Origin: Candidatus Woesebacteria bacterium
GTDB taxonomy: Bacteria; Patescibacteriota; Microgenomatia; UBA8517
Assembly: GCA_016700095.1 (NCBI GenBank)
Contig: CP065002.1
Coordinates: 1,060,145-1,124,144, forward strand
Direction: 5' to 3'
DNA: 64,000 nt
Shown here: positions 1-64,000 of the stretch, one piece after another
How positions within the stretch are numbered: the stretch's first letter is position 1
Layout of the letters: every line of letters starts with the position of its first letter
The notes under the pieces: generated by a model
The model's input: the letters and a program-made list of their open reading frames with translations, nothing else
What the model was told of the DNA's origin: nothing
The model's database searches: none
Translations under genes and position numbers: made by a program

Positions 1-401
1 AAATACTGGGCCCTCAAAAAGTTTCAAAAACGTTACTCCTACTGCCATTGAGCCCACCATTGTTTTTATGTAAGCTAACAAAGTACGTTCGTTTGCCATT
101 GCTGTTCTCTCAAGAGCGAGTTGATCTCGAAGAATTATTTCATTATTGGTTGATACATGATTCAAAGCATTCATGGGTCTTAGTTACTTTAACATGTAAA
201 TTATATAACTTATAGTGTTAGCGTTGTTTCACTACTTCACTTATTAAGATAAATACTATTTTGTTACTTCAATTTATTAAACACACTAGTGTATTATATT
301 GAGAAAGAGATACAGGAAACAGCTTCTTTTTTGTGTTTTATTGTTTGTCCTTAATGGACTATTTAAAATTTATTACTTTAGGAACTAAACGTGTAATTGT
401 A

Positions 402-1098
402 TTAGGATCTTTTTTTCAAAAACTCTCTGGTGGCTGGGGACTCATCAATTTTATCTATATTAAATCCCGATTTTATAAACAAATTGATATAGTAGTCTAA
501 AGGTCGATGGATAAAACTGAACCTGAGATTTTTATCTCCCTGAATTGAAAACGAAAACTTTTTTATTTTAAAATATCCTTTAAGATCAGAAAAACCTTCT
601 CTTTTGTTTATATTCCAATAACTTGCAAGCCAGAAATGGAACCAATAAGTTGGATGGGGGTTTGATACAACTAATACCCCATTTGTTTTTAATACTCTTT
701 TAAATTCTTTTAATAGTGTTTCTGGTTTTTCAATAAACATAAATACATACTTGCAAAGTATTTTGTCAAAAGTCCCATTATTAAATGGTAACCTCTTGTT
801 TAGATCTGCAACTATAAATTCAACATTTTGATAATGTATTTTAATCTGAGACCAACTTCTCCGCTCCGTCTATGCCTGTTACTTGTGCACCTCTCGCAGC
901 TAAGAGATTGCTGAATTCTCCTGTCCCACTACCAGCATCTAGTATTCTTTTACCTTTTATGTTTCCCAAAAGTTTTAAACAAGAAGGAAAATTTACTAGT
1001 TCTTCGTACGGATCCAGCCCGCCAAGTCGTAATTTAGAATACGATTTAGAGGATTCATTCCATTGACTTATATAGTTAATATTTTTCATTAAGCACAT
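402..1098 (-). pseudogene. Class I SAM-dependent methyltransferase interrupted by a frameshift (ORFs 841..1098 and 402..740; the open frame of the downstream part continues through 741..840)
   Basis: The N-terminal ORF carries motif I (ILDAGSGTGEFSNLLAARGAQVTGID). The downstream frame reads QNVEFIVADLNKRLPFNNGTFDKILCKYVFMFIEKPETLLKEFKRVLKTNGVLVVS, the post-I/II region of the same fold. The two parts are in different frames with a stop at 841-843, and the shift lies near 843-850. Confidence 0.5.
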
Positions 1099-1509
1099 TG
1101 TAGCATCAAAGCGTGTTGAAATTTGAATGAATAGGTATAAAAACCTTACACAAAGAAGATTTAATAACCCATCAGAGAGTCGAACTTTTTTAACCCCATA
1201 ACACGAAAAAAACTACAAAACTTAATAATCCAGCCTCGTGTGACCCCACCTAAATAGATTAAAACTCGCACTATTTATCCAATAATATTTAACACACTAA
1301 CCTATCGTTGGGAGAAGATAATATGATTCTCACCACCCCACAACTACCTCTGATAATTTGAGATATGAGGCCATTTTAGCTCACATACCCACCGATTCAA
1401 CTAGGAAAAACTAGCGGGTATTTCACGTCTAGACTTTGTCAGAGTTTGCGGAAATGTTTGTATAGAGCGCCTTTATGTAAAGGGGGAATTAAAGTAAAAT
1501 ACGATTAAT

Positions 1510-2004
1510 ATGATTTTAGATAACTATAAAGAATTTCTGGATAAATTGTTTACTGATATCCACTCCGAGAAGATTGATGTCTCTGGTTATTATTTGGATC
1601 ATTTTGGCTACCAATGCTCGTCAAATGACGACTACGATAATTTGAAACCAGAACTACAAAAAGTTGCTGAAATGATATCTGAGAATGTAGTTGGTGGCAG
1701 GAGAGTAGGCATTTTTAAGCTCAATACTCCACTTATATATAACAATAAGGAAATTCCAGCAGTTGAGCTGGTTGCCCCTAAAGAAGCTCAAGTTTGTCCT
1801 TCAGCGCTAGAACATGCTGAATTTGTTATAGATACTGATTTCGATTCATTTATTAAGAAGTATCCAAACTTAGATTGGGACTTAAATGCTATTAACCAAC
1901 CAACATTCCCCATGGTTAAACTAAAACTATCTGAAAACACTCAGGTTAAATTTCATTTGAGGCCAGTGTTGGATATTATTGAAGACGAAAAGAAAAATGA
2001 TTAA
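1510..2004 (+). CDS. Hypothetical protein (164 aa)
   Basis: Long ORF that overlaps the next gene by 26 nt. No motif I can name. Confidence 0.4.
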   Translation: MILDNYKEFLDKLFTDIHSEKIDVSGYYLDHFGYQCSSNDDYDNLKPELQKVAEMISENVVGGRRVGIFKLNTPLIYNNKEIPAVELVAPKEAQVCPSALEHAEFVIDTDFDSFIKKYPNLDWDLNAINQPTFPMVKLKLSENTQVKFHLRPVLDIIEDEKKND

Positions 2005-2608
2005 ATTTGTATATTTCGATGTTGGCGGAGTTGTAATCAGGGATTTTAGTGGAACAAATAAATGGGAAGAACTCAAAACTGAAATGGGTATTAAACCCGA
2101 ACAAGCAGAAGAGTTTAACGAGATTTTTGATAAATACGAACCCGAAGTTTGTGTTGGGAGAGATGTTGAAACCTTAGTTCCCATACTCCGAAAAAAACTA
2201 GGTTTAGAATTGCCTACAAATTACTCGTTCCTTCAAGACTTTGTTAGTAGATTTGAGAAAAACGAATCAATCTGGTCAGTTATCGAAAAGGTGAAAGAAA
2301 AATACAAGGTCGGACTATTGACTAACATGTATCCAAATATGCTGGATGAAATTTACAAAGCCGGTTTAGTGCCAGATGTTACTTGGGATGTTGTTATTGA
2401 TTCGAGTATAGAAAAGGTGAGAAAGCCTCAAACGGAAATTTTCCAATTAGCTCAAGAGAGATCAGGATTTAAGGGAGAAGAGATCCTTTTCATAGACAAT
2501 GGAGCAAAGCATGTTGATGCAGCCAAAGCGTTTGGTTGGCAAGGTTTTGTATATGATCCCAACAATATCGAGAAATCAAACAAAAATTTAGAAGCAATTT
2601 TTCTCTAG
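1979..2608 (+). CDS. HAD superfamily hydrolase (subfamily IA-like)
   Basis: N-terminal motif I variant FDVGGVVI, a KVGLLTN motif, and a C-terminal FIDNGAKHVDAAKAFGW segment typical of HAD phosphatases. Confidence 0.7.
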   Translation: MKTKRKMIKFVYFDVGGVVIRDFSGTNKWEELKTEMGIKPEQAEEFNEIFDKYEPEVCVGRDVETLVPILRKKLGLELPTNYSFLQDFVSRFEKNESIWSVIEKVKEKYKVGLLTNMYPNMLDEIYKAGLVPDVTWDVVIDSSIEKVRKPQTEIFQLAQERSGFKGEEILFIDNGAKHVDAAKAFGWQGFVYDPNNIEKSNKNLEAIFL

Positions 2609-2848
2609 CCTAGAGCAAATCTTTACAGTACACAACGGTATTTTTTGTATTCGGTGTCCCATTGGGATAAATTCATATATTGCAGGATCTAAAACAGAAT
2701 TTCGAACATATCGAAAGAAAAATTGGCAATCTTTATCGGACTTTTTGGTGCAGACCAACGGGTCGCGCTGAACCATGAGAAATTTATGACCCCACCCGGA
2801 TGGATTCGGCAAGCTCACCATTTATCCCGAGTGGGTACTTTAACAAGC

Positions 2849-3125
2849 TCAAGATTTACTAAGCTTTATTAGCAAATCAATATCTCCTTCTATTAATGCT
2901 TTCTTCTTTGCTCTTGACCATTTTTTAAGTTGAATCTCTCTATTTTCCGCCTCTTTTCTAGTTTCATATTTCTCAAAGTAAATTAGTTTCAATTCAGAAA
3001 ACTTTTTTGTGGCAATGTTTTGTTCTGCTTTGTGTGACGCAAGTCTCTTATTAATATCTAAAGTCTAACCAATATAGTAGGTTTTCTGATCGCAAAGAAG
3101 TATATACACATACCACATACTTCAT
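2849..3125 (-). pseudogene. GIY-YIG nuclease remnant (frameshift plus in-frame TAG)
   Basis: The minus-strand translation starts MKYVVCVYTSLRSENLLY. After a -1 shift and a TAG it continues IG*TLDINKRLASHKAEQ...REIQLKKWSRAKKKALIEG. This matches the intact GIY-YIG paralog at 54293..54601 (YVYIL...LYIGVTNNLERRMYEHK...KQLKKWNR). Confidence 0.5.
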
Positions 3126-3148
3126 TATTGTGCGAAACCCTGATTATA

Positions 3149-3248
3149 AGAAGAGTAGTAAATCCTGAGCATTAGAAGGGTAGTTAACCCTGAGTATTAG
3201 AAGGGTAGTTAACCCTGAGTATTAGAAGGGTAGTTAACCCTGAGCTTG
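3149..3248. repeat. Tandem repeat, about 4 copies of a 25-bp unit (agaagggtagttaaccctgagtatt); the first copy is degenerate
   Basis: Direct reading. The unit resembles the tRNA-Glu flank gaagggtga. Confidence 0.8.
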
Positions 3249-3256
3249 TCGAAGGG

Positions 3257-3329
3257 TGACCCCACCCGGATTTGAACCGGGGTTTCTTGGATGAGAACCA
3301 AGTGTCCTAGGCCTCTAGACGATGGGGCC
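3257..3329 (-). tRNA. tRNA-Glu (anticodon CTC)
   Basis: The reverse complement reads GGCCCCATCGTCTAGAGGCCTAGGACACTTGGTTCTCATCCAAGAAACCCCGGTTCAAATCCGGGTGGGGTCACC. Acceptor and T stems pair, the T loop is TTCAAAT, and the anticodon loop TTCTCAT gives anticodon CTC. Confidence 0.85.
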
Positions 3330-3517
3330 AATAAATTGGCTATTATCAAAACACACCCTAAACACACATGACAACAAGGTGTATGGTAAACGGTTACTTA
3401 TTATGTGTAAAAATGGTAAACATAAACCGTTTCCATACTTTTGTATCAACCACCAGTATATTTTACCTTGAGCATAAGACAAACACAATTTTTATCACAA
3501 AATGTTAAGCTAGTAAT

Positions 3518-4183
3518 ATGCAAAATTATAAAAACGAAATTCTATTCCTAATTTTTACAATTCCGGCAACTATCGTACTGCTTTTGTTTATTGCAACATA
3601 TTCTACTAAGCAACCAAGTGAAGTTAACAATGCAAACGCAAGTTCTTACTTAGCCACAATTACGGTAAATCCCAGTCCCACACCTCAACCGACCATAACG
3701 CCATCACCCAGTCCAATACCTACAATCGACTGGGGCGGTGAAAAAATCAGTGCATATATAACCTTTTATGGATGGCCCGACAACACCCCATCAGGGAATG
3801 CTATCGCGTATCCAAACAGCAGATATAGCCAAACGTTACATAATTGGGCAAGTGGCATAGGAACATTTAATGATCCACTGACAATTGCAACCGATCCCAG
3901 TTTTCTTGCTATTGGAACAAAAATTTATATTCCGCTTCTTCAAAAATACGGAATAGTTGAGGATCTTTGTGAAGGTTGTGTAAACAATGTACAAGAAAGC
4001 GGTAGAAATCATATCGATGTCTGGATGGAAAGTAATGATAACCATTCGCAAAGTTTAGTGGCATGTCAGCATTACTGGACAAGACAAATCTCTACTGTTG
4101 TTATACATCCATCCCACAATCTTCCGGTAAATTCCTTACCACTTTTTAACAAAGATACCGGTGAGTGCTTGAAGACTATTTAG
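3518..4183 (+). CDS. Secreted or membrane-anchored protein with a Pro/Thr-rich linker and a C-terminal 3D/DPBB-like (MltA/YuiC-like) domain
   Basis: N-terminal TM helix and a PSPTPQPTITPSPSPIPT linker. The C-terminal region has a conserved Asp pattern (GTKIYIPLL...IVEDLCEGC...HIDVWMES) resembling the 3D domain of cell-wall-binding proteins. Confidence 0.45.
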   Translation: MQNYKNEILFLIFTIPATIVLLLFIATYSTKQPSEVNNANASSYLATITVNPSPTPQPTITPSPSPIPTIDWGGEKISAYITFYGWPDNTPSGNAIAYPNSRYSQTLHNWASGIGTFNDPLTIATDPSFLAIGTKIYIPLLQKYGIVEDLCEGCVNNVQESGRNHIDVWMESNDNHSQSLVACQHYWTRQISTVVIHPSHNLPVNSLPLFNKDTGECLKTI

Positions 4184-4191
4184 AAGAAGGG

Positions 4192-6687
4192 TTAATTTGC
4201 GGCTAAATAAGTCGGCCTTTGTATGGCACTATTTCTCACCACTCCGTCAATCGGCCATTTAACAAGTGCAATTTTCAAAACATCATCAAGATTATCTGCA
4301 AACACAAACTTAATGTCTTTTTTAACTTTGTCGGGTACATCTTCCATATCTTTTTTGTTGTCCTTGGGTAAGATGATAGTTTTCAAACCTGCACGATGCC
4401 CTGCAATAACTTTTTCTTTGACACCGCCAATTTCCAAAACTCTACCTCTTAGAGTCACTTCTCCGGTCATCCCGACCCACCTTCTAACAGCAATACCGGT
4501 AAGCGCTGAGACCAAAGCTGTTGTCATCGCGATTCCGGCTGATGGTCCATCCTTGGGAACGGCTCCTTCGGGTACATGGATATGAACATCGATTTTTCTT
4601 CCGAAATTCTCTTTAAGTCCAAGTATGTTCCAATTTGCCTTTGCCCAGGTAAATGCGGCGGTTGCTGATTCTTTCATTACATCACCCAATTGCCCGGTTA
4701 GAGTAAGTTTTCCAATACCCGGCATCAATGACACTTCAATAAACAATATTTCGCCACCGGATGCGGTTACTGCAAGCCCCGTTGACATACCGATCTCATT
4801 GTTTTTTTCGGCAATCAGTGAGTTGTATTTTTGTGGACCTAAAAACTTACGTACATCAGTTGGTGTTATTTTGGTGGGATATTTTTTCTTTTCGGCAACC
4901 AAACGAGCTATCTTTCTGCAAATTGTGGCAACATTTCGTTCCAGATTCCTTACACCCGCTTCTCTGGTATAGCTTGAAATAATTTCATTTATTGATTTTG
5001 AATCAATCTTAATATTTCTATCGTCCAAACCATGTACTCTAAGTTGCTTGGGAATAAGGAAATCTTTTGCTATATCAAACTTTTCATCAATGGTATAACC
5101 GGGGAAATTTATAACTTCCATTCTGTCTCGAAGCGGTCCCGGGATCGTATCGAGAACGTTCCCTGTACAAATGAACATGACATCACTTAGATCATAAGGT
5201 ACTTCCAAATAGTGATCCGAAAATTCTCTGTTTTGTTCTGGATCAAGCGCTTCCAAAAGCGCACTGCTTGGATCACCTCTAAAGTCAACACCAAGTTTGT
5301 CAACCTCGTCGAGCATAAAAACAGGATTTTTTGTCCCCGCGTTTTTTATACCTTGTATAATTCTTCCGGGAAGAGCACCGACATACGTTCTTCTGTGTCC
5401 TCTAATTTCGGCCTCATCTCTCACACCTCCGAGGGATACTCTTACAAATTCACGTCCCATTGCGTGCGCAATCGATTTGCCTATCGAGGTTTTTCCAACA
5501 CCCGGAGGGCCTATAAAACATAATATTGTCGGCTGAAACTCCTTGGGTTTGTCCTTTTTGAAACCACCCTCCTTGGCCATCTTTCTTTTATCGCTTTGTT
5601 CTTTTACTTTCATAACAGCTAAGTATTCAATAATTCTTTCTTTTGCTTTCCTCAGTCCGTAATGTTCATTTTCTAAAACATTAACTGCGTTTTTTATCGA
5701 TACATTATTTGAAGAAAACGTATTCCAGGGCATATCCGTTAACCAATCCAAGTAATTTCTTATATACCCGGTTTCGGGATTGTGAGGCGATAATCTTTCT
5801 AATTTCTTTAGTTCCTTTTCCGTTCTGTCTTTGACGTCTTTGGGCATGTTCGCCTTTTTTATTTTCTTTTTATATAATTTTATTTCTTCCGAGCCTTCTT
5901 CAATTTCCTCACCCAGTTCTTCATCGATCGTTTTTCTTTTCTCTCTGAGCATCGCTTTCCTCATTTGATTTTCGAATCTCTTTTGCGTTTTAACGGAAAT
6001 TGATCTCTCCAAATCCAGCACATTTACTTCGTGTGCAAGAAATTCCAACACCTTTTCGAGTCGTTGTTTGAGAGATAGAGTCTCTAATATTTTTTGTTTA
6101 TCCGAAGTTTTTAATTCAAGTAAAAAAGCAACCTGGTCGACAAGTTCAATCGACGATACGGGTCCGGAGACAAGCTTCATTACCGTCATGATTTCTGCTT
6201 GTTTCCCCAGATTAATCGAGTGTTTGAACAATTCACGTAGTTTTTTCGTCAAGGCTTTAGTTTCGGCATTTTCTTCAATGTTGTCTTCGACTTCAATAAC
6301 CTTACCGACTAGATATGGTTCAGAGGAAATTACTTGATTTAATCTAACCCGTGCCTGACCACGTACGACCGCATGAATTTCACCTTCAGTTGTCATCATT
6401 TGGTTAATTGTCGCGATAGTGCCAATCGGGAAAAGATCATCCAAATCCGGGTCAACAGTTCTTGCGTCCTTTTGAGCAAAGATGGCAACCACCTTATCTT
6501 CCTGGAAAGCTGCATTGACAGCAGCTAAACTTTTTTTACGTCCGAAGGATAAAACGGGTTCGGTATGGGGAAAAACTACGGTGCCACGTACGGCAACCAG
6601 TGGTACATTACGTGCAATTAATATTTTTTTGTCATCCATAATTTTGTAATATCTTAGCAGTCTATCAGCGGGTCTGCCAAATGTCAA
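4192..6687 (-). CDS. lon: ATP-dependent Lon protease
   Basis: 831 aa. LON N-domain, AAA+ Walker A GPPGVGKTS, and a C-terminal protease domain with catalytic Ser motif PKDGPSAGIAM. Confidence 0.95.
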   Translation of the reverse strand: MTFGRPADRLLRYYKIMDDKKILIARNVPLVAVRGTVVFPHTEPVLSFGRKKSLAAVNAAFQEDKVVAIFAQKDARTVDPDLDDLFPIGTIATINQMMTTEGEIHAVVRGQARVRLNQVISSEPYLVGKVIEVEDNIEENAETKALTKKLRELFKHSINLGKQAEIMTVMKLVSGPVSSIELVDQVAFLLELKTSDKQKILETLSLKQRLEKVLEFLAHEVNVLDLERSISVKTQKRFENQMRKAMLREKRKTIDEELGEEIEEGSEEIKLYKKKIKKANMPKDVKDRTEKELKKLERLSPHNPETGYIRNYLDWLTDMPWNTFSSNNVSIKNAVNVLENEHYGLRKAKERIIEYLAVMKVKEQSDKRKMAKEGGFKKDKPKEFQPTILCFIGPPGVGKTSIGKSIAHAMGREFVRVSLGGVRDEAEIRGHRRTYVGALPGRIIQGIKNAGTKNPVFMLDEVDKLGVDFRGDPSSALLEALDPEQNREFSDHYLEVPYDLSDVMFICTGNVLDTIPGPLRDRMEVINFPGYTIDEKFDIAKDFLIPKQLRVHGLDDRNIKIDSKSINEIISSYTREAGVRNLERNVATICRKIARLVAEKKKYPTKITPTDVRKFLGPQKYNSLIAEKNNEIGMSTGLAVTASGGEILFIEVSLMPGIGKLTLTGQLGDVMKESATAAFTWAKANWNILGLKENFGRKIDVHIHVPEGAVPKDGPSAGIAMTTALVSALTGIAVRRWVGMTGEVTLRGRVLEIGGVKEKVIAGHRAGLKTIILPKDNKKDMEDVPDKVKKDIKFVFADNLDDVLKIALVKWPIDGVVRNSAIQRPTYLAAN

Positions 6688-6715
6688 GGTGATTTTATTG
6701 ATTAATAACTAGTTT

Positions 6716-7234
6716 TCAACTGCGATGTCTTTTTTTTGTCTTCCTTTTTGCGATTAGATTATTAACATGCATTTTGCTTATTGAGTATGCAACAATAATT
6801 CCAATTGCAGCTCCCGCAATTATATCAAATGGATAATGTACATTGCCAATTACTCGGCCAATTCCCACTAAAACTGCACATAGTGCAAAAAGGGCACCGA
6901 TTTTTTTGTTGTGCAAATAAACGCTGGCAGCGATCGAAAAAGCTACAGCCGAATGCGACGAGGGAAATGACCCGTTGGTTTTAAACAGACTAATGGTAAT
7001 TGGAGGCATACCGTTTACCTGGTAAGGACGAAGCGTGGGAAACAGGGTTTTGATAATTTCGGTTATTACCCACGCAACCATAACCGCGATAACCGTGTGA
7101 AGTACGAGTTCTTTTTTAACCCTACCATCAATTACCCACAAAATTGCCAATCCAAAAAACATCAGCCAAATTAGGATGCTTGCAAAAAAAGTAATATAAA
7201 TATTTGTGTTACTGGATAAAACTGCAGGATTCAT
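6716..7234 (-). CDS. PAP2-family phosphatase (undecaprenyl-diphosphate/phosphatidylglycerophosphate phosphatase-like)
   Basis: Multi-TM protein with PAP2 motifs SFPSSHS and GRVIGNVHYPFD. Confidence 0.8.
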   Translation of the reverse strand: MNPAVLSSNTNIYITFFASILIWLMFFGLAILWVIDGRVKKELVLHTVIAVMVAWVITEIIKTLFPTLRPYQVNGMPPITISLFKTNGSFPSSHSAVAFSIAASVYLHNKKIGALFALCAVLVGIGRVIGNVHYPFDIIAGAAIGIIVAYSISKMHVNNLIAKRKTKKRHRS

Positions 7235-7235
7235 T

Positions 7236-7913
7236 TTACTCGTGAATTACCACTCTGGTTCCCTGATTATCTTTGTCAGATTTGACCGACCACTTCCCCG
7301 AAGGTAGCGTGGGAGAAGCCCAATCATACAGCTTAGCTGCTTCACTAACAGGTAAATTTACACATCCATGAGACCGCGGGGTACCAAATTCATTATGCCA
7401 ATAAGCTCCGTGAATTCCATAGCCTTTCCATCCGGGCACACTATCATTCTCAAAAAACATAACGTAGGGAACATTTGGCAAATTATAATAATACCTACCT
7501 TCTCCACCTTCCATTTTTGTAGCACGTAATTTTATCCAAATTCTAAATTCACCGGTTGGTGTCTTCCACCATTTTAGACCCGAGGATATCGGTGTTTGCA
7601 TGTATTGCGTATTTCCTTCCCAAGCAATTAGTTTTTGCTCCGATAAATCAACTTCTATCCATCGCTCCTCGCTTGATACACCCAAAACGGCAGTCTCACG
7701 CATCGCCAATACTTCATCGGGGACAGAAATTTTTTTATTTTCAAAATATGCAACATCTCCTGTCAGATCAGGTATACCGGAAATATCAAAAGGTGCACAT
7801 GCTTGTTGAATTTCATACGGAGCTTGTTTTACGGTTGGCTTATTAAATAGTTGTGTAAACAAGATAATTAGTAAAGTAGAAGAAGCTAAAATTAACAGAA
7901 AGTTTTTATGCAT
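7236..7913 (-). CDS. L,D-transpeptidase (YkuD family)
   Basis: Signal/TM region at the N-terminus. Catalytic motif GTPRSHGCVNL near the C-terminus. Confidence 0.85.
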   Translation of the reverse strand: MHKNFLLILASSTLLIILFTQLFNKPTVKQAPYEIQQACAPFDISGIPDLTGDVAYFENKKISVPDEVLAMRETAVLGVSSEERWIEVDLSEQKLIAWEGNTQYMQTPISSGLKWWKTPTGEFRIWIKLRATKMEGGEGRYYYNLPNVPYVMFFENDSVPGWKGYGIHGAYWHNEFGTPRSHGCVNLPVSEAAKLYDWASPTLPSGKWSVKSDKDNQGTRVVIHE

Positions 7914-8156
7914 TTATATCAGACTACAACAAATAAAAACTTTTTAAAAGTGCTTGTGGAAAATCGACTGAATTAGAATAATTTTCAACCATGCTTCGTA
8001 CGACTTTTTACGGCTCTTACATTTATTCTTTTAGCTAAATAAGTATTTTAGATTTGGACAATATACCTCGTTTATATTAATCACCGAATATATTTACTAA
8101 ATTAAGACAAAAGCACCCAGTCTGCCATTTTCATTTGTTTAATATATAATAATTCC

Positions 8157-8522
8157 ATGGGCTTACGACATTCAACTCAAAAAAGTTTTCGATATGCATT
8201 TTCTGGTATCAAAACCGCCTACATTAGCGAACCAAATCTAAGAATACATACAGTCATGGGTACACTTGCAGTGCTTTTCGGAATCGTACTAAAACTATCA
8301 CAAACAGAATGGCTTCTTTTGGTATTTACCATTTTTTACGTGATTACACTTGAACTTATGAATACAGTGCTCGAGGCAATTGTTGATCTTGTTAGTCCCG
8401 AAGTTAAAAATGCAGCAAAAACAGCAAAAGACGTATCCGCTGCGATGGTATTAATTGCCGCTTTTATGTCAATAATTGTCGGAGTTACTCTCTTTCTCCC
8501 CAAAATTATCGCTTTAGTCTAA
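8157..8522 (+). CDS. dgkA: Diacylglycerol kinase
   Basis: 121-aa three-TM protein. Motifs ITLELMNTVLEAIVD and AKDVSAAMVLIAA are typical of DgkA. Confidence 0.8.
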   Translation: MGLRHSTQKSFRYAFSGIKTAYISEPNLRIHTVMGTLAVLFGIVLKLSQTEWLLLVFTIFYVITLELMNTVLEAIVDLVSPEVKNAAKTAKDVSAAMVLIAAFMSIIVGVTLFLPKIIALV

Positions 8523-9275
8523 AAACACAACAACTAAAACACCGACAAATAAACAGTAATAAGAAAAATATCTGAATTTATTAGTATCTAATAGTTTTAT
8601 CACCCAAGCAATTGCTATGTAACCCGATATCACAGCCGCCAAAAAACCAGCCGAATAAGTAATAACGTTAATCTCAGAAACATTACCATATTTCACAAAT
8701 TGTAAAATGTTGGCTCCGATAATGGCGGGAATTGATAGTAGGAAGCTAAATTTCGCCGCTTCTTGTGCTTTGAGACCATATTTCGTACCTGCAAAAATGG
8801 TAGATCCGGATCGAGATATGCCCGGTGTAATGGCAATTGCCTGAAAAAGTCCGATAACGAAAGATGTTTTCATGGGATTTTTCACATCCGCAAAACCGAT
8901 CGACCGCTTCTTAATGTTTTTATCCGTTAGGTAGTTTAGAAAAGCTGTAATCATTAACATAAGTCCTACCAATTTTGCATTATCAAACAGCAATTCAATC
9001 GAATCACTAAAAAGAAAACCGACAACAGTAGCAGGTAAAGTTGCACACCCCAAGAAAAAATAATCCCTGAAAGTAAGTTTAAGAATATCTTTATAAAAAT
9101 AAATGATAACAGCAAGCAGTGTACCGGCATGTAAAAATACATCAAATAGCACTCCAGGCTGGCTGAAACCCGGGACTATTTGTTGAGCAATCACAAGATG
9201 ACCGGACGAGGAAACCGGGAAAAATTCAGTAAAGCCTTGCAATATTCCAAGTAATGTTGGGTATAGTAATTCCAT
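8514..9275 (-). CDS. uppP: Undecaprenyl-diphosphatase
   Basis: Motifs VSSSGHL and GISRSGSTI in a polytopic membrane protein. Confidence 0.9.
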   Translation of the reverse strand: MELLYPTLLGILQGFTEFFPVSSSGHLVIAQQIVPGFSQPGVLFDVFLHAGTLLAVIIYFYKDILKLTFRDYFFLGCATLPATVVGFLFSDSIELLFDNAKLVGLMLMITAFLNYLTDKNIKKRSIGFADVKNPMKTSFVIGLFQAIAITPGISRSGSTIFAGTKYGLKAQEAAKFSFLLSIPAIIGANILQFVKYGNVSEINVITYSAGFLAAVISGYIAIAWVIKLLDTNKFRYFSYYCLFVGVLVVVFLD

Positions 9276-9372
9276 TTTTGATAATCTTGCGGATGTCGGT
9301 TTTTAAATTTGGCGCACTAATTAAACTCGCTTAGCTAAGTAATTAACTCCAAACTTTAACAACGTTGGTAGT

Positions 9373-10050
9373 TTATAATTCTATAGCATACTTTATCCAA
9401 TTGTCAGTCTTTAATTTATGTAAATCTACGGCATTATCCACCTTGAAATCTCCGATTTTCGTCCTTCTTAAATCTTCCAAGTAACCATACATGTTTAGTT
9501 TTCGTCCTACATCTCGAGCTATGGCGCGAATATATGTTCCGCTTGATACATCACAGTCAATAATAAGTTTGGGAAACTCATAATCGATTAGTTTAATAGA
9601 ATGAATCATTATTGTTCGTGGTTTAAGTTCTACTATATTTCCCTTTCTGGCCAACTGATAAGACTTTCTTCCTTTAACTTTGATTGCAGAAAAAATAGGT
9701 GGTATTTGTTTTTGTTCCCCAACGAAGCTATTTAAAACGGTCACAACTTTTGCACTACTTGGAATATTAATTTTGTCTATCTCAATTTTATTGATAACTC
9801 TCCCTTCAATATCGTCGGAATCCCTTTCTTCGCCGAGCATAAGTGTCGCAAGGTATGTTTTACTTGCATGATTGGTAAGAGAGTCTAATTTTTTTGTCGA
9901 GTCGCGACCCACAGCAATAATTAGTAGTCCAGTCGCATTTGGGTCAAGTGTACCGGCATGCCCCACTCTTTTTTCACCGGTAATCTTTCTAACCGAGTTC
10001 ACAACATCGTGTGAGGTAACGCCCTTACTTTTGTCGACCAACAAAAACAT
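9373..10050 (-). CDS. truB: tRNA pseudouridine(55) synthase
   Basis: LLVDKSKGVTSHDVV...HAGTLDPNATGLLIIAVG catalytic Asp motif. The C-terminal part is PUA-like. Confidence 0.9.
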   Translation of the reverse strand: MFLLVDKSKGVTSHDVVNSVRKITGEKRVGHAGTLDPNATGLLIIAVGRDSTKKLDSLTNHASKTYLATLMLGEERDSDDIEGRVINKIEIDKINIPSSAKVVTVLNSFVGEQKQIPPIFSAIKVKGRKSYQLARKGNIVELKPRTIMIHSIKLIDYEFPKLIIDCDVSSGTYIRAIARDVGRKLNMYGYLEDLRRTKIGDFKVDNAVDLHKLKTDNWIKYAIEL

Positions 10051-10071
10051 AATTTGATTATATAATAGTAC

Positions 10072-10845
10072 ATGCCAAAAGTTCTTAATATTTACAAACC
10101 TCGTGGGAAAACACCGTTTGAGGTAGTTAAAAAATTACAAGAAATTATACCTACATACAAAAACTTGAAAATCGGTTACGCGGGTAGGCTTGATCCCATG
10201 GCTCACGGAGTACTTTTAATACTAATTCATCCTGAAACCAAAAATCGAACTACGTATCAAAACTTGGACAAAGAATACGAATTTGACCTACTACTGGGCA
10301 TTAATACCGATACTTACGATTTGTTGGGCTTAATTACTAATTACAAACACGTTATTTACTCGGATGACCTATTGAAGAATATTAGAAAATGTTCAAGCAA
10401 ATTAGTTGGTTCATATCGACAAGTTTATCCCGTGTACTCGTCAAAGACGATTAAAGGAAAACCGCTTTACAAATGGGCAAGAGAGAATTTACTAGACACA
10501 ATTGATATTCCAACTAAAGTTGTTAATATACATTCGCTAAAGATCGTGAAAATACGTGAAATAACACAAGTAAAATTACTCCAAAATGTTACTAAAAGAA
10601 TCAAGATGGTAGACGGAGATTTCAGACAAGATAAAATCCTCAAAACTTGGAACACATTTCTTACCACACATAGCAATGACAAATTTGTTCTCGTTAAATA
10701 TAGGGTAAAATGCCAAAGCGGTACGTATGTCAGATCAATCTGCCAAACATTGGGTGAAATGTTGGGTTGCGGTGCAGTCGCATACGAAATAAAAAGAACG
10801 AAGGTTGGAGAATTCTATATCAAAGACGCATTGAAGGTGTTTTAG
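10072..10845 (+). CDS. Second TruB-family pseudouridine synthase paralog
   Basis: GYAGRLDPMAHGVLLILI is the TruB catalytic motif with RLD in place of TLD. It sits divergently 22 bp from truB. Confidence 0.7.
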   Translation: MPKVLNIYKPRGKTPFEVVKKLQEIIPTYKNLKIGYAGRLDPMAHGVLLILIHPETKNRTTYQNLDKEYEFDLLLGINTDTYDLLGLITNYKHVIYSDDLLKNIRKCSSKLVGSYRQVYPVYSSKTIKGKPLYKWARENLLDTIDIPTKVVNIHSLKIVKIREITQVKLLQNVTKRIKMVDGDFRQDKILKTWNTFLTTHSNDKFVLVKYRVKCQSGTYVRSICQTLGEMLGCGAVAYEIKRTKVGEFYIKDALKVF

Positions 10846-10851
10846 ATTTGC

Positions 10852-11850
10852 TTATAGTTCTCCTTTTCTTGCGCTGCAAACTTTTTTCGCTCGCTTGATA
10901 AATTCCGCTTTCGCTTTCTCAACATTTTCTTTCTTACCTTCCCACGCATTCAATGCATCTTCCTGAAGCGCTCGTTCAAACGAAAAACTTACTTCCCAAG
11001 GTGCCTCAACTGATCTTTGGGCAATTAAATTAAGACGCCTTGTTGCGTCGTCTGCACTTTGCCCTCCAGACAAAAAGACAACTCCTGGTACTTCATCCGG
11101 AACTACTTCGTTTAATACACGGAAAGTTGCTTCGGCAACTTTATCATCTTCAATTTTTTGCTTACTGTCTTTTCCCGGAAGTATCATATTCGGCTTTAAT
11201 ATCATCCCACCTAAATAAATCCTATGTTCCGTAAGTTTTGTAAATACTTTTTTAAGTGTGGAGTAGGTCACTGATTCACACCTTTCCATGTCGTGACTTC
11301 CATCCATAACAACCTCGGGTTCAACAACCGGAACAATGTCCACTTCTTGGCAAAGTGCGGCATAGCGAGCTAAACTTTCCGCATTAGAATTAATGCATGT
11401 GTCTGTCGGTATACCCTCGCCAATAGTAATTACAGCCCGCCACTTCGCAAATGTCGCACCCATATTCTTATATTCAATTAATCTGTCGCGTAATCCATCC
11501 AATCCTTCCGCCAACATTTCACCCGGAAAATTCGCCATTGGCCATGCTTTTTTATCAACTTTTATTCCGGGCATGACACCTTTGTCAAGTAAGATTTTTG
11601 TAAACAAATCTCCCCCGTCGGAATATTCTCTAATCGTTTCATCAAACAAAATTACTCCTGTGATGTAATCTTCTAGACCTTCCGAGGTAATGAAAATATC
11701 CCTAAATGCCATCCTGGTCTCTTTGGTTGATTCGATACCAACTTTTTCGAGACGTCTTGTCATTGAGCCGACGCTTGAATCTGAAGCTAAAATTCCTTTC
11801 CCGTCGGCAACCAACTTTTTGGCTACCGCATTTAAGATCTTTTTGTCCAT
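10852..11850 (-). CDS. fba: Fructose-bisphosphate aldolase, class I
   Basis: Strong similarity across the full length to eukaryotic-type class I FBA (ILASDSSVGSMTRRLEKVGIESTKE...IYLGGMILKPNMILPG...VVFLSGGQS). Confidence 0.9.
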   Translation of the reverse strand: MDKKILNAVAKKLVADGKGILASDSSVGSMTRRLEKVGIESTKETRMAFRDIFITSEGLEDYITGVILFDETIREYSDGGDLFTKILLDKGVMPGIKVDKKAWPMANFPGEMLAEGLDGLRDRLIEYKNMGATFAKWRAVITIGEGIPTDTCINSNAESLARYAALCQEVDIVPVVEPEVVMDGSHDMERCESVTYSTLKKVFTKLTEHRIYLGGMILKPNMILPGKDSKQKIEDDKVAEATFRVLNEVVPDEVPGVVFLSGGQSADDATRRLNLIAQRSVEAPWEVSFSFERALQEDALNAWEGKKENVEKAKAEFIKRAKKVCSARKGEL

Positions 11851-12151
11851 ACATTTATATTGTGCTGAAAATATCTACTTGTCAAACAGTATAAAATTTC
11901 TTGACTCGAAAATAGTGTAACGCAATTCGCTCAGATTACTCAGAGAATTTCCTCACATTTAGTTTGTTTGTGTACAGATTAGTCTCAAGCATGCTGTTAA
12001 CAATCTTACTAATATAAATATATAGGAATTGATCTGGAATAACTTAAGGCGGCTAGCCAAAACATATATAGTATCCGGATCAAAACATAAATATCATGAA
12101 AAGAGGTCTACCACCCTAGAAAGAAAAAGAGAGTAGACACATAATTAATTA

Positions 12152-12184
12152 AAAACCCTGGAATTAAAACAGGGTTTTTAATTT
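12152..12184. terminator. Intrinsic-terminator-like hairpin (aaaaaccctg-gaattaaaa-cagggttttt); A/T runs on both sides make it potentially bidirectional
   Basis: Perfect 10-bp stem flanked by A and T runs. Confidence 0.5.
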
Positions 12185-12219
12185 GGATTTCATAAAATTT
12201 AAGATATAATATTCTCAAT

Positions 12220-12555
12220 ATGGCAGAAGAAGTGATTCAAAATACTAACTTTTTAATCCCAGGACAGAAAAGAATTATTGCTGATAGAGCATTTTCCGTA
12301 AACACGCCAACAGACGTTGGTCCTCGATTAGATATTGAATTTTGTGCACCAGAAGCAAAAGTGGAAGCCAAATTAGGTCTTGGGAACACTCTCTATATAC
12401 GTGGCGGTGAAAAAGCGTGGTATTTAGTAGATACGCATGATCCTAAAACCGGTAGAGATGTCAGGCACTGGAAACCATTTCCCAAAGCAAGTCTCAGCCC
12501 TCAGTGGGTCGAGATAACAGACAATGCAACTTCAGTTGCTTTTAAAAAAAGCTAA
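12220..12555 (+). CDS. Hypothetical protein (111 aa)
   Basis: ORF only. Confidence 0.4.
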   Translation: MAEEVIQNTNFLIPGQKRIIADRAFSVNTPTDVGPRLDIEFCAPEAKVEAKLGLGNTLYIRGGEKAWYLVDTHDPKTGRDVRHWKPFPKASLSPQWVEITDNATSVAFKKS

Positions 12556-12734
12556 AAGACCTGAACTACCAATCGTTTTTATAAAAAAAGAAGATGGTCT
12601 GTTGTCCGTAAGAAGAGAAAAAAAAGAGGCAAGATACAACGCCCTCATGTTTCCAGATGCACAATAAATCTTATTTGCATTACCCACCACGACCCAAAAT
12701 AGCAAGCCAACTTTCGATATGCTAGTCTTAACTA

Positions 12735-13967
12735 ATGAAAACTACTAGACTTCCAGGAATTACTTTTCCAAAACCCACAATTCTCAGAAAAATAGATTTC
12801 AAAATAGTCTCAATCGCACTCTTGTCTTTCATTGTCACTTTTCTTGGTGCCTCCTATTACTTTTCTTATACAAATAGTAATTCTATAAAAGCTTCACTTA
12901 GTAAATCTTTGCAAAATGAAAATGATTACAAGGTAAGTCTGGAAAATATTTCCCAAGAACTGGAAAACCTAAAAACCCAGGATCAAATAAAAAGAAACGA
13001 GGAACTAAATGCAACTATAAAAAGTATGGAGATTTCTTATGATACCGCGGTTAGTGTTTATGAGAACTTGCTCAAATTAAAAGATAAAACAGAAACCGAT
13101 GACAAACTTGATGATCTTTTCACCAGCTCCCTCACTCTTTTATCAGAGAGAAAATACAGTGAAGCAAATGAAAAACTAAAAGAGTTGACCAAAAATATTG
13201 ATGAGGTTGAGGCAAAAATTGCTGCAGCTGCTCAGCCGACAATTCCTGCAAACATAGCATCAAGCAACACTCCTCCCGGCACGGGATACAGTAGACAAAG
13301 TGTTACAACAGATGTTGGTACATTTGTTGTAAGTATGGTTGCGGCAGATATTGGTAGTACAAGGGTAATAGTCGATACGGCAAGTGAAGGTGACTGCGGA
13401 AACGATTGCCCCGTACTTTCCCTTGCTGATTATGTATCGCGAAACGGCGCCTTTGCGGGTATAAATGGTACCTACTTTTGTCCCGCCAGTTATCCTTCGT
13501 GTGCTGGAAAAACAAACACTTTTGACCTTCTTGTCATGAACAAGAATAAATACTACTTCAATTCAGGAAACAACGTCTACAGCAATAATCCGGCGGTGAT
13601 TTTTGGAAATGGTTACGTCAGATTTGTATCAAGCGCTTCGCAATGGGGCAGAGATACCTCAGTTGATGGTGTTATCTCTAATTATCCGCTGACTTTATTG
13701 AATGGCAATATCACCTTTGGCGGTGATGATGATCCCAAAAAAGGAAGTCGCGGGGCTAGAAGTTTTGTCGCAAACAAAGGCAATACGGTTTATATCGGCG
13801 TGGCTAGCGGTGTAACGGTTGCGGAAAGTGCGCACGTAATGAAATCACTGGGCATGGAAAACGCGATGAATCTCGACAGTGGTGGTTCAACCGCGCTTTG
13901 GTCGAGTGGATATAAGGCGGGTCCAGGTAGAAATATTCCAAATGCGATTTTGTTTGTGAAAAGGTAA
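12735..13967 (+). CDS. Membrane-anchored protein with a coiled-coil region and a C-terminal phosphodiester-glycosidase domain
   Basis: N-terminal TM helix, a heptad-rich region, and a C-terminal NLDSGGSTALWS motif characteristic of the phosphodiester glycosidase family. Confidence 0.65.
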   Translation: MKTTRLPGITFPKPTILRKIDFKIVSIALLSFIVTFLGASYYFSYTNSNSIKASLSKSLQNENDYKVSLENISQELENLKTQDQIKRNEELNATIKSMEISYDTAVSVYENLLKLKDKTETDDKLDDLFTSSLTLLSERKYSEANEKLKELTKNIDEVEAKIAAAAQPTIPANIASSNTPPGTGYSRQSVTTDVGTFVVSMVAADIGSTRVIVDTASEGDCGNDCPVLSLADYVSRNGAFAGINGTYFCPASYPSCAGKTNTFDLLVMNKNKYYFNSGNNVYSNNPAVIFGNGYVRFVSSASQWGRDTSVDGVISNYPLTLLNGNITFGGDDDPKKGSRGARSFVANKGNTVYIGVASGVTVAESAHVMKSLGMENAMNLDSGGSTALWSSGYKAGPGRNIPNAILFVKR

Positions 13968-14177
13968 TTGCCTCCATTTACACTTCTTTGAATCGGACAT
14001 ATCCATGTAATATTTTCGACATATGAAACATGAAGTCGATCCACCACAAAAAGAAGAAGAAGGTGATGAGGACGAGAGACATGAAAGAATCCTGAGAGAA
14101 AACGATCCAGTGACAGATGAAGATTCTTATCCTGACAACGACGAAGATATACCTCGAGGTTTTCCGAGATAATTCTG

Positions 14178-14249
14178 TGCCCTTGCCGGGATTTGAACCT
14201 GGATCTCACCCTTCGGAGGGGCGTATTCTATCCATTAAACTACAAGGGC
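14178..14249 (-). tRNA. tRNA-Arg (anticodon CCG)
   Basis: The reverse complement reads GCCCTTGTAGTTTAATGGATAGAATACGCCCCTCCGAAGGGTGAGATCCAGGTTCAAATCCCGGCAAGGGCA. Cloverleaf with anticodon loop CTCCGAA. There is one A-C mismatch in the T stem. Confidence 0.7.
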
Positions 14250-14392
14250 ATACTATTACTGACTACCAACACACAACTTCCAACCGACAACATTATAATT
14301 CACTCAGTGCTTTCTACCATTCAAAACTGCTAACTATATGCACAGTCTCAAATTACATTTCAATTTTACATCTCCTGATATAATTAAACCAA

Positions 14393-16126
14393 ATGGGTTT
14401 TGTATATTTTTTTGTTAGTGTCCTTTTATCTTACTTAATTACCAATTTTAGATATTTCCCCTACTTGGGATTTGCGCTTTCGGCATTGCTAGTTTCGTAT
14501 TTGATATTTCTTGGCAAATATCAAAAAACTTTATCAGTTAAATTATTGTTTGCATTGGTCGTGATTTTAAGTGTTTTATTGGTGTCTCGCTCAAATGGTT
14601 TTCTAACCTTTATAAACTTGTCGGCATTACTTTATGCAATGTCTGAGTTGGTTTTAGAAAACAAAAAACCTAAATCACTTGTCTCGACACTTCTTTCGCC
14701 TTTCGTAGTATTTATAAATTTACTAAGTACCAAAGTAAATTTATTTGTTTCCAAAAACGACAAACGCAATATATACTTTTTTTCTGTACTTCTTAGTTTA
14801 ATCATCTTATTCATCATCACCCCGGCGCTTATGATGGCAAATCCTATGTTTAATAACTTAGTACTGAAACTATTTGACAATCGCCTAACAAAGTTAATCT
14901 TTGTCGATAACTTATTTGTCTATATAATTCGAACACTGCTTGTAATATTTTTTGTAATTTTCGTGCCAAGGGCAGTTCGTTTTGCAAGTAAAAGCGGAAA
15001 AATACTAGAAACCCTTTTGTTTAAATTAACACCCACCATCCGTTTCATTATTCCCAAAGTAACCGTCATCATTGTTTTATGTATCTTTTTTGCTACTCAA
15101 ATCAAATTATACCTATCGTCAAGCCAAGATTTACTGGACATGGGATATACCAATTCCAAATATGCCAGAGAGATATTTGGGCAATTGTGTTTTGTTTCAC
15201 TCGTTTCATTTCTTTTGATCTATGCAGATAAAGCAAGAAAAACATGGAATCAACTAACCTCGTACATACTTATACTGCAAATGTTTTTCTTAAATGTCAT
15301 GGCTTTAAAAAGTGTTTATGATTACACCTATAATTGGGGTTTCACACAAAAAAGACTTTACGGTTATACACTTGTAGTGTGGTTATTCATCATACTGGTA
15401 ATATACGTAATTTCTTACTTAAAGAAAGCAAAAGAGGAAAAGTTTCTCCGTTTAAGTGTAGTAGTAACTTTTGCAACTTTAATATGTATTAACTTGGTGA
15501 ATTTTGACAAGCTAATATATTTTTGTTCAAAATCAAAAACACATCAGGGCGTCGATTATGTCTATCTCGCTCAGCTTTCTGCCGATTCCTCTTCATTTGC
15601 CTATCAAGTCAAAAATATCTTGGCAGATAATGCATCGGGTGACAATTTAAGCGACCGCTATCAAGCTATGTCAATTTTATTTTATAAAATCAATGATCTG
15701 GAAAACGAATATGAAAATCCAGATTTTCGCTCCTTTAATATAAATAGGTATTTGGAATACAAACGAGTAAAAGATATTGATAAAGTAAAAATAGAAGATT
15801 TTTTAAATTCTTCATCACACGAATTAACTTATCAAGTTGGTAATCCAAATACAGATAATAGAGTAAATGTGACAATAGAAAACCTTCCGGCAAATTTAGT
15901 AAATGCTAATTTCTATGTAAAATATTTGGATGTTAATACAGTATTACAAGAAGGATCTCTTGACAATATCTCGTATCTCCACCGTGTCGGACAAGGAAAT
16001 TTTATTGTCACTTTAGAAAGAAGTGAAATGAGTAGCGATGGAAAAAGGGAAAAAATACTAAACGAAATTCCCTATTCGATTTATTCAAATGAAGTGGAAA
16101 AAGGAGAACTAACTGTAAGTTATTAG
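14393..16126 (+). CDS. Large polytopic membrane protein of unknown function
   Basis: At least 10 predicted hydrophobic helices followed by a soluble C-terminal region. Confidence 0.5.
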   Translation: MGFVYFFVSVLLSYLITNFRYFPYLGFALSALLVSYLIFLGKYQKTLSVKLLFALVVILSVLLVSRSNGFLTFINLSALLYAMSELVLENKKPKSLVSTLLSPFVVFINLLSTKVNLFVSKNDKRNIYFFSVLLSLIILFIITPALMMANPMFNNLVLKLFDNRLTKLIFVDNLFVYIIRTLLVIFFVIFVPRAVRFASKSGKILETLLFKLTPTIRFIIPKVTVIIVLCIFFATQIKLYLSSSQDLLDMGYTNSKYAREIFGQLCFVSLVSFLLIYADKARKTWNQLTSYILILQMFFLNVMALKSVYDYTYNWGFTQKRLYGYTLVVWLFIILVIYVISYLKKAKEEKFLRLSVVVTFATLICINLVNFDKLIYFCSKSKTHQGVDYVYLAQLSADSSSFAYQVKNILADNASGDNLSDRYQAMSILFYKINDLENEYENPDFRSFNINRYLEYKRVKDIDKVKIEDFLNSSSHELTYQVGNPNTDNRVNVTIENLPANLVNANFYVKYLDVNTVLQEGSLDNISYLHRVGQGNFIVTLERSEMSSDGKREKILNEIPYSIYSNEVEKGELTVSY

Positions 16127-16440
16127 ATTCTTTTGTATTTGTTTGGCATGTGCCTTTTCTAACATATTTTGATATAATTCTCTGCATGGCAAGAGAAGTC
16201 GTTATTAAAACTGTTGTAGTTCCTATCGAATATGGATGTATAGAAATCGGTCAGCGTGTGAGGGCAGAGCTTGAAAATAGTGTTCCCAATGGAACTGCTT
16301 ACTGTTCAGATACACCTGGAATTAAAACTACAATATTAGGACGCCAGTGTTTAAATACAACATGCTCTAAATACTCGGGTTACAGATGATTTTTCATCAT
16401 CTTTTTGATATTTTGTTATAATACTTCTGAAAACTTTCAA

Positions 16441-16812
16441 TGCCCGGTCGTCTCAGTGAAACTCAGTGAGTATTCTCACGCAAGTGGTAGGACATGTCAT
16501 GCAAGGCATGACCTAAAGCATATTTTGAAGTATAATCTGGTTGGTGATTTAGTTAATCCTCCATTGCCCGGTCGTCTCAGTGAAACTCAGTGAGTATTCT
16601 CACGCAAGTGGTAGGACATGTCATGCAAGGCATGACCTAAAGCATATTTTGAAGTATAATCTGGTTGGTGATTTAGTTAATCCTCCATTGCCCGGTCGTC
16701 TCAGTGAAACTCAGTGAGTATTCTCACGCAAGTGGTAGGACATGTCATGCAAGGCATGACCTAAAGCATATTTTGAAGTATAATCTGGTTGGTGATTTAG
16801 TTAATCCTCCAT
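16441..16812 (+). repeat. Three exact tandem 124-bp units, each carrying a sigma70-like promoter (TGACCT-16nt-TATAAT) and the first 14 nt of tRNA-Gln with a 32-nt insert in place of nucleotides 15-17
   Basis: The sequence tgcccggtcgtct recurs at 16441, 16565, 16689 and 16813 with an exact 124-bp period. Each unit contains ggtaggacatg, which is tRNA-Gln nucleotides 18-28, and then diverges into a gtcatgc-aagg-gcatgac hairpin. Confidence 0.9.
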
Positions 16813-16883
16813 TGCCCGGTCGTCTAATGGTAGGACATGCGGCTCTGAACCGTATAATCGAGGTTCGAATCCTTGCCGGGCAG
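16813..16883 (+). tRNA. tRNA-Gln (anticodon CTG)
   Basis: TGCCCGGTCGTCTAATGGTAGGACATGCGGCTCTGAACCGTATAATCGAGGTTCGAATCCTTGCCGGGCAG. U1-A72 pair and G73 discriminator as expected for bacterial tRNA-Gln. All stems pair. Confidence 0.85.
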
Positions 16884-16926
16884 CTAAGACGGGCACCCCT
16901 AGGTGACCGTATTCTCTATTTAGCTT

Positions 16927-16951
16927 GAAGGGGCTTGCTAAAAGCCCCTTC
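16927..16951 (+). terminator. Stem-loop downstream of tRNA-Gln (gaaggggctt-gctaa-aagccccttc)
   Basis: 10-bp stem with no U tract, so it may be a processing or termination element. Confidence 0.35.
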
Positions 16952-17083
16952 AAGACGGGAAACATTCGGACCGGCAAAATACTCTTAAAATTCCAATATC
17001 AAGGCTGGATTCATATATGTCCTACTTAACCCAGAGAATAAGGATTCTAACCCCTCATTTTGCTATAATCCTTATATAACTAT

Positions 17084-17647
17084 ATGCGTCTCAGAAATGT
17101 ACTATTGATCCTCTTAATTGTAATTCCTTCTTTATTTTCTTTTTCCCCTCGCACTGCTTTTGCCTCTTGTGCTCCTCCTACATCACTTGCTGAATACAAA
17201 GAACAGGCAGATATAGTTGTGTTAGGCCGTGTAGCAAGCATTTCTGATACTTCAGCTATAGTTAATGTGGAACTATATTTTAAAGGTCATGGTGGACCTT
17301 CTCAGATTCAGGTAAGCGGACAAGAATCTCAAGGAGCAGTAACATCTGTTGATTTTTCGTTTGAGGAAGATAAAAAGTATCTCCTTTTTCTTAAGATGGA
17401 CTCCGGTAATCTTAAAACAAATGCCTGTATGGGAAATAAAGAAGTATCCGATGCACTTACTTCTGAAGATTTAGCTGTTTTAGGTACGGGATATTCACCG
17501 AGTGGGAACACTCAGGACTTATCATCCTCCGAAGGTAGTGAAAGACAGCCTTCAAATCCTAATATAAATTTTATGTTAGTAACTGGTGGTCTTTTAATTC
17601 TTGGAGTTGTTGCTGTTTCCTGGAAAAAGTTGCAAAAGAAGCGATAG
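17084..17647 (+). CDS. Secreted protein with a C-terminal membrane anchor (hypothetical)
   Basis: Signal peptide at the N-terminus. Hydrophobic C-terminal segment followed by KKLQKKR. Confidence 0.5.
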   Translation: MRLRNVLLILLIVIPSLFSFSPRTAFASCAPPTSLAEYKEQADIVVLGRVASISDTSAIVNVELYFKGHGGPSQIQVSGQESQGAVTSVDFSFEEDKKYLLFLKMDSGNLKTNACMGNKEVSDALTSEDLAVLGTGYSPSGNTQDLSSSEGSERQPSNPNINFMLVTGGLLILGVVAVSWKKLQKKR

Positions 17648-17655
17648 AAATAGTT

Positions 17656-18993
17656 TTAAATTAACGGTACTGAGGTAACAGTTTCGTTGTGGATATAGAG
17701 TTGCCGATTTAATATATTCGTTACTTCTCGTTTTTCCAGCATCGTTCCATTTCTGAAAATGTAGTTCGCATAATCCATAAAGTGAACAGGCTTGTTTTCA
17801 GGGTTAATGTCTTGCGCCCACAAAATCTCATCTCGCATTTTCTTGTAAGATTCCATACTTTCTTTTATAAATAACTTAAAAGTAAATATCTGCGGATGCG
17901 CCATATACATGAAGTTTAGGTATCGTAATATTTGCTTTACTAGCTTTTCCTCTGTGAGATATGGTTCCGGGCAACCATACTTTTTCTGCCTCGTACAGTG
18001 ATAGTAAATGTGATAGCGTGGTTCTCCATATTTTCGCTTTCTGTATCTATCTTCACCAATAACCAGTGAACCGCAACTCGCACATTTGAACAGTTCTTTG
18101 AAGGTAAAGGTTTTGCTACCCCATTTTGCTTTCTTTGGAGCTACAAGCTGTTTTTGTACTTGATCAAATAGCTCTTTGCTAATTAGTGGTTTATGTGACC
18201 CTTTGTACCAATTACCACTTCCGATAGGATACTCAAATTCTCCATAATAGAACGGGTTTTTAAGCATCAAGTAAATTTGACTGAGTGTTACTTTCTTTCC
18301 TGCTCTGGTTGTTAAACAAGAATCGAGCCACTTCTTGAGAGTTCTTCCGCTATCACCATTTTTCGCAACCCTTTCAAACATTTCTGTCACAAATGGTGCT
18401 CTTTCAGGATCAGGAATAATATCTTTTATGCCAGCCATGGCTCTATTGAAATAACCGATTGGCGGCATTCCCGGTCTCCATCCCATGTTACATTTCGCTC
18501 TGATACCTCTTTTTACATTTATTCCTTTCTGGTCATTCTCAAGTTTGGCTTGAGAGCAAAGGATCATAAGTAAAAACTTATCACTTGGGCTGTTTGAGAA
18601 TGCTTGCGTGAATGTTTTAATGTGGATGAGTTTTCCGCCATCCATCATATCTACAAGCATTCCTAAATCTCCTGCATTCCTTGATAATCTATCTGGAGCC
18701 CATGTTAAAATCCCTGTGAACATTCCATTACGAAGATCATTGAGGAGCTGATTAAAGACTGGTCGCTGCCCCGAAAGTTTGGCTGAATGACTTTCTTTGC
18801 GAATCTCTTTGATAAATAGTCCTTCTTTTATCGCCATGTCATTCATTTCTTTGATTTGAGAGTCAATTGACATGGCTTGCCGTTCATCATCCTCAGTTGA
18901 TTTTCGGGCATAGAGACAATATTCAACGGTCTGTACTTGCGGTAGAACTGCTTGCTGTAACAAGTTATTCTGGTAGTTCATATCAGGGAACAA
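17656..18993 (-). CDS. Large serine recombinase (resolvase/invertase N-domain, recombinase domain and zinc ribbon)
   Basis: YCLYARKSTEDDERQAMSIDSQ carries the catalytic Ser motif. A recombinase domain follows, then a Cys cluster CASCGS...CTRQKKYGC. Confidence 0.9.
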   Translation of the reverse strand: MFPDMNYQNNLLQQAVLPQVQTVEYCLYARKSTEDDERQAMSIDSQIKEMNDMAIKEGLFIKEIRKESHSAKLSGQRPVFNQLLNDLRNGMFTGILTWAPDRLSRNAGDLGMLVDMMDGGKLIHIKTFTQAFSNSPSDKFLLMILCSQAKLENDQKGINVKRGIRAKCNMGWRPGMPPIGYFNRAMAGIKDIIPDPERAPFVTEMFERVAKNGDSGRTLKKWLDSCLTTRAGKKVTLSQIYLMLKNPFYYGEFEYPIGSGNWYKGSHKPLISKELFDQVQKQLVAPKKAKWGSKTFTFKELFKCASCGSLVIGEDRYRKRKYGEPRYHIYYHCTRQKKYGCPEPYLTEEKLVKQILRYLNFMYMAHPQIFTFKLFIKESMESYKKMRDEILWAQDINPENKPVHFMDYANYIFRNGTMLEKREVTNILNRQLYIHNETVTSVPLI

Positions 18994-19050
18994 GGTACCG
19001 CAACAATTAAGGGAAGTCCAGACGCAAAATACTATGAGGATTAATCTAAA

Positions 19051-21270
19051 TTATACAGTTATAAGGTCTTTTTCTGACCTCTTCAATAGAACTGCATTTG
19101 TTGCAACGATAATTGAAGAGACACTCATCAAGAGTGCTGAAATTTCGGGTCTTAGTGAAATATTAAATGCAGGGTATAGAACACCTGCAGCAACAGGTAT
19201 AGCTAAGACGTTATAAATTGATGCCCAAAAGAGATTTTGTTTCATTTTCCTTACCGTTGCTTTTGAAAGCCTAATCGCCCTGATAACATCAGCCGGATCT
19301 GACTTCATAAGAACGACCCTTGCAGTTTCTATTGCAACATCAGTCCCCGCACCAATAGCGATTCCTATATCTGCTTGAGCAAGTGCTGGGGCATCATTCA
19401 CGCCATCTCCAACCATTGCGACAAATTTTCCTTCTTTTTGTAATTTCTTAACATAAGAAGCTTTATCCTCTGGCATTACATCCGCAAACACTCGCTTTAT
19501 TCCAAGTTTTTTCGCTACTGCAAGAGCTGTGGTTTCATTATCTCCTGTAATCATAGCTGTTTCGATACCTAGCTCATTCATCCGATCAACTGCTTTTTTG
19601 GCATTTTCTTTAATAGGGTCAGCTGCACCAACAACGGCTTTTACTTGTCCGTTCACGGCAAGAACCATGATTGTTTGTCCACTTTTTAAAAATGACTGTA
19701 TTTTAGTATCAAGTGGTGTAACATCAACATTATTTTCTCTCATGAGCTTTACCGTACCCACTAATACCTTTTTTCCTTCAATGACTGCCCGTACTCCTAA
19801 ACCTGAAAGATTCTCAAATTTTTCAATTCTGGTTGGAAGCTTAATCTTTTTACTCTTCATTTCTTCAAGAACTGCATTTGCAAGTGGATGGCTCGACTTT
19901 GCTTCTGCAGCTCCAATAAGTTGCAAAGCCTCTTTATCACTGAAGCCCTTAACACTACTCATGCTTGTAATTTTAGGCTTACCCTCTGTTAACGTTCCCG
20001 TTTTATCAAGCACGACGGCTTGAATTTTTGATACCTGCTCAAGAGTGGGAGCATCTTTAATAAGAATGTTGTGCTTTGCTCCAAGTCCTGTCCCAACTGC
20101 AACAGCAGTAGGTGTTGCAAGTCCTAATGCATCAGGACAGGCGATTACGACAGCAGATATTGCAAAAGTAAGTGCAAAGAGTAAAGGCTGTCCTGCTATA
20201 AAATACCAGACGGCAAAAGTAAGTAGACCGCTTCCTACGGCAAGAATTACCAAATAACCAGCGAATTTATCGGCGATTTTTTGTCCAGGAGCTTTGGAGT
20301 TCTGTGCTGTTTCAACCATTTTTGCTATTTGTGAAAGAGCAGTATCTTCTCCTACTTTTGTTGCTTTGAACTGAACTGACCCTGATTGATTGATAGATCC
20401 CCCAATAACCTGATCTCCACTACTTTTAGCAACAGGTATAGATTCTCCTGTAACGAGGGATTCATCAATTGCCGTTTCACCTTCAATAATTTCACCATCA
20501 ACAGGCACTTTATCACCAGGTTTTAATACTAATATATCTCCGATTTTTACCTCAGAAGTTGAAACCAACTCCTCTTTTCCATTTCTAAGGAGTCTTGCCT
20601 GGGGTGGAACTAAATTAAACAAAGCTTGGAGAGCGTCTGTCGTACCACGACGTGATTTCATCTCCATCCAATGTCCAAAGAGGACGAATGTAATAAGCAT
20701 TGCTGCTGCTTCATAGAATGTTTCATGACTCCCAAGCAGGGTGAGTATCACACTGAAACCATACGCTGCTGTTATACCCACCGCGATAAGCACAGACATT
20801 CCTAGCCGTCGGGTTTTCAATTCATAGTAAGAAGAATACAAGAATAACCAGCCACCATAAAAGAAAACCGGTGTTGTTAGCAAAAAGAGAAGCCAGGGAA
20901 TGGGAATTGGTGAGGGTAGGTTCCAATTAAACAGCATTCTACCCATTGAATATGCAAGGATAGGGATCGTTAAAATGAACGAGAAAAAGAACTTATTTCG
21001 TATATCCTCTTCCATGAGCTTTGCCATCTCACGTCCTGCTTTTCCTGTGTGATCCATACCCATTGTCATAGTCATGCTCATCTTTATTTTTTCCCAAAAG
21101 GACATATCATCAATGGGTTTCATTGTGTGCTCATGACTCATATGGCTTTCATGCATTCCATGTTTATCATTCTTTACTTCAACAAGTGCCATACCACATT
21201 TAGGACAAACACCAGGTTTGTCTTTTCTGACTTCAGGATGCATTGGACAGGAATATGTTTTGTTACTCAT
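19051..21270 (-). CDS. Heavy-metal (copper-type) P1B ATPase with an N-terminal CPxHPE...CPxCGM metal-binding domain, a His/Met-rich stretch and an atypical CPD transmembrane motif
   Basis: CPMHPEVRKDKPGVCPKCGM; HGMHESHMSHEHTM...MSMTMTMGMDH; DKTGTLT phosphorylation site; GDGVNDAPAL hinge. TM6 reads IACPDALGLATP, i.e. CPD where CPC or CPH is usual. Confidence 0.9.
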   Translation of the reverse strand: MSNKTYSCPMHPEVRKDKPGVCPKCGMALVEVKNDKHGMHESHMSHEHTMKPIDDMSFWEKIKMSMTMTMGMDHTGKAGREMAKLMEEDIRNKFFFSFILTIPILAYSMGRMLFNWNLPSPIPIPWLLFLLTTPVFFYGGWLFLYSSYYELKTRRLGMSVLIAVGITAAYGFSVILTLLGSHETFYEAAAMLITFVLFGHWMEMKSRRGTTDALQALFNLVPPQARLLRNGKEELVSTSEVKIGDILVLKPGDKVPVDGEIIEGETAIDESLVTGESIPVAKSSGDQVIGGSINQSGSVQFKATKVGEDTALSQIAKMVETAQNSKAPGQKIADKFAGYLVILAVGSGLLTFAVWYFIAGQPLLFALTFAISAVVIACPDALGLATPTAVAVGTGLGAKHNILIKDAPTLEQVSKIQAVVLDKTGTLTEGKPKITSMSSVKGFSDKEALQLIGAAEAKSSHPLANAVLEEMKSKKIKLPTRIEKFENLSGLGVRAVIEGKKVLVGTVKLMRENNVDVTPLDTKIQSFLKSGQTIMVLAVNGQVKAVVGAADPIKENAKKAVDRMNELGIETAMITGDNETTALAVAKKLGIKRVFADVMPEDKASYVKKLQKEGKFVAMVGDGVNDAPALAQADIGIAIGAGTDVAIETARVVLMKSDPADVIRAIRLSKATVRKMKQNLFWASIYNVLAIPVAAGVLYPAFNISLRPEISALLMSVSSIIVATNAVLLKRSEKDLITV

Positions 21271-21297
21271 AACTATTTCTCAGCTGCATAATATATT

Positions 21298-21318
21298 TGT
21301 ACTACTTATTGTAGTACA
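21298..21318. promoter_or_regulatory. Palindromic operator TGTACTAC-TTATT-GTAGTACA (TACTAC-N5-GTAGTA) 28 nt upstream of the ATPase start
   Basis: Perfect 8-bp inverted repeat. The same core is found at 26201, 27629 and 34774. Confidence 0.55.
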
Positions 21319-21321
21319 CAG

Positions 21322-21816
21322 TCAAAAGGATTTTTTGAGAGCGTTTTCGTATTTATATGGATTAGAGATTCCTGTCAGGGTAACTTCACCTTGATACCCT
21401 CCTGAAGCACTTGTTTTTAATATAACATCTCCGTAGTTAAAAATCTTTCCTAATAAAGACTGGTGTGTTGTAATAGATCTAATGTTTTCGAAATGAAATA
21501 CATCTTCTTCTGTGCTAAGTATTCCAGTTCTTTGTATTAAATGCTTATCTGTAAGAAAATAGGTATTATTGGCCCACTGCAAAATCACATAAGTAATGAG
21601 AAAAATTTCTAATATGATCTTTCCTATTTGTGTGATAAAGAGCATTACTGAAATGTGGTGATGGAAATCAAAAGGAATACCAAAGCCTAAATTAAGGAGA
21701 TAAAATATAAGGCTGTAAAGAGAGTCTATAATAAACAGTATAAGTGCAAGTTTTAGAGTTAAAACAAAAATGCTTCCTCTTATTGGTTCGACATTATGTT
21801 CGTGTTCCCTCGTCAT
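21322..21816 (-). CDS. Membrane protein with a bacterial PH (bPH_2/YdbS-like) domain
   Basis: Two TM helices, then LTDKHLIQRTGILSTEEDVFHFENIRSI...GDVILKT, resembling the DUF304/bPH_2 family. Confidence 0.5.
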   Translation of the reverse strand: MTREHEHNVEPIRGSIFVLTLKLALILFIIDSLYSLIFYLLNLGFGIPFDFHHHISVMLFITQIGKIILEIFLITYVILQWANNTYFLTDKHLIQRTGILSTEEDVFHFENIRSITTHQSLLGKIFNYGDVILKTSASGGYQGEVTLTGISNPYKYENALKKSF

Positions 21817-22039
21817 ACCTTGATCTCTTTCCTTTTAATATTTGGCTTATACCTCTTTTCACCTATTGTAAACGTCATCATAATCGGGCATAGAAGAACT
21901 ATTGTTAATAGTAATAGTACCGAAACATCAATAGATCTTTGAAAAAATAGAAAAGCTCCCATTGTCAAGACTACGATCCAAACAGGCCAAGATGTTTGGA
22001 GTTTTTTATTATTCAGATTATTTACACCTCCTCCACAAT

Positions 22040-23671
22040 TTAGATTACTTCAAACTGTGACATCATTCCCGCTTCCATATGCTCAGGTATATGACAGTGA
22101 AGCACCCAGTCACCCGGATTATCCATCTCGACAAGTAGCTCTACAGTATCACCAGTTTGGATAAGAACTGTGTCTTTCCAGACTAAATTTTGATTAGGTA
22201 CACCATTGGTATTAAGTACTAAGAAACGTTGTCCATGAACATGAATAGGGTGCTGCATTGGATGTGGTGCTTTTGGATCATTGATAAGTTTGAGTTTTAT
22301 TTTGTCACCTTTTTTAAACTGCCATTTTATATCCATATTCTCCTGCCTAGTTTCTGTATCAACAAGTTTCCAGTTAATCATTTTTGTATCAGACATCACA
22401 TTCATCTGACCCATATCATCTTCCCACTCAATCTTCTGAACCGTCCCGTCATTTAATGGCATTTCTTCATTACTCATCATTGATCCACCATGCATATTAT
22501 GCATACCTTCATTATTTTCATTTTGCTGCATCATATTCCCCATCATTGATAACGTCATATTGAGTGTTTTATCTGCAGGCTTTGTAAAGAGTGGTCGAAG
22601 GGCTGTAAGAGAGTTGATAAAATCTTGATTTACTCTTGGAACAAGAAGATAAGATGTGGTAACTGGAGTAGTAGCAACAGCTACTGTGCCCAGTGTATAC
22701 GTCTTTTCAGGTGTTTTATTAACTATCTGGAAATCTCCTGACTGTTCAAACCAGATTTCAACTATTGAGCGCTCAGATGGTCCTATTACAACTGTGTCCA
22801 CCCATTCTTCTTTTTCATATTTCCCGTTATCTGCACCTACTAATCTCATTCGAGTGTTTGGAATTGAAAAGTTAAATACTCTGGTATTGGCAGCATTCGT
22901 AAGATATAAGCGGACTCGTTCACCTTGTTTTATAGATAGTTTGTACTTGTCATCACCATTAATAAGCATGGTATTTCCATATCTTCCCATCAGGGTGTGA
23001 TTTGCTCCTGATTTACTAAAAGAGGCTATTTTGCCATTTTGAATGAGAATATCATCAAGAAACAGTGCTTCTTCCCGATCAACCTCTGCCCAATAATCTG
23101 ACTGATTTGGTGTCACAACATAATTACCATATAACCCCAGCTCTTGAGCATAGTCTTCTCGAAGATGTGGATGATACCAATATATTCCTTCATCAGGAAA
23201 CTTTATTTTATAAGTAAATGATTCACCGACTTTAATTGCTTCTTGGGTAACGTCCACTACGCCATCAAATTGATTATCAAGCCTTACTCCGTGTGAGTGG
23301 AGTGCTGTATCAACATCAGTGTCATTTTTAAAATTGAGAGTAATTTCTGAGCCTTGGTCTACTTTAATTAAAGGACCAGGAATTGAGCCATTATACGCAA
23401 GCATTTTGACTTCAGTGCCATTAATATTTTTTTTGACTATGCTTGCTGTCAAATCATAGGTATCACCATTTTTTAGCTCAACAACTCTTGATGCTTTTGC
23501 TTCAGGATAATTATTTACCTCTTTTGAATATTCTCCTGTCTTACTCGAACTTTCTCTTTGCTTCTGAGTATTTGAATACAAGTATATTCCTGCCCCCACA
23601 AGCACAATCCCAATAATAATCGCGGCTAGAACTTTTTGCATATTATTCATAACGAATTTCAATATTATCAC
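22040..23671 (-). CDS. Multicopper oxidase (CueO/PcoA-like) with a Met-rich insert
   Basis: Copper-ligand motifs WYHPHL and HCHIPEHMEAGMM. Met/His-rich segment MTLSMMGNMMQQNENNEGMHNMHGGSMM. Confidence 0.9.
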   Translation of the reverse strand: MIILKFVMNNMQKVLAAIIIGIVLVGAGIYLYSNTQKQRESSSKTGEYSKEVNNYPEAKASRVVELKNGDTYDLTASIVKKNINGTEVKMLAYNGSIPGPLIKVDQGSEITLNFKNDTDVDTALHSHGVRLDNQFDGVVDVTQEAIKVGESFTYKIKFPDEGIYWYHPHLREDYAQELGLYGNYVVTPNQSDYWAEVDREEALFLDDILIQNGKIASFSKSGANHTLMGRYGNTMLINGDDKYKLSIKQGERVRLYLTNAANTRVFNFSIPNTRMRLVGADNGKYEKEEWVDTVVIGPSERSIVEIWFEQSGDFQIVNKTPEKTYTLGTVAVATTPVTTSYLLVPRVNQDFINSLTALRPLFTKPADKTLNMTLSMMGNMMQQNENNEGMHNMHGGSMMSNEEMPLNDGTVQKIEWEDDMGQMNVMSDTKMINWKLVDTETRQENMDIKWQFKKGDKIKLKLINDPKAPHPMQHPIHVHGQRFLVLNTNGVPNQNLVWKDTVLIQTGDTVELLVEMDNPGDWVLHCHIPEHMEAGMMSQFEVI

Positions 23672-24152
23672 CCTCCTTCATCATGTAATTTTCAAAATCA
23701 GTATTTTCCTTTCCATTGACAAGCATTTTAACTGTTCCATCTTGACCGTTTTTCTTATCTAAAATTGTTGTTGAGTTAAAGTCCTCCCCCCAAATTTTAA
23801 AGAAATTGCCAAGTTTTGTATCATCTTTCGTAACTACTCCCTGCGCTTCTATATGTACCACACCATCTTTTGCATCTGTATCGTGAGTATGAATCTTTTG
23901 ATGCACTGCTCCAAGTCCAATATTAGCTGGAAGTTCTTGTTTCAGACCTTTAATAATAATCGTAAGCTTTGGATGCCAGTGCAACCCGTTGTTTGCTACT
24001 ACCTGGTCAGGAGGGACAGATGATTCGCTACCTTTTGATAAAAAGAAAACTCCACCAATTAGTATAGATATTGTTAAAAGTGCTATTCCACCAATTACTC
24101 TCTTCTCAGTTGTCATAATCCTTACTGATTTCTGCATCATAGCTATCATCAA
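23643..24152 (-). CDS. Membrane-anchored periplasmic protein with His-rich motifs (possible metal-binding; hypothetical)
   Basis: N-terminal TM helix, and HWHP and HTHDTD motifs. It overlaps the MCO start, so it is translationally coupled within the copper operon. Confidence 0.4.
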   Translation of the reverse strand: MMIAMMQKSVRIMTTEKRVIGGIALLTISILIGGVFFLSKGSESSVPPDQVVANNGLHWHPKLTIIIKGLKQELPANIGLGAVHQKIHTHDTDAKDGVVHIEAQGVVTKDDTKLGNFFKIWGEDFNSTTILDKKNGQDGTVKMLVNGKENTDFENYMMKEGDNIEIRYE

Positions 24153-24339
24153 GTTTTTTAATTATAGAAATAATCTTATCTATTGAAATTTTCTCTGGAT
24201 CAAAGGTAACCTCAGTTTGCTGCTTTGCATAGTTTGTTTTTGCTTCTTTAACCCCTTCAGTATCCTCAAGCTCACCATCTATATTCATAGCGCAGCTTGT
24301 ACAATGCATACCAAATATATTTAGTTTTACTTTTTGCAT
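24106..24339 (-). CDS. copZ: Copper chaperone, heavy-metal-associated domain
   Basis: GMHCTSCA is the MxCxxC motif of the HMA domain. The protein is 77 aa. Confidence 0.85.
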   Translation of the reverse strand: MQKVKLNIFGMHCTSCAMNIDGELEDTEGVKEAKTNYAKQQTEVTFDPEKISIDKIISIIKKLDDSYDAEISKDYDN

Positions 24340-24344
24340 ATGTT

Positions 24345-25379
24345 TTATATTACGTTAATTGTTCCTCTATACATTCCCATACTGCACATGAACGGTATTT
24401 GTGTGCCTGGTTCATTTGGTGCGGTAAAGGTGACCGTATCAGTGTTTCCATTTGTGACGATTTTTTGGATATTGTACTTCGGTAGAGTAAACGCCTGTGC
24501 ACATCCACCTCCACCATTATTTACTAACCGTAGAGTTACTTTGGAACCAGCCTTAACATTTATGTTGTTGGGATTATATCCATTGTTATCAATAGTAATT
24601 GTTGCATCAGTTACGGCAACTGCTGCCTGAGCAGTAGGAGAAAAATCTCCTTCGCAAAAGGTGAATGTGCAATAGAAATTTGACCACACATTATCGAGTG
24701 TCAGATTACTTCCAGTTAATGCTATCGCTCCATTAAGATTATATACAGCAAGAAGAATAAGTGCATACGCTGCTACTTTTAAAAACCGTTTATGCATTGC
24801 ATCCCCGAGCCTCGTTGCGAGATACCCAAGTGTAAAAAAGACTGGAGAAGTTCCCAGTGTAAAAGCAGCAAGTATTGCAGCTCCATATACTGGGTTACCG
24901 GATGCAATCGCTAACGCCATCATTGCCTGTGTCGTCCCGCAGGGAATAAACACAGTAAACGCTCCAAGCATAGCAGGTGCAAAAATGCTATTACTTTTTG
25001 ACTGGTTCCTCACGAGTTTTGTTAGAAACTTAGGTGGCTGGATAATAAAGTATCTGAATATCGGGTGTACATTTAAAAGATTCAATGCCGTCCCGATCAT
25101 AAAGACTGCAACTGCAACCGTCATTATAATTTTCGCTGTAAGTGATAACTGAACAACTGAACCAAGCCAGCCAAGCAAGAAGCCAAGAATGGTATAAGCA
25201 ATTACCTTCGCAATGAGAAAAGAAATGATAGGTAATGCGTTACCAGAATTTTTGGTTTTTTCTTTTAATTTTTCTTCTTCACGCTGCGCAATTGTTGTGG
25301 CTAGAAGACCTCCTTGCACAGCAAGGCAAGTAAGACCACCTGTAAAAAGTCCTGTTAAAAATATTGCCCACAAGTTCAT
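24345..25379 (-). CDS. Polytopic membrane protein (CcdA/DsbD_2- or TauE-like permease core) fused to a C-terminal cupredoxin-like domain
   Basis: Six or more TM helices with intramembrane Cys (GGLTCLAVQGG, FIPCGTTQ). The C-terminal roughly 100 aa carry a beta-sandwich-like pattern ending GGGGCAQAF...FMCSMGMYRGTINVI. It lies between copZ and the dsbA-like gene. Confidence 0.45.
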   Translation of the reverse strand: MNLWAIFLTGLFTGGLTCLAVQGGLLATTIAQREEEKLKEKTKNSGNALPIISFLIAKVIAYTILGFLLGWLGSVVQLSLTAKIIMTVAVAVFMIGTALNLLNVHPIFRYFIIQPPKFLTKLVRNQSKSNSIFAPAMLGAFTVFIPCGTTQAMMALAIASGNPVYGAAILAAFTLGTSPVFFTLGYLATRLGDAMHKRFLKVAAYALILLAVYNLNGAIALTGSNLTLDNVWSNFYCTFTFCEGDFSPTAQAAVAVTDATITIDNNGYNPNNINVKAGSKVTLRLVNNGGGGCAQAFTLPKYNIQKIVTNGNTDTVTFTAPNEPGTQIPFMCSMGMYRGTINVI

Positions 25380-25382
25380 AAT

Positions 25383-26183
25383 TTATTGTAATTGTTTATC
25401 TATTTCTGCTTTAAATGTTGCAAACGGCATAGCACCCACAAGCGGCGTACCAGTAATAACCCCATCAGAAGTTGATTTACCTATAAAAAATGTTGGTGTG
25501 CCAGTTGCACCTACAGCTGCAGCATCTGCCAAATCTTTATCTACCTCGGCTTTATATTTATCTGAGTCAAGACATGATTGCAAAACTGAGCCATCTAGCC
25601 CTAGATCATTCGCGATAACTGATAACTGATCAAGTGCTAGCCCTGTTCCATTTGAGGTTGTTTTGGTAAATATTGCATCATGGTATTTGAAGTATGCTTC
25701 ATCTCCTCCTTGTTCTCTTGCACACTCAGCAGCCTGTGCTTCTTTATGAGCATTTGCGTGGAAGCTTAATGGTAAATCTCGAACAACATACTTTACTTTA
25801 CCTGTATCGATGTATTCTTTTTTAATTTGTGAGAATGTCTCATCATAATATCGTTTACAGAATGGACATTCATAATCTGTAAAGTCTATTAGAGTAACCT
25901 TTGCATTTTTATCACCAAGTACAGGATCATCATCAATTGAAACTTGTTTTGGAGTGGTGTCCTCCGGAGGAGCTTGTTGAGGCGGGACTTGCTGTGCTGC
26001 ACCTTGTGCGTTTGCAGTTGCTCCTTTTGCTAAAGCCCCACCTTTTTCTAAGTACTGCATCTTTGTCCAAAGAGACCCAATTAGGAAGGATGCAACCATT
26101 AAAGCAGCTATCAACAATAGTTGTGTTTTATTCAACTTTGGAACTCGTAACGTTATGTATTTATTTTCTGTTTGTTCAGCCAT
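25383..26183 (-). CDS. DsbA-like thiol-disulfide oxidoreductase (thioredoxin fold, CPFC)
   Basis: N-terminal TM anchor. A Pro/Gln-rich linker. Active site YECPFCKRYY. Confidence 0.8.
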   Translation of the reverse strand: MAEQTENKYITLRVPKLNKTQLLLIAALMVASFLIGSLWTKMQYLEKGGALAKGATANAQGAAQQVPPQQAPPEDTTPKQVSIDDDPVLGDKNAKVTLIDFTDYECPFCKRYYDETFSQIKKEYIDTGKVKYVVRDLPLSFHANAHKEAQAAECAREQGGDEAYFKYHDAIFTKTTSNGTGLALDQLSVIANDLGLDGSVLQSCLDSDKYKAEVDKDLADAAAVGATGTPTFFIGKSTSDGVITGTPLVGAMPFATFKAEIDKQLQ

Positions 26184-26200
26184 AATATAGCTAATAACTA

Positions 26201-26219
26201 CCTACTACATATTGTAGTA
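26201..26219. promoter_or_regulatory. Palindromic operator CTACTACA-TAT-TGTAGTAG upstream of the dsbA-like operon
   Basis: Perfect 8-bp arms. It contains the TACA..TGTA core of BlaI/MecI/CopY-family operators and lies 18-36 nt upstream of the start codon. Confidence 0.55.
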
Positions 26220-26262
26220 GTATTACTTTAGGAATGTCAAGGGTAAAAAATATTAGAGGCTA

Positions 26263-27276
26263 CTAATGTGTTGGGGTATATGGTTGTGATGCGTTTGGTT
26301 GATTTACTTCAGTATTTGGTATTTCAGAATAAAACTTATTTAAACTTTTTTCACTTGCGCATGAATTCATACACGCCCCATCTGCGCACAACATCATAAC
26401 ATCATGTTCTTCGTGATGAAGCTCTTTAGCGTGTACCGGCACAACAAAGATTGTTGCAAGAATAAGTGAAGAAAATACTGTGATTAGTAGATGTTTTAAT
26501 TTAAACTGTTTTTTAACAAATGGTTTATCCACTAATGAGTAAATTCTTGGCTCTAGAGTATCATGATCGGCAATTGCAGCAACAGGCACTGACTGAACAG
26601 TTGGGAAAGCAAGTAGTTTTTTGAGGGCGGATATAAGTGCGTAATGATTACCCAGCCTTTTAACGGCATATTGGTCAGCAGCGATCTCCCGATCAATTCT
26701 GTATTTTGTGATGAGATCACCTACAAGTGGGAAGAAGGGGAAGAGCGAATGAGCGACTGAGGCAACTATCATAGTAAATGTATCCCTGTTCTCTAAGTGG
26801 TATTGTTCATGCAGAAGTACTGCCTCAACTTCTTTTACTGACAGTTGAGATAATAAACCAGTTGATATGTAAATTTTAGTAGTTCTGATTCCTAGACAAA
26901 ATGCGAAGTGTTTACTTGATTTTACTAAGCTTACCTTATCTTGCAACCCAAGGTGCATGATAAGTTTATCGATCTTTTGGTTAGCAAAGACATTACCTCC
27001 TAATTTATATTTCAGAAATTGTACTTTGATATATAAAATCAAAAATTTTATGATTGAGATCGTTAAAATAATAAAAAGGAACGCAAAAGGAATAATACTG
27101 AGATAATAGGGAATTGGAACCATATTTGCCTCTATTAGTAATGACTGACAGTAATATGTAACGTGACCTAAAAGCGGAGAAAACTTTTGAAGCGTGTAAA
27201 ATAAAAGCGTTCCCAATAAAAGAAATAACCCTGAAAATAAGGCAAGATTTTTATTTATTTTTATCATACTCGTCAA
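26263..27276 (-). CDS. BlaR1/MecR1-like M56 signal-transducing metalloprotease that lacks the penicillin-binding sensor and instead has a short His/Met/Cys-rich C-terminal tail
   Basis: Four-TM M56 core with LLHEQYHLENRD (HExxH). After a final TM helix the tail reads HAKELHHEEHDVMMLCADGACMNSCASEK. The gene overlaps the blaI-like gene by 26 nt. Confidence 0.8.
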   Translation of the reverse strand: MTSMIKINKNLALFSGLFLLLGTLLFYTLQKFSPLLGHVTYYCQSLLIEANMVPIPYYLSIIPFAFLFIILTISIIKFLILYIKVQFLKYKLGGNVFANQKIDKLIMHLGLQDKVSLVKSSKHFAFCLGIRTTKIYISTGLLSQLSVKEVEAVLLHEQYHLENRDTFTMIVASVAHSLFPFFPLVGDLITKYRIDREIAADQYAVKRLGNHYALISALKKLLAFPTVQSVPVAAIADHDTLEPRIYSLVDKPFVKKQFKLKHLLITVFSSLILATIFVVPVHAKELHHEEHDVMMLCADGACMNSCASEKSLNKFYSEIPNTEVNQPNASQPYTPTH

Positions 27277-27628
27277 GAACTTCTAAAAAATACTTTCTCT
27301 TTTTTTCCGGCAGTTTATCAATACTATCCGCAAATGAAGCGATTGCAGTATCACCAAAAGAGCTAATGAAGTTCTTTAAGAACGATTGAGCTACATTTTT
27401 AGTATATTTTCCTTTTGAAATCTTAGGAGAGTAAATATGCCCAGCAGTATTTTCTTTTCGAGTTAGGAGACCTTTATCGAAGAGTCTTTGTAGAATTGTT
27501 GCAACTGTAGTGTATGCAAGCTTTTTATCTGTCTCAAGTTTATTAAGTACATCTCGTGCTGAACAATTTTTGCACTCCCATACAATATCCATTATCTGCT
27601 GCTCAAGCTCACCAAGAGAAGGTTTCAT
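27251..27628 (-). CDS. BlaI/MecI/CopY-family winged-helix transcriptional repressor
   Basis: LGELEQQIMDIVWE...ARDVLNKL...YTTVATILQRLFDKGLL is the family signature. There is no C-terminal CxCxxxxCxC motif. Confidence 0.85.
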   Translation of the reverse strand: MKPSLGELEQQIMDIVWECKNCSARDVLNKLETDKKLAYTTVATILQRLFDKGLLTRKENTAGHIYSPKISKGKYTKNVAQSFLKNFISSFGDTAIASFADSIDKLPEKKRKYFLEVLDEYDKNK

Positions 27629-27643
27629 ACTACATATTGTAGC
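27629..27643. promoter_or_regulatory. Operator-like palindrome ACTACATATTGTAGC abutting the blaI-like start codon
   Basis: Matches TACTAC-N5-GTAGTA with one mismatch. Confidence 0.45.
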
Positions 27644-27661
27644 AGGTTAGATTAATAATCA

Positions 27662-28582
27662 CTACTTCAGATGCTTGTTATAAAAGTCCAAGGTTCTCTC
27701 CGAGATTAAATCCCACCCTAAATTCCTAAAGTTATGATCTTGTCCTTCATATTCAAAGTACTCAAGTTGCTTTCCTTCTTTTTTTAATGCGTCTGAAAGT
27801 ATAATACTTGTCTCAGGATCAACTTCTGTGTCAGATAGGCCTTGATGAAGACTTATTGGAGTTTTATTCTTTGTAAGATTACTCATGAGAGAGTTATCCG
27901 AAGAATGACCACCACCAAGTGTTGGTGCCCAGAGAACTAAAGCTTTAATTGCATCAGTAGCTTCAACAGTTCGCAATGAAGTTTCTCCACCCATACTATG
28001 CCCCCACATACCTACTCGGTTTGCATCTCCTTTTTCAATATTCTTGACCGATGCGAGTAAATTGAGTACGTCTATGGCGTATTCCGGTTGATGCCCTCCA
28101 CCTTGTCCTTCAGACTTTCCATGTCCCCGATAGTCTGATGCCAAAGTTATGTAGCCATTGTTTGCCAGTATAGTTGCCATTCCATTTGTTCCATCTCCAG
28201 TCTGAAACGTTTGAGTGTCATAGTAACCGTGATTGAGAAGAATTACAGGAAAAGGTCCGATCCCTTCGGGTATATTCATAGCTGCATAAATCTTAAGGTT
28301 ATCAGATGTGTAAGAAATGATATATGGAGTAAAGTTAGATTCATTAGGAAGCACTTCTTCAATTTTTATTTCTCCACCATTAAACTCTCTCTTTCGTAAA
28401 CCCTCAATAAAGGATCGATCCTTGTCACTATCATTTTCTAGCAATTGATCACGCTCTGTATTTATATTTTGCGAAATGCCTATTTGCTGATTTGAGACAG
28501 GGAAGCTTTGTCTTTGCCATAGAATAAATGCTCCTATTCCAAAGATTAATATAACAGCTAAAATTATTAACTTTCTATTCAT
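27662..28582 (-). CDS. Secreted alpha/beta-fold hydrolase (S9/dienelactone-hydrolase-like)
   Basis: Signal anchor at the N-terminus. Nucleophile elbow GHSMGG. Confidence 0.75.
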   Translation of the reverse strand: MNRKLIILAVILIFGIGAFILWQRQSFPVSNQQIGISQNINTERDQLLENDSDKDRSFIEGLRKREFNGGEIKIEEVLPNESNFTPYIISYTSDNLKIYAAMNIPEGIGPFPVILLNHGYYDTQTFQTGDGTNGMATILANNGYITLASDYRGHGKSEGQGGGHQPEYAIDVLNLLASVKNIEKGDANRVGMWGHSMGGETSLRTVEATDAIKALVLWAPTLGGGHSSDNSLMSNLTKNKTPISLHQGLSDTEVDPETSIILSDALKKEGKQLEYFEYEGQDHNFRNLGWDLISERTLDFYNKHLK

Positions 28583-28592
28583 AACAACTTAT

Positions 28593-29321
28593 TTAATGGC
28601 TCGACCATCTAAGGCTTTTTGTTTCTTCATTGTTATTTTGGTTTTTAACTTCATTAGTGCTTATTGAAATAAGAAACATTTTATTATTTGTCTGGTTTCT
28701 CGCATAAAGTTTTGTTCCCTCAGCAGATAGAGCAAGTTGGTGAGGTTTACTTTCGGGAGGCAGTTGTATTAAATCAACTTTATAGGTACTTGTGTTAATT
28801 TTATATATCGCGTTACCAGTTTCTGCTGAAGTATAAGCGTATTTACCATCTGGTGAAATTATCAAGTCAGTCAACCCTAACTGCATGCCTATGTTTAATC
28901 TCTTTGCAACATTATGTGTCTGAGTATCAACAACAAATATTTGATCGGAAGTCATCAATAAATGAATATGTTCGAGACTTTCCTTACTTATTGCTTGAAA
29001 CTGTTCTTCAGGTGCAGTTGCTGTTAGCCAAATTTGTTTTTTATCAGGTATCAGAGTAATATTATGAGGAGTAAATTTAATAGTAAATTCTCCTTCTTTT
29101 GCAGATAAGTCGATTGCGGTTATTTCTTTCTTGTTCTGTCTTCCCAATACTATTACTTTTCCTTCCCTTACTTTATACTCTTTTTTCTCTATATTTTGAG
29201 AATTATTTGCTTGTTGATTGGAAGAAGAGAAATTGGTCTTTCGCCACAGAATCAATCCTCCAACAGCTATAATGACTAAAAGAGCCAAAATTCCTATATT
29301 TCTTAGGTTCATAAATAACAA
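28593..29321 (-). CDS. Membrane-anchored beta-propeller repeat protein (YVTN-like)
   Basis: N-terminal TM helix. Repeated KLYA, KYAY and QIWL blade motifs. Confidence 0.5.
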   Translation of the reverse strand: MLFMNLRNIGILALLVIIAVGGLILWRKTNFSSSNQQANNSQNIEKKEYKVREGKVIVLGRQNKKEITAIDLSAKEGEFTIKFTPHNITLIPDKKQIWLTATAPEEQFQAISKESLEHIHLLMTSDQIFVVDTQTHNVAKRLNIGMQLGLTDLIISPDGKYAYTSAETGNAIYKINTSTYKVDLIQLPPESKPHQLALSAEGTKLYARNQTNNKMFLISISTNEVKNQNNNEETKSLRWSSH

Positions 29322-30227
29322 TTACCGAACTTTGTTCCATGAGTTACCACCATCTAAACTTTTATAAATACTATTTTTCTCAGTTAATGTATATAACATT
29401 TCAGGACTTTGTTTATTAAAAGCTATAAATAATGGTGTTTCATCATTAAATGTTTCGCTCAATTTTTCCCAATTTTTACCACTATCATTACTCCGAGCTA
29501 GTCCATTCATTTCAGAAAAAGATAATAACTTTTGTGAATCCTGGGGATGAATAGTCACGACCGATACAAATCCATCCAATAATGTACTCCAATCAGCTCC
29601 TTTATTTACACTGATCATCAACCCCTGTGGAGTTGCTGCATAGACTATGCTCTCATCTTTAGGATCAGCAGCAAGATTAATAATTGGATAGGTGCTAGTT
29701 GATGCAACTTCCCATGTCTTACCTTGATCTATGCTTCGCTGCAACATACCGTTATACCAACCATAAACAAGATTAGAATTTGCTGGGCTTATTGTCATTG
29801 CATGGAAATCAGCCGGACCTTGTATACCATCTGATACTTTATTCCAAGTGAACCCCCCGTCTACGGATTTTTGAAAGCCAATATTACCTCCTGTGCTAGG
29901 GTGTCCACTACTAAAAAGCACTTTAGGATCGCTCGGATGAGGGGTAAATCCCATATAGTCATCTTGAGTAGTTCCCACTCTATTTAACTCTTTATCATTG
30001 GTCAGAACGAGCAAACCATGATGAGTCGCAATATATACTCTACTTGGATCAGCAACATCAACCGCTAAACCATGTCCATGAGTTATTTCATCAACCTGAG
30101 TTATCTCTTTTGATACATTTTCAGTTTCTTTCTTTGGTGAATTATTGCCCTCCTGTCGAAATAGTACGAAAAATCCAACAATAGCTATCAAGACGAAACC
30201 TATTAAAATAATCTTATTCATTTTCAT
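29322..30227 (-). CDS. BNR/Asp-box repeat beta-propeller protein (Ycf48-like)
   Basis: Repeated SxDxGxTW-type motifs ([35 protein letters not shown]). Confidence 0.6.
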
Positions 30228-32563
30228 ATTTTATACCTTTTCAAGAGAAGTGAATTGGTTACAACTGAAACACTGCTAAAAGCCATTGCTGCACCAGCGA
30301 TTGCAGGATTAAGCATAATACCAATGAATGGGTATAGCGCTCCCGCTGCTACTGGGATTCCTACAACATTATAAAAGAAGGCCCAGAAAAGGTTCTGTTT
30401 GATTACTTTCATTGTTGTGCGAGCAAGCCTTATGGCTTTGGGTAGTTTGGAAATGTGACCGCCAAGTAGGGTAATACCAGCAGATTCGATAGCTACATCT
30501 GTTCCTGTTCCCATAGCAACTCCTACATCCGCAGTTGCCAAAGCTGGCGCATCATTTATACCATCTCCAACCATTGCTACTTTATACCCTTCGTCCTGTA
30601 GCTTCTTGACTTCATTAGCCTTATCCCCAGGGAGCACTTCAGCAATCACCCGATCGATTCCTACCTGTTTCGCAATGTACTCTGCAGTACGTCTGTTATC
30701 TCCTGTTAACATGGCAACTTTGATACCCAGCTTATGAAGGGCAGCTACCGCTTCCTGCGCATCATCTTTAATAGTATCGGCAATCGCAATATACGCAAGA
30801 ATTGTTTTTTTAGTTGCAAAAATTACTGGTGTTTTTCCTTGTGAAGTTAATTTTTTGATATGATTAGTGTCTACCGTTAATCCCAGGTCATCTGCTAGTT
30901 TAAGATTTCCGGCAAAGTAATGAGTTCCAGTAATCGTTCCTTCAAGACCTTTTCCTTCCAACGCTTTAAAATTAGAAACAGATAAGAAATTAATCCTCTC
31001 ATCTTTAGCTCTTCCTACTACTGCCTGGGCTAATGGATGTTCTGATTGTTTCTCTAATGACGCAAGCAGCTGTAATATCTTTTTCTGTGCTATATTCGAA
31101 GTCACCTTTATGTCAGTCACTGAGGGCGTTCCATTTGTTATTGTCCCTGTTTTATCCATGACAACAAAGTTAACACTCTGGAATTTTTCAAGACTTTCTG
31201 CATTTTTGATAAGAATTCCATTCTGTGCTGCTTTGCCAACTCCAACAATAACAGCAGTAGGTGTGGCAAGACCCATCGCACACGGACAGGCAATAACAAG
31301 AATACCGACAAAACTAATTAGGCCAAGTGAGAGACTTTGCGAAAAAGGCATAAATTGAGAACCTACAATAGTCCATAGAAAAAGCATGACTACTGCAAAG
31401 ACCAGAACAATCGGCACAAATATTCCTGATACTTGATCAGCTATTCTTTCTATCGGTGCTTTAGAACCCTGTGCTGACTCAACCATTTTGATAATTTGGG
31501 ATAGTACTGTCTGCCCACCAACCTGGGTTGCCCTCATCTGAAACGCACCATGTTTGTTAATTGTGGCTCCAATTACTGTGTCCCCAACAGTTTTATCTAC
31601 CGGTATGGGTTCACCAGTAATCATAGATTCATCAATTGAGGATTTACCAGAACTAATCTCTCCATCAACCGGAATTTTTTGACCTGGTTTGACAATTATG
31701 GTGTCTCCGACAACAACCTGCCCAATTGGAAGCTCTATTTCTTCTCCATCACGGACTACAACTGCAAATTTTGCCGCAAGTCCTAAGAGTTTTTCAATTG
31801 CCTCACCAGTCTTTAGTTTTGATTTTGCTTCAAGGTATTTACCTAATGTGATGAACCCGATAACAACAATGGTAACATCATAATATAGTCCTTCAGGAGC
31901 GTTTAAGAGTGACTTTATTTCAGGAAAAAGAAGCATGATACTACTATAGAAATACGCAACTAGTGTACCAATTCCGACCAATGTATCCATATTTGCAGCT
32001 CTATATTTAATAAAACGTACAACACCATTTATAAATGGTCTTCCTATCCAAAACATGACAGGAGTCGCCAGTATAAATGATGCTCTGTTGAACGCATCCA
32101 TCGAAAGAGGGAAGGTGGGAAGGAATGCCACACTATGTGCAAGAATTTCCCAAAGCATTAGAAGAAAAACCACTGCAGCAATCGGCATGACAAAAGCTGT
32201 TTTCTGTCTCATTTCTTCAAGTTCTTTAAGCTTCTGGTCTTTCGCCTGATTTTCTGAAGTAATTTGTGGATACTCGGAAGATTTGCCAACTTCAGTATCG
32301 TTGAGCGTATATCCAAGCTTACTAACTTGCTCATTCATTTGAGGCAAATCAACTTTTGTTGCGTCAAATGCTACTTCTGCCTTTTCTGTACCGAAATTAA
32401 CAGCGCACGTTGAAACACCATCGAGCTTTTCAAGTTTTCTTTTAATGATATTTGCACATGATGCGCAGTGCATTCCCTTAACCTGAAATGTTTTTGTTTC
32501 CATATTAGGGTGTTCCTCCCGACTGATTTGACCACAAACTAATACCATTTGGCATTTTGCCAA
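30224..32563 (-). CDS. copA: Cu(I)-translocating P1B-1 ATPase
   Basis: HMA domain [17 protein letters not shown]6 [27 protein letters not shown]. 779 aa. Confidence 0.95.
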
Positions 32564-33662
32564 CCTTTATTTTGGCAATCTCTTTATTAGTGGCAGTATC
32601 AATAACTGAAACATCATCACTTAAAAGATTGGTAATATATGCTCTTTTCCCATCAGGTGAAACAACGACACCATGCGGTGCAACACCCGCTTGAATATTA
32701 CTGGTAACACGCTTTTCTTGAATATCGATGACATATACATAATCGCTAGTTGGCTTGCCAAAGTAATAGCCCTGATCTGCAACATACAAATACCGACCAT
32801 CTGGTGTGGCATATGACTGTATTGCGCCTTCGGATTCAGATGGTAAACTTATATAGAAAACCTCTCCTGTGTCTGTATCATAAAATGCCATCTGCTTTGT
32901 GTCGTAAACAGAAGCGGCTATATAGTTGGTGTTAGGAATAACCGCTGTTTGTACCGCGCTTCCGGAAAGCAGGATAGTTGTTACTTCATTTGTTCTGGTA
33001 TCAACCACACCAATCCCTTTTCCGCCAATAAATGCAACATATGCTTTTGTATCATCAGTAGAAAGACGGAGTCCATGTGGTTGTGCGTCTTTTGTAAGTG
33101 GGATGGTTTTCTCAACTTTGTATGTTATTCCGCTTATTTTATATACTAGTCCTGGTTCCTGTGCGGTAGTAAAAGCAGTTTTCCCGTCCCTGGTTACAAC
33201 AATATGCGCAAGATGTTGGTCAGTTCCTATATCTATGCGTTTTACTATCGAGTCTTTTTGTGGATCAATCACAATTACTTGATCTGAAATTACTTCTTCT
33301 GTTTCATCATTTTCAGTGGAATCATTTTCTTCTTCATGTCCTCCAAGACCCATAAAGTTTGCCGTTACCCAAACACTTTTTCCATCTGGAGCTACTTGCA
33401 CATTATGCGCTGAATAACCGACTTCCATCTCTCCATTCTTATAAGTAAGATCGATCTTACCAAGAAGTGAGTTATCTTTTGTATCAATTATAGCGATTGC
33501 ACCCTCATCCTCTAGTGCTACATACAGTTTTTCTGTCGCTTGATTTTGCCTAACAGTTGACTTACTGGTGGGTACTATTCTATCTGAGAAAAAAGCCAAT
33601 CCCAACACGATTATTACGAAAACAAAGGAGGCGATTATATATATGTGTTTAGATAATTGCAT
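32505..33662 (-). CDS. YVTN-family beta-propeller repeat protein, membrane-anchored
   Basis: N-terminal TM helix. Repeated 40-residue blades ([45 protein letters not shown]). Confidence 0.6.
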
Positions 33663-33694
33663 AGCAAAAGTTATTATTTCCTACATTTCTTGAT

Positions 33695-34483
33695 TTAATT
33701 TACGACTACTACTCCTCCCGAACTTGGATTTAAGTGATCGTGGTACTCCCATGCACCTGTCTTTTTGAATATATATCGATAGACAGATCCTTTTGTGAAC
33801 GCTCTAAACTGATCAAATGTTGGAAGCTTTTCATGTCCCGGGTGATTGGCTGAGGCAACCCACATATTCATACTGCTTTCATTTTGAAACTCAACCATGC
33901 CTCCTTCATTAATTTCTATCTTATCTGGTGTAAATCCATTGTCTGTGTACTTTACAGTTACCATTCCTTCCATACTGTGTGCAGGCATATCTGATGTGTT
34001 TCCTTCAACCAGATTTCCTGGAAGGGGTTCACCAGATCTTACATACCTTGCAATCAATGAGCCTTTCTCATTAACTACCGGAATTTCAAGATCATTAAAA
34101 ACCTGATCGTTTTCCTGATCTTCATAAACCATTACAATTAATTCTTTATTCTTTATATCGACGTTGCCAAGCGGAATCTCTACATCAGTATGTGTTCCTG
34201 CTTTTAGGAAAGCACTTATCTCAACAATTTGACTCAGTGTGTCTCCTTGCATTTCACGAAGCGCAAGAAATCCATCTTTCTTAAGAGTTGCGCTTTTTAT
34301 AACTACTTTATTTGTTGGCGTTTGCGGAGCAACAACAAGATCTTGTGTGCTTCGATTGCGTTCTTGAACTTTTGTTTTTGAGTTCTCTTGAGCTTTTGTA
34401 CCGTTTTTATTAACCACAAAGTACAAAAGTCCTGATACGGTAATGGCAAAGAATAAAATAACAATAATTAAAATTCCTTTCAT
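33695..34483 (-). CDS. Membrane-anchored protein with a possible cupredoxin-like C-terminal domain (hypothetical)
   Basis: N-terminal TM helix. The C-terminal segment PDKIEINEGGMVEFQNESSMNMWVASANHPGH resembles a cupredoxin_1-type fold. Confidence 0.4.
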   Translation of the reverse strand: MKGILIIVILFFAITVSGLLYFVVNKNGTKAQENSKTKVQERNRSTQDLVVAPQTPTNKVVIKSATLKKDGFLALREMQGDTLSQIVEISAFLKAGTHTDVEIPLGNVDIKNKELIVMVYEDQENDQVFNDLEIPVVNEKGSLIARYVRSGEPLPGNLVEGNTSDMPAHSMEGMVTVKYTDNGFTPDKIEINEGGMVEFQNESSMNMWVASANHPGHEKLPTFDQFRAFTKGSVYRYIFKKTGAWEYHDHLNPSSGGVVVVN

Positions 34484-34752
34484 TGATATTTCTTAAAAAC
34501 TTGCATTATTTCCTTTAGAGCTTCATCCTTTTTACCTTTGTTGATTGCATCTGCTGCACATTTTTGTAAATGGTTTTCAAGCATGAGGTGATCTACTTCC
34601 TTTAAGGCTTTTTGAATTGCTTGTGATTGGTGAAGCACATCAATGCAATATACATCTTCATGAACCATTTTGATTACTTTCTCTAGTTGCCCCTTGGCGA
34701 TTTTGAGTCGGTGGATTATTCGCTCTTGTGTATCTTTAGGTCTGTATGCCAT
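34480..34752 (-). CDS. csoR: CsoR/RcnR-family metal-sensing repressor (Cu(I)-type C-H-C ligand pattern)
   Basis: 90 aa. RLKIAKGQLEKVIKMVHEDVYCIDVLHQSQAIQKALKEVDHLMLENHLQKC carries the Cys/His/Cys triad. Confidence 0.8.
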   Translation of the reverse strand: MAYRPKDTQERIIHRLKIAKGQLEKVIKMVHEDVYCIDVLHQSQAIQKALKEVDHLMLENHLQKCAADAINKGKKDEALKEIMQVFKKYQ

Positions 34753-34773
34753 ATACCCCCCATGGAGATAATC

Positions 34774-34792
34774 TACTACATCATGTAGTAGT
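34774..34792. promoter_or_regulatory. Palindromic operator CTACTACAT-C-ATGTAGTAG 22 nt upstream of csoR
   Basis: Perfect 9-bp arms. Same TACTAC-N5-GTAGTA core as the other three sites. Confidence 0.55.
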
Positions 34793-34949
34793 ATGTCAAG
34801 AGCAGAATTCCTTCATATGAGATTTGGAAAGTAGGGGAGCTAATTATTTAAACTAAAGATACATCATTATTCTAGTTTCAAAAAGGATCTTTAATAACAC
34901 AAAAAATGCCCGATGTTATTCAGGCATTTTTGTCTTCGGATAGTAATAA

Positions 34950-35498
34950 TTACATTCCAAGATCAACTAAGATGTTTTTATTGCTATAAAAACTAGCATT
35001 ATATTGAAGTTTAAGACCTGTTGCGGTCTTTGGAACCTCAAATCCTACCCAATCAGTTTTTTTTGCTTTCGCTACTAATGCTCCATCCATTCCTAAAGAG
35101 CCAGAATTTTCTAGCCGTTTTCCAGTAACAGCAACTTGGTATTGATTGTTTTCACCATCAATAACAAACATCTGACCCATTGTAGTTATGAACTCTTGGT
35201 CTGACCCAGTATTTTCTATGGTCATATTCACATCTACCCAATGATTTCCTTCAGACGGCTTGGTATACTGAGCACCATCTGATGTTTCTACGTTGTTAAC
35301 GGTTAGAATAACATCTCCCATCTGTACTTTGTCGCCAACCTTGTATGTCTCCTGACTTTGTTGTGAGTCATTATTTGAAGCTTGAGTATTATCAGAATTT
35401 GATCCTACTTTCTCACTATCACTACCCATACTGCTGAAGACGCCAATTACAATGATAACTAAGAGTGCAATTCCTCCCCATTTTAATAATTTCTTCAT
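34950..35498 (-). CDS. DUF4352-like secreted protein
   Basis: Signal anchor at the N-terminus. Ser/Asn/Gln-rich linker followed by a beta-rich domain (GDKVQMGDVILTVNNVE...NMTIENTG). Confidence 0.5.
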   Translation of the reverse strand: MKKLLKWGGIALLVIIVIGVFSSMGSDSEKVGSNSDNTQASNNDSQQSQETYKVGDKVQMGDVILTVNNVETSDGAQYTKPSEGNHWVDVNMTIENTGSDQEFITTMGQMFVIDGENNQYQVAVTGKRLENSGSLGMDGALVAKAKKTDWVGFEVPKTATGLKLQYNASFYSNKNILVDLGM

Positions 35499-35594
35499 TT
35501 TATCTACACCTCCTCTCCTTATAGGTTAAATCCTAAGTTACCGCTAATTATAGAGGAAATCAAGCACTAAATCTACTAATAGTGCGTTGTACTA

Positions 35595-35849
35595 ATGTGC
35601 GAGTTATTACGAAAATATATTACTATGTTAAGTAAGCTTAGATTTACCGAAATTGTCGGTGCGAATATAAGAGAGGAGAGAAAGAAGAAAGGCTGGTCGC
35701 AGGATCAGTTATCTGCTGAGTGTGGGTTCTATAGAACCTATATTAATCTAGTAGAAACGGCTAAGCGGACTCCTTCATCGTACACTCTTTTTAGAGTTGC
35801 GAAGGCACTGAAAGTCCCTGTCGATAATCTATATCCTTCCACCGTCTAA
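35595..35849 (+). CDS. XRE-family helix-turn-helix transcriptional regulator
   Basis: IREERKKKGWSQDQLSAECGFYRTYINLVETAKRTPSSYTLFRVAKALKV is a canonical HTH_3 motif. Confidence 0.7.
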   Translation: MCELLRKYITMLSKLRFTEIVGANIREERKKKGWSQDQLSAECGFYRTYINLVETAKRTPSSYTLFRVAKALKVPVDNLYPSTV

Positions 35850-35876
35850 TTAAAACATTATCCTTCAAATGTTTAT

Positions 35877-37400
35877 TTAAAATTTTGTATCAAATGTTAA
35901 ACGGTCCTCGTTTAAATTCCCGAGAGGTGAATACCTATCATACATACTACTTCCCATATCAATAATAATAACACTAGGTTCTCCCTGGTCTTCTTCTAAA
36001 ACTTTTAGGATTAAAAGCGAAAAAGCATCAGCAAGATCGTCATGTTTTTCTATTCCAAAACCAGTTAGTTGCATAAGTAGTTCTTCGGCTCCTTTTCTTG
36101 GGAAGCGTACTTTGCCCAGTTTTATAAGATGAGTAACAAGCGCAAGTCTTGATCTTTTATCTTGTCCTGATACTTTCACTCCTTCTGCGGGAACGTTATT
36201 ATTTTCCAAATGATGGATAAGAGCCGCTTGATATCCAACCTCTTCAATAAAAAGTTTTGTATATTGCCCGCTTCCCAGCTCTCTTGATAAGTCTTTTGCA
36301 AGCTCATATGTCTCAGGAAAACTTAATCTTTTATTGACCGGGAAAGGCAGTATATACACAGCAAGTTTATCGTTATATCCAAATACTTTTGCCGAAACCA
36401 TAGCAGTATAATCAGCCGATTCCTTTTGGGAAATAGCAAGGTCAATTCCAGTTGCTGTATACAAAAACTCTCTGTTGTCTTCGGGTGGAAGCACATCGTA
36501 ATATTGGATCCATTCGGGGTGAACAAGGCGGTCAGCGTCTGAAATTATCTTAAGTAAAAATTCTCTATACCAAGCGGATTCGCTTCCTATCTTTGATTTT
36601 AGATCATTTATTGATTCTTCGGTTTGAAATTTCTCAGGCCAAGCCACCCGACCTTCAGAACTAATAAGTGGATAAGAATAAAACTTGCCTTTTATCACAA
36701 GGTTTTCAATATTCTGCCTCAGTCTCATTAGAAGACTATCCTCGTGTAAAAGATTTCCAATAATCATGTATTTCGTATCACGATCTCCGATTGGTAAAAC
36801 CTCTCCTGTTAACCATTGATGTGTTTTGTCTCTTCCTTCACGGGTCTTAACGCTATTTAGATCCTCCACATCATCGCAAATGACTAAGTCTGGTCTATAT
36901 TGTTTATGTCTTAATCCTCTTATGCTTTGTTCAGATGATGCAACAGTAATTCTTGCTCCAAAGTTTGATAGTTCAAAAGTAGCAAGTCCTTTCTCATCTC
37001 CAGTTTCTTGAAATGGTCCAATGTCATTTTTAAGCAGTTCATTTCCTTCAAGCTCGTTTCTAATATTTGTCATTAGCTGTTTTGCCTGACTTTGAGTTTG
37101 ACTTAGTATTAAAACAAACTTTTTCTGTTGTTCGCCAATTATTGACCAGATGACATATGAGAGGGTGATAAGGGTTGATTTTCCTGATCCTCTAAATGCT
37201 ACAAGAACTACAAATTTATTATCCACGTCTTCTGTTATTTGAAACATTTCGGTGTGGAAGGAAGCAAATGGATAGCCAATGTAGTGAGATAGATAAATGG
37301 AGAAGAACCATTTATGGCTGTTTTTAGCAAGCATTCGTCTTACCGATCTTTTCTTCTTTATTGCCTCAAGCTCTTTATCAGAAATCACTTGTGCTGTCAT
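35877..37400 (-). CDS. terL: Phage terminase large subunit
   Basis: N-terminal ATPase Walker A VLVAFRGSGKSTLITL and a Walker B-like VICDDVED. The C-terminal part has a nuclease-like acidic pattern. Overlaps the upstream small-subunit gene by 4 nt. Confidence 0.85.
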   Translation of the reverse strand: MTAQVISDKELEAIKKKRSVRRMLAKNSHKWFFSIYLSHYIGYPFASFHTEMFQITEDVDNKFVVLVAFRGSGKSTLITLSYVIWSIIGEQQKKFVLILSQTQSQAKQLMTNIRNELEGNELLKNDIGPFQETGDEKGLATFELSNFGARITVASSEQSIRGLRHKQYRPDLVICDDVEDLNSVKTREGRDKTHQWLTGEVLPIGDRDTKYMIIGNLLHEDSLLMRLRQNIENLVIKGKFYSYPLISSEGRVAWPEKFQTEESINDLKSKIGSESAWYREFLLKIISDADRLVHPEWIQYYDVLPPEDNREFLYTATGIDLAISQKESADYTAMVSAKVFGYNDKLAVYILPFPVNKRLSFPETYELAKDLSRELGSGQYTKLFIEEVGYQAALIHHLENNNVPAEGVKVSGQDKRSRLALVTHLIKLGKVRFPRKGAEELLMQLTGFGIEKHDDLADAFSLLILKVLEEDQGEPSVIIIDMGSSMYDRYSPLGNLNEDRLTFDTKF

Positions 37401-37828
37401 TTATTTTCCTCCTCGTGTGTATTCGGCAGTAATGCCGCAAGTTTTAATGCTCTCGTTACCAATGCTTCTTGTTCTGGAGTAAGAGCTTCATTATCTGCTT
37501 TAAGCCTAGCCGTTACTTCAACTTTAGTTGCGTAATGAGGATGGTGGTGTTTCAGCCAGAAAATGATAGCTGTGAGGTTTTTGTCTCGGATCGCAGCCAT
37601 GAGCTGGGACTCAGCCATATCATTCACAAGTAATGAACCTTCAGCTATGGAAATGTCTGCTTGTTCTGCGAAGACTTCATTTTCCTTTCGCCATCTATAA
37701 TATGTTGCTCGACCAATACCAACTTTCTCACACGCAACTTGGACAATAGGCGTTTTCTTAAGTTGTTCAAGAAGTAATTCCTGAGTCTTATCAATCCGCT
37801 TCTGAATCGTAGTTTGATTATTTTCCAT
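37397..37828 (-). CDS. terS: Phage terminase small subunit (HTH DNA-binding)
   Basis: 143 aa. VACEKVGIGRATYYRWRKEN HTH. Position and coupling with terL. Confidence 0.6.
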   Translation of the reverse strand: MENNQTTIQKRIDKTQELLLEQLKKTPIVQVACEKVGIGRATYYRWRKENEVFAEQADISIAEGSLLVNDMAESQLMAAIRDKNLTAIIFWLKHHHPHYATKVEVTARLKADNEALTPEQEALVTRALKLAALLPNTHEEENK

Positions 37829-38573
37829 CTTTTATCCTTTCTGCTTTAATTCCAGAAACTTTTTCAAAGCGATCAATAATTACTTGGCAGTACTCCGGAT
37901 CTATCTCAACCATGAGGCATTTCCGTTTCGTTTGTTCGCAAGAAATAAGTGTTGATCCTGATCCGCCGAACGGATCATAGACATAGTCATTAACTTTTGA
38001 ACTGTTAAGGATTAAGTTTCGCAATAACCCAACAGGTTTCATGGTTGGATGAAGAGGACTTTTATTTGGTTTTGGATAAATGAGAATACTTTTGTCTTTT
38101 GCCTTATAGAATTCATGGCTTCCAAACCATCCGTATGCGATCAGCTCATGTTGTGGTAAATAGTGAAGCCGTCCGACGACAACATTGTTTTTGATCCAAA
38201 CAAGTAGTTGTGTAAGTCGAAAACCCGCATCAACAATGCCATCTCGCAAGGAGAACACCATTTTGTCTGAGTTAAAAATGTAAAAAGAATTTTTCTTGGC
38301 AAGATATGGCTTTATTGCTTCTAGCCATTCCTTCGTAAAATGGCGATACGTTCCTTCTGTTTGGTTGTGATCGTTGGCTATCTTTTTATTACTCTTAATT
38401 TCCGTAAGTTCAGCTTTTCCTTCAACATAAGCCACGCCGTAGGGCGGATCCGTCAGAAGGAGAGAGATTCGATCATCTAAAATAAGCCTCTTTAACAACG
38501 CTGAGTCTTTTGCATCTCCACACGCCAAGCGATGATCACCGAGTTGTAGAACATCACCTATTTTTATTTGCAT
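37818..38573 (-). CDS. DNA methyltransferase, N6-adenine/N4-cytosine class (DPPY)
   Basis: Motif IV LLLTDPPYGVAY and motif I VYDPFGGSGSTLISC. Confidence 0.85.
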   Translation of the reverse strand: MQIKIGDVLQLGDHRLACGDAKDSALLKRLILDDRISLLLTDPPYGVAYVEGKAELTEIKSNKKIANDHNQTEGTYRHFTKEWLEAIKPYLAKKNSFYIFNSDKMVFSLRDGIVDAGFRLTQLLVWIKNNVVVGRLHYLPQHELIAYGWFGSHEFYKAKDKSILIYPKPNKSPLHPTMKPVGLLRNLILNSSKVNDYVYDPFGGSGSTLISCEQTKRKCLMVEIDPEYCQVIIDRFEKVSGIKAERIKDGK

Positions 38574-39856
38574 AGCTTTGCCTCCTGTCCAGTCAACTTC
38601 TCGAAGCGCTTGATAATAAGGTCACAAAAAATAGGCTCAATTTCGCAAAGATATGCTCTGCGTTTGAGTTGTTCACACGCAATGAGAGTAGATCCGGAGC
38701 CACCGAATACATCAAGCACGATGTCTCCAGCTTTCGTGCAACGACGTAATGCTTTTTCATGGAGTGTTGGTGGTTTTTCTGTCGGATGTTCGTATTCTTG
38801 TGCAGGAAGACGTTTTGCTAGCCATATATTAAAAAGGTCAAGGATATCATCTGTCAGTCGATTTCCTGTTCCTACCTCTTTATTGAGAACCTCATTCAGG
38901 TTTTTGACTGATTCGGAAAGATACGGATTACCTTGAATACCATAAACGCATGGTTCATACACTTTATTAAATGCAGTTTGTGGAGTGACGTTCTGGTTAT
39001 TCTTAATCCAAAGACAAACTCGTTTGTTTATAATCCCAAGTTCCTTGTATATTCCCTGGATTAGTCCAATGTAATTTTCATCACACCAATAAAACACGTG
39101 TGCATCAGGAAAAGCAGTTGATAGCCCATTTTCAAGCGTTTTCTTGAGAAACGCTTTATATTCTTCTTCAGATTTCTTGTCATTCGTTTTCCCGCCATAT
39201 TTTCCATTTGTTCCAATCCCGTTGCTGTAATCGAGCGAGATATTATATGGGGGATCGCAGTAGAGCATGGATATCTTGTCATCCTGTACTAGCTTTTTGA
39301 GTACTTCGGGATCTGTCGCGTCTCCACAAATAAGTCGGTGCGATCCAAGCTGGTATATATCTCCCCATTTGCTTTTTGGTTCTTTGATCTTTTCAATTTC
39401 TTTTTTAACATCAAAGTCGTCATTTTCGACTCCCAAGTTATCATCCCAAATGTGTGAAAGATCGCTATCATCAAATCCAACATCAAGTAACAGCTCGACA
39501 TTAAATGATTTCAGAAGTTCAAAATCCCATTCTCCAGTATTGCGGTTAAGACGTAGATTCAACTCCTTTTCCTTCTGAAGATTGGGGATATTAACATAAA
39601 CTACAGGTACTTTTTCTATACCTAGTCTTTTTCCTACTTCGAGTCTGAAATGTCCACCAATTACAATATTTTTTCGATTAGATGCACCATTCGCAATAAT
39701 GGGATCTATCAATCCGAAGCGCTTAATACTCTCCGTTAATTGCTTGGCAGCTTCCTCATCCCATTTTCTTGGATTGTATTCAGCGGGGCGAAGTTCTTGA
39801 GCTGAAACATAAACGATAGAATATGGGTTCTCTTGTTTAGTATGTGCGTTCAACAT
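38564..39856 (-). CDS. ParB-like nuclease N-domain fused to a DNA methyltransferase (DPPY class)
   Basis: N-terminal ParB/Srx-like region (ELRPAEYNPRKWDEEAAKQLTESIKRFGLIDPIIAN). Then MLYCDPPYNISLDY and VLDVFGGSGSTLIACE. Confidence 0.85.
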   Translation of the reverse strand: MLNAHTKQENPYSIVYVSAQELRPAEYNPRKWDEEAAKQLTESIKRFGLIDPIIANGASNRKNIVIGGHFRLEVGKRLGIEKVPVVYVNIPNLQKEKELNLRLNRNTGEWDFELLKSFNVELLLDVGFDDSDLSHIWDDNLGVENDDFDVKKEIEKIKEPKSKWGDIYQLGSHRLICGDATDPEVLKKLVQDDKISMLYCDPPYNISLDYSNGIGTNGKYGGKTNDKKSEEEYKAFLKKTLENGLSTAFPDAHVFYWCDENYIGLIQGIYKELGIINKRVCLWIKNNQNVTPQTAFNKVYEPCVYGIQGNPYLSESVKNLNEVLNKEVGTGNRLTDDILDLFNIWLAKRLPAQEYEHPTEKPPTLHEKALRRCTKAGDIVLDVFGGSGSTLIACEQLKRRAYLCEIEPIFCDLIIKRFEKLTGQEAKLCK

Positions 39857-39906
39857 ACTATCAATAATAGGATGAAAAAGGGCTTGTGTATAAACAACAA
39901 TTGTGA

Positions 39907-40650
39907 CTAATTGATGTTGAGGCGTTTCTTGTAGCGGTTGATAGCTATATTTATTTCGTTGTAATCAAGTGAGTCACCAAATTCTTGCTGTATGATATCC
40001 CCAATATCCTTTTCCGACTTTCCTTCTTGTTCAAGCTCATAAATTCTTTGATCTCGGTCAAAGTTCTTAATAGGCTGGAACTTATCAGCCTTCCTATACA
40101 TTAAATCTTTCTGCATTCGCTTCACCCACGGCCAAATATGCCTGATGTCATTGAGGGTCGTATCGCCATCAATTTCAAGCGAAAGTCTTTTCATACCGTT
40201 TTCCCATGTCGTAACCATAGTTACTCCTGCGGTCAAGTTCAGATTATCGGGATCATTAAATAAAAGGTAGCGACGAATACCAGTGTGCCAACGTGGAGAA
40301 AGGCGATATTTTCTGACGACACCCCATACATCCTCACGAAATGCATGCATTGGAGCTTTAGCGTTACACTCTTTTCTTTTATCCTCAGCTTCTAGGAACT
40401 TTTTCTCTTTATTTAAGCTATCAATCTCTGCTCGACACTTCGGCCATTCTGTTTTGTAATACTCGTCAGTTGCAATATCAAGCTTATGATTCCATTCTAA
40501 ATTGTCATCCTCATTCTTTATTCCTTCGGAAGGAATATTCCATTTTTTCCTGAGGTCAGCAATTTCTTTCTGAAATGCAGGTCTGCTGACAAGCACTTTT
40601 ATTTCCTGTTTCAGTCGCTTCGTTTTTTCAGCAAAATAGTCTTTTTTCAT
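39907..40650 (-). CDS. Hypothetical protein (247 aa), divergent from the helicase gene
   Basis: ORF only. Charged and coiled-coil-like. Confidence 0.4.
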   Translation of the reverse strand: MKKDYFAEKTKRLKQEIKVLVSRPAFQKEIADLRKKWNIPSEGIKNEDDNLEWNHKLDIATDEYYKTEWPKCRAEIDSLNKEKKFLEAEDKRKECNAKAPMHAFREDVWGVVRKYRLSPRWHTGIRRYLLFNDPDNLNLTAGVTMVTTWENGMKRLSLEIDGDTTLNDIRHIWPWVKRMQKDLMYRKADKFQPIKNFDRDQRIYELEQEGKSEKDIGDIIQQEFGDSLDYNEINIAINRYKKRLNIN

Positions 40651-40723
40651 AGCCCATAATTCTAGCTTTATACATTCGTATTGTATATAATTCAGCTAAT
40701 AAAAGGAACAGCTTCAAATCACC

Positions 40724-43700
40724 GTGAATAATGATCAATTTATAATCAACACAAAAGTATTAGGTAATCCTATTAGGCAGGTTAATAAATCTGCTACATT
40801 TTCCGGCGATAAACCTAGAGCGTTAACACTTAGTAATAGAAGAATTGCTACATTCCCCAGATCTTGCGAAAAAGTAATTAAATCCTGGGATAAGCAATTC
40901 TCTTTCGTCGAAGAAAAACGAGAAAATGATCAAATTCTTGAAGAAGGATTGCGTCCGCCCCAAATCGGTGCACTCCATGCCGCACTCGCTCATTGGAAAG
41001 TAACAAACGCATCAGCCACCATTGTTATGCCTACTGGTACAGGAAAAACGGAAACAATGCTTGCACTTATGGTTTGCGAGCGAATAGATAAAATCCTAGT
41101 AGTTGTACCAACAGATGCGCTAAGAGATCAGATCACGAATAAGTTCCTAGGTCTCGGATTATTAAGAAAAATTGGAGCTGTTGGAAGGAAAGCAGAAAAT
41201 CCTATCGTGGGGACCCTCGAGCATCGACTCAAAACAGTAGATGAGGTAAATAAATTTTTTGGGTCATGCAATGTGGTGATAACGACAATGGCAATAGTAG
41301 GTGGATGCTCAGAAGAAATTCAAAAGGCAATGGCTGGAACAGCTACGTACCTTTTTATAGATGAGGCACATCATATTTCAGCACCAACTTGGCAAAAATT
41401 CAGAAAATTCTTCAAAGAAAAAACCATATTACAATTTACCGCCACACCTTTTAGAGGAGATGGAAGACATATTGATGGAAAGGTAATTTTTAATTATCCA
41501 TTACGAAAAGCGCAAAGCGAAGGGTATTTCAAGCAAATCAGTTTTATTGGTGTAAGAGATTATAATAAACAACGTGCCGATGAGACTATTGCCAAAAGAG
41601 CAATCAAAAAGCTGGAAGAAGACCTTGCACAAAATCTAGACCATATTATCTTGGCGCGAGCAGATAGTATAACTCGTGCGCGAGATATATTTGCTATTTA
41701 CCAACAACACGGCGCAAATCATAATCCTCAACTTTTTCATAGTAAGAAAAAAGTGGCTGAAAAACGCCAATCTCTTAATGAAATAAATGAAAGAAAATCA
41801 AGAATTATTGTATGTGTTGACATGTTTGGAGAAGGTTTTGACTTACCTGAATTAAAAATTGCAGCACTCCATGATGTGCATAAAGGTCTTGCCATTACAT
41901 TGCAGTTTACAGGAAGATTTACAAGAACAAAACCAAATATTGGTTCCGCAACGATTGTTGCAAATATCGCCAACCCTGGTGTTGAAGAAGCGTTAAAAGA
42001 CTTATATGCAGAAGATGCTGATTGGGATAAATTACTACGGAACTTAAGTGAAGGAGCGACTACCAAACAGGAAAAGCTATCTCAGTTTTTTGAAGGATTT
42101 GTGGATTTGCCTCCAGAATTCTTACCTCAAAATATTTTGCCTAAAATGAGCACTGTTGTTTATAAAACAAATAATACGCGGTGGACTCCCGAAAACATAC
42201 CAAAAGTAGTAAAAGAATCTAGGCTTTTTATTGACCCTACTGTAAATCAAGGAGAAAAAGTCGTGTTCTTTGTTACCTGCGAGAAAGAACCAATTTCTTG
42301 GGGCAATTTTAAGGATATCCATAATACGATTTGGGATCTGTATTTGATTCATTGGGATGAAGCTCAAAAATTATTATTTATCAATAGCTCAAACAACAGG
42401 TCCTTCCATGGGGAATTAGCAAAAGCTATTTGTGGCGATGATGTTGAAATAGTTCGTGGAGAACAAGTGTTTCGTACTCTCTCTGGGATCAATAGATTAA
42501 GCCTTATGAATCTTGGCTTAACACATTCCTTAAATCGAGCAATGCGATTCACAATGTATGTTGGATCAGACATACTATCAGCAATCTCGGACGCTCAGCA
42601 ACAAAATAGGATTAAATCCAATCTTTTTGGAAGAGGTTTTGAGAATGGTAGTAAAACAAGCATCGGGTCATCTTACAAAGGGAGGATTTGGTCTTATAAA
42701 ATAGCAGATGATATCTCGGAATGGATTGAATGGTGCCGAAAAACAGGCACAAAATTACTTGATGATACTTTTTCTGCAACAGATATTCTTAAATATGTAT
42801 TGCGCCCAACTTTAATAACACAACGGCCAAACCTCGTACCGCTAACAATAGAGTGGCCAGAAGACTTACTCTTGAAAAGCGAGGAAACTGTTGAACTAAA
42901 TATCGCGGGAGAGACGATTCCATTGTATGAAGCAGGTATTGAGTTAACGGACTTTAATAAAACAGGCCCAATAAAGTTCCAGGTTTTTAGTGAAAACAAA
43001 AGTGTTGAATATAAAATTGCATTTAATAATAACAATGTTGAGTATTTACCGACTGGGCAAGACACTGCACAAATTATAATTGCGAGAAAACCACAATCCC
43101 TTCCTGATTGGTTAAAAGAGAATTCTCCTATTGTTCGTTTTGAAAACGATTCATACCTACAATACAACGTTCTTTTTGAAAATCCTGCTGATCCGCCTGC
43201 ACCTTTTGATAAGGATAAGATTCAAATATGGGACTGGAATGGTATTGATTTGAGTAAAGAATCGCAGACAGTAAATAAAGATACTGACTCAATACAATAT
43301 CGAGTCATACAAGAGGCACTAAAGGATACCCACGATTCACAATATGATGTCGTTTTTGACGATGACGATTCCTATGAAGCTGCGGATGTAATAGGAATTA
43401 AAATGACAGAGGAGAAATTAATAGTTGATTTATACCATTGTAAGTTCTCCCAATCTGCCACTCCCGGAGCAAGAGTCGAAGATCTATATGCAGTTTGCGG
43501 TCAAGCACAAAAAAGTGTTCATTGGAGAGATGATATACAAAAACTTATCGATCACTTAACTTTACGTGAGGTGAGTCGACAAAAGAAAGGATTGGTTTCA
43601 AGATTTGAAAAAGGTGATTTAGAAAAACTCGAAGAAATAAGAAATAAAGTACCTTATCTTATTCCTGAATTTACAATCACAGTTGTTCAGCCAGGTTTAT

Positions 43701-43804
43701 CTAAAAACCAAGCAAGTAATAGTCAACTAGAACTACTCGCCGTTACAGAAAATTATCTTAAAGAAACACACGCAATAAACTTAGAAGTGATAGCCAGTCA
43801 ATAA
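40724..43804 (+). CDS. 1026-aa DEAH-box SF2 helicase with a large C-terminal extension containing a PD-(D/E)xK-like motif (Type III Res-like architecture)
   Basis: Q-like LRPPQIGALHA; motif I MPTGTGKT; motif II FIDEAHHI; motif III FTATPFR; motif V VCVDMFGEGFDLP; motif VI QFTGRFTR. The C-terminal region includes DVVFDDDDSYEAADVIGIKMTEEKLIVDLYHCKFS. Confidence 0.8.
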   Translation: MNNDQFIINTKVLGNPIRQVNKSATFSGDKPRALTLSNRRIATFPRSCEKVIKSWDKQFSFVEEKRENDQILEEGLRPPQIGALHAALAHWKVTNASATIVMPTGTGKTETMLALMVCERIDKILVVVPTDALRDQITNKFLGLGLLRKIGAVGRKAENPIVGTLEHRLKTVDEVNKFFGSCNVVITTMAIVGGCSEEIQKAMAGTATYLFIDEAHHISAPTWQKFRKFFKEKTILQFTATPFRGDGRHIDGKVIFNYPLRKAQSEGYFKQISFIGVRDYNKQRADETIAKRAIKKLEEDLAQNLDHIILARADSITRARDIFAIYQQHGANHNPQLFHSKKKVAEKRQSLNEINERKSRIIVCVDMFGEGFDLPELKIAALHDVHKGLAITLQFTGRFTRTKPNIGSATIVANIANPGVEEALKDLYAEDADWDKLLRNLSEGATTKQEKLSQFFEGFVDLPPEFLPQNILPKMSTVVYKTNNTRWTPENIPKVVKESRLFIDPTVNQGEKVVFFVTCEKEPISWGNFKDIHNTIWDLYLIHWDEAQKLLFINSSNNRSFHGELAKAICGDDVEIVRGEQVFRTLSGINRLSLMNLGLTHSLNRAMRFTMYVGSDILSAISDAQQQNRIKSNLFGRGFENGSKTSIGSSYKGRIWSYKIADDISEWIEWCRKTGTKLLDDTFSATDILKYVLRPTLITQRPNLVPLTIEWPEDLLLKSEETVELNIAGETIPLYEAGIELTDFNKTGPIKFQVFSENKSVEYKIAFNNNNVEYLPTGQDTAQIIIARKPQSLPDWLKENSPIVRFENDSYLQYNVLFENPADPPAPFDKDKIQIWDWNGIDLSKESQTVNKDTDSIQYRVIQEALKDTHDSQYDVVFDDDDSYEAADVIGIKMTEEKLIVDLYHCKFSQSATPGARVEDLYAVCGQAQKSVHWRDDIQKLIDHLTLREVSRQKKGLVSRFEKGDLEKLEEIRNKVPYLIPEFTITVVQPGLSKNQASNSQLELLAVTENYLKETHAINLEVIASQ

Positions 43805-43807
43805 ACT

Positions 43808-44401
43808 TCAGCTGATAAGTCTCAAAACAAACGGGACAATTCTTGTTGTCGGCAGTTTATATCGATACGCAATTTTGTAATACCACTTGAAACATATCTT
43901 CTTCATTTCTTCACATTGCTGATCAAAGACAAAGTCATCCTCTACGTCATTAAGAAGACTTCCTGCTGCTCGTTCTATTGCAATACTGAGTAGCGCATAT
44001 TCATTTTCATAATCAGGGTCGAAAAAGTCTCGTGATCTGTGCCTTTTTGATTCGGCAAGAGCAATCAGTTCGTCCTCGATGGCAAGATATAACCTAATTC
44101 CATCACTGCTTCTTACCTGCTTACTCAGTAGCGGCTTTTTATTCAATAGTATTGCTCTCCATAGAACTTCGTAGTCAAAATGTAGCGAATAAGAAAGCCT
44201 AGAAATTTCTGGAATAATTCTCTTATTGATATATCTCTTTCGTAATTCTCGTGGCGTTAGGTTATCATTAATTTTATATTTCGTTTTTACATGGCAAGTA
44301 ATAGCATAACAGGCATATGAATGAGTAAATAACATAAGCCTTGCCCTATTAAATGTTGTATATTTTCTTGCCCTTGCCATAATTAAAGGGCAGAAACACA
44401 A
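43808..44401 (-). CDS. Hypothetical protein (197 aa), convergent with the helicase gene and 4 bp from its stop
   Basis: ORF only. Confidence 0.4.
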   Translation of the reverse strand: MCFCPLIMARARKYTTFNRARLMLFTHSYACYAITCHVKTKYKINDNLTPRELRKRYINKRIIPEISRLSYSLHFDYEVLWRAILLNKKPLLSKQVRSSDGIRLYLAIEDELIALAESKRHRSRDFFDPDYENEYALLSIAIERAAGSLLNDVEDDFVFDQQCEEMKKICFKWYYKIAYRYKLPTTRIVPFVLRLIS

Positions 44402-44708
44402 CTATATCAAAATATATCATTTATCTGTTGTGTTGTTATGGGATATTATAGAAAATAAGACACCCTTTTTTATAGTGTCTCGTTTGTCTCATTTAGCCTT
44501 GATGTGAGACAATCGTTATAAGGATAAGAAGGTTCTAGACCGAGCCTCTCAGCAAACTCGGAAAAACAAAGATAGAAGTAGTATTTTGGGCCGCTACTTC
44601 GGGCTTTTCTGAGAGTTCGAATAAAACACTTTATTTATAATCCTTTGTTTTTTTCATATCCTGAAGTACCAAGAATGGATTTAGGCCTTCAATTCGGAGT
44701 TTTCTGCC

Positions 44709-44984
44709 TTATAATTTTAAGTTCGAACCTAAAGCACTTAAAATTGTCCTTTTTGTATCTGTATCTCCTTTTGCAAACCAATAACGAGCGTGGGTGGTAA
44801 AATTATAGATTTTTTCAAGATCCGCCTGATATGAGTTTCTCTCTGCTCGCCACCGTTTTGTATGCCTACCAGAATTTCCATTAGGAGCAATACCATTCTT
44901 AGATAAGAACTTGCGTACAGATTCTATTTCACCGTAAATATACTTATTTTTAAGGCTAATCCAGTCAATTTTTAATTGTTTCAC
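44709..44984 (-). CDS. Hypothetical small basic protein (91 aa)
   Basis: ORF only. Confidence 0.35.
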   Translation of the reverse strand: MKQLKIDWISLKNKYIYGEIESVRKFLSKNGIAPNGNSGRHTKRWRAERNSYQADLEKIYNFTTHARYWFAKGDTDTKRTILSALGSNLKL

Positions 44985-45050
44985 ACCCAGGTTGTACCTT
45001 AATCATTACATTTTCTTTCTCTAGGAAAAACAGGAGCTTTGAGTGTAGAT

Positions 45051-45449
45051 TTAAGGATTAATGTGTACCAATGCAAGCCATACCACGGTTAAATCGACGA
45101 CTAAACCAGCCAGTGCATAAGAAACTGTGAGAAGTAACCATAATCCAAATACACGCCAAATATATCTTTTAATTTTCTTTTTATCTCGTCTTTTATGGGC
45201 AAGATAAGAAACTAATAATAGATATCCTAAAAGAGGGATGTAAACAATATTTCTTATCCCGCGATATAGATTAATGTAGTGCTCAGAACCAAATTGGTAA
45301 CCAGAGAAACCTCCTTCTTTTGTAGGAACATTTTCAGGAGCAAATAGCCCATCATTTATAGAAAGATATACAAAATATACAGTAATCAATAAAGCTGACA
45401 CCAAGATAATTTTCCTCAATAGGTATTCTGTTTTTTCAAGATTATCCAT
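45051..45449 (-). CDS. Small membrane protein (hypothetical)
   Basis: Three or four hydrophobic helices. Confidence 0.4.
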   Translation of the reverse strand: MDNLEKTEYLLRKIILVSALLITVYFVYLSINDGLFAPENVPTKEGGFSGYQFGSEHYINLYRGIRNIVYIPLLGYLLLVSYLAHKRRDKKKIKRYIWRVFGLWLLLTVSYALAGLVVDLTVVWLALVHINP

Positions 45450-46355
45450 TTGTTTAAATCTGACCTTCTTGAATACTCATACTATTACTATGCTACACTA
45501 ATTGTATTACCGAAACAAAGATTGATTAAACCTATGAAAGAAAGGTTGCAAAATAAATTATCCGCAGAGCTCCAATTAATAAAATCTCAAAAACATTTAA
45601 GAATATATCTAGGTTTAGGATTCTTTTTCACACTTATTGGTACGCTAATAAGGGCAACATTTACTAATAATGAGTTGTTAACCAACTTAGGAATACTTCT
45701 TGGAGCTGTTGGTAGTGTTATGTTTGTTTGGGGAACTATCAAATACGCACATATTAAGGGAAGAAATATCTTCTCGTTTTTGGTCGTATTGTTTATGCCA
45801 TTTACTTATCTATGGTTCCTTGTGCTTTTTGTATTAAAACCAAAGATTGCCACTGAAAAAATACCCTGTATTCCGATGATGGCTAAAGAATATGTATTAA
45901 CTTTGGTGTCAACCCTTTGCTTGTTCACATACTCACTGATTAGGTTGAATGTTCACTTTACTTATCTTGGATTGGATAATTACAGTAATTTAATCCCAAT
46001 GTGGTTGGTAGTTATCGTTTTACCAACAGTACTTATACTTCCCGTTTGGGCTTTAATAAAAAACAAAAGGAAAATGCTGACGGCAACTGGCTGGTTAATG
46101 TTACTTTTATTTTTTCTGTGGCTTTTTATTGTACCAAAAGATAGTGCCGAAGAGATTTACAAAGTTATGAGAAATCAAGTATATGTGTATTTACTTTTTT
46201 ATGCAATATTACACTTGCTAATTCACGGAATTTATTGGATTAAATCTAAAAAGAGAAGTTGGGTAACTCCTGAAGGTTTATTTCACTGGTATTGGGCACT
46301 GATATTCACCACCTTCTATTACTCAGTTTATGACTTTGTGTTGAAGCTAATTTAG
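45450..46355 (+). CDS. Polytopic membrane protein (hypothetical)
   Basis: Eight or more hydrophobic helices. Confidence 0.5.
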   Translation: MFKSDLLEYSYYYYATLIVLPKQRLIKPMKERLQNKLSAELQLIKSQKHLRIYLGLGFFFTLIGTLIRATFTNNELLTNLGILLGAVGSVMFVWGTIKYAHIKGRNIFSFLVVLFMPFTYLWFLVLFVLKPKIATEKIPCIPMMAKEYVLTLVSTLCLFTYSLIRLNVHFTYLGLDNYSNLIPMWLVVIVLPTVLILPVWALIKNKRKMLTATGWLMLLLFFLWLFIVPKDSAEEIYKVMRNQVYVYLLFYAILHLLIHGIYWIKSKKRSWVTPEGLFHWYWALIFTTFYYSVYDFVLKLI

Positions 46356-46728
46356 TACGCTGGAGTAACAGTAGGGATGAAAACTGGTTTACTAACTATA
46401 GCAAAATATGTTCGAATAGCGTCTATGCTCGCCAGCACTTCGGCAGGCTCAGTGCATGCCCAGATTCGTTCATATGACATGGTATGTATCAAGGTGAAGA
46501 TTAAAGAACCACCTAATGGGACAAAAGAAAACCAATATGACATATAACTATATCAAATTACGTCATTATTAACTCTTTTTATACTGTCCCATTTGTTCCA
46601 TTTAGCTTCAAGATGGTACACTTATAGCGACAGTAATGGTTTAGACCCGTATGTTCAGCAAAATCCAAAAATTGTAGTAAAAAGCCTGCCTCATGTCTAG
46701 TTTTTTAAACCGTTTGATATAATTAGAT

Positions 46729-47811
46729 ATGGATTATGCAAAAATATCGATTAACGAACTTGGATTTGATAAATTTTTTGAATCTAATCTTAAAGAATTG
46801 GAAGTTGAAAAATACACAATCGCACGCGTTATTGCGGAATATAAAGAAGCATATAGGGTAATAAGCAATAATGGTGAATTTTTAGCAAAAATTACAGGTA
46901 AACAAATATTTAATGCTACAAAAAGAGAAGATTATCCCGCAGTTGGAGATTGGATTTTAATAACTGAGCTTAATGATAACAAGGCAATAATCCATCAAAT
47001 ACTACCTAGAAAAACTTTATTAGAGAAAAAATATAGCAATAAACAAGAAAATCAATTAATCGCTACAAATATCGATACTGCCTTTATTATTGAATCTGTT
47101 GACAGAGACTTTAATCTTAATCGATTTGAAAGATATTTGATTATTTCGCGGAAAGCAAATATTATTCCGGTCTTTATACTTAATAAGATTGATTTAATTT
47201 CTAAAACAGAGATTAATAACCTATTTTCTCAAGTAAAAAGTAGATTTAATAAAGTAGAAGTTATTTTAACAAGCACAAAAACAGAAGCGGGAATTAATAA
47301 TTTAATAAAATATATAAAGAAAGGGCAAACTTATTGTTTCTTGGGTTCATCTGGAGTTGGTAAATCTTCACTGGTAAATGCATTGCTTGGGAAAAACATA
47401 ATTAAAACACAGGAAATTAATACAACAAACGAGCGTGGGAGACATACAACCTCTGTTAGAGAGTTATATCTTTTAAAAAATGGCGGAATAGTAATAGATA
47501 ATCCTGGAACCAGAGAAGTTGGAATATCAGATTCATATAGCGGAATAGAAAATGTTTACAATGAAATAACCGACTTATCTAGAAATTGTAAATTTTCTAA
47601 TTGTACACATACAAACGAACCAGAATGTGCAATATTGGCTGCAATAGCGAATAATTTGCTTGATATAAATAAATTTGATAATTATCTTAAACTTAAGAAA
47701 GAGTCAGAATATTTTGAAATGAATAAGCGAGAAAAAAGACTGAAAGATCGTAAATTTGGGATATATGTAAAAAAATATTTTGATAACTTAAACAAAGAAC
47801 CACATATTTAG
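46729..47811 (+). CDS. rsgA: Ribosome small-subunit-dependent GTPase A
   Basis: OB-like N-domain. Circularly permuted GTPase motifs (G4 LNKID, then G1 GSSGVGKSS). C-terminal zinc finger CKFSNCTHTNEPEC. Confidence 0.85.
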   Translation: MDYAKISINELGFDKFFESNLKELEVEKYTIARVIAEYKEAYRVISNNGEFLAKITGKQIFNATKREDYPAVGDWILITELNDNKAIIHQILPRKTLLEKKYSNKQENQLIATNIDTAFIIESVDRDFNLNRFERYLIISRKANIIPVFILNKIDLISKTEINNLFSQVKSRFNKVEVILTSTKTEAGINNLIKYIKKGQTYCFLGSSGVGKSSLVNALLGKNIIKTQEINTTNERGRHTTSVRELYLLKNGGIVIDNPGTREVGISDSYSGIENVYNEITDLSRNCKFSNCTHTNEPECAILAAIANNLLDINKFDNYLKLKKESEYFEMNKREKRLKDRKFGIYVKKYFDNLNKEPHI

Positions 47812-47850
47812 CTTTAACGATAAAATGAGTTCAGACCAAAATTCTCAGCA

Positions 47851-48063
47851 ATGAAATTTCTTGAAAATGTTTTAATAAAAATCTTAAGTGTTATTTTCTC
47901 TCCGTTGATTGATAAAGATGGCTTCCTGAAGTTACCAAAGAACAAAAAGGGGAGGATTAGAATTCTTTATCTTTTGATGTTATCTGTCATGGTTGTTTCC
48001 GTAATTTACTTCCTTACTCAAGATGCTATTTTTAGACTGCCGCTTCTGATCATGGAAGAGTAA
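47851..48063 (+). CDS. Small membrane protein (hypothetical)
   Basis: 70-aa ORF with one hydrophobic helix. Confidence 0.3.
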   Translation: MKFLENVLIKILSVIFSPLIDKDGFLKLPKNKKGRIRILYLLMLSVMVVSVIYFLTQDAIFRLPLLIMEE

Positions 48064-48292
48064 AGAAAATAGATCCGAATAACATCCACAGTTCGCCAGC
48101 AACATAATGTAACAAGCGCCTTGTCAAAACTTTAAATTAGACTCATGAGTGCAATTGTTTCGAATTAATAGATTTAACGAGAGTTGGATCCGAATTAAAC
48201 AAGCTCGCAATCATTAACACAGCGTTTTGAACAAACACTCCTTATCTAAATTCCTGGAATAACGACCGCACGTGTGTTAGTATTTCGTATAA

Positions 48293-49006
48293 ATGGCTCA
48301 GGAAAAAGAAATAAAGATTCAACTAAAAATACAACTTGACGATTTTGTTAAAAGAATCCAGAGAAAAGGATATAAATTGGTTCACAAACTTAACCAAACC
48401 GATATCTACTTTGATACAAAAGATTGGTTTCTGTATGAAAGCATTGCTGCCTTAAGACTAAGGCGAATTGATAATAACGATAGCTCTTTTTCGTTTAAAA
48501 AAGTATTTTATCTTCCTAAACAAAAAGATTACTATGTCGAAGAAATTGAAGTAAAATTTCCGATAAATAATTTTGATGAGGCTAAGAAAATTTTTGAGAA
48601 AGTAACAATTCCCTTTGACAAAAGTATATTAAAAAGCGGAAGTGAGTTAACTAAATATTTAGCGAAGTACAACTATTTCGACGAACAGAAAATGACGAAA
48701 TTACGAACGGTGTATTCAAAAGGTGAAGATGAGATAACCATCGACGAAGCTGACAATGTCGGGATAATTATTGAACTTGAATGTCAGAATAACGAACCAC
48801 TTCACGTTGTAAAAACTTTTTTAAGTGACAACGAATGGGAACGAAGTGTCGAAGGTACAAGTTATATTTGGTTAAAAAACGTCAAAGGGTTAACATCACA
48901 TATTAAAAACCTGGAAAGATTCAAGACAGAACCCGACTGGAATGTTTGGGAAAATGAAAAGGAAATGTATGAAGAAATCCAAAAAAAACAAGATGGTGGA
49001 TATTAA
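48293..49006 (+). CDS. CYTH-domain protein (class IV adenylyl cyclase / triphosphate tunnel metalloenzyme-like)
   Basis: N-terminal ExExK (EKEIKIQLKI) and a second EIEVKF strand. Several further acidic beta-strand motifs. Confidence 0.55.
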   Translation: MAQEKEIKIQLKIQLDDFVKRIQRKGYKLVHKLNQTDIYFDTKDWFLYESIAALRLRRIDNNDSSFSFKKVFYLPKQKDYYVEEIEVKFPINNFDEAKKIFEKVTIPFDKSILKSGSELTKYLAKYNYFDEQKMTKLRTVYSKGEDEITIDEADNVGIIIELECQNNEPLHVVKTFLSDNEWERSVEGTSYIWLKNVKGLTSHIKNLERFKTEPDWNVWENEKEMYEEIQKKQDGGY

Positions 49007-49775
49007 TAAATCAAGTCTATACAAGGCACTCATTTCTGACATCGATGGTACACTTACACCGATTATCCCCAATTCCCTTCCTTCAGAAAAAGTGACCTGC
49101 AAAATTAAAGAGGCTGTGAATAAAGGTCTAATATTTTCACTTGCCACTGGAAGACCGTTTTTCTTGGCTAAATATCTTGTCGACCATTTGGGATTAATTG
49201 GTCCCTCCATAGTTGATAACGGTGCAGTAATTGTTGATAGTCATGACGGATCTACAATATGGGAAGCTAATTTACCAAACGAGGAAGCAAACCAAGTAAT
49301 ATCTTCGGTAAAAAAGTATAAATTACGCAGAGCCTCGTTGGATAGTGGCGTACTTGAAAATCCAACGAAACTGCCCAACAACTCCAAAGTAAGAAAACTG
49401 TCAATCCACGATATTTCTGAAGACATTGCAGATAAAATTATTTCGAAAGTAAGTTCATTGTATAGTGACGTCATCGGAACGAAGGCAGCATCGTACAAGG
49501 GTCAGCATTTAGTTGACGTTTATTTTTCGAATATCAAGGCGACAAAGCAATACGCAGTTTTCAAACTATCAAAAATATTAGGTATACAGGAAAGTGAAAT
49601 AATTGGAGTGGGTGACGGATATAACGATTTTCCTCTCTTGATGGCATGTGGCATGAAAGTTGCAATGGGTAATTCCGTGAATGATTTGAAGGGTATTGCG
49701 GATTACATAGCTCTTTCGGTCGAGGAAGATGGACTGGCAGAGGTAATTGATAAATTCTACTTAAACAAGCTGTAG
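48942..49775 (+). CDS. Cof-type HAD-IIB phosphatase; the likely true start is ATG 48993, overlapping the CYTH stop
   Basis: Motif I ISDIDGTLTP and motif IV GVGDGYNDFPLL. Confidence 0.8.
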   Translation: MFGKMKRKCMKKSKKNKMVDINKSSLYKALISDIDGTLTPIIPNSLPSEKVTCKIKEAVNKGLIFSLATGRPFFLAKYLVDHLGLIGPSIVDNGAVIVDSHDGSTIWEANLPNEEANQVISSVKKYKLRRASLDSGVLENPTKLPNNSKVRKLSIHDISEDIADKIISKVSSLYSDVIGTKAASYKGQHLVDVYFSNIKATKQYAVFKLSKILGIQESEIIGVGDGYNDFPLLMACGMKVAMGNSVNDLKGIADYIALSVEEDGLAEVIDKFYLNKL

Positions 49776-49939
49776 TGAATATAATTTAATAAAATTATAT
49801 TTATCCATCAAATCATTGATTAAATACCAAATATCATTTGAACAAACACACAAGCCAAAAAGTAATGGCAAAATTGTAAGAAAAACATATTAGCTGGGAT
49901 AACCTATCACCCTAAAGGAAATATACTTCTAAAGCTATT

Positions 49940-50700
49940 ATCTTCTCACCCTACAGGTGATATAGCTTTACACATCTCCCTATTAATATTATATTTTAGT
50001 AATGCCCAATAAAAGATCAGTTGTATTTGCAACTAACGAAATCTATCACACGTATAACCGGTCGGTTGCCAACGAAGAAATATTTAATAATTCCAGAAAT
50101 ATAAACCGGGCCTTAGACCTTATCAATTATTACAAAAATCTTTCTAATTTGAGATTCTCGTATTTTGTAAAATTGAGTCAAGACAAGAAAAATGAACACC
50201 TCAAGTCTAAAAAAATCATTCCTCTTGTGGAAGTTTATGCCTTTTCCATAATGCCCAATCATTTTCATTTACTGGTAAGACAACTTTCCGAAAATGGGAT
50301 AGAAAAATTCTTATCAAATTTTCAAAACAGCTTTGCAAAATATTATAATATTAGAAACAAAAGATATGGAGCCTTGTTTCAGCGACCGTTTAAAGCGAAA
50401 CATGTCGCGGGTGACAAGGAATTACTACATCTGTCTAGATATATACATCTTAATCCCGTAACCTCTTTCATGTTGGATCTCGAGGAATTGAAAACAAGCA
50501 ACCTAACATCCTTTCCCCATTATTTGAAACCTGTAAATAACTTAGTGAATAGCGATTTAATTATAAAGCTTGCTGGTTCCAAAACAAAATATCTGCAATT
50601 TGTTTCAAATCAAGTAGATTATCAAAGGAAGTTGGGCAAGATCAATCATTTAATAATTAAAAAGTAAGTTGTGTAGCCTTATTTCACCCGTAGGGTGTAA
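49940..50700 (+). mobile_element. IS200/IS605-like unit: Y1 HUH transposase (RAYT-like) flanked by short hairpins
   Basis: The CDS at 50002..50667 carries the HUH motif IMPNHFHLLV and the catalytic Tyr region LSRYIHLNPV. Hairpins tcacc-ctaca-ggtga sit upstream and caccc-gta-gggtg downstream. Confidence 0.75.
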
Positions 50701-50756
50701 TTCTTTATTAGAATAAATACTTTTCTAACTATACAAGATGTTATAAAATCCAAATC

Positions 50757-50990
50757 GTGAGTAATAATTTGAAACCGGGTAAATACAAACATTACAAGGG
50801 TCACCTCTACAACGTAATTGGGGTTGCAAAGCACTCTGAATCCTTGGAAGAATTAGTTGTTTATGAGACTTTATATGACAATCCCACAGCAAAATTATGG
50901 GTAAGGCCGCTTGAGATGTTTACCGGGAAAGTCAAAATTGGGGGCAAAACGATTCCAAGATTTATTTTTGTAGGAAATAGAAAAGTATGA
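50757..50990 (+). CDS. DUF1653-family small protein
   Basis: GKYKHYKGHLYNVIGVAKHSESLEELVVYETLY...WVRPLEMF is the DUF1653 pattern. Confidence 0.6.
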   Translation: MSNNLKPGKYKHYKGHLYNVIGVAKHSESLEELVVYETLYDNPTAKLWVRPLEMFTGKVKIGGKTIPRFIFVGNRKV

Positions 50991-51670
50991 AAAAAGTAGT
51001 ATTAATTACAGGTGGCTCTGATGGTTTAGGACGAACAATTGCCAAATGCGTATCATCGGATTACCAAGTTGTCATACTCTCGCCAACTGAACAGAAATTG
51101 AAAAAGGTGGCAAAAGAAATTGGGGTAGATTATGTCTTAGCTGACGTTTCCAATTATGCAAGTGTTGAGAACGCCATTAAGCTAATTATCAAGAAATACA
51201 AACAAATCGACTGTTTGGTAAACAATGCAGGTCTTTGGATTCAGGGCGAACTGGATGACAACGACATAACACACATTGAAAACGTTATGAAAGTGAATGC
51301 CTTGGGTGTTATTTATATTACTAAAGCTATTATTCCTCTAATGAAAAAACGCAAATCGGGATTAATCATCAACATAAATTCTCAAGGAGGGTTGTATGCA
51401 AAAGCGGAAAGGTCGGTTTATAGTGCCGCAAAATGGGGCATCACTGGTTTTACAAAATCGCTTCAACCGGAATTGGCAAAATATGGAATTGCCGTCACGG
51501 GAATTTATCCGGGTAAATTGGATACCAAGATGTTTGAAAAAATCGGAATCGACAAAGATATGACCGACGCCCTTGATACCAAAGAAGTAGCACGGGTTAT
51601 TAAGTTTCTACTTGAATCTCCACAGGGTGTCGTCTTTCCGGAGATCGGCATCATGTGTATAAAGTATTAG
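50987..51670 (+). CDS. Short-chain dehydrogenase/reductase
   Basis: ITGGSDGLGRTIA is the TGxxxGxG cofactor motif. Catalytic YSAAK. Confidence 0.85.
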   Translation: MKKVVLITGGSDGLGRTIAKCVSSDYQVVILSPTEQKLKKVAKEIGVDYVLADVSNYASVENAIKLIIKKYKQIDCLVNNAGLWIQGELDDNDITHIENVMKVNALGVIYITKAIIPLMKKRKSGLIININSQGGLYAKAERSVYSAAKWGITGFTKSLQPELAKYGIAVTGIYPGKLDTKMFEKIGIDKDMTDALDTKEVARVIKFLLESPQGVVFPEIGIMCIKY

Positions 51671-51680
51671 TGAAGAATCG

Positions 51681-52412
51681 TTAATTATTCTCGAGTAATT
51701 GTTTTTTAGCCAACTTAAACTCCTCATTCGTAATAATGTTTTGTTTTCTCATATCGGCAAGTTTTTTTATCTCTTCCGCGATGGATGACGAAGGAGGTGT
51801 TTCAGGTTTATTATTATGTGTAGAATTATTTGCATCCACATCATCATTTTGGCCTCCTATAGCTTTGGAGATAATCGCAAGAATCCTATCGCGTTCATCA
51901 CAAACGGCCATTATTTCTTTGCTTGCATTGTGGAATCTTTTCGACCACCATCTCCATTGGAGTCTCCCAATAAGTACTCCTCCAGAACCCATAAACTCAA
52001 TGCAAAATTTTCCATCTTTTCCTTGATCGTTATAGTCTATGGGTGCATAATTTCGAAATGCCGTAAAAGGAATGGATTCATATTTTATTGCTTTACTCAT
52101 GAATTTATTCTTCCCCACCGAAACTATAAATCCTTTGGTGTGGATAAAAACCAAAGTCGGCGCATCAGCACTTGATTCAATATTCCATTTATTATACGTA
52201 CACCAACTGGCAGCCAAAACGTCAGCGAATTTTACACCTTCAGTTGCCAACACTTTCAACAATCCATCCGCGTCAATATCTACCGAGGCATTGAAATATG
52301 CAGGTAACGAGGCTATTAAAGATTTGATTTCTTCAGTGTCAGTCATAGGTCGCATGATAAAAGTAGTGTATTCCTCTATCGCCAGAATTTTCCATGTGCA
52401 GGACATTCCCAA
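51681..52412 (-). CDS. PH-like/SHOCT-domain protein; the probable start is the internal Met (MRPMTDTEE)
   Basis: The C-terminal IAEEIKKLADMRKQNIITNEEFKLAKKQLL is a SHOCT motif. Confidence 0.5.
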   Translation of the reverse strand: MGMSCTWKILAIEEYTTFIMRPMTDTEEIKSLIASLPAYFNASVDIDADGLLKVLATEGVKFADVLAASWCTYNKWNIESSADAPTLVFIHTKGFIVSVGKNKFMSKAIKYESIPFTAFRNYAPIDYNDQGKDGKFCIEFMGSGGVLIGRLQWRWWSKRFHNASKEIMAVCDERDRILAIISKAIGGQNDDVDANNSTHNNKPETPPSSSIAEEIKKLADMRKQNIITNEEFKLAKKQLLENN

Positions 52413-52531
52413 CCTGTTTTATCGCACGTGTTACAATTCAACTTGCCTGCAATACCAGCCGTATAACCTTCTCCCTTACAAACTTTACATTTAATAAGAT
52501 TTAATTGACATTTTCGACACTTCGGCGTCAT
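52376..52531 (-). CDS. Small zinc-ribbon protein (51 aa, below the ORF-track cutoff)
   Basis: MTPKCRKCQLNLIKCKVCKGEGYTAGIAGKLNCNTCDKTGWECPAHGKFWR has four CxxC-type pairs. Immediately upstream of the SHOCT protein. Confidence 0.4.
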   Translation of the reverse strand: MTPKCRKCQLNLIKCKVCKGEGYTAGIAGKLNCNTCDKTGWECPAHGKFWR

Positions 52532-52703
52532 ACGTGAATAGTAACAAAATAATAAATTTTACACAATTATATTTAAAACAAAGATTGTATGTGTATGTAC
52601 TTGTTTTGATAGTTAGAAGTTGTATCATTATTCAAAGTGAACCTGATTGGCAATTATTAATGACTTTTAAAACATATTAAGATCAATAATTAATCAAGGG
52701 AGG

Positions 52704-52847
52704 TGAATAAATATGAGTAATCCAAATCAACGTCCCAATTCTGAAACGAGACCAGAAAAGCGTCCCGAATGGCCGCCACAGAAACAATCCCAACCCAATC
52801 CAAGTATTGCTCGGGCATTAGGTAATTTAGCAGTTAAAAATTCAGGT
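52704..52847 (+). CDS. Small Pro/Gln-rich protein (47 aa) with a strong Shine-Dalgarno
   Basis: AAGGGAGGTG sits 8 nt before the ATG. MSNPNQRPNSETRPEKRPEWPPQKQSQPNPSIARALGNLAVKNSGNK. Confidence 0.35.
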
Positions 52848-52859
52848 AATAAGTAATAT

Positions 52860-53987
52860 ATGGGATTTTTCAATGCATTTAAAACATTCGAACTAGACGA
52901 CAAGCACAAAAGTGCTATTAGCCGCCATTTTAACCCTGAAATAATTGGTGATGATGTATATGCCACAAGCCTTACAAATCTTGCGTCGTGGATGTCCAAA
53001 CTATCCAAAGATAAATTACCCGATGAAGAAATACTTCTTATTACTAGTGATAACTTTGGTGAGGATGCTTTCTCGCAGACAGTGTATATCATCTCGAATA
53101 AACGCATTGTCAAATTGACAAATTTTCCCGATCCGTTTACAAATCAAAAGGTACGGATCTTTCATATCAATGAAATCGCCGATGTTCAGTTAAAGGTATA
53201 TCCATCGGGACGATTCAGTGCCTATGTTCTCAATAATTCTGCTCTGCCTTTTGCAAATATGTTAGAAGGTGGCGGATCACCACCCTTGAGCTTTTTTACA
53301 AATAGCATATTTTTTGATATTAATCGAGAAGATTTGTTCCTTGAATTTGACACGGCTCTGAAAAAAGCCCGCGGGATACATGACTCACCCGATCCCTCCA
53401 AAGTTAAATCATCAGCAGATACCGACACAACTTCCTTTCAGCACCTAAAAGATTTAATCGACGCCTATGTTGAAATTAAGAAAGAGAATTTTGTCATACA
53501 GGAACGCGGGGAACTTTTGGAAGCAAGACAAGATCAGCTTGATATTGATAAAGAAATTCGCTCAATTGTAAAATCTGCAAAACTTGCCAATAACACTAAT
53601 CTTATTACAGATGCGTTAAATTATTATCATACATTAACGAAAGAGTTTCCCAAACATCAATTGGATGATCTTGAGTTATTTGGCAATCGATTGTTCGGGA
53701 CATTTCTAAAAGATGCAAAACGAGAAACTCTTGAAGACATGATAGACAATATCGTAAAAGCATGGAGCCAACCACTTATACTTATTATTTCCGATGAGGA
53801 ATTGCAGGAATTAAACGATGAATTAACCAAAGCAGCTATTGCAAAAATTGATGCGGGAGACGAGGAAGCGATAAACCAAGCTCACAGACATTTGCTTTTG
53901 GAGGAAACAAAAAAAGATCTGTCTCCAGGTGCCCGTGCAAACATCGAAAAATTCTTACCGGCAGCCCTTGCGGGTAAATATATATAG
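52860..53987 (+). CDS. Hypothetical protein (375 aa)
   Basis: ORF only. Confidence 0.45.
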   Translation: MGFFNAFKTFELDDKHKSAISRHFNPEIIGDDVYATSLTNLASWMSKLSKDKLPDEEILLITSDNFGEDAFSQTVYIISNKRIVKLTNFPDPFTNQKVRIFHINEIADVQLKVYPSGRFSAYVLNNSALPFANMLEGGGSPPLSFFTNSIFFDINREDLFLEFDTALKKARGIHDSPDPSKVKSSADTDTTSFQHLKDLIDAYVEIKKENFVIQERGELLEARQDQLDIDKEIRSIVKSAKLANNTNLITDALNYYHTLTKEFPKHQLDDLELFGNRLFGTFLKDAKRETLEDMIDNIVKAWSQPLILIISDEELQELNDELTKAAIAKIDAGDEEAINQAHRHLLLEETKKDLSPGARANIEKFLPAALAGKYI

Positions 53988-54044
53988 AGCAAACTAATTA
54001 ACTCTATTAAACTACCTGCCAAATAATATTTCCCGTACAACTTT

Positions 54045-54300
54045 CCCCTTTCTTTCTGGATTCCCTTTTTCAAGGGAATGACAACGTCTCTGTCACTCTC
54101 TGTTGTTTTCTGTCATCCTCTTCTGTTTTCTGTCATCCTCTGTTGTTTTCTGTCATCCTCAAAAAGCGTTTTGTCATTCCTGGCTTATGTTTTGTCATCC
54201 TCGCGAAGGCATATTGTCATCCCGCACTCGATGCGGGATCCAGTCCCCTTTCTTTCTGGATTCCCTTTTTCAAGGGAATGACAACGTCTCTGTCATCCCC
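54045..54300. repeat. Repeat cluster: two 60-bp direct copies (54045 and 54245), six spaced TTGTCATYC units and 8-bp-stem hairpins
   Basis: cccctttctttctggattccctttttcaagggaatgacaacgtctctgtca occurs twice. ttttctgtcatcctc occurs three times. The hairpins are atcccgca-ctcga-tgcgggat and atccccga-ctccga-tcggggat. Confidence 0.85.
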
Positions 54301-54601
54301 GACTCCGATCGGGGATCCAGTCCCCAGATAAATCTTTCCACTCTGGATTAACACTCTCAATCAATTCCAGTTTCCATGTCCTATTCCATTTCTTCAATTG
54401 TTTTTCTCGTACAAGAGCAGCCTCTATATCATTAGTAACTTCAAAATATACCAGCATACTAACATTGTGTTTTTGGGTAAAACCTTTAATTAAATGATGT
54501 TTATGTTCATACATCCTTCGTTCTAAATTATTCGTGACTCCTATGTAGAGTGTCCCGTTTCTTTTACTTGCAAGAATGTAGACATAATAAGTTTTGGCCA
54601 T
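54293..54601 (-). CDS. GIY-YIG nuclease (small URI-domain endonuclease)
   Basis: YYVYILASKRNGTLYIGVTNNLERRMYEHK. The C-terminal tail DWIPDRSRG is encoded by one of the hairpin repeats. Confidence 0.85.
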   Translation of the reverse strand: MAKTYYVYILASKRNGTLYIGVTNNLERRMYEHKHHLIKGFTQKHNVSMLVYFEVTNDIEAALVREKQLKKWNRTWKLELIESVNPEWKDLSGDWIPDRSRG

Positions 54602-54609
54602 ACAAATAG

Positions 54610-54965
54610 TATTAATGTCTAGATTCCCTTTTTCAAGGGAATGACAAAGAGACTACGCAAACAACCAAAGGATACAGGAATGACAAAGGTGAAAAGGAAT
54701 GACAATGTTGTTTTCTGTCATCCTCAAAAAGCGTTTTGTCATTCCTGGCTTATGTTTTATCATCCTCACGAAGGCATATTGTCATCCCGCACTCGATGCG
54801 GGATCCAGTGTTCTCCTGTCATCCCCCGCGAAAGCGTATTGTCATCCCGCACTCGATGCGGGATCCAGTCCCCTTTCTTTCTGGATTCCCTTTTTTCCTC
54901 CTTCGCTGATAGCTTCGGAAGGACACAGCAAGGGAATGACAAAAAGGCTGTAGAAATGACAACGA
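54610..54965. repeat. Second half of the repeat cluster. It includes a 104-bp direct copy (54704-54807) of 54123-54226 and more gaatgacaa/tgtcatcc units and hairpins
   Basis: Direct comparison of the two segments shows two mismatches. The ggattccctttttcaagggaatgacaa palindrome also recurs. Confidence 0.85.
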
Positions 54966-55030
54966 CGTAAGTGGATATAACTATCAAAACTCGTGATTAT
55001 TAAACCTAATTCTGCTACAATCTAATCATT

Positions 55031-55747
55031 ATGAAAGTGTTGAAGGTACTTCTTGTCGTCTTTTTCCTCTTTGTCGTTAGCATCGTTTTAGTTATTGGAT
55101 ACTTGGGCTTTATTCCTGGAGTATCAAGTGTCATGGGCAGTGATAAACCACGCGATCTTGGTATGACATACTCCCAAGAAAGCTATGACAACGCCCTTGC
55201 CAAAGCTCAAACTGAGGTAAAAGAACTTCCCGCAAACTCAGTTGCATCAATTCAATACGAGGGCAGCCATTCTGTAAAAGAGTCTTTCGCCAGCGAAGAA
55301 CTTACTGCACACGCTTACAATAAAACATGGGTTCACTATCCAATTTCACAAGTGCAGGTAAGGATAAACGATGATGACACGTGCGAAGTATCAGGTCTAA
55401 TTGACCTTACAAAAGTTGACGCGTTTCTAAATGCATTTGGGATTAGTCAAGGTGATTACAAAAAAGCACTTGAAAAAGCAAACATTCCGATGAAAACGCT
55501 TCCTTTTTATGCAATGGGGTCAGGAACTGCTAAGGATGGAAATCTAAACATTGACGTTTCTAAATTTGAAATCGGCAGATTCTCGGTCCCTGCAAATTAT
55601 ATTGCAGAATACAAAGAAGAATATAATTCTTTTGGTGAAATGGTCATGGGGAAAATTGATGGCTTTTCGGTAAATGAAGCATATATTGATAACGGCCAAA
55701 TAAACTTTGACGGTACTCTCCCAGACAAAGAACTGACGAAAAGGTAA
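55031..55747 (+). CDS. Secreted or membrane-anchored hypothetical protein
   Basis: N-terminal TM/signal anchor. No recognisable motif. Confidence 0.45.
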   Translation: MKVLKVLLVVFFLFVVSIVLVIGYLGFIPGVSSVMGSDKPRDLGMTYSQESYDNALAKAQTEVKELPANSVASIQYEGSHSVKESFASEELTAHAYNKTWVHYPISQVQVRINDDDTCEVSGLIDLTKVDAFLNAFGISQGDYKKALEKANIPMKTLPFYAMGSGTAKDGNLNIDVSKFEIGRFSVPANYIAEYKEEYNSFGEMVMGKIDGFSVNEAYIDNGQINFDGTLPDKELTKR

Positions 55748-55833
55748 TTAATATTTTCTCCCCCTCCCCCTATTGGATTTATAGTTATAACATCACTTAA
55801 TGCACTTACGCATTGAATATTTAGTCTGAAGAA

Positions 55834-56589
55834 ATGAATCGACCTCGTTCCCTACTTGAACGTAAGTTCAAGACGCGCGCCATCCGGCGACAATTCGGTA
55901 ACGAGGTCTTTGTAACTTTATTATACACAACTGGTATCATAAGAATAATGGCATACGTTTTTATCGACGAAAGTGGAGATTTGGGATTTAATTTCCAGAA
56001 AAAGGGAACTTCAAGCTATTTTGTGATAACTCTTTTATTTAGCTCTACCAAACGTTCTGTTGAAAAAGTAGTCAAAAAAACATTCAGAAGTTTACCCGCT
56101 AAGGTACAGCAAAAACATACAGGCTGTCTACATGCTGTGAACGAAAAACCAAAAACTCGCATTAAACTGCTGAGTCTTCTCAACAAACAAGACATCTCAA
56201 TAGTCACGATATATCTTAATAAGAAAAAGGTCTATACCAGATTACAAGATGAGAAACACGTTCTCTATAATTACGTAACAAATATTTTACTAGATAGAGT
56301 CTATTCAAAGAAGCTGATTCCAACCAAAGGCCAAATACAATTAATCGCTTCTCAGAGAGAAACAAATAAGTTTCTTAATGCAAATTTTAAACAGTACTTA
56401 GAAAATCAGGCTAAAAATAATCACAAGCTAAATATTACTATTGAAATAAGACCATCCCACTCAGAAAAGGGTTTGCAAGCTGTCGATTTTGCATGTTGGG
56501 CAATTTACCGAAAAATTGAAAGGGGTGATTCTAGCTACATCAATATAATTAATAGCAGAATAATAGAAGAAAGCCCGTTGTTTCCTTAA
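55834..56589 (+). CDS. DUF3800-family protein; the likely true start is the internal Met at about 55948
   Basis: MAYVFIDESGDLGF is the DUF3800 N-terminal signature. Confidence 0.65.
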   Translation: MNRPRSLLERKFKTRAIRRQFGNEVFVTLLYTTGIIRIMAYVFIDESGDLGFNFQKKGTSSYFVITLLFSSTKRSVEKVVKKTFRSLPAKVQQKHTGCLHAVNEKPKTRIKLLSLLNKQDISIVTIYLNKKKVYTRLQDEKHVLYNYVTNILLDRVYSKKLIPTKGQIQLIASQRETNKFLNANFKQYLENQAKNNHKLNITIEIRPSHSEKGLQAVDFACWAIYRKIERGDSSYINIINSRIIEESPLFP

Positions 56590-56739
56590 AAAACAAAACC
56601 CTATGCGCTATTTACGAGCAACCATCCGGAAGCCCACGCATAAGGATTTACTTGTTAAATAAATTATACTTTACTTTGTCAAGAAATAACAATTCCCCCT
56701 CCCCTGCCAGATTGGTGAAAAAGTGGTAAAATAGCATCA

Positions 56740-57108
56740 ATGAATAAGCAATTATCAGACATCCAGAAACTGACTGCGAAAATTATTAAATTTCGAGATG
56801 CTAGAGATTGGAAACAATTTCATAACCCCAAAGACGTTTCGCTCTCTTTGGTGCTAGAGGCCACAGAAGTTATGGAACATTTCCAATGGAAGAGCAACGA
56901 AGAAATAGTTGAGTATGTCAAAACTCACAAAGAAGAAATTTCAGAGGAATTGGCCGATGTAATGTACTGGATACTTTTGTTGAGCCATGATCAAAACATA
57001 AACATATTTAGTGCCTTAAAAAAGAAAATTAGAAAAAATGAGCTAAAGTATCCCGTAAAAAAAGCTAAGGGAAATGCAAAAAAATATACTGAGTTAGAAA
57101 AATTATGA
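56740..57108 (+). CDS. MazG-like nucleoside triphosphate pyrophosphohydrolase
   Basis: EATEVMEHFQW and EELADVMYWILLL all-alpha NTP-PPase motifs. 122 aa. Confidence 0.75.
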   Translation: MNKQLSDIQKLTAKIIKFRDARDWKQFHNPKDVSLSLVLEATEVMEHFQWKSNEEIVEYVKTHKEEISEELADVMYWILLLSHDQNINIFSALKKKIRKNELKYPVKKAKGNAKKYTELEKL

Positions 57109-59027
57109 TCGTTTACTCTTCCACAAAAAGAAACTTCAATCTAGATGTTACGACAAATCAAATCGAAAAGTCTATATTGTCATCTTTTGTAAGAGAATTA
57201 GGGCATTCAACGGGTAAATCAGAAGTCGCATCATGGAGAAACTCCATGCTATATATGAACAATATTGTTTCGGATCCTGAAATTCCTGATGATACAGGAG
57301 TAGCAATTGAGTATAAAATTCCACGGACGACAAAAAGAATTGACTTCATATTAACTGGTGCAAATTCCGAACATAAAAAAACCGCCATACTCATCGAACT
57401 AAAACAGTGGAGCGATGGTGTTGCGATATCCGACAAAGATGGAATTGTAAGTACGAAGTTTTTCGGAGAAGTTAATCATCCCTCTTATCAAATATGGTCT
57501 TATGCAATGCTTTTGAAGGATTACAATTCCAATGTACAGGAACAAGACATTGCACTAAAACCATGTGCTTATCTACACAACTATGATCGTGACAATAATG
57601 ACGGTGACACTGTCATTGAAAATGAATTTTATAACGAATATCTTACTAAAGCACCTGTTTTCTTAAGGGAAGACATGCTGAAACTTCAAACATTTATCAA
57701 AAAATATGTGAAATATGGAGATAATGGAGATGTTATATATGCAATCGAAAACGGGAAGATACGTCCATCAAAAGCGCTTGCCGACAGTTTATCTTCAATG
57801 CTTGAGGGTAACAAGGAGTTTATTTTAATTGACGATCAAAAACTAGTATACGAAACCGCATTGAAGCTTGCCAGAGAATCAAATGAAAGCAACAAGAATG
57901 TTTTGATAGTGGAAGGTGGACCGGGAACTGGCAAGTCAGTAGTTGCGATTAACTTACTCACTGAATTAACCAATCGTGGACAAGTAACACAGTACGTAAC
58001 CAGAAATTCTGCACCTCGTGAAGTCTATCAGATTAAACTAACTGGGAAATTTACAAAATCTAGGATATCGAATTTATTTAGTTCATCTGGATCTTTTTAC
58101 AACATTGAACAAAATACATTTGATTCTCTGATCATAGATGAAGCTCACAGACTTAATGAAAAGTCTGGATTATTTAACCATCTTGGTGAAAATCAAATCA
58201 AAGAACTAATTAGTGCTGCAAAATTTAGTGTCTTTTTCATAGACGAGGACCAAAGAGTAACTTTAAAAGACGTCGGTAATATTTCAGATATCGAAACTAC
58301 CGCTGAACTACTCGGGGCAAAAGTACATAATCTTAAGTTAGCTTCTCAATTTCGCTGTAACGGATCAGATGGATATCTTGCATGGGTCGATAATACGCTA
58401 CAAATTCGAGAAACGGCAAACGAAACACTAGAAGATATTGATTATGATTTTAGAGTATTAGACAATCCGAATGCTGTTCATCAATTAATTATTGAAAATA
58501 ATAATGATAATAAATCCCGAGTGCTTGCAGGATACTGCTGGAATTGGGTAAGTAAAAATTCCCCAGAGTTGAAGGACATAATCATTGGTGATTACAAAGC
58601 CACTTGGAACCTTAATAAACACGGTCAAGCCTGGATTATTCATCCTGATTCCGTCAATGAGGTAGGGTGTATTCACACATCTCAAGGCCTTGAACTTGAC
58701 TATGTTGGGGTTATCATTGGCCCAGATCTAGTAATTCGCGATAACGAAGTTATAACTGATGCAAGTAAACGGGCAAGAACTGATAAATCCATCTTTGGAT
58801 ATAAAAAGATGTTGAATCAAAATCCTGTAAAAGCCCGAGAAATCACTGACATGATAATTAAAAACACTTATCGAACTCTGATGACAAGAGGCATGAAGGG
58901 TTGCTATGTTTATTGCACAGACACAGAAACACAAGAGTATTTTCGCAATAAACTTAGATCAAAAAAAACAGCTGGTACTGATTACGGAAGTATTCCATCA
59001 GGTGTTTCCGTTAACACTGATAAGTAG
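57105..59027 (+). CDS. DUF2075-type protein: an N-terminal PD-(D/E)xK-like nuclease domain fused to an SF1-like P-loop ATPase/helicase core
   Basis: N-terminal RIDFILTG...ILIELKQW has a D...ExK pattern. Walker A VEGGPGTGKSVVA. Walker B/DEAH-like LIIDEAHRL. The start overlaps the MazG-like stop by 4 nt. Confidence 0.7.
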   Translation: MIVYSSTKRNFNLDVTTNQIEKSILSSFVRELGHSTGKSEVASWRNSMLYMNNIVSDPEIPDDTGVAIEYKIPRTTKRIDFILTGANSEHKKTAILIELKQWSDGVAISDKDGIVSTKFFGEVNHPSYQIWSYAMLLKDYNSNVQEQDIALKPCAYLHNYDRDNNDGDTVIENEFYNEYLTKAPVFLREDMLKLQTFIKKYVKYGDNGDVIYAIENGKIRPSKALADSLSSMLEGNKEFILIDDQKLVYETALKLARESNESNKNVLIVEGGPGTGKSVVAINLLTELTNRGQVTQYVTRNSAPREVYQIKLTGKFTKSRISNLFSSSGSFYNIEQNTFDSLIIDEAHRLNEKSGLFNHLGENQIKELISAAKFSVFFIDEDQRVTLKDVGNISDIETTAELLGAKVHNLKLASQFRCNGSDGYLAWVDNTLQIRETANETLEDIDYDFRVLDNPNAVHQLIIENNNDNKSRVLAGYCWNWVSKNSPELKDIIIGDYKATWNLNKHGQAWIIHPDSVNEVGCIHTSQGLELDYVGVIIGPDLVIRDNEVITDASKRARTDKSIFGYKKMLNQNPVKAREITDMIIKNTYRTLMTRGMKGCYVYCTDTETQEYFRNKLRSKKTAGTDYGSIPSGVSVNTDK

Positions 59028-59030
59028 TTA

Positions 59031-59723
59031 ATGACCAAAAAAACTATTCAAAAGCATATTGGAGAAGGCCACCGAAAAAGACTGAGGGATAAATTTTTAA
59101 ACGCTGGTCTTGACGGATTTTTGGATTATGAAGTTGTTGAATTACTACTAACTCTTGGCACCCCTAGAAAAGATTGTAAACAACCCGCAAAAGAAGCAGT
59201 AAAAAAATTCAAAGGACTACTGGGTGTATTGGATTCATCACTGGAGGAATTGCAACAAATAAAAGGTATTGGACCTTCAAACGCATTTGGAATCAAGCTA
59301 TTTCAAGCAGTGTCTAAACGATACACTAAAGAAAAACTTACACCCACAACACTTCTTAATTCACCGCAATCAATATTTGAATATTTAAGAGAGCGAATAG
59401 GGAAAGAAAAAAAAGAACACTTTTCAATTATGTGTCTCGACACTCGCAGTAATTTAATCATCGAAGACGTATCAGTTGGAATTCTCAATGCCAGCCTTGT
59501 CCATCCTCGTGAGGTTTTCAAAAAAGCAATTCTCAATAATTCATCTTATGTTGTACTTGCACACAATCACCCGTCTGGTGATCCAACTCCGTCCAGTGAT
59601 GATATTATAACTACGAGAAGACTTGTTGAATCCGGCAAGATTCTTGGCATTACAGTTGTCGATCATCTAATTATTACTAAAAATGAATTTGTCAGCTTGA
59701 AAGAGAAAGGCTTCATTCAATAG
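59031..59723 (+). CDS. radC: RadC-like JAB/MPN domain protein
   Basis: N-terminal HhH LQQIKGIGPSNAFGIKL. JAMM motif HNHPSGDPTPSSDD. Only 4 nt after the DUF2075 gene. Confidence 0.85.
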   Translation: MTKKTIQKHIGEGHRKRLRDKFLNAGLDGFLDYEVVELLLTLGTPRKDCKQPAKEAVKKFKGLLGVLDSSLEELQQIKGIGPSNAFGIKLFQAVSKRYTKEKLTPTTLLNSPQSIFEYLRERIGKEKKEHFSIMCLDTRSNLIIEDVSVGILNASLVHPREVFKKAILNNSSYVVLAHNHPSGDPTPSSDDIITTRRLVESGKILGITVVDHLIITKNEFVSLKEKGFIQ

Positions 59724-59912
59724 GAGCTAATCTACATAACCATCCAGTAATTCGCTCGAACCTCCAGAATGTCTAATAAAACAAAATCTTCTCTTTTCTT
59801 GGGCAACAACTATGTTACAACATCATTCACAACACATTGAAGCACAGCACTACGGCTTCGTCGTAGTGGCTATCTTTAATTGATGAAAATATTCCTATAA
59901 ATATCTGACGAC

Positions 59913-61298
59913 ATGAGAAGTAATAAAATTTTGTATAATAGCGTCATGGAAGCACAGGAATTTAATAAAACAATAAAAAGTATTAGTAATTCTTCAATAA
60001 AGGAGCTTTATCTCCTTATGGATAAAAATAAATTAACTTCAGATAAGAAAATCTACGACTATTTTGTTAATACAAGTTTTGAAAAAGTTTTAGAAATCAC
60101 AACTGAAGCATATATCATAACAACCACAACTAACAATTATATAAATCCATCATTATTTAACTTCTCAGCATCCATTTCCTTAAGCGGTGGAGATAAATCC
60201 TGTGGTGCATGGGAATGTAGAATAAATAAAGTACAGGAAATAGCAGCTTTTTCTTCACTTTATGCCGATACTCTGACTCTTCATAATCCTTTTGACTTTG
60301 TGTATTTCTATATAAATCCTGTAAACAACTTTCGCATTGCTGAAAGAAAATTTAGAAACGAGTCTATAGTTGCTTTTTCAATAGCATTAAACTTCAAATA
60401 CCTAATTGAAAGAAAGCTAATGTTGTTTTCTAAAACAACAAATTTAATGTGTAGTGAATGTGTCACCAAAAAAGATCAATATTTATTGTCAATAGAAAAT
60501 AAATTAAAAGATATTGCAAAGAACAAACTCTATCCAATTATTAATAATTTTGACATTAAATACGGAGATAATTTCTATAATTTAGAGGGGATCAAAGATA
60601 TTCTTGGAGAGGAAATATTTAATCATTTCGAAGTTTTTCCTAAATATCTCATAAAAGATGGAATAAAAGTTAACAACACTAGACAATTAAAATATGATAA
60701 TTATTTAATACAAAATTTAATCGGAAATGCGATAAATAGTTTGTTGTTTCAAAAATTTGGGAACATTAATGCAGTCAGTCAAACTTATCTGACAACAAAT
60801 TTGTTTGAATCAAGATTATTAGAAAATCTAGGAAGTACATCGGAAAACAACACTCTGAATCTTTTAGCACATGGATTACCTGTATTACAGAGTAAATCAC
60901 TTGAAGATATAATAAAAATTAGAGAAAAACATAAAGATGAATTCATCTCATTTAGAGAACATCTTTATGATATTTTAGAAAAAGCTAGTTTCTTTAAAAC
61001 ACAAGTTGAATATAACGCTTTTGTAAACAATAAATTATACTCTGAATTGAAAGATCTTATACAAATTCAGAATGAAGCAAAAAAGAAATTTATAAGAAAA
61101 GGATTCATTACAGGAGTTTTTTTGAGTGCTATTGCTATCCCAACAGCAATAGATCCATCTACCAAAGATATTATATCAACACTCTTAACTATATATAATT
61201 GTAAGGAATTTTATAATAGCGTTACTGAAAAAGAAAAACAAATTACTGAATTGCCTATATATTTCTATTTTAGACTTACAGAATCTTTGTCTGAATAA
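59913..61298 (+). CDS. Hypothetical protein (461 aa)
   Basis: ORF only. Asn/Lys-rich. Confidence 0.45.
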   Translation: MRSNKILYNSVMEAQEFNKTIKSISNSSIKELYLLMDKNKLTSDKKIYDYFVNTSFEKVLEITTEAYIITTTTNNYINPSLFNFSASISLSGGDKSCGAWECRINKVQEIAAFSSLYADTLTLHNPFDFVYFYINPVNNFRIAERKFRNESIVAFSIALNFKYLIERKLMLFSKTTNLMCSECVTKKDQYLLSIENKLKDIAKNKLYPIINNFDIKYGDNFYNLEGIKDILGEEIFNHFEVFPKYLIKDGIKVNNTRQLKYDNYLIQNLIGNAINSLLFQKFGNINAVSQTYLTTNLFESRLLENLGSTSENNTLNLLAHGLPVLQSKSLEDIIKIREKHKDEFISFREHLYDILEKASFFKTQVEYNAFVNNKLYSELKDLIQIQNEAKKKFIRKGFITGVFLSAIAIPTAIDPSTKDIISTLLTIYNCKEFYNSVTEKEKQITELPIYFYFRLTESLSE

Positions 61299-61556
61299 AG
61301 TATATTTACTAAAATGTGAACGTTAATGACCGCAGCCTCAAGAAAAGACCATACTTTACCCCTTAGTCACCACATTTTCGTCATTCGCGCTTACTCTTGG
61401 GAATCCTTGTTATAATTCACTAAACTGAACCGAGGGTAATAATCTACATATTACTCAACAACTCTAATTAATTACTTACCAAAGCACAAGAGGCGTAGGA
61501 ACAATATCGTCAATTTGACCCTATAGTGCGTATTTTGTGCTCATCTATAGTATAAT

Positions 61557-62279
61557 TTGCATATTATGACAATTGAGATAAACGGTAAAGAATATAACAC
61601 TTATCAAGCCAGAAGGGGTCAAAAATACATTGATTCATTATTCCTTGAGTCACGAACAAAAAATAAACCCCTTGATAACGCGATAAGACAAGTATTGCAA
61701 CAACAAGTAGAGTCAATACATGGACCGATTGAGTTTTATGCGCACGACTCAGCTGATGTCAGTGAACCTCGAATTGTCACACTAAAAAATGTGAATAGAT
61801 CAACGGGTGGATTTAGATCATTTTTTGCAGACGGTGCGAGAGTACTTGATATCGGTAGCGGAGCAGGTTTAGCAGTAAGTGAGTTTTCTATGGCTTTTCC
61901 TAAAACAGACTTCATCGGGGTGGATAATGGTTACACATCAGAGTTAGTTCCAGCCTATCCTGATTATGGTAAGTTTGTTTGTGCTGATTGGAACAACTTA
62001 CCGTTTGCACCAAATACTTTTACCGGTTTTTTGTCAGCAGAATCATTTCCCAAACATGCTGTTCCGATAGAAAAGCATGCGGCGACTTTTCAGCAAATAA
62101 CAAGAATTGCTCAACCTGGGGCCGTTTGGAGAGGAACAAATCAAGATAATTTGCAAATATCGTTTGGCCATAAAAATACAAATTATCGTAGAGAGTTTCT
62201 AGATAATATGCATCAAAACGGATGGGATGTATTTTTGACAAATCATATATTTATCGCAAAGCTTACAGGTAAACAATAA
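61557..62279 (+). CDS. Class I SAM-dependent methyltransferase (substrate unknown)
   Basis: Motif I VLDIGSGAGLAV. Motif II/III region FIGVDNG...FVCADWNNLPF. Confidence 0.7.
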   Translation: MHIMTIEINGKEYNTYQARRGQKYIDSLFLESRTKNKPLDNAIRQVLQQQVESIHGPIEFYAHDSADVSEPRIVTLKNVNRSTGGFRSFFADGARVLDIGSGAGLAVSEFSMAFPKTDFIGVDNGYTSELVPAYPDYGKFVCADWNNLPFAPNTFTGFLSAESFPKHAVPIEKHAATFQQITRIAQPGAVWRGTNQDNLQISFGHKNTNYRREFLDNMHQNGWDVFLTNHIFIAKLTGKQ

Positions 62280-63595
62280 TCGTTTAACCAGCCCCAGATG
62301 GAGATGATGATGGAATCCCTTGTGAATATTTGTGTAGGTAATTAAATCCCACAATGCCCTTTCGTTATATTGGGGAGCTACACACCCGTCGGGTGAGCTA
62401 TTGGCTGACAAAGTTAAAATACCTCTTCAATACGTTATAAACTAGCTAAATTATTATCACGTTTCGGAACCAGAAGGCGTTTTTTCAGATTTACCAAGTT
62501 CTTTTCTCCAGTCCATGACTTGTTTGAAAACCCTTTCTTTCGTTCGATCACTAATTTCGGGTGAAGCATGTATCTCAAGGAGAAAACTTTGGGCTAATAA
62601 AGATCCTGGAGTTGCCACTACACCACCTACTTTTCCAGGCTTATCTTTATTTTCTGCTGTCATACCGCAATTATACACATAGTGTAAGATAGTACAAATA
62701 ATTACATACCCCTCGGGTGAACTACGACTTTCGTATCAGGTCAAAATCAATCTTGTAATAATAACTTAAACAATCTACAATTCCCACATTATGAGAAGAG
62801 AAGTATTACTTGATGACTATGACGCCGCACAAGTCGCAGCCGCCGAAGAACTATATAAACGACGTAAGTCCGGTTTCGTACCTGGTTTGGGCGGGTTAGT
62901 TAACGAACTTTCAAAGGTAAGTGACCACAGAAAGGTCGAAGGGGTAATTTCTGGTTGGGATAACTGAAAGCATTTTAGACTTCCCGAACCAAAAATAAAA
63001 ACTCAAATTGATTGGTACTAATCAATGATTATCGTTTTTCCAGCAGAGACAATAAACAGCATCTTTTGTGGAAATTTGTGTAAATAATAAATTAGGAGAA
63101 TTATATCAGTAGAAATTAGGTTGATTAAACCACAGGACACCCTTTACATCTGCTTATCCCATTTTTTCGTCTTTCTAAAGTTTTTATTTGTCTTTGCATA
63201 TCACCTGCTCTTTTACCAAGTGCAATAACTTGATCAAGATCATTTGAATTTTGTATCCTTGTGCCTATTCCATCTAATAATAGATTTAATCCGTTAATTT
63301 CGTTCGCTAGTCCGACAACCGGACATTCATTATGGCCTGGCAATTCACAACTCATACCTATAGTATAGACCAAAACTATATAAATTCAACAAATAATTTT
63401 ACCCAATTAACCCGATTTAGAAAATTGTTGAAACTTCTACAAGCTTACGCTTAAGGATCTTAGAATAAGAAGTGGTACACAAGTTTTTAAAAATGTTTTG
63501 TATTCAAACTAACTTAAATAGGCAATATTTTCCCAAACTTTGGCAAACAACAATCAAAAGAGTTAAAATAGAGATAATATCTATTGTAAATTAAT

Positions 63596-64000
63596 ATGGA
63601 TTACAAATTATCACCATCAGATTTTGCATATCTTTACGAAGAATGTAAATTATGTTATTGCCTTAAAATTAAACAAGGTATTTATCAACCAAGCATGCCG
63701 ATGCCCGGAGTTTTCTCGGCAATAAATACAAGACTTCAGGGAAAACTGGTAGGAATAAATCTTAAAGAACTATCCTCTGACTTACCGGATGGTGAAGTAA
63801 TTGCGCAGGAAGGTTGGGTCGAGTCAATTCTGGTTCCCGATACCTCGGTTTTTATTAAAGGAAAATATGATTTATTAGTTAAAAATCCGGACGGCACACA
63901 TACTTTGGTTGATCTAAAAATCAGCCAACAAAGTGATGACAAAATAGATAAGTACAAAACTCAATTAACCGCATATAAATTTGCTTTAGAAAATCCTAAG
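63596..64000 (+). CDS. Partial (3'-truncated) protein with an N-terminal Cys cluster and a PD-(D/E)xK-like motif
   Basis: EECKLCYC near the N-terminus. GKYDLLVKNPDGTHTLVDLKIS has a D...(D/E)xK pattern. The ORF runs off the end of the window. Confidence 0.35.
   Translation, partial: MDYKLSPSDFAYLYEECKLCYCLKIKQGIYQPSMPMPGVFSAINTRLQGKLVGINLKELSSDLPDGEVIAQEGWVESILVPDTSVFIKGKYDLLVKNPDGTHTLVDLKISQQSDDKIDKYKTQLTAYKFALENPK

Follow-up and report, generated by a model that had tools for sequence, protein, structure and literature searches.

Among described mobile elements, tycheposons, PICIs and PLEs come closest in concept to the locus considered here, and satellites can interfere with the packaging of their helper phages (PMC9618062). 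The window that we analysed, a stretch of 64,000 nucleotides from a 1,274,238-bp contig of Candidatus Woesebacteria, had earlier been read as carrying a phage-derived, recombinase-bounded island with copper-resistance genes beside tRNA-Gln, notable should the host be CPR-like. The host is a CPR bacterium and the genes listed (a large serine recombinase (LSR), copper genes, TerS and TerL, two methyltransferases and a helicase) are all present, the copper part spanning about 16 kb. Comparison with about 150 related loci places the ends of the island at 16885 and 44556 (27.7 kb), and we estimate a probability of about three in four that this segment represents an integrated mobile island from a conserved family associated with the CPR, which would integrate by its LSR, spread in the manner of a satellite and carry copper genes as cargo.

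The left end of the island coincides with the 3′ terminus of tRNA-Gln and the right end with an element-borne mimic of the same tRNA end, and the core CAGC is common to both junctions (attL and attR). The target, tRNA-Gln(CTG) (16813–16884, plus strand; ARAGORN; Rfam RF00005, 60 bits), is uninterrupted by the insertion. The attL crossover region (16881–16887) has its CAGC core at the tRNA discriminator and 3′ terminus, as placed by a nine-way junction alignment (A5) and by homology to locus L014, which ends at 16881. Beyond it lies a conserved non-coding arm, A (16885–17051, 167 nt, plus strand; AAGACGGGCACCCC..GTGACCGT), which is 87% identical to positions 11348–11518 of L014 and contains a G+C-rich hairpin (16924–16954) that could terminate the tRNA transcript; the motif of arm A is also found 3′ of tRNA-Gln in L025 and L047, despite different tRNA sequences. 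The opposite arm, B (44395–44556, plus strand), consists of two hairpins followed by a sequence (GGTTCTAGACCGAGCCTCTCAGC) that imitates the T-arm and the acceptor 3′ strand of tRNA-Gln, with the attR crossover at 44553–44557, where homology to L151 (44553) and L150 (44557) stops. In L014 the homologue of 17051–16881 is fused directly to the homologue of 44556–44458, and both there and in L016 the joining of B to A resembles an attP junction. Throughout the nine aligned junctions, true tRNA-Gln ends and B ends alike show the pattern GGTTC.A..CC-N8-CAGC without variation, and only attL and attP-type sequences have arm A on their right. The limits given in the preliminary description, 16441 and 44401, thus need correction, the first marking where a 124-nt tandem repeat begins, upstream of tRNA-Gln and outside the island, and the second falling short of the true end at 44553–44557. 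Likewise the LSR was said to follow tRNA-Gln immediately; it does lie downstream, but is separated from the tRNA by the 167-nt arm and by a gene for a secreted or membrane-anchored protein of 187 aa (17084–17647, plus strand; from its translation). This protein has no match in Pfam or PADLOC, and its gene is an insertion relative to L014, where it is missing between the LSR and arm A.

Homologues of the backbone are found in L151, with 78.7% nucleotide identity over 9.1 kb ending at 44553, and in L150, L013 and L018, all in unrelated chromosomal contexts and with homology breaking at the same nucleotides. At the level of sequence, these comparisons establish the insertion and its exact ends. 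An empty site is suggested by L095, where 180 nt separate tRNA-Gln from an rsgA of 85% identity and the island is absent, though since tRNA-Gln and rsgA are all that this locus has in common with the window it is suggestive rather than strict. The att junctions foreseen from such comparisons could be placed, and the element is absent from all 55 related rsgA loci. That the cluster is instead ancestral, inherited vertically and beside tRNA-Gln by chance, is scarcely credible and by now largely refuted. Its G+C content (0.377, against 0.369 and 0.349 in the flanks) resembles that of its surroundings, so that of the compositional shifts expected at its ends only a modest tetranucleotide one is seen (correlation to the flanks of 0.89–0.91 inside, 0.95–0.98 outside), and for want of a close relative a presence/absence polymorphism is not visible. 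Against this stand the identical end points of homologous backbones in unrelated contexts, the B|A junctions in other contigs, the absence of the island from L095, the genome with the most similar rsgA, and from the other rsgA loci, and the conservation of the LSR, with homologues up to 92% identical compared to 43% for the best homologue of the flanking DUF4153 gene. The earlier proposal that conserved gene order without an indel at tRNA-Gln would mark the region as ancestral has therefore turned out in favour of mobility.

To the right, everything past about 44.4 kb had been taken for unrelated genes. This holds for rsgA (46729–47811), but the 2.1 kb between 44.56 and 46.67 kb are what remains of an older insertion (44557–46665; direct repeat D10, alignments A2 and A5), so that host sequence resumes only at rsgA. 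Within the remnant are three small genes of unassigned function (44709–44984, 45051–45449 and 45450–46355), without family matches in Pfam, PHROG or PADLOC, and a second B-type end (46540–46665, ..GGTTTAGACCCGTATGTTCAGC).

The packaging operon of the island, on the minus strand, begins with a conserved 247-aa protein (39907–40650) that has 40 homologues (38–87% identical) and an AF2 model, all-helical plus a beta-hairpin (pLDDT 89), with no fold match in the PDB. There follow a ParB-N domain fused to an N6/N4 DNA methyltransferase (38564–39856) and a second N6/N4 DNA methyltransferase (37818–38573), both assigned by Pfam and PHROG, then TerS (37397–37828; PHROG TerS families, E down to 7e-9; HTH_Tnp_1_2), whose cluster spans 78 loci, and an intact TerL (35877–37400; phrog_38, E=2e-78), the translation of which has Walker A (GSGKST), Walker B (LVICDD) and nuclease Asp motifs. 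An Xre-type HTH regulator (35595–35849, plus strand; Pfam HTH_3) is oriented against TerL and belongs to a cluster of 22 loci with the same position, and a DUF4352 lipoprotein-like gene (34950–35498, minus strand; Pfam), a semi-conserved backbone gene after TerL, recurs at this position in L013, L017, L022, L036, L038 and L151. The LSR, the integrase of the element (17656–18993, minus strand; Resolvase, Recombinase and Zn_ribbon_recom domains), has a YARKST catalytic-serine motif in its translation and is nearest, among solved structures, to the SPbeta and TP901-1 integrases. Near the right end is a 1026-aa SF2 helicase (40724–43804, plus strand; ResIII and Helicase_C by Pfam), 89% identical in L151, which fills a slot used for defence genes in relatives. 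It had been called a helicase-nuclease, and the helicase core does match known families, but a nuclease domain was not confirmed by Pfam, PADLOC or PDB comparison: the C-terminal 600 aa are without family assignment, the PADLOC matches, to PbeA and type IV restriction enzymes, are weak, and the nearest PDB entry is 7clg. Beside the helicase is a conserved 197-aa protein (43808–44401, minus strand) with homologues in L018 (54%) and L151 (60%) and no family match in Pfam, PHROG or PADLOC. Values of dN/dS between 0.01 and 0.10 for TerL (0.035), TerS, both methyltransferases (0.01–0.03 for the ParB fusion), the 247-aa protein (0.06), the helicase and the LSR (0.05 against L013) clearly indicate strong purifying selection on the backbone genes.

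Neither Pfam nor PHROG identifies virion genes in the window, L016 or L080, while the same search finds portal, protease and major head protein genes beside a 37%-identical TerL on the phage contig L012. The capsid-less backbone of one or more methyltransferases, TerS, TerL, optional cargo and LSR, often with a convergent tRNA, is present in at least 52 metagenomic loci. Where at least 1.5 kb of sequence follows TerL (72 loci), the LSR lies downstream on the same strand in 52, with a gap below 200 nt in 26, and in about 20 loci a convergent tRNA is found 80–1200 nt beyond the LSR stop. LSRs at least 62% identical to that of the island are at tRNA-Gln, and more distant ones are mostly at Ser, Lys, Tyr or Glu tRNAs, with the exception of L074 (46%), which is at Gln. 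Both ends are defined in three elements: that of the window, L016 (about 15.7 kb) and L080 (about 13 kb, with 110-nt flanking direct repeats). One could suppose that the island is a grounded prophage, which lost its structural genes and had the gap filled by host copper genes, leaving the packaging genes as relics on an immobile island. Indeed TerL, TerS and the methyltransferases are of phage type, the nearest cultured relatives of TerL are Mu-like phages (24–29% identity), L012 shows a related TerL followed by portal and capsid genes, a decayed remnant adjoins at 44557–46665, and no excised circle was detected, there being no terminal overlaps in any of the contigs compared and no match to the attP pattern in IMG/VR. 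We consider this explanation improbable, however, as it would imply independent decay into one shared architecture, which is implausible given the same capsid-less order in so many loci, TerL directly abutting the LSR in 26, three delimited elements with neither room for nor trace of virion genes, and a backbone with dN/dS at or below 0.1 and intact catalytic motifs. The packaging and methylation genes are of phage type, but in place of phage-derived the island is better described as a member of a conserved capsid-less terminase and LSR family, not as a one-off decayed prophage.

The cargo of this family varies, and as judged by gene order and homology both the variation and the membership of the island are firmly established. 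L013 carries a MarR regulator and an ABC transporter, L018, L150 and L151 carry copper sets, and other loci hold restriction-modification, CBASS, OLD nuclease or LexA-like repressor genes, the last seen in 11 relatives and lacking in the element of the window. By position there are two cargo slots, one between TerL and the LSR and the other upstream of the 247-aa gene, and copper is one filling of the first. Copper and packaging genes are functionally unlinked and cargo differs among relatives, as would be expected if two unrelated neighbours lay here, a copper island that has a recombinase of its own and, apart from it, the remains of a phage with TerS/TerL, methyltransferases and helicase. 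This is very improbable: arms A and B enclose both parts with no att-like site between cargo and backbone, nothing intervenes between TerL and LSR in the 26 loci, and differing cargos occupy the same post-TerL slot in L013, L150 and L151, being closed, within the examined sequence of L013, by an 87%-identical LSR.

The copper module fills the slot between TerL and the LSR with some 16 kb of minus-strand genes. Nearest to TerL are a CsoR-family copper-sensing repressor with a C-H-C ligand pattern (34480–34752; Trns_repr_metal, E=3e-23; 73% identical in L018), a DUF7282-cupredoxin protein (33695–34483; Pfam; DUF7282 homologue in L018), a YNCE-like beta-propeller protein (32505–33662; Pfam) and a CopA-type P1B-1 copper ATPase with HMA domain and CPC motif (30224–32563; Pfam; TIGR01511, 598.9 bits). 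Three proteins with N-terminal membrane anchors, all from Pfam, come next, namely a BNR/sortilin-like protein (29322–30227), a beta-propeller protein (28593–29321) and an alpha/beta hydrolase (27662–28582), and then a BlaI/CopY-family repressor (27251–27628; Penicillinase_R, E=1e-26; best NCBIfam model CopY/TcrY, below cut-off) and a BlaR1-like M56/M48 membrane metalloprotease, a candidate sensor (26263–27276; Pfam; 55% identical in L018). These are followed by a DsbA-like thioredoxin-fold protein (25383–26183; Pfam Thioredoxin_4/DSBA), a DsbD_2 membrane thiol-disulfide transporter fused to a cupredoxin domain (24345–25379; Pfam), an architecture also found in the cargos of L150 and L151, a CopZ-like chaperone with an HMA domain and GMHCTSC in its translation (24106–24339; NCBIfam CopZ models below cut-off), a 169-aa membrane-anchored ORF product within the copper operon (23643–24152) with no family match in Pfam or NCBIfam, a multicopper oxidase with three Cu-oxidase domains (22040–23671), 57% identical to the one beside the LSR in L014, a membrane protein with a bacterial PH domain (bPH_2; 21322–21816; Pfam; homologue in the L018 copper cargo) and a CopB-like P1B copper ATPase with HMBD, a His/Met-rich N-terminus and CPD in TM6 (19051–21270; Pfam; TIGR01511, 597.8 bits). 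Both ATPases exceed the NCBIfam cut-off of 397 bits for TIGR01511; the BlaI-like protein, CsoR, CopZ and the multicopper oxidase match specific NCBIfam copper models below cut-off. A pattern search of the whole window for TACTACA-N3-TGTAGTA gave 4 matches, compared to 0.25 expected, all within the cargo: 30 nt upstream of the CopB-like gene (21300–21316, TACTACTTATTGTAGTA), 20 nt upstream of the DsbA-like gene (26203–26219, TACTACATATTGTAGTA), at the start of the BlaI/CopY repressor gene (27628–27644) and 22 nt upstream of csoR (34774–34790, TACTACATCATGTAGTA). This palindrome is likely the operator of a BlaI/CopY-type repressor with the BlaR1-like protease as its partner.

A scheme for the island can be drawn from these observations. 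Integration at the tRNA end was most likely mediated by an LSR, presumably the island's own, which would have joined attP (arm B, CAGC, arm A) to attB (the tRNA-Gln 3′ terminus, CAGC, downstream DNA). Since a copy-like mimic of both the T-arm and the acceptor end of the tRNA closes arm B, both partner sites would have the same left half-site, and integration would have left tRNA-Gln whole and placed arm A, with its terminator-like hairpin, behind it. The backbone comprises the 247-aa protein, both methyltransferases, TerS, TerL, the Xre regulator, DUF4352 and the LSR. With a terminase but no capsid, portal or tail genes, we infer a satellite-like spread, in which the island, if still mobile, would on induction have its DNA packaged by its own terminase into helper-phage capsids and protected by its methyltransferases in the new host. 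We identified neither a replication module nor an excisionase/RDF nor a helper phage. The cargo would provide copper resistance through the CopA-type and CopB-like efflux ATPases, multicopper oxidase, CopZ, DsbD-cupredoxin, DsbA-like and cupredoxin/propeller envelope proteins, encoded by no fewer than four units that each have a palindrome in front and are controlled by the BlaI/CopY repressor and BlaR1-like protease, with CsoR as a second sensor. Less probable, though deserving some weight, is that an integrative element moving by other means uses its terminase to hijack or poison phage packaging, or to package the chromosome in situ as in lateral transduction. The variable slots are rich in defence genes, the element has no recognised replication module, and interference with helper packaging has precedent among satellites (PMC9618062); moreover, with the LSR on the tRNA-facing side downstream of TerL, packaging that starts near terS and proceeds in one direction would pass the cargo and continue into host DNA. 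On the other side, no PADLOC model matches TerL or the 247-aa protein, and a complete TerS and TerL with conserved ATPase and nuclease motifs, linked to an integrase, are what self-packaging needs. As between self-packaging and another use of the terminase, the present data fit both alike.

Whichever use applies, a full copper-defence gene set here resides on a mobile island in a small-genome CPR bacterium. We found no published description of this island family. To our knowledge no satellite family has the same gene set, and it is in concept that the island stands nearest to the tycheposons, PICIs and PLEs.

The preliminary description had proposed a recombinase-bounded, phage-derived island with a copper-resistance regulon next to tRNA-Gln, and every feature it named (tRNA-Gln, a large serine recombinase, copper genes, terminase subunits, methyltransferases and a helicase) was found again. 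Comparison with related loci places the island at window positions 16885-44556 (27.7 kb), directly behind tRNA-Gln(CTG) (16813-16884). The large serine recombinase (LSR; 17656-18993, minus strand) has the resolvase, recombinase and zinc-ribbon domains that define its family (PF00239, PF07508 and PF13408, all above cut-off) and retains the YARKST motif with the catalytic serine (residues 28-33). The nearest solved structures are the SPbeta YokA/SprA and TP901-1 integrases, and the best NCBIfam models, CcrB and XisF, both score below cut-off. Homologues of the LSR are very numerous, the best being 87-92% identical, compared to 43% for the best match of a neighbouring host gene. This gene, at 14393-16126, encodes a DUF4153 flank protein; as 43% is its nearest homologue after the match to its own genome, the host is a CPR bacterium without a close sequenced relative, and a genome scan using the same protein found no relatives.

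The exact att junctions, for which the preliminary description had looked to related genomes, are defined by comparison with four related loci (L014, L016, L150 and L151) and by a nine-way alignment. In L014, positions 11348-11518 match window 17051-16881 at 87%, covering the conserved non-coding left end of the island (arm A, 16885-17051), and positions 11512-11620 match window 44556-44458, which belongs to the right end that mimics the 3′ part of tRNA-Gln (arm B, 44395-44556). Since the two matches run on without a break, both island ends are joined in L014, either as an attP site or as a tandem junction, and the same B-to-A junction is found in L016. L151 is collinear with window 35466-44553 (78.7% over 9.1 kb), its homology ending at 44553, that of L150 ends at 44557, and both continue into unrelated DNA. 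In the nine-way alignment an invariant left half-site, GGTTC.A..CC-N8-CAGC, is present in true tRNA-Gln 3′ ends (window, L025, L047 and the empty-site locus L095) as well as in element B ends (L014, L016, L151, and window 44529-44556 and 46637-46665). Arm A (AAGACGGGCACCCC..GTGACCGT followed by a hairpin) adjoins CAGC on the right only behind a tRNA, at occupied sites, or behind B, in attP-like sites, and the DNA following B at host junctions, or the tRNA at the empty site, is unrelated. Because arm A is conserved while the adjoining tRNA-Gln sequences vary from host to host, the border between element and host is the 3′ terminus of the tRNA, which is not rebuilt by the element.

Four site types with the common core CAGC were thereby recovered: attL (tRNA followed by A), attR (B followed by unrelated DNA), attP-like B-to-A junctions in L014 and L016, and an attB-like site in L095. 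On these comparative grounds, LSR-driven integration at the tRNA end appears well supported, and the sites are those that short attP by attB recombination across a small common core would produce, with hybrid attL and attR. No long repeat emerged from searching the window for a second copy of the tRNA-Gln 3′ end or from comparing the two island ends for direct repeats; the distal tRNA-end copy is so diverged that it was found only through homology with other elements. Two other candidates were set aside: a crossover at the T-loop, as GTTCGAAT and T-loop-like motifs are no more frequent than expected by chance, and a 26-nt inverted repeat (16154/46394) as the element termini, as the comparative junctions lie elsewhere. 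An Rfam search of arms A and B gave no RNA family. As for excised or circular forms, none of the fetched contigs has terminal overlaps, and the attP pattern has no match in IMG/VR.

A genome scan with an alignment of RsgA, which is encoded beyond the right end, returned 55 loci, none with the element near rsgA. The best of these, L095, is a Candidatus Levyibacteriota MAG with an 85% identical RsgA, where tRNA-Gln(CTG) and rsgA point the same way, the tRNA lying upstream at a distance of 180 nt; these genes are 29.8 kb apart in the window. The empty site suggested by the preliminary description is thus seen as a tRNA-Gln/rsgA pair without an island, though L095 has nothing else in common with the window and is therefore supporting rather than strict evidence. 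Between the two loci, rsgA (window 46712-47849; L095 9983-11121) is 87% identical in nucleotides and 85% in protein, the neighbouring tRNA-Gln genes are just 73% identical, and no other gene can be aligned in 21 kb. GC content in the window is lowest where this gene lies (0.31), and rsgA may itself have been exchanged between lineages; in another locus, L090, it adjoins a member of the island family. A second B-type end (46540-46665) lies between the island and rsgA, behind three small genes of unassigned family. We read 44557-46665 as the probable remnant of an earlier insertion displaced outward by the present island, a reading supported by the tandem arrangements in L014, L016 and L150.

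The large terminase subunit (TerL) was used as a query to find further relatives, giving 80 loci among metagenome contigs and 12 in IMG/VR. Downstream sequence of at least 1.5 kb is available for 72 TerL loci, and in 52 of these a same-strand LSR follows, at a distance of <200 nt in 26, 0.2-2 kb in 19 and >2 kb in 7. When all ORFs are clustered, only the methyltransferases, the small (TerS) and large terminase subunits, the LSR, a small HTH protein and a 247-aa protein (39907-40650, minus strand, in the window) are recurrent, and the remaining genes within 10 kb differ between loci. The backbone order of the window is found again in L013, which has an 87% identical LSR: ParB-methyltransferase, methyltransferase, TerS, TerL, HTH, DUF4352, cargo (here MarR and an ABC transporter) and LSR. 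Where both ends are defined, the elements measure 13 kb (L080), about 15.7 kb (L016) and 27.7 kb (window). Seven loci (L005, L048, L057, L058, L065, L070 and L076; about 8.4-11.5 kb) have two full-length tandem TerL genes ahead of the LSR, these copies being 48-54% identical to the TerL of the window.

In about 20 loci a convergent tRNA gene lies 80-1200 nt past the LSR stop codon, matching the layout of the window. LSRs at least 62% identical to that of the window are found at tRNA-Gln (L016, L025, L045, L047 and L064), while more distant ones are mostly at Ser, Lys, Tyr or Glu tRNAs, the exception being L074 (46%), at Gln; such a pattern would be expected of integrase clades that each have a target specificity of their own. 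The element of L080, which targets tRNA-Ser, is flanked by direct repeats of about 110 nt (11-122 and 13123-13190; 90-97% identical) that end 5 nt inside the tRNA, a far longer shared stretch than in the tRNA-Gln clade.

The TerL of the window matches phrog_38 (E=2e-78) and has the motifs of a Walker A/B ATPase and an RNase-H-like nuclease (GSGKST, LVICDD, GIDLA, IEEVG and HDDLADA). Pfam Terminase_6C matches it weakly (20.8 bits vs a cut-off of 22.6), and the closest TerLs of cultured phages, at 24-29% identity, are those of Mu-like phages. Further backbone or slot genes are a methyltransferase, a ParB-methyltransferase fusion and an SF2 helicase of ResIII type, the sole helicase of the element, whose place is taken by defence genes in relatives; it had been described as a helicase-nuclease, but Pfam, PADLOC and structure comparison gave no confirmation of a nuclease domain. 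Pfam and PHROG searches of all genes within 16885-44556 found no portal, capsid, protease or tail genes. As a positive control, in the phage contig L012 the PHROG search picks up genes for the major head protein, portal and head protease directly behind the TerL (37% identical).

The island is thus not an integrated prophage of the Caudoviricetes, in which virion genes would lie within the att-bounded element. The term "phage-derived" holds in so far as TerS, TerL and phage-type genes are present, which a decayed prophage might also have left behind, but decay is made improbable by the missing virion genes, by dN/dS of 0.01-0.10 in TerL, TerS, both methyltransferases, the 247-aa protein, the helicase and the LSR (with dS saturated), by the intact motifs of TerL and LSR, and by the same capsid-less form in relatives. 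From the missing virion genes, the element sizes, the selection and the kept motifs it follows that the capsid-less architecture is the conserved state of the family. A complete terminase under selection fits a satellite without any capsid genes: the terminase would package element DNA into the capsids of a helper phage, by which transfer would occur, and the methyltransferases would protect this DNA on arrival. No helper phage, replication module or excisionase was identified, and primase, Rep or DnaB-like genes had no match in the element. Alternatively, the same intact terminase may serve defence or lateral transduction instead of satellite packaging.

The cargo, lying between TerL and the LSR, consists of about 16 kb of copper genes on the minus strand. 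Both ATPases exceed TIGR01511 (cut-off 397). The first (30224-32563; 598.9 bits) is of the P1B-1 CopA type, with CPC in TM6 and an N-terminal HMA domain with CxxC (GMHCASC). The second (19051-21270; 597.8 bits) has an HMBD and is classed as CopB-like because of CPD and a His/Met-rich N-terminus, despite passing TIGR01511. This CPD stands where TM6 usually has CPC or CPH, and the metal specificity of the enzyme may be unlike that of canonical CopA or CopB. The cargo also encodes a CopZ-like chaperone and a multicopper oxidase, two cupredoxin-containing proteins (one a fusion with DsbD, the other with DUF7282), a DsbA-like protein, a hydrolase and propeller proteins. Regulation would fall to two proteins, CsoR and a repressor of the BlaI/CopY family whose partner is a BlaR1-like protease. 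The former (PF02583, 82 bits vs a cut-off of 22.8) has the CsoR fold and the Cys-His-Cys ligands equivalent to C36, H61 and C65 (YCIDV ... ENHLQKC), the NCBIfam RicR model falling below cut-off; the latter (PF03965, 93.7 bits) reaches 51.5 against the cut-off of 122 of the CopY/TcrY model and is without the C-terminal CxCxxxxCxC metal site of CopY. Four copies of the palindrome TACTACA-N3-TGTAGTA are present in the 64-kb window, where 0.25 would be expected. All lie within the cargo, one immediately ahead of each of csoR, the repressor gene and the genes for the CopB-like ATPase and the DsbA-like protein. As all four precede cargo genes, "regulon" is a fair word for what the ATPases, regulators and shared palindromes make up, with operators and resistance phenotype both being predictions.

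Three further loci, L018, L150 and L151, have copper cargo, and in L014 the LSR adjoins a multicopper oxidase of 57% identity. The cargo slot of this locus (1-9933, beside an 87% identical LSR) otherwise holds Oxidored_q/Proton_antipo (Nuo- or Mrp-like) membrane subunits, DUF4396, glycerol-3-phosphate dehydrogenase and an FGGY kinase, an unusual content for a CPR-associated element. Among the neighbours that recur elsewhere, a LexA-like S24 repressor is found in 11 loci; the others are restriction-modification enzymes of types I, ISP and IIG, a CBASS pair (SMODS and SAVED), an OLD-family nuclease and a large SF1 helicase. For instance, in L050, L053, L071 and L091-L093 the SMODS nucleotidyltransferase, SAVED effector and LexA-like S24 repressor are directly upstream of the packaging operon, which in the window is headed by the 247-aa protein.

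The flanks encode ordinary functions, with Lon, BacA, two TruB paralogues, a class-I aldolase and tRNA-Arg on the left, and RsgA, CYTH and HAD proteins and an SDR on the right. The two TruB-family pseudouridine synthase genes (9373-10845) stand back to back on opposite strands. Beyond rsgA, the region 50002-59027 contains an IS200-like Y1 transposase (50002-50667), a DUF3800 protein (55834-56589) and a Schlafen-group-3 helicase (57105-59027), and looks like more accessory or defence DNA. A perfect 124-nt tandem repeat (3.1 copies, 16441-16825) lies outside the island, upstream of tRNA-Gln and with its final part within it; the unit opens with the first 13-14 nt of the tRNA, separated by an insert of 31 nt from a second tRNA-derived segment (TGGTAGGACATG), and goes on to a hairpin and a promoter-like stretch (TTGAAG..TATAAT); it gave neither an Rfam family nor an unusual fold. 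The shift in GC content anticipated at the island borders is absent (0.377 in the island vs 0.369 and 0.349 in the flanks). That in tetranucleotides does exist but is modest, the correlation to the flank profile dropping to 0.89-0.91 at 17.5-40 kb vs 0.95-0.98 elsewhere. This composition fits exchange inside a pool of compositionally alike CPR genomes.

Genomes of CPR bacteria are tiny, few routes by which they exchange genes are recognised, and these ultra-small cells are not known to have conjugation machinery. We tentatively propose, with a probability of roughly one in three, that the window island belongs to a large, apparently undescribed satellite family specific to CPR/Patescibacteria, with elements of 10-28 kb that carry TerS, TerL, two methyltransferases and an LSR but no capsid genes, whose LSR clades radiated to different tRNA 3′ ends by means of tRNA-mimicking attP arms, and which would be a main vehicle for defence and niche genes such as copper resistance. 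The locus and its roughly 50 relatives define a recurrent vehicle of CPR gene flow whose ends are exactly placed, whose targets, tRNA 3′ termini, can be predicted and which has slots for cargo, so that such gene flow becomes directly testable by junction PCR, long reads and virome mapping. They also provide natural LSR/attP/attB sets with a readable site logic, of the kind that serves as genome-engineering tools, and the presence of copper defence on such an element suggests metal stress as a force that shapes CPR populations via mobile DNA. A survey reports many genomic islands in Patescibacteria, and its main text does not contain the words terminase, serine recombinase, integrase, tRNA or copper (PMC12455944). 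Our literature search, in a library that is itself incomplete, found no description of the island family, which by its kind belongs with tRNA-targeting integrative islands and satellites. Current satellite detection tools cover four families (PMC10085698), and a satellite that has a terminase and lacks a capsid would fall outside these four.

The copper genes resemble known operons in their BlaI-family repressor, putative TACA..TGTA-type operator, CopZ, CopA- and CopB-type ATPases and C-H-C CsoR. The reference copper systems are the CopY/CopZ/CopA/CopB operon of Enterococcus hirae and CsoR-CopZ-CopA of Bacillus and Mycobacterium. Unlike in these systems, the operator spacing is 3 nt rather than 2 and the repressor is paired with a BlaR1-like protease; DsbD-cupredoxin, DUF7282-cupredoxin, propellers and multicopper oxidase are additional, and the whole set is element-borne in a CPR bacterium.

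The recombinase architecture, and the integrase gene at the element end beside the att site, are shared with SPbeta, TP901-1, A118, phiC31 and SCCmec Ccr. Those elements, as far as is known, target protein-coding genes or orfX, whereas here a whole LSR clade sits at the extreme 3′ end of tRNA genes, and the LSR prophages among them also carry full virion modules. The family is like PICIs and SaPIs in its size (10-28 kb), site-specific integration, TerS, defence or adaptive cargo, lack of a full virion set, and a repressor beside a divergent operon (LexA-like in 11 relatives). Classical PICIs, though, are not known to carry TerL beside their TerS, and they have tyrosine integrases as well as a primase/replication module; cf-PICIs combine TerL with capsid, portal and head-tail genes. 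The window island, at 27.7 kb (13-16 kb in relatives), has an LSR at its end, both TerS and TerL, no replication module and no capsid, portal or other virion genes, and would share with PICIs the satellite logic but not the gene set. PLEs, which integrate into repeats of the single species Vibrio cholerae and to our knowledge have neither terminase genes nor tRNA-gene targets, share the LSR with the island family but not the target or the terminase. PLEs are satellites with a large serine recombinase as integrase, so that an LSR-driven satellite has a precedent (PMC6002521; PMC9618062).

The closest concept is that of the tycheposons of Prochlorococcus, which are defined by tyrosine recombinases of one clade and replication genes (primase/helicase), have specific tRNA targets matched by integrase clade, form tandem arrays and degenerate remnants with partial tRNA copies, from which an island is built up, and carry adaptive or defence cargo, some also having PICI-like packaging genes (terS) (bioRxiv 10.1101/2020.12.28.424599). 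The island family is alike in its streamlined host genomes, clade-matched tRNA integration, arrays, remnants and cargo, as seen at the tRNA-Gln 3′ end, in the second B-type end at 46540-46665, and in the tandem loci. Unlike tycheposons, it has a serine recombinase as its only recombinase, full TerS and TerL, two methyltransferases and no recognisable replication module, and where tycheposons duplicate part of a tRNA, its attP arm mimics the tRNA end.

Follow-up and report, generated by a model that had tools for sequence, protein, structure and literature searches.

A threefold tandem array of tRNA-Gln-derived pseudo-copies in front of the island-bearing tRNA-Gln gene of a Candidatus Woesebacteria genome

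In a genome of the Candidate Phyla Radiation (CPR), an intact tRNA-Gln gene is preceded by three identical repeats of 124 bp, which contain parts of the same tRNA, and is followed directly by a metal-resistance island encoding a serine recombinase. This arrangement raises the question of where the repeats came from. They might be scars of the recombinase, amplified promoters, genes for small RNAs, an artefact of the assembly, or remodelled copies of the adjoining tRNA gene. The locus was analysed in a window of 64,000 nucleotides from a Candidatus Woesebacteria bacterium (contig CP065002.1), and all coordinates of the locus are counted from the first letter of this window.

Anatomy of the array and its homology to tRNA-Gln

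In the 64-kb window, TRF placed one array at 16441-16825, with a period of 124, 3.1 copies, 100% matches and 0 indels. The periodicity sets in exactly at 16441, which corresponds to nt 1 of tRNA-Gln, and breaks at 16826, the last periodic base (16825) being nt 13 of the intact tRNA-Gln. The intact gene, with the anticodon CTG, was called at 16813-16884 by ARAGORN and up to 16883 by Rfam (60.3 bits). The following features were identified:

16441-16564, + strand: unit 1, a tRNA-Gln-derived pseudo-copy (TRF, direct comparison and alignment)
16565-16688, + strand: unit 2, identical to unit 1 (TRF and direct comparison)
16689-16812, + strand: unit 3, identical to unit 1 and abutting the intact tRNA-Gln (TRF and direct comparison)
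16813-16884, + strand: intact tRNA-Gln, anticodon CTG, with its 3' end as the attB left half-site of the island
16496-16512, 16620-16636 and 16744-16760, no strand: palindrome GTCATGC-AAG-GCATGAC, overlapping a -35-like hexamer

By direct comparison the three full units were mutually identical. In this, TRF and direct comparison agree with the initial annotation of the stretch, which had described an exact array of 3 x 124 bp with identical copies in front of the intact tRNA-Gln. With a constant period of 124 bp and head-to-tail copies homologous to the adjoining tRNA-Gln, the array has the form of a tandem segmental duplication or of a set of tRNA pseudogenes.

The unit was found to be collinear with nt 1-61 of tRNA-Gln in six blocks, in which 49/51 positions are identical to the window's own tRNA-Gln. 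For unit 1, the blocks and insertions are arranged as follows, all on the + strand:

16441-16453: block, tRNA nt 1-13
16454-16484: insertion of 31 nt in the D-loop
16485-16496: block, tRNA nt 16-27
16497-16525: insertion of 29 nt in place of the 5' anticodon stem
16526-16529: block TGAA, tRNA nt 34-37
16530-16537: block GTATAATC, tRNA nt 40-47
16538-16544: block TGGTTGG, T-stem/loop
16545-16554: insertion of 10 nt in the T-loop
16555-16560: block AATCCT, tRNA nt 56-61
16561-16564: CCAT, the end of the unit, where the 3' acceptor strand would be

The outline given in the initial annotation was retained with shifted borders. The 5' block shared with the gene comprises 13 nt (TGCCCGGTCGTCT) instead of 14. 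The D-loop insert, in which small hairpins are possible, measures 31 nt (16454-16484) and not 32, and it replaces nt 14-15 of the gene. The second tRNA block, TGGTAGGACATG, corresponds to nt 16-27 of the gene and not to nt 18-28, while the second hairpin was recovered as the perfect palindrome GTCATGC-AAG-GCATGAC. The description of the unit as a 5' half of the tRNA had to be abandoned, since the remainder comes from the tRNA as well, as shown by T(T)TGAA, GTATAATC, GGTT(G)G and AATCCT (p=0.002). With unit nt 57-124 locally aligned to tRNA nt 28-72, TGAA--GTATAATC-TGGTTGG[TGATTTAGTT]AATCCT stands against TGAACCGTATAATCGAGGTTCG----------AATCCT. The score of this 3' part was 25.5, compared with 14.2 +/- 2.9 for shuffled sequences and 13.8 +/- 2.9 for random genomic windows (p=0.002 each).

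Six other tRNA-Gln genes matched the blocks of the unit at 32-43/51 positions only. Diagnostic are the host-specific blocks GGACATG and GTATAATC, the latter being present with 8/8 positions in the window's own tRNA-Gln and with 3-4/8 in the six others. Because of this difference (49/51 against 32-43/51), the unit derives from this very tRNA-Gln gene or from a near-identical paralogue. The functional tRNA-Gln also carries a perfect TATAAT at 16855-16860, in the region of the anticodon stem and variable loop, where the six other genes have a GTTTATC-like sequence. This host-specific TATAAT within tRNA-Gln accounts for the -10 box found in the pseudo-copies.

Absent from the unit are tRNA nt 14-15, 28-33, 38-39 (the CC of the 3' anticodon stem) and 62-72 (the 3' acceptor strand). 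Since the anticodon stem and the 3' acceptor strand are lost, the unit cannot form a functional cloverleaf, and no tRNA was detected in the units by ARAGORN or, even at E<=10, by Rfam. An intron-containing or split tRNA gene was considered and rejected, as removal of the inserts leaves the same four segments missing and the exons incomplete. When the unit was folded, as had been proposed for it, no significant fold was obtained, the folding energy being no better than that of shuffled sequences (z -0.17 to -1.05).

The palindrome GTCATGC-AAG-GCATGAC, with perfect arms of 7 bp, has three matches in the 64-kb window, all of them in the units, with 0.05 expected by chance. An operator-like role of this palindrome was discarded, as no further copy in the window gives evidence of a regulon. 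Coding potential of the units was likewise discarded, as a period of 124 bp cannot be divided by 3 and the ORFs that run across the units are all short and spurious.

Transcription signals and the neighbouring metal-resistance island

Two kinds of promoter-like sequences were identified at the locus:

16414-16422, + strand: P0, extended -10 box TGTTATAAT, read from the sequence, 18 nt upstream of unit 1
16508-16536, 16632-16660 and 16756-16784, + strand: promoter-like site ATGACC-17-TATAAT, the TATAAT being homologous to tRNA nt 41-46

Directly before P0, a hairpin followed by a T-run (16385-16406) closes a small upstream ORF. At the tRNA-Gln genes of three related loci (L001, L002 and L006), TGATAAAAT-type boxes are located 14-19 nt before tRNA nt 1. 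Because layout and distance are the same, P0 is likely the original promoter of the tRNA-Gln gene, and the array is likely interposed between P0 and the intact gene. Between the P0 region and the promoter/leader of the unit, no significant homology was detected (p=0.29).

The initial annotation had assigned a good sigma70-like promoter to each unit. The hexamers are indeed there, one ATGACC-17-TATAAT per unit (equivalent to TGACCT-16-TATAAT), with a 10/12 match to the consensus, which occurs in 2-3% of random windows. However, the -10 box is owed to the tRNA sequence, and once TATAAT is inherited, a -35 hexamer with 4/6 matches at a spacing of 16-18 has a P of about 0.13. The promoter likeness of the unit therefore counts as weak evidence, because TATAAT is the tRNA's own sequence. 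P0, with its extended -10 box upstream of unit 1, looks more native than the site in the unit.

Within the array, the + strand has no predicted intrinsic terminator. Transcription initiated at P0, and at the sites in the units if these are active, would read through into tRNA-Gln, and RNase P would remove the leader. An independent small-RNA gene would have a terminator of its own and a fold above chance, and neither was found in the array.

On the other side of the tRNA, the following features belong to the island:

16885-44555, no strand: metal-resistance island of 27.7 kb, outside the array
17656-18993, - strand: large serine recombinase of the island, 445 aa (Pfam PF00239 Resolvase, PF07508 Recombinase and PF13408 Zn_ribbon_recom)

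In line with a large-serine-recombinase island, the recombinase with its Resolvase, Recombinase and zinc-ribbon domains is located near one end. The cargo includes two P-type ATPases, a multicopper oxidase, DsbD and thioredoxin proteins and a BlaR1/BlaI-like pair, and DNA methylases, a terminase-like protein and a helicase are also encoded. For the 187-aa gene next to the recombinase, exact-protein matches were obtained on 22 contigs (33 index blocks), and ten loci (L001-L010) were compared. The left 4.4 kb of the island is at least 99.5% identical to the window in L001-L008 and L010, and 87% identical in the remaining one of the ten, while the left flanks differ in all ten loci. In the window, the left junction lies between 16884 and 16885, at the extreme 3' end of tRNA-Gln (...GGGCAG followed by CTAAGACGGG), and across the island loci the homology starts at ...CAG followed by CTAAGACGGGCACCCC. 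In five loci, the junction is located directly behind a complete tRNA-Gln of varying sequence with the anticodon CTG or TTG. The locus L004 begins inside the 3' end of the tRNA and L005 just 4 nt before the junction, and in L007 and L009 the island is joined at non-tRNA sites. At the right end (44555), a further locus (L015) is 100% identical up to that base and divergent beyond. The two junctions share only about 3 nt (CAG/CAA), with no longer target duplication. For a serine recombinase, no target duplication is expected, and the sharp junctions in different genomic contexts without target-site duplication are those of a serine-recombinase island.

The near-identical left 4.4 kb in at least 8 genomic contexts from separate metagenomes suggests a recent and wide horizontal spread of the island. 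Near its right end, a 29-nt direct repeat was observed at 44393-44421, with a second copy (79% identical) 2.1 kb further, at 46539-46567, and a motif ATTTAGC[C/T]T..A is present at about 16922 near the left end of the island, at 44490 near the right end, and at 46600. Between the two copies of the 29-nt repeat, an ORF of 132 aa (45051-45449) is located which is not on record elsewhere. The 29-nt repeats and the motif at 46600 may be the remnant of an older related insertion. Further along the window (54044-54950 and 55837-55908, - strand), a cluster of complex direct repeats (families of 52-104 nt and a tandem repeat of 20 bp x 3.6) was identified about 1 kb from a full-length match to the Rfam DUF3800-IX RNA (56.9 bits).

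Distribution and origin of the array

Neither the unit nor its inserts were found anywhere else in the window, in 15 related loci, in the GTDB species representatives, in JGI metagenomes, in IMG/VR, or in phage or plasmid records. A source of the inserted sequences was likewise not detected in the window, the loci, IMG/VR, phages or plasmids. For the interrupted 5' part of tRNA-Gln, the pattern TGCCCGGTCGTCT-N20-45-TGGTAGGACA gave 0 matches in the GTDB representatives and in IMG/VR and a single match in the JGI metagenomes, at a locus of different structure without an array (L011). At this locus (L011 2650-2748, - strand, Ga0209542_10060212), a promoter-like TAGAAT box is followed by a 17-nt fragment, TGCCCGGTCGTCTAATG, that equals nt 1-17 of the window's tRNA-Gln; after a further 10 nt comes a complete tRNA-Gln whose acceptor stem is different. 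The fragment represents another 5' tRNA-Gln fragment between a promoter and an intact gene.

An exact-protein search with five left-flank proteins retrieved no independent assembly of the genome. The DUF4153 protein adjacent to the array was 100% identical to QQS38778.1 of a Candidatus Woesebacteria MAG. It has no relative among the GTDB representatives; the best homologue is 43% identical, and for the homologue P0004 (38% identical; L012-L014) no synteny was identified in its context. In the literature, nothing specific was found on CPR tRNA arrays or on serine-recombinase islands targeting tRNA-Gln. The array is thus a singleton without comparative support for function. Because no homologue was found in any collection searched, a function as RNA gene is not supported by covariation or conservation.

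The array is probably best understood as a lineage-specific partial self-duplication of tRNA-Gln(CTG), which was remodelled by indels, amplified threefold and is carried as a leader of the tRNA from P0. We infer the order of events, the use of promoters and the processing from the observed anatomy, the homology of unit and tRNA, the borders of the island and the absence of the array elsewhere. At the start, the tRNA-Gln gene would have been located 18 nt behind the extended -10 promoter P0 (16414-16422). Through a partial head-to-tail self-duplication (about tRNA nt 1-61), a truncated copy would have come to lie behind P0, with the intact gene displaced further downstream. Three indel events would then have introduced 31 nt into the D-loop, 29 nt for the 5' anticodon stem and 10 nt into the T-loop of the truncated copy, which would also have lost the CC in the 3' half of its anticodon stem, together with its entire 3' acceptor strand. 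As the most recent step, unequal recombination or slipped-strand mispairing would have produced the three identical units of 124 bp. The first duplication could have relied on the 13-nt block that unit and gene share, and the later steps on the 124-bp units themselves. Most likely, the units form a 5' leader of roughly 390 nt in a tRNA-Gln precursor transcribed from P0, which would be removed by RNase P, and the promoter-like site of each unit may add transcription starts nearer to tRNA-Gln.

A second tRNA of the window, tRNA-Glu (3254-3330, - strand), also carries a tandem repeat derived from its own terminus, so that slippage at tRNA genes recurs in this genome. Directly downstream of its 3' end, at 3136-3244, a 25-bp unit is repeated 4.4 times (84-90% identity), and the unit, AACTACCCTTCTAATACTCAGGGTT on the tRNA strand, resembles the 3' terminus of tRNA-Glu with its trailer, GGTCACCCTTCGACAAGCTCAGGGTT.

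Accumulated point substitutions under neutral decay would not give near-perfect blocks (49/51) split by three large insertions. With hardly any such substitutions present, the unit may have arisen in one complex template-switch event, or some selection may have acted in its origin. All insertions lie in three loops of the cloverleaf, which could be a hint of a logic at the RNA level, and the perfect identity of the copies together with the palindrome over the -35-like box is compatible with a maintained functional element.

A different origin would be a scar of the serine recombinase, which the initial annotation had proposed, or an att-site duplication, in either case left behind as the island, or some other element targeting tRNAs, integrated and excised repeatedly. 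The array does adjoin a tRNA which is the integration site of an active-looking island, and the 17-nt fragment of L011 shows that 5' fragments do occur at tRNA-Gln loci. However, the island joins at the 3' end of the tRNA, with no less than 59 bp between the crossover and the end of the last unit; its two ends share only the 3 or so nt noted above, no element is enclosed between the repeats, and the non-tRNA parts of the unit match nothing in the island. The same junction occurs elsewhere without an array, which none of the island loci elsewhere (nine with junction examined) carries, and within 2 kb upstream of five other island-bearing tRNA-Gln genes no copy of their own 5' 12-mer or D-arm 12-mer was found. 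Because the array is missing at the other island-bearing tRNA-Gln genes and unit and island share no match, the array is neither product nor part of the island, which uses the opposite (3') end of tRNA-Gln, and we regard a recombinase origin as extremely unlikely. The remark in the same annotation that the array does not fit the usual att duplication was borne out, as the repeats contain nt 1-61 and follow one another without a gap on the 5' side of the gene, and the crossover is at the 3' end. Thus, the repeat neither spans the crossover nor flanks the element, and it does not accompany the element elsewhere. For an artefact of assembly or polishing, in which the unit is real and the true copy number differs or the copies were homogenised by the consensus, it speaks that short reads resolve exact tandem repeats of 124 bp poorly, and that copy number and identity rest on one assembly, a MAG. 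It is nevertheless quite unlikely: the source contig of 1,274,238 bp represents approximately a whole CPR genome, which suggests a long-read or curated assembly spanning the 372-bp array, De Bruijn assemblers tend to collapse such loops and not to expand them to three copies, and the complex unit and the junctions between P0 and unit and between unit and tRNA cannot come from misassembly. The accession series of the genome may match that of a study on MAGs from activated sludge using Nanopore and Illumina reads. In this study, 30 circular Patescibacteria MAGs were recovered (PMC8012365).

Two further explanations assign a function to the units. After displacement of the gene from P0, the site ATGACC-17-TATAAT could have become a working promoter, and selection for a higher supply of tRNA-Gln(CUG), from three tandem promoters in addition to P0, could have favoured the triplication. 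This would agree with one sigma-70-like site per unit, co-directional with the gene and of a quality rare in random windows (10/12; 2-3%), with the last site ending 28 nt before tRNA nt 1, with the absence of a terminator between the units, and with the 29-nt insertion, which provides the inherited TATAAT with a correctly spaced -35-like hexamer. It is unlikely all the same, as a 4/6 hexamer at a spacing of 16-18 has the P of about 0.13 given above, and as an extended -10 box without a -35 box evident by eye characterises the tRNA promoters here and at the related loci, while the site in the unit is without TG. Moreover, tRNA-Gln(CUG) reads CAG only, presumably the rarer Gln codon at 36.6% GC, and the site is not conserved. 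Alternatively, each unit might be an independent gene for a tRNA-derived small RNA acting as decoy or regulator, or such an RNA might be released by processing, like RttR. The promoter-like site and the local hairpins of each unit, the identity of the copies and the precedent of the E. coli tRNA-terminal repeats of 178 bp annotated as RttR are in line with this; the lack of a terminator, the insignificant z-scores of the fold, the lack of any Rfam match, RtT included, and the lack of a homologue in the collections searched, and with it of covariation and conservation, speak against it and make it very unlikely. Improbable to the same degree is a broader version, in which the units are maintained as tRNA-Gln-derived RNAs with three expanded loops, made from their own promoters or from the long precursor. 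These would act as regulators or decoys of a tRNA-Gln-binding factor or compete for the 3' acceptor strand of the tRNA to tune its maturation, and would form a 5'-side CPR counterpart of tyrT/RttR.

If the partial self-duplication preferred here was only a rearrangement, the locus offers a clean natural example of a tRNA gene being partly duplicated, scrambled and amplified. tRNA genes in the CPR are presumably mostly single-copy. The locus also illustrates that, in a reduced CPR genome, sequence from inside a tRNA can give rise to a promoter-like site, and that tRNA fragments beside an island-bearing tRNA are not automatically footprints of a recombinase. If the units were expressed as stable RNAs, they would represent the second independent case of small RNAs from tRNA-terminal repeats, E. 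coli RttR being the other one, and the first from the CPR. Of more practical interest is perhaps the island, which carries copper/metal resistance, targets the 3' end of tRNA-Gln and shares its left 4.4 kb at no less than 99.5% identity among many different hosts from separate metagenomes.

Comparison to known systems

With classical att repeats, the array has in common a partial tRNA copy beside the intact gene at an island-bearing locus. However, att repeats consist of the 3' part of the tRNA in two copies which flank the element kilobases apart, whereas the array consists of 5' and middle parts in tandem, separated from the island by the tRNA, and encloses nothing. Like tandem segmental amplifications and tRNA pseudogenes, the units are arranged head-to-tail, identical, homologous to the adjacent gene and not recognisable as tRNA. 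The usual representatives differ from them, as here three large loop insertions are combined with almost no substitutions and a promoter-like site was gained from the TATAAT of the tRNA. Archaeal multi-intron and split tRNA genes share the extra sequence in the D-loop, anticodon arm and T-loop. Unlike in these genes, removal of the inserts restores no tRNA, the organism is bacterial, and the units are followed by an intact gene without interruptions.

In E. coli (NC_000913.3), the tyrT/tyrV locus contains a 178-bp unit in 3.1 copies with 95% identity, which abuts tyrV on its downstream side and is annotated with the small RNA RttR and tpr. There, the last 19 nt of tRNA-Tyr open each unit, which also holds further degenerate T-arm-like sequence. 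In both systems, about 3.1 tandem copies abut the tRNA, the unit opens with one end of the tRNA (the 3'-terminal 19 nt there, the 5'-terminal 13 nt here), and the array is co-transcribed or co-transcribable with the tRNA. Homology to RtT was not detected in the present array, in which Rfam gives tRNA only, both at gathering thresholds and at E<=10. It differs further from tyrT/tyrV in having no small ORF and in being known from the DNA and not as a stable RNA. Moreover, the present array is located upstream (5') of the tRNA, its copies are identical to 100% and not to 95%, and its unit is nearly a whole tRNA with three insertions. The tyrT/tyrV RttR repeat of E. coli is the closest precedent, and the present array mirrors it on the 5' side of the tRNA.

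Follow-up and report, generated by a model that had tools for sequence, protein, structure and literature searches.

Organization of the copper array

The stretch of DNA analyzed (the window) comprises 64 kb of the ~1.27-Mb genome of a tiny, uncultured bacterium of the Patescibacteria (CPR), and site counts for this genome refer to that portion. Within it lies a co-directional array of copper-related genes of 15.7 kb (19051-34752), encoded on the minus strand and headed by four promoters that each carry a palindromic box. The unit headed by csoR encodes a CsoR-family repressor with the Cu(I) ligand set C36/H61/C65 (34480..34752), a DUF7282 protein with a cupredoxin-like domain (33695..34483), a YNCE/lactonase-like beta-propeller protein (32505..33662), a CopA-type Cu(I) P1B-ATPase with an HMA domain and a CPC motif (30224..32563), two beta-propeller/BNR-repeat proteins (29322-30227 and 28593-29321), and, as its last gene, an alpha/beta-hydrolase (27662..28582). 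Next come a BlaI-family winged-helix repressor of 125 residues (27251..27628) and a BlaR1-like M56/M48 membrane metalloprotease of 334 residues (26263..27267). They are followed by genes for a DsbA-like thioredoxin-fold protein (25383..26183), a DsbD_2 membrane protein fused to a cupredoxin domain (24345..25379), a CopZ-like HMA copper chaperone (24106..24339), a 169-residue His-rich exported protein that has no Pfam family and is conserved in related loci (23643..24152), a multicopper oxidase (MCO; 22040..23671), and a bacterial PH domain (bPH_2) protein (21322..21816). The array closes with a second P1B-type ATPase (19051..21270), in which Pfam, NCBIfam, and motif assignments place an N-terminal HMBD, a His/Met-rich stretch, and a CPD transmembrane motif.

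The four palindromic sites and their promoters

The box reads TACTAC-N5-GTAGTA, or TACTACA-N3-TGTAGTA, in one register common to all four sites, three of which are exact and one of which carries 1 mismatch. Each lies in an intergenic promoter of the array, 0-30 nt upstream of a minus-strand start codon. Operator 1 (21298..21318, minus strand; TGTACTAC-TTATT-GTAGTACA) precedes the HMBD/CPD ATPase, and a counterpart at the same position is seen in related loci L001/L017 and L041. Operator 2 (26202..26220, minus strand; CTACTACA-TAT-TGTAGTAG) belongs to the promoter of the dsbA-like gene, and operator 4 (34773..34791, minus strand; CTACTACAT-C-ATGTAGTAG) to that of the csoR operon. Operator 3 (27628..27644, minus strand; TACTACATATTGTAGCA, gene strand TGCTACAATATGTAGTA), the copy with the mismatch, abuts the blaI ATG (27628..27626), its first base being the complement of the A of that codon.

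The initial annotation had described four such palindromes, and all four are borne out by the sequence, although its starts for sites 2 and 4 were off by 1. Their number is statistically non-random: the window holds three exact matches where chance would give 0.02, a number not attained in any of 100 shuffles. Composition-matched palindromes (n = 89, ≤1 mismatch) give a mean of 0.24 matches and a maximum of 2, versus 4 for the TACTAC box. It had also been asked whether the motif is frequent elsewhere; within the 64-kb window there is no other site at ≤2 mismatches, the one exception being a self-overlapping offset match.

How the boxes sit relative to the promoter elements, a comparison that the initial annotation had proposed, falls into two layouts. 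At the blaI and dsbA promoters, a -10 of the form TACA(A/C)T is embedded in the box, 14-15 nt after TTGACA, as with the -10 TACAAT (26216..26211) and -35 TTGACA (26240..26235) of operator 2 and the embedded TACAAT (27641..27636) of operator 3, all on the minus strand. At the csoR and CPD-ATPase promoters, the box fills the -35/-10 spacer and begins 3 nt after TTGACA. Here operator 4 lies between TTGACA (34799..34794) and TAGATT (34775..34770), and operator 1 between a putative -35, TTGACT (21320..21325, 3 nt upstream of the 17-mer), and a putative -10, TACAAA (21301..21296), again on the minus strand. When 17.5 kb were scanned for sigma-70-like promoters, the two top matches overlapped sites 2 and 4. 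Both layouts fit repression: a bound repressor would occlude RNA polymerase.

The box abutting the blaI ATG implies, at the level of sequence, autorepression and a leaderless blaI mRNA, in line with the earlier proposal that the repressor controls its own gene. In the window the blaI promoter has a weak -35, so blaI may be mostly transcribed by read-through from the csoR promoter. An intrinsic-terminator-like hairpin with a T-run (34902..34931, minus strand) would shield the csoR promoter from transcription arriving from upstream.

Distribution of the box in related loci

We compared 48 Patescibacteria loci (752 kb) whose BlaI proteins are 40-92% identical. These loci contain 106 boxes, versus a control mean of 2.2. 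A box lies within 150 nt upstream of blaI in 38 of the 48 at ≤1 mismatch and in 44 at ≤2 mismatches, usually 0-7 nt from the ATG. The conserved 17-bp form beside these orthologues is T-A-C-T-A-C-A-(A/C)-T-N-T-G-T-A-G-T-A. Across 108 distinct sites, TTGACA lies 14-15 nt upstream of the box in 62 and 3 nt upstream in 6, and the center base, T9, read in the direction of the gene, is T in 90%, which fits a role as the final T of a -10 hexamer. Boxes also stand upstream of the dsbA-like gene, which is the most conserved target apart from blaI itself, and, in subsets of loci, of csoR, P1B-ATPase, or cupredoxin genes. Taken over the window and related loci, the regulon is copper-related in content: DsbA, DsbD-cupredoxin, CopZ, MCO, P1B-ATPases, CsoR, plastocyanin-like cupredoxins, DUF305, and DUF3105.

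The association extends farther. The box accompanies BlaI homologues of 33-48% identity in Nitrospirae and Actinobacteria, and in an unbiased metagenome scan, 39 exact matches among the first 120 listed fall in loci with island-gene homologues, chiefly BlaI/BlaR1, DsbA being present or absent. This tie between box and blaI supports the assignment in the initial annotation of the palindromes as probable operators of the protein at 27251-27628. With boxes at all four promoters that head the array, that of csoR included, its view that one BlaI-family repressor could govern the whole cargo also fits.

At the csoR promoter, a second element lies between the -10 and the csoR ATG (34751..34771, minus strand; gene strand TTATCTCCATGGGGGGTATAT). 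In its conserved form, ATATCCC-N4-GGGGGATAT, this CsoR-type box follows the -10 in ~16 distinct csoR promoters of related loci, or 17 including that of the window. A BlaI box (≤2 mismatches) precedes it in the window and in 7 related promoters. The two elements support the layered circuits suggested earlier; the layering is, judging from these promoters, lineage-specific, as about half of the related csoR promoters have no BlaI box.

A repressor paired with a BlaR1-like protease

The initial annotation overlooked the gene that overlaps blaI on its downstream side (26263-27267). Its product scores 56.4 bits against Pfam M56 (cut-off 31) and carries the protease motif HExxH at residues 153-157; this motif and E194 are invariant. 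An AF2 model (pLDDT 81) finds Staphylococcus aureus BlaR1 (8exq/8exp, E 6e-7) as its top PDB matches. The penicillin-binding domain that serves as the beta-lactam sensor is absent from the protease, which reaches 46 of the 400 bits required by the NCBIfam model blaR1_generic. The two genes are translationally coupled in the window. Because the overlapping gene encodes such a protease, the signal input is most likely proteolytic, by analogy with BlaI/BlaR1 and PetR/PetP, rather than copper binding to the repressor. Residues S98-F99 of the repressor align with the BlaI cleavage site N101|F102.

The conserved Cys/His/Met residues of the protease lie in loop 1 (H35, YYC40QS) and in a C-terminal tail past the last transmembrane helix (E282, H284, D289, a Met, C294, C299, and C303). 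Homology with the BlaR1 topology would place both outside the cell. The four conserved ectodomain cysteines might be plain structural disulfides.

Nature of the signal and of the box

We infer copper as the inducing signal from the gene content of the regulon only. The main rival keeps the operators and the BlaI/BlaR1 switch and makes extracytoplasmic thiol/disulfide (oxidative folding) stress the signal, with the outer cysteines of the protease acting as a redox switch and copper as one possible cause of the stress. Thiol/disulfide stress could be primary, given that the top target is DsbA-like and that distant relatives with the same box lie beside DsbA, thioredoxin, or ResB. DsbA is a near-universal first target; among distant BlaI-BlaR1 pairs with this box, those of Georgenia and its relatives lie near a divergent DsbA, and those of Nitrospirae near thioredoxin-like and ResB genes. 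The Nitrospirae locus examined (L067) has no copper genes, although Georgenia locus L079 has two P1B-ATPase homologues within ~9 kb. The loop-1 cysteine is invariant even in distant homologues, each of which has Cys in its tail. However, Patescibacteria boxes also head Cu-ATPase, CsoR, CopZ, MCO, cupredoxin, and DUF305 operons, and the tail bears, besides Cys, the His, Met, Asp, and Glu typical of copper sites. Moreover, PetP, the one characterized sensor-less BlaR homologue, responds to copper. We regard thiol stress as a serious but clearly less probable signal than copper.

The 'CopY-like' label of the initial annotation fares far worse. Direct sensing of this kind would have Cu(I) displace Zn at a C-terminal Cys cluster so that the protein leaves a cop-box-type operator. 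The regulon is copper-related, the box contains TACA...TGTA, and CopY_TcrY is the best NCBIfam match by E-value (1.2e-13), but that match covers residues 7-89 only and reaches 51.5 bits versus a cut-off of 121.95. A search of the 125-residue repressor for the C-terminal CxC...CxC metal site found none: its two cysteines, C19 and C22, are both in the N-terminal wHTH, and the C-terminal half is Cys-free. The cop box is KACA-NN-TGTA (PMC7253601), whereas the spacing here is TACA-N3-TGTA, and in virtually all related loci blaI overlaps a gene for a BlaR1-like protease. A copper-binding repressor is thus largely refuted by Cys content, CopY score, spacing, and protease partner, and we consider it very improbable. 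The four palindromes are very probably, as far as sequence can tell, binding sites of a BlaI-type repressor removed by a membrane protease partner.

More doubtful still is a reading in which the palindromes do not serve as protein-binding DNA but form RNA hairpins, whether terminators, attenuators, or processing sites, or represent a REP-like intergenic repeat: palindromes necessarily fold, and a terminator-pattern scan marks sites 1 and 2 as short hairpins, but the folds are weak (-5.6 to -10.5 kcal/mol, z-scores -1.1 to -2.4), no terminator-type U run follows on the gene strand, the position relative to TTGACA is fixed, the box co-occurs with blaI across phyla, and the arms are 96-100% invariant over the 108 distinct sites without compensatory changes, as is typical of a sequence recognized by a protein rather than of a conserved structure. 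An equally slim chance attaches to another island regulator binding the box beside blaI by coincidence: CsoR here, and MerR and ArsR-type proteins in related loci, are encoded nearby, but CsoR has its own distinct conserved G/C-tract box, MerR/ArsR genes occur in some loci only while the box tracks blaI in 44 of 48, the box follows blaI into phyla without the other island genes, and the half-site spacing equals that of the BlaI-family PetR.

Comparison with known systems

The closest precedent for the BlaI/BlaR1-type switch proposed here is cyanobacterial PetR/PetP, judged from the described features of the Synechocystis sp. PCC 6803 pair. PetR is a copper-responsive BlaI-type regulator, and PetP, an M48/M56 membrane protease, degrades it in the presence of copper and not in its absence; the half-sites of the PetR site, GACA-N3-TGTC, are spaced as in TACA-N3-TGTA (bioRxiv 10.1101/2020.07.31.226407). 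In both systems the genes overlap, the repressor is without the CopY Cys site and the protease without the beta-lactam sensor domain, the repressor site lies between -35 and -10, and cupredoxins are among the targets (petE in Synechocystis, and genes with cupredoxin domains in the window and related loci). The half-site differs (TACTAC here, GAC there), as does the output, which is copper resistance and envelope thiol chemistry from four operons here and a plastocyanin/cytochrome c6 switch there. The boxed blaI promoter implies autoregulation, whereas petRP mRNA is reported to be unchanged on copper addition. The sensor proposed here combines a Cys/His/Met-rich loop 1 with a tail of ~55 residues; PetP instead has a 14-residue loop with two conserved Met and is without a tail domain. 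No cyanobacterial homologues appear among the best 80 genomic relatives retrieved.

BlaI/BlaR1 and MecI/MecR1 of S. aureus share the Penicillinase_R winged-helix repressor, the M56 protease with HExxH, autoregulation, and a palindromic operator with TACA/TGTA, and the predicted protease structure resembles the cryo-EM structures of BlaR1. They differ from the system here, which has no penicillin-binding sensor domain, no beta-lactamase or PBP2a gene, a copper regulon, and N3 operator spacing. Short BlaR-like proteases without a transpeptidase-like domain are also found in the sensor-less systems Mycobacterium tuberculosis BlaI/BlaR (Rv1846c/Rv1845c), Clostridioides difficile CenIR, and Clostridium thermocellum BlaI_0696, with inverted repeats 5 nt apart (GTCTAT-N5 in C. 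thermocellum); their signals, in contrast, are unknown or cell-wall-related, with no copper regulon. The actinobacterial homologues retrieved use TACTA(C/T)-N5-GTAGTA, and the M. tuberculosis BlaI consensus is reportedly of the TAC-N-AC-N5-GT-N-GTA type. CopY/CopR/TcrY of Firmicutes belong to the same Pfam family (PF03965), repress copper-export operons, and share the core TACA...TGTA, but the repressor here has no CxC...CxC and scores under the TIGR02698 cut-off, the half-sites of the cop box stand one base closer together (PMC7253601), and CopY systems have no protease partner. Like the Cu(I)-sensing repressors CsoR/RicR, the csoR product here has C-H-C ligands, and the promoter of its gene carries a pseudo-palindromic box with G/C tracts; the product differs in forming a second layer at one promoter only and is not the binder of the TACTAC boxes.

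Proposed mechanism

Overall, a BlaI/BlaR1-type switch with proposed copper sensing is, in our judgment, the probable explanation of the locus as a whole. A BlaI-family dimer on the boxes would occlude RNA polymerase at all four array promoters, its own included. The loop 1 and tail module of the co-translated BlaR1-like M56 zinc metalloprotease would sense copper at the surface of the cell, whether it binds Cu directly or responds to Cu-driven thiol oxidation, and the protease would cleave the repressor near S98/F99 and so relieve repression, as in BlaR1/BlaI and PetP/PetR. The csoR-copA operon would additionally need cytoplasmic Cu(I) to release CsoR from the box directly downstream of the BlaI box. 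The csoR promoter may thus function as an AND gate for copper outside and inside the cell.

A probable operator shared by four promoters of the copper array

The genes of the copper array (19051 to 34752) all lie on the minus strand. In the 5' to 3' direction they are csoR and genes for a DUF7282/cupredoxin-like protein, a beta-propeller and CopA (HMA domain, CPC motif); genes for two beta-propeller/BNR proteins, an alpha/beta-hydrolase, a BlaI-like repressor (27251..27628) and a BlaR1-like M56/M48 peptidase (26263..27267); a dsbA-like gene and genes for a DsbD_2-cupredoxin, CopZ and a 169-aa His-rich protein; and genes for a multicopper oxidase, a bPH_2 protein and a second P1B-ATPase (HMBD domain, CPD motif). 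The initial annotation had labeled these genes correctly but overlooked the BlaR1-like protease. The second P1B-ATPase (19051-21270) has an unusual CPD transmembrane motif at residue 378, instead of CPC or CPH, and begins with a zinc-ribbon-like HMBD, after which comes a stretch rich in His and Met. What looks like a gap between the multicopper oxidase and bPH_2 genes is filled by a hydrophobic small ORF of 48 codons (21817-21962, minus strand; MGAFLFFQRSIDVSVLLLLTIVLLCPIMM...), and one related locus (L014) has a DUF2933 gene at the matching position. Rfam, searched with the whole window, matched nothing between the genes of the array; the only matches elsewhere were tRNAs and a DUF3800-IX RNA (55837-55908, minus strand; 56.9 bits versus a gathering score of 36.8), which is unrelated to the array.

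All four palindromes proposed as operators are present in the window, with two of the proposed start coordinates off by one base. Site 1 (21298-21318, TGTACTAC-TTATT-GTAGTACA) lies upstream of the CPD-ATPase gene, site 2 (26202-26220, CTACTACA-TAT-TGTAGTAG) upstream of the dsbA-like gene, and site 4 (34773-34791, CTACTACAT-C-ATGTAGTAG) upstream of csoR. Site 3 (27628-27644, TACTACATATTGTAGCA) has one mismatch and abuts the blaI ATG. The four sites share a single register, TACTAC-N5-GTAGTA (the box). Three exact matches are found in the window where 0.02 are expected, and no shuffled sequence reaches three. As an empirical null, we took the full set of 89 further palindromes with half-sites that permute the letters of TACTAC; these average 0.24 matches in the window, with a maximum of 2, versus 4 for TACTAC itself. 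Apart from one self-overlapping offset match, the 64-kb window contains no further site with two or fewer mismatches. For the host genome, the scan for the box covered this window, and for relatives it covered 20-kb pieces.

Conservation of the box in related genomes

Loci (designated L) were retrieved around BlaI homologues 74-92% identical, plus 80 loci at one genome per species. The Patescibacteria-type set comprises 48 loci (752 kb; BlaI 40-92% identical) and contains 106 boxes with at most one mismatch, whereas composition-matched controls average 2.2 and reach at most 12. A box lies within 150 nt upstream of blaI in 38 of the 48 loci at one mismatch or fewer and in 44 at two or fewer; its usual distance to the start codon is 0-7 nt. 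With site 3 abutting the blaI ATG, this distribution supports the suggestion that the repressor gene is autoregulated. A second box precedes the dsbA-like gene, 3' of blaR1, in almost every locus, and the blaI-blaR1-dsbA synteny with copper genes is kept throughout. Boxes are also found ahead of csoR (L017, L022, and L030; with two mismatches in L007/L008, L014, L024, and L058) and the HMBD-ATPase gene (L017 and L041). Other box-headed genes in relatives encode DsbD-cupredoxin, DUF7282-cupredoxin, plastocyanin-like cupredoxins, DUF305 and DUF3105 proteins, and a few are unknown genes. An unbiased scan of all metagenome contigs with the exact pattern returned at least 120 matches; among the 120 listed, 39 lie in loci that encode homologues of island proteins, for the most part BlaI/BlaR1, alone or with DsbA. 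Because such homologues are presumed to be rare in arbitrary loci, this would represent a large enrichment, and the other matches among those listed are at the chance level for a pattern of ~15 bases in such a collection.

The box also occurs beside BlaI homologues of only 33-48% identity in Nitrospirae and Actinobacteria. In the actinobacterial loci L075-L078 and L090 (Dermatophilaceae and others), TACTA(C/T)-N5-GTAGTA forms tandem pairs 25 nt apart. In Georgenia (L079, L089, and L096), a single box sits between a divergent DsbA-like gene and a gene of ~185 aa, of unknown type, that precedes blaI. In Nitrospirae (L065 and L067), thioredoxin-like and ResB genes come after a blaI-blaR1 operon with a box. 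The box resembles the mycobacterial operator, the M. tuberculosis BlaI motif reportedly described by Sala et al. in 2009, a likeness that the actinobacterial loci retrieved here also suggest.

Several loci depart from the common arrangement. Two BlaI paralogues are encoded on one contig (L015, 10001-13225). A diverged box (TCCTACATTCCATAGTA) belongs to the first, which shares 84% identity with the window protein and precedes a truncated M48 protease and a LiaF-TM protein; the box of the second is canonical and its protease full-length. In L022 and L024 (the two copies on chromosome OZ246394.1) and in L035, blaI has no canonical upstream box and the downstream dsbA box is intact; upstream of blaI, L022 and L024 have a different conserved stretch, ATTGTAAA-N-CTTATA-N-CATGTCTG. 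Many of the related ~1-Mb MAG contigs (L017-L062) have CPR gene content and are publicly titled 'uncultured Gammaproteobacteria', probably a placeholder or mislabel.

The box as part of the promoter

Alignment of 108 distinct sites gives the consensus T1 A2 C3 T4 A5 C6 A7 (A/C)8 T9 N10 T11 G12 T13 A14 G15 T16 A17, with arms that are 96-100% invariant. In gene orientation, the center base is T in 90% of sites, a bias beyond dyad symmetry that would follow from a second role of positions 4-9, TACA(A/C)T, as a -10 hexamer. When the boxes are compared with -10/-35 elements, as had been suggested, they overlap the promoter hexamers in two fixed layouts. In layout A (62 of 108 sites), the box follows TTGACA (at most one mismatch) at a distance of 14-15 nt; dsbA uses this layout, as does blaI where a -35 is recognizable. 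In layout B (6 sites, at csoR and CPD-ATPase promoters), the distance from TTGACA to the box is 3 nt, and the -10 starts with the last TA of the box. The best two sigma-70-like matches in 17.5 kb of the window correspond to these layouts, TTGACA-18-TACAAT (26240..26211) and TTGACA-18-TAGATT (34799..34770). Repressor bound there would block access to the -10 in layout A; in layout B, it would block the spacer and the edge of the -10. A role of the palindromes in RNA, as terminator or attenuator, was rejected, as they form poor RNA hairpins and their arms are invariant without covariation.

The blaI ATG lies 7-12 nt past the embedded -10, leaving no space for a Shine-Dalgarno sequence, and we therefore predict that the blaI transcript is leaderless and autorepressed. 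A start codon 0-7 nt past the -10-containing palindrome is seen for blaI in the window (27626-27644) and in relatives (L017 at 9985, L026 at 9973, and L030 at 11421) and for dsbA in many loci. As judged from sequence, this spacing implies that leaderless or near-leaderless mRNAs may be found in these CPR bacteria.

The repressor and its protease partner

The blaI-like product matches PF03965 (Penicillinase_R) over residues 5-118 with 93.7 bits (cut-off 22.6), has a winged-helix fold, and finds BlaI (1sd4), MecI (1okr), and M. tuberculosis BlaI (2g9w) among PDB sequences. On the basis of this domain, the position of the box, and their co-occurrence, the protein is predicted to bind the box as a dimer. 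The repressor had also been called CopY-like, a label that does not hold. Its only cysteines are C19 and C22; the C-terminal CxCxxxxCxC Zn/Cu(I) site is absent, with no cysteine past residue 22 in any of 9 orthologues. The CopY/TcrY model TIGR02698 scores 51.5 bits versus an equivalog cut-off of 121.95 and matches the N-terminal part only. The cop box is KACA-NN-TGTA (RNYKACANNTGTMRNY) (PMC7253601), whereas all sites of the present box are spaced TACA-NNN-TGTA. Membership in the CopY/TcrY group was rejected on these three grounds.

The protease gene overlaps the blaI-like gene by 17 nt, and the two genes are neighbors or overlap in every related locus inspected. The 334-aa product is an M56/M48 peptidase (PF05569, Peptidase_M56, 56.4 bits versus a cut-off of 31) in which H153, E154, and H157 of the HExxH motif and the downstream glutamate E194, a predicted zinc ligand, are invariant among 60 sequences. 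The top PDB matches found by Foldseek for its confident AlphaFold (AF2) model (pLDDT 81, pTM 0.74) are the cryo-EM structures of Staphylococcus aureus BlaR1 (8exq, 8exp, and 8exr; probability 1.0, E 6e-7, TM 0.42). Canonical BlaR1 has a penicillin-binding (class D beta-lactamase-like) sensor domain, whereas this protease lacks one: it has no transpeptidase or beta-lactamase Pfam match, ends ~55 aa past its last transmembrane helix, and scores 46 bits with the blaR1_generic model (cut-off 400). By homology to the BlaR1 topology, loop 1 and the ~55-aa tail are placed outside the cell. Both are highly conserved, loop 1 as a beta-hairpin with H35, Y38, Y39, C40, and S42 and the tail as a beta-hairpin and two short helices with E282, H284, D289, a methionine, C294, C299, and C303. 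As far as can be judged from domain content, modeled fold, gene coupling, and features of autoregulation, the system is a member of the BlaI/BlaR1 family in the broad sense.

A predicted CsoR layer at one promoter

The csoR product matches PF02583 with 82.4 bits (cut-off 22.8) and has the C-H-C fingerprint of Cu(I) ligands (C36, H61, and C65). A strong terminator-like hairpin (34931..34902) lies ahead of the csoR promoter, and a CsoR-type pseudo-palindrome with G/C tracts (TTATCTCCATGGGGGGTATAT) occurs once in the window, between the -10 and the csoR ATG. The predicted CsoR-type consensus, ATATCCC-N4-GGGGGATAT, is found in about 16 distinct related csoR promoters as well as in that of the window (L032 was left out of this comparison). 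Seven of these related promoters have, like that of the window, a BlaI box with at most two mismatches in the spacer directly upstream. The layering of BlaI and CsoR circuits proposed in the initial annotation is thus retained for the csoR promoter, where the boxes are stacked in some lineages, but is confined to this one promoter. Here, the csoR-copA unit would be turned on only after both repressors let go.

Switching and its signal

The operator and the regulon are well supported; the switching mechanism, including cleavage of the repressor and copper as the signal, we infer. The repressor would be removed by signal-dependent proteolysis, with copper sensed on the outer face of the membrane protein. 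Proteolysis is proposed because of the protease partner, the alignment of repressor residues S98-F99 with the BlaI cleavage site N101|F102, and the precedent of PetR and PetP. There, PetP, a BlaR homologue with no sensor domain, degrades PetR only in the presence of copper; the site bound by PetR is GACA-N3-TGTC (bioRxiv 10.1101/2020.07.31.226407). Both systems have an M48/M56 protease without a sensor domain, the gene of which overlaps that of a BlaI-type protein without the CopY Cys site. PetRP is the closest known system in its working, but the present one differs in operator bases, regulon, autoregulation, and putative sensor module. The PetR core is GAC-N5-GTC versus TAC-N5-GTA within a longer TACTAC arm, with equal spacing, and PetP is described as having two conserved methionines in a short outer loop, whereas the loop of the present protease has conserved H, YYC, and QS.

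In the main rival reading, conceivable if improbable, the primary signal is thiol/disulfide stress in the envelope, with copper as an indirect cause and all steps other than the identity of the ligand as in the copper model. DsbA is the most conserved target of the box. Among distant BlaI-BlaR1 pairs with this box, those of Georgenia are associated with a divergent DsbA and those of Nitrospirae with thioredoxin-like and ResB genes; the nitrospiral locus examined is free of copper-gene homologues. Even these distant proteases all retain the loop-1 cysteine. The theme of the actinobacterial and nitrospiral pairs looks more like thiol/disulfide chemistry than copper; however, one Georgenia locus (L079) has two P1B-ATPase homologues within about 9 kb.

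Returning to copper as the signal sensed by the patescibacterial system, a broader history is possible, although we hold it only tentatively. The box may be the hallmark of an ancient subfamily of sensor-less BlaI/BlaR1 pairs that spans several phyla (Patescibacteria, Actinobacteria, and Nitrospirae) and originally monitored surface thiol and copper chemistry through a small Cys-containing ectodomain made of the protease's loop 1 and C-terminal tail. In Patescibacteria, it would have been recruited as the master switch of a mobile copper-resistance island and placed in series with CsoR, forming an outside-AND-inside copper gate. If so, sensing by such a mechanism would be new to the BlaR1 family.

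Genomic setting

The BlaI-like protein shares 100% identity with an annotated Candidatus Woesebacteria protein, which places the host among the Patescibacteria/CPR bacteria. The copper array looks like the cargo of a mobile island. It is flanked on one side by tRNA-Gln and a large serine recombinase gene (16813-18993) and on the other by terminase-like, HTH, DNA-methyltransferase, and ParB-methyltransferase genes (35877-39856). In relatives (L004, L007, L012, L017, and L024), the neighbors of the module are type IV secretion genes, a portal-like gene, or serine recombinases. No BlaI relatives turned up among IMG/VR viral contigs, and there is thus no evidence for a phage-borne island, despite the neighboring terminase-like gene; a megablast search of 17000-36000 against a plasmid database gave no match.

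Implications

CPR bacteria are uncultured, and to our knowledge very little work has been done on their gene regulation. It has recently been recognized that most BlaI/BlaR1 pairs are unconnected with beta-lactams. In the literature outside subscription journals, we found no copper-responsive BlaIR system besides PetRP, no copper-resistance regulon under BlaIR control, and nothing on a copper regulon in Patescibacteria, BlaI-type or other. The present system offers a testable regulon: its 17-bp operator is described by a position-specific matrix built on the 108 distinct sites and occurs in two fixed promoter layouts, its repressor gene is putatively leaderless and autoregulated, and its target operons, a defined set for copper and thiol-redox functions, lie on a putative mobile island. 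At one promoter, its BlaI and CsoR boxes are stacked in a simple natural two-input design, and the compact Cys/His/Met ectodomain of its protease is a candidate metal or redox sensor. If correct, it would join the small number of transcriptional regulons that have been defined in CPR bacteria to date. It extends the view of BlaI/BlaR1 pairs beyond beta-lactams and would be a second copper-linked example after cyanobacterial PetRP, controlling resistance rather than the choice of cofactor.
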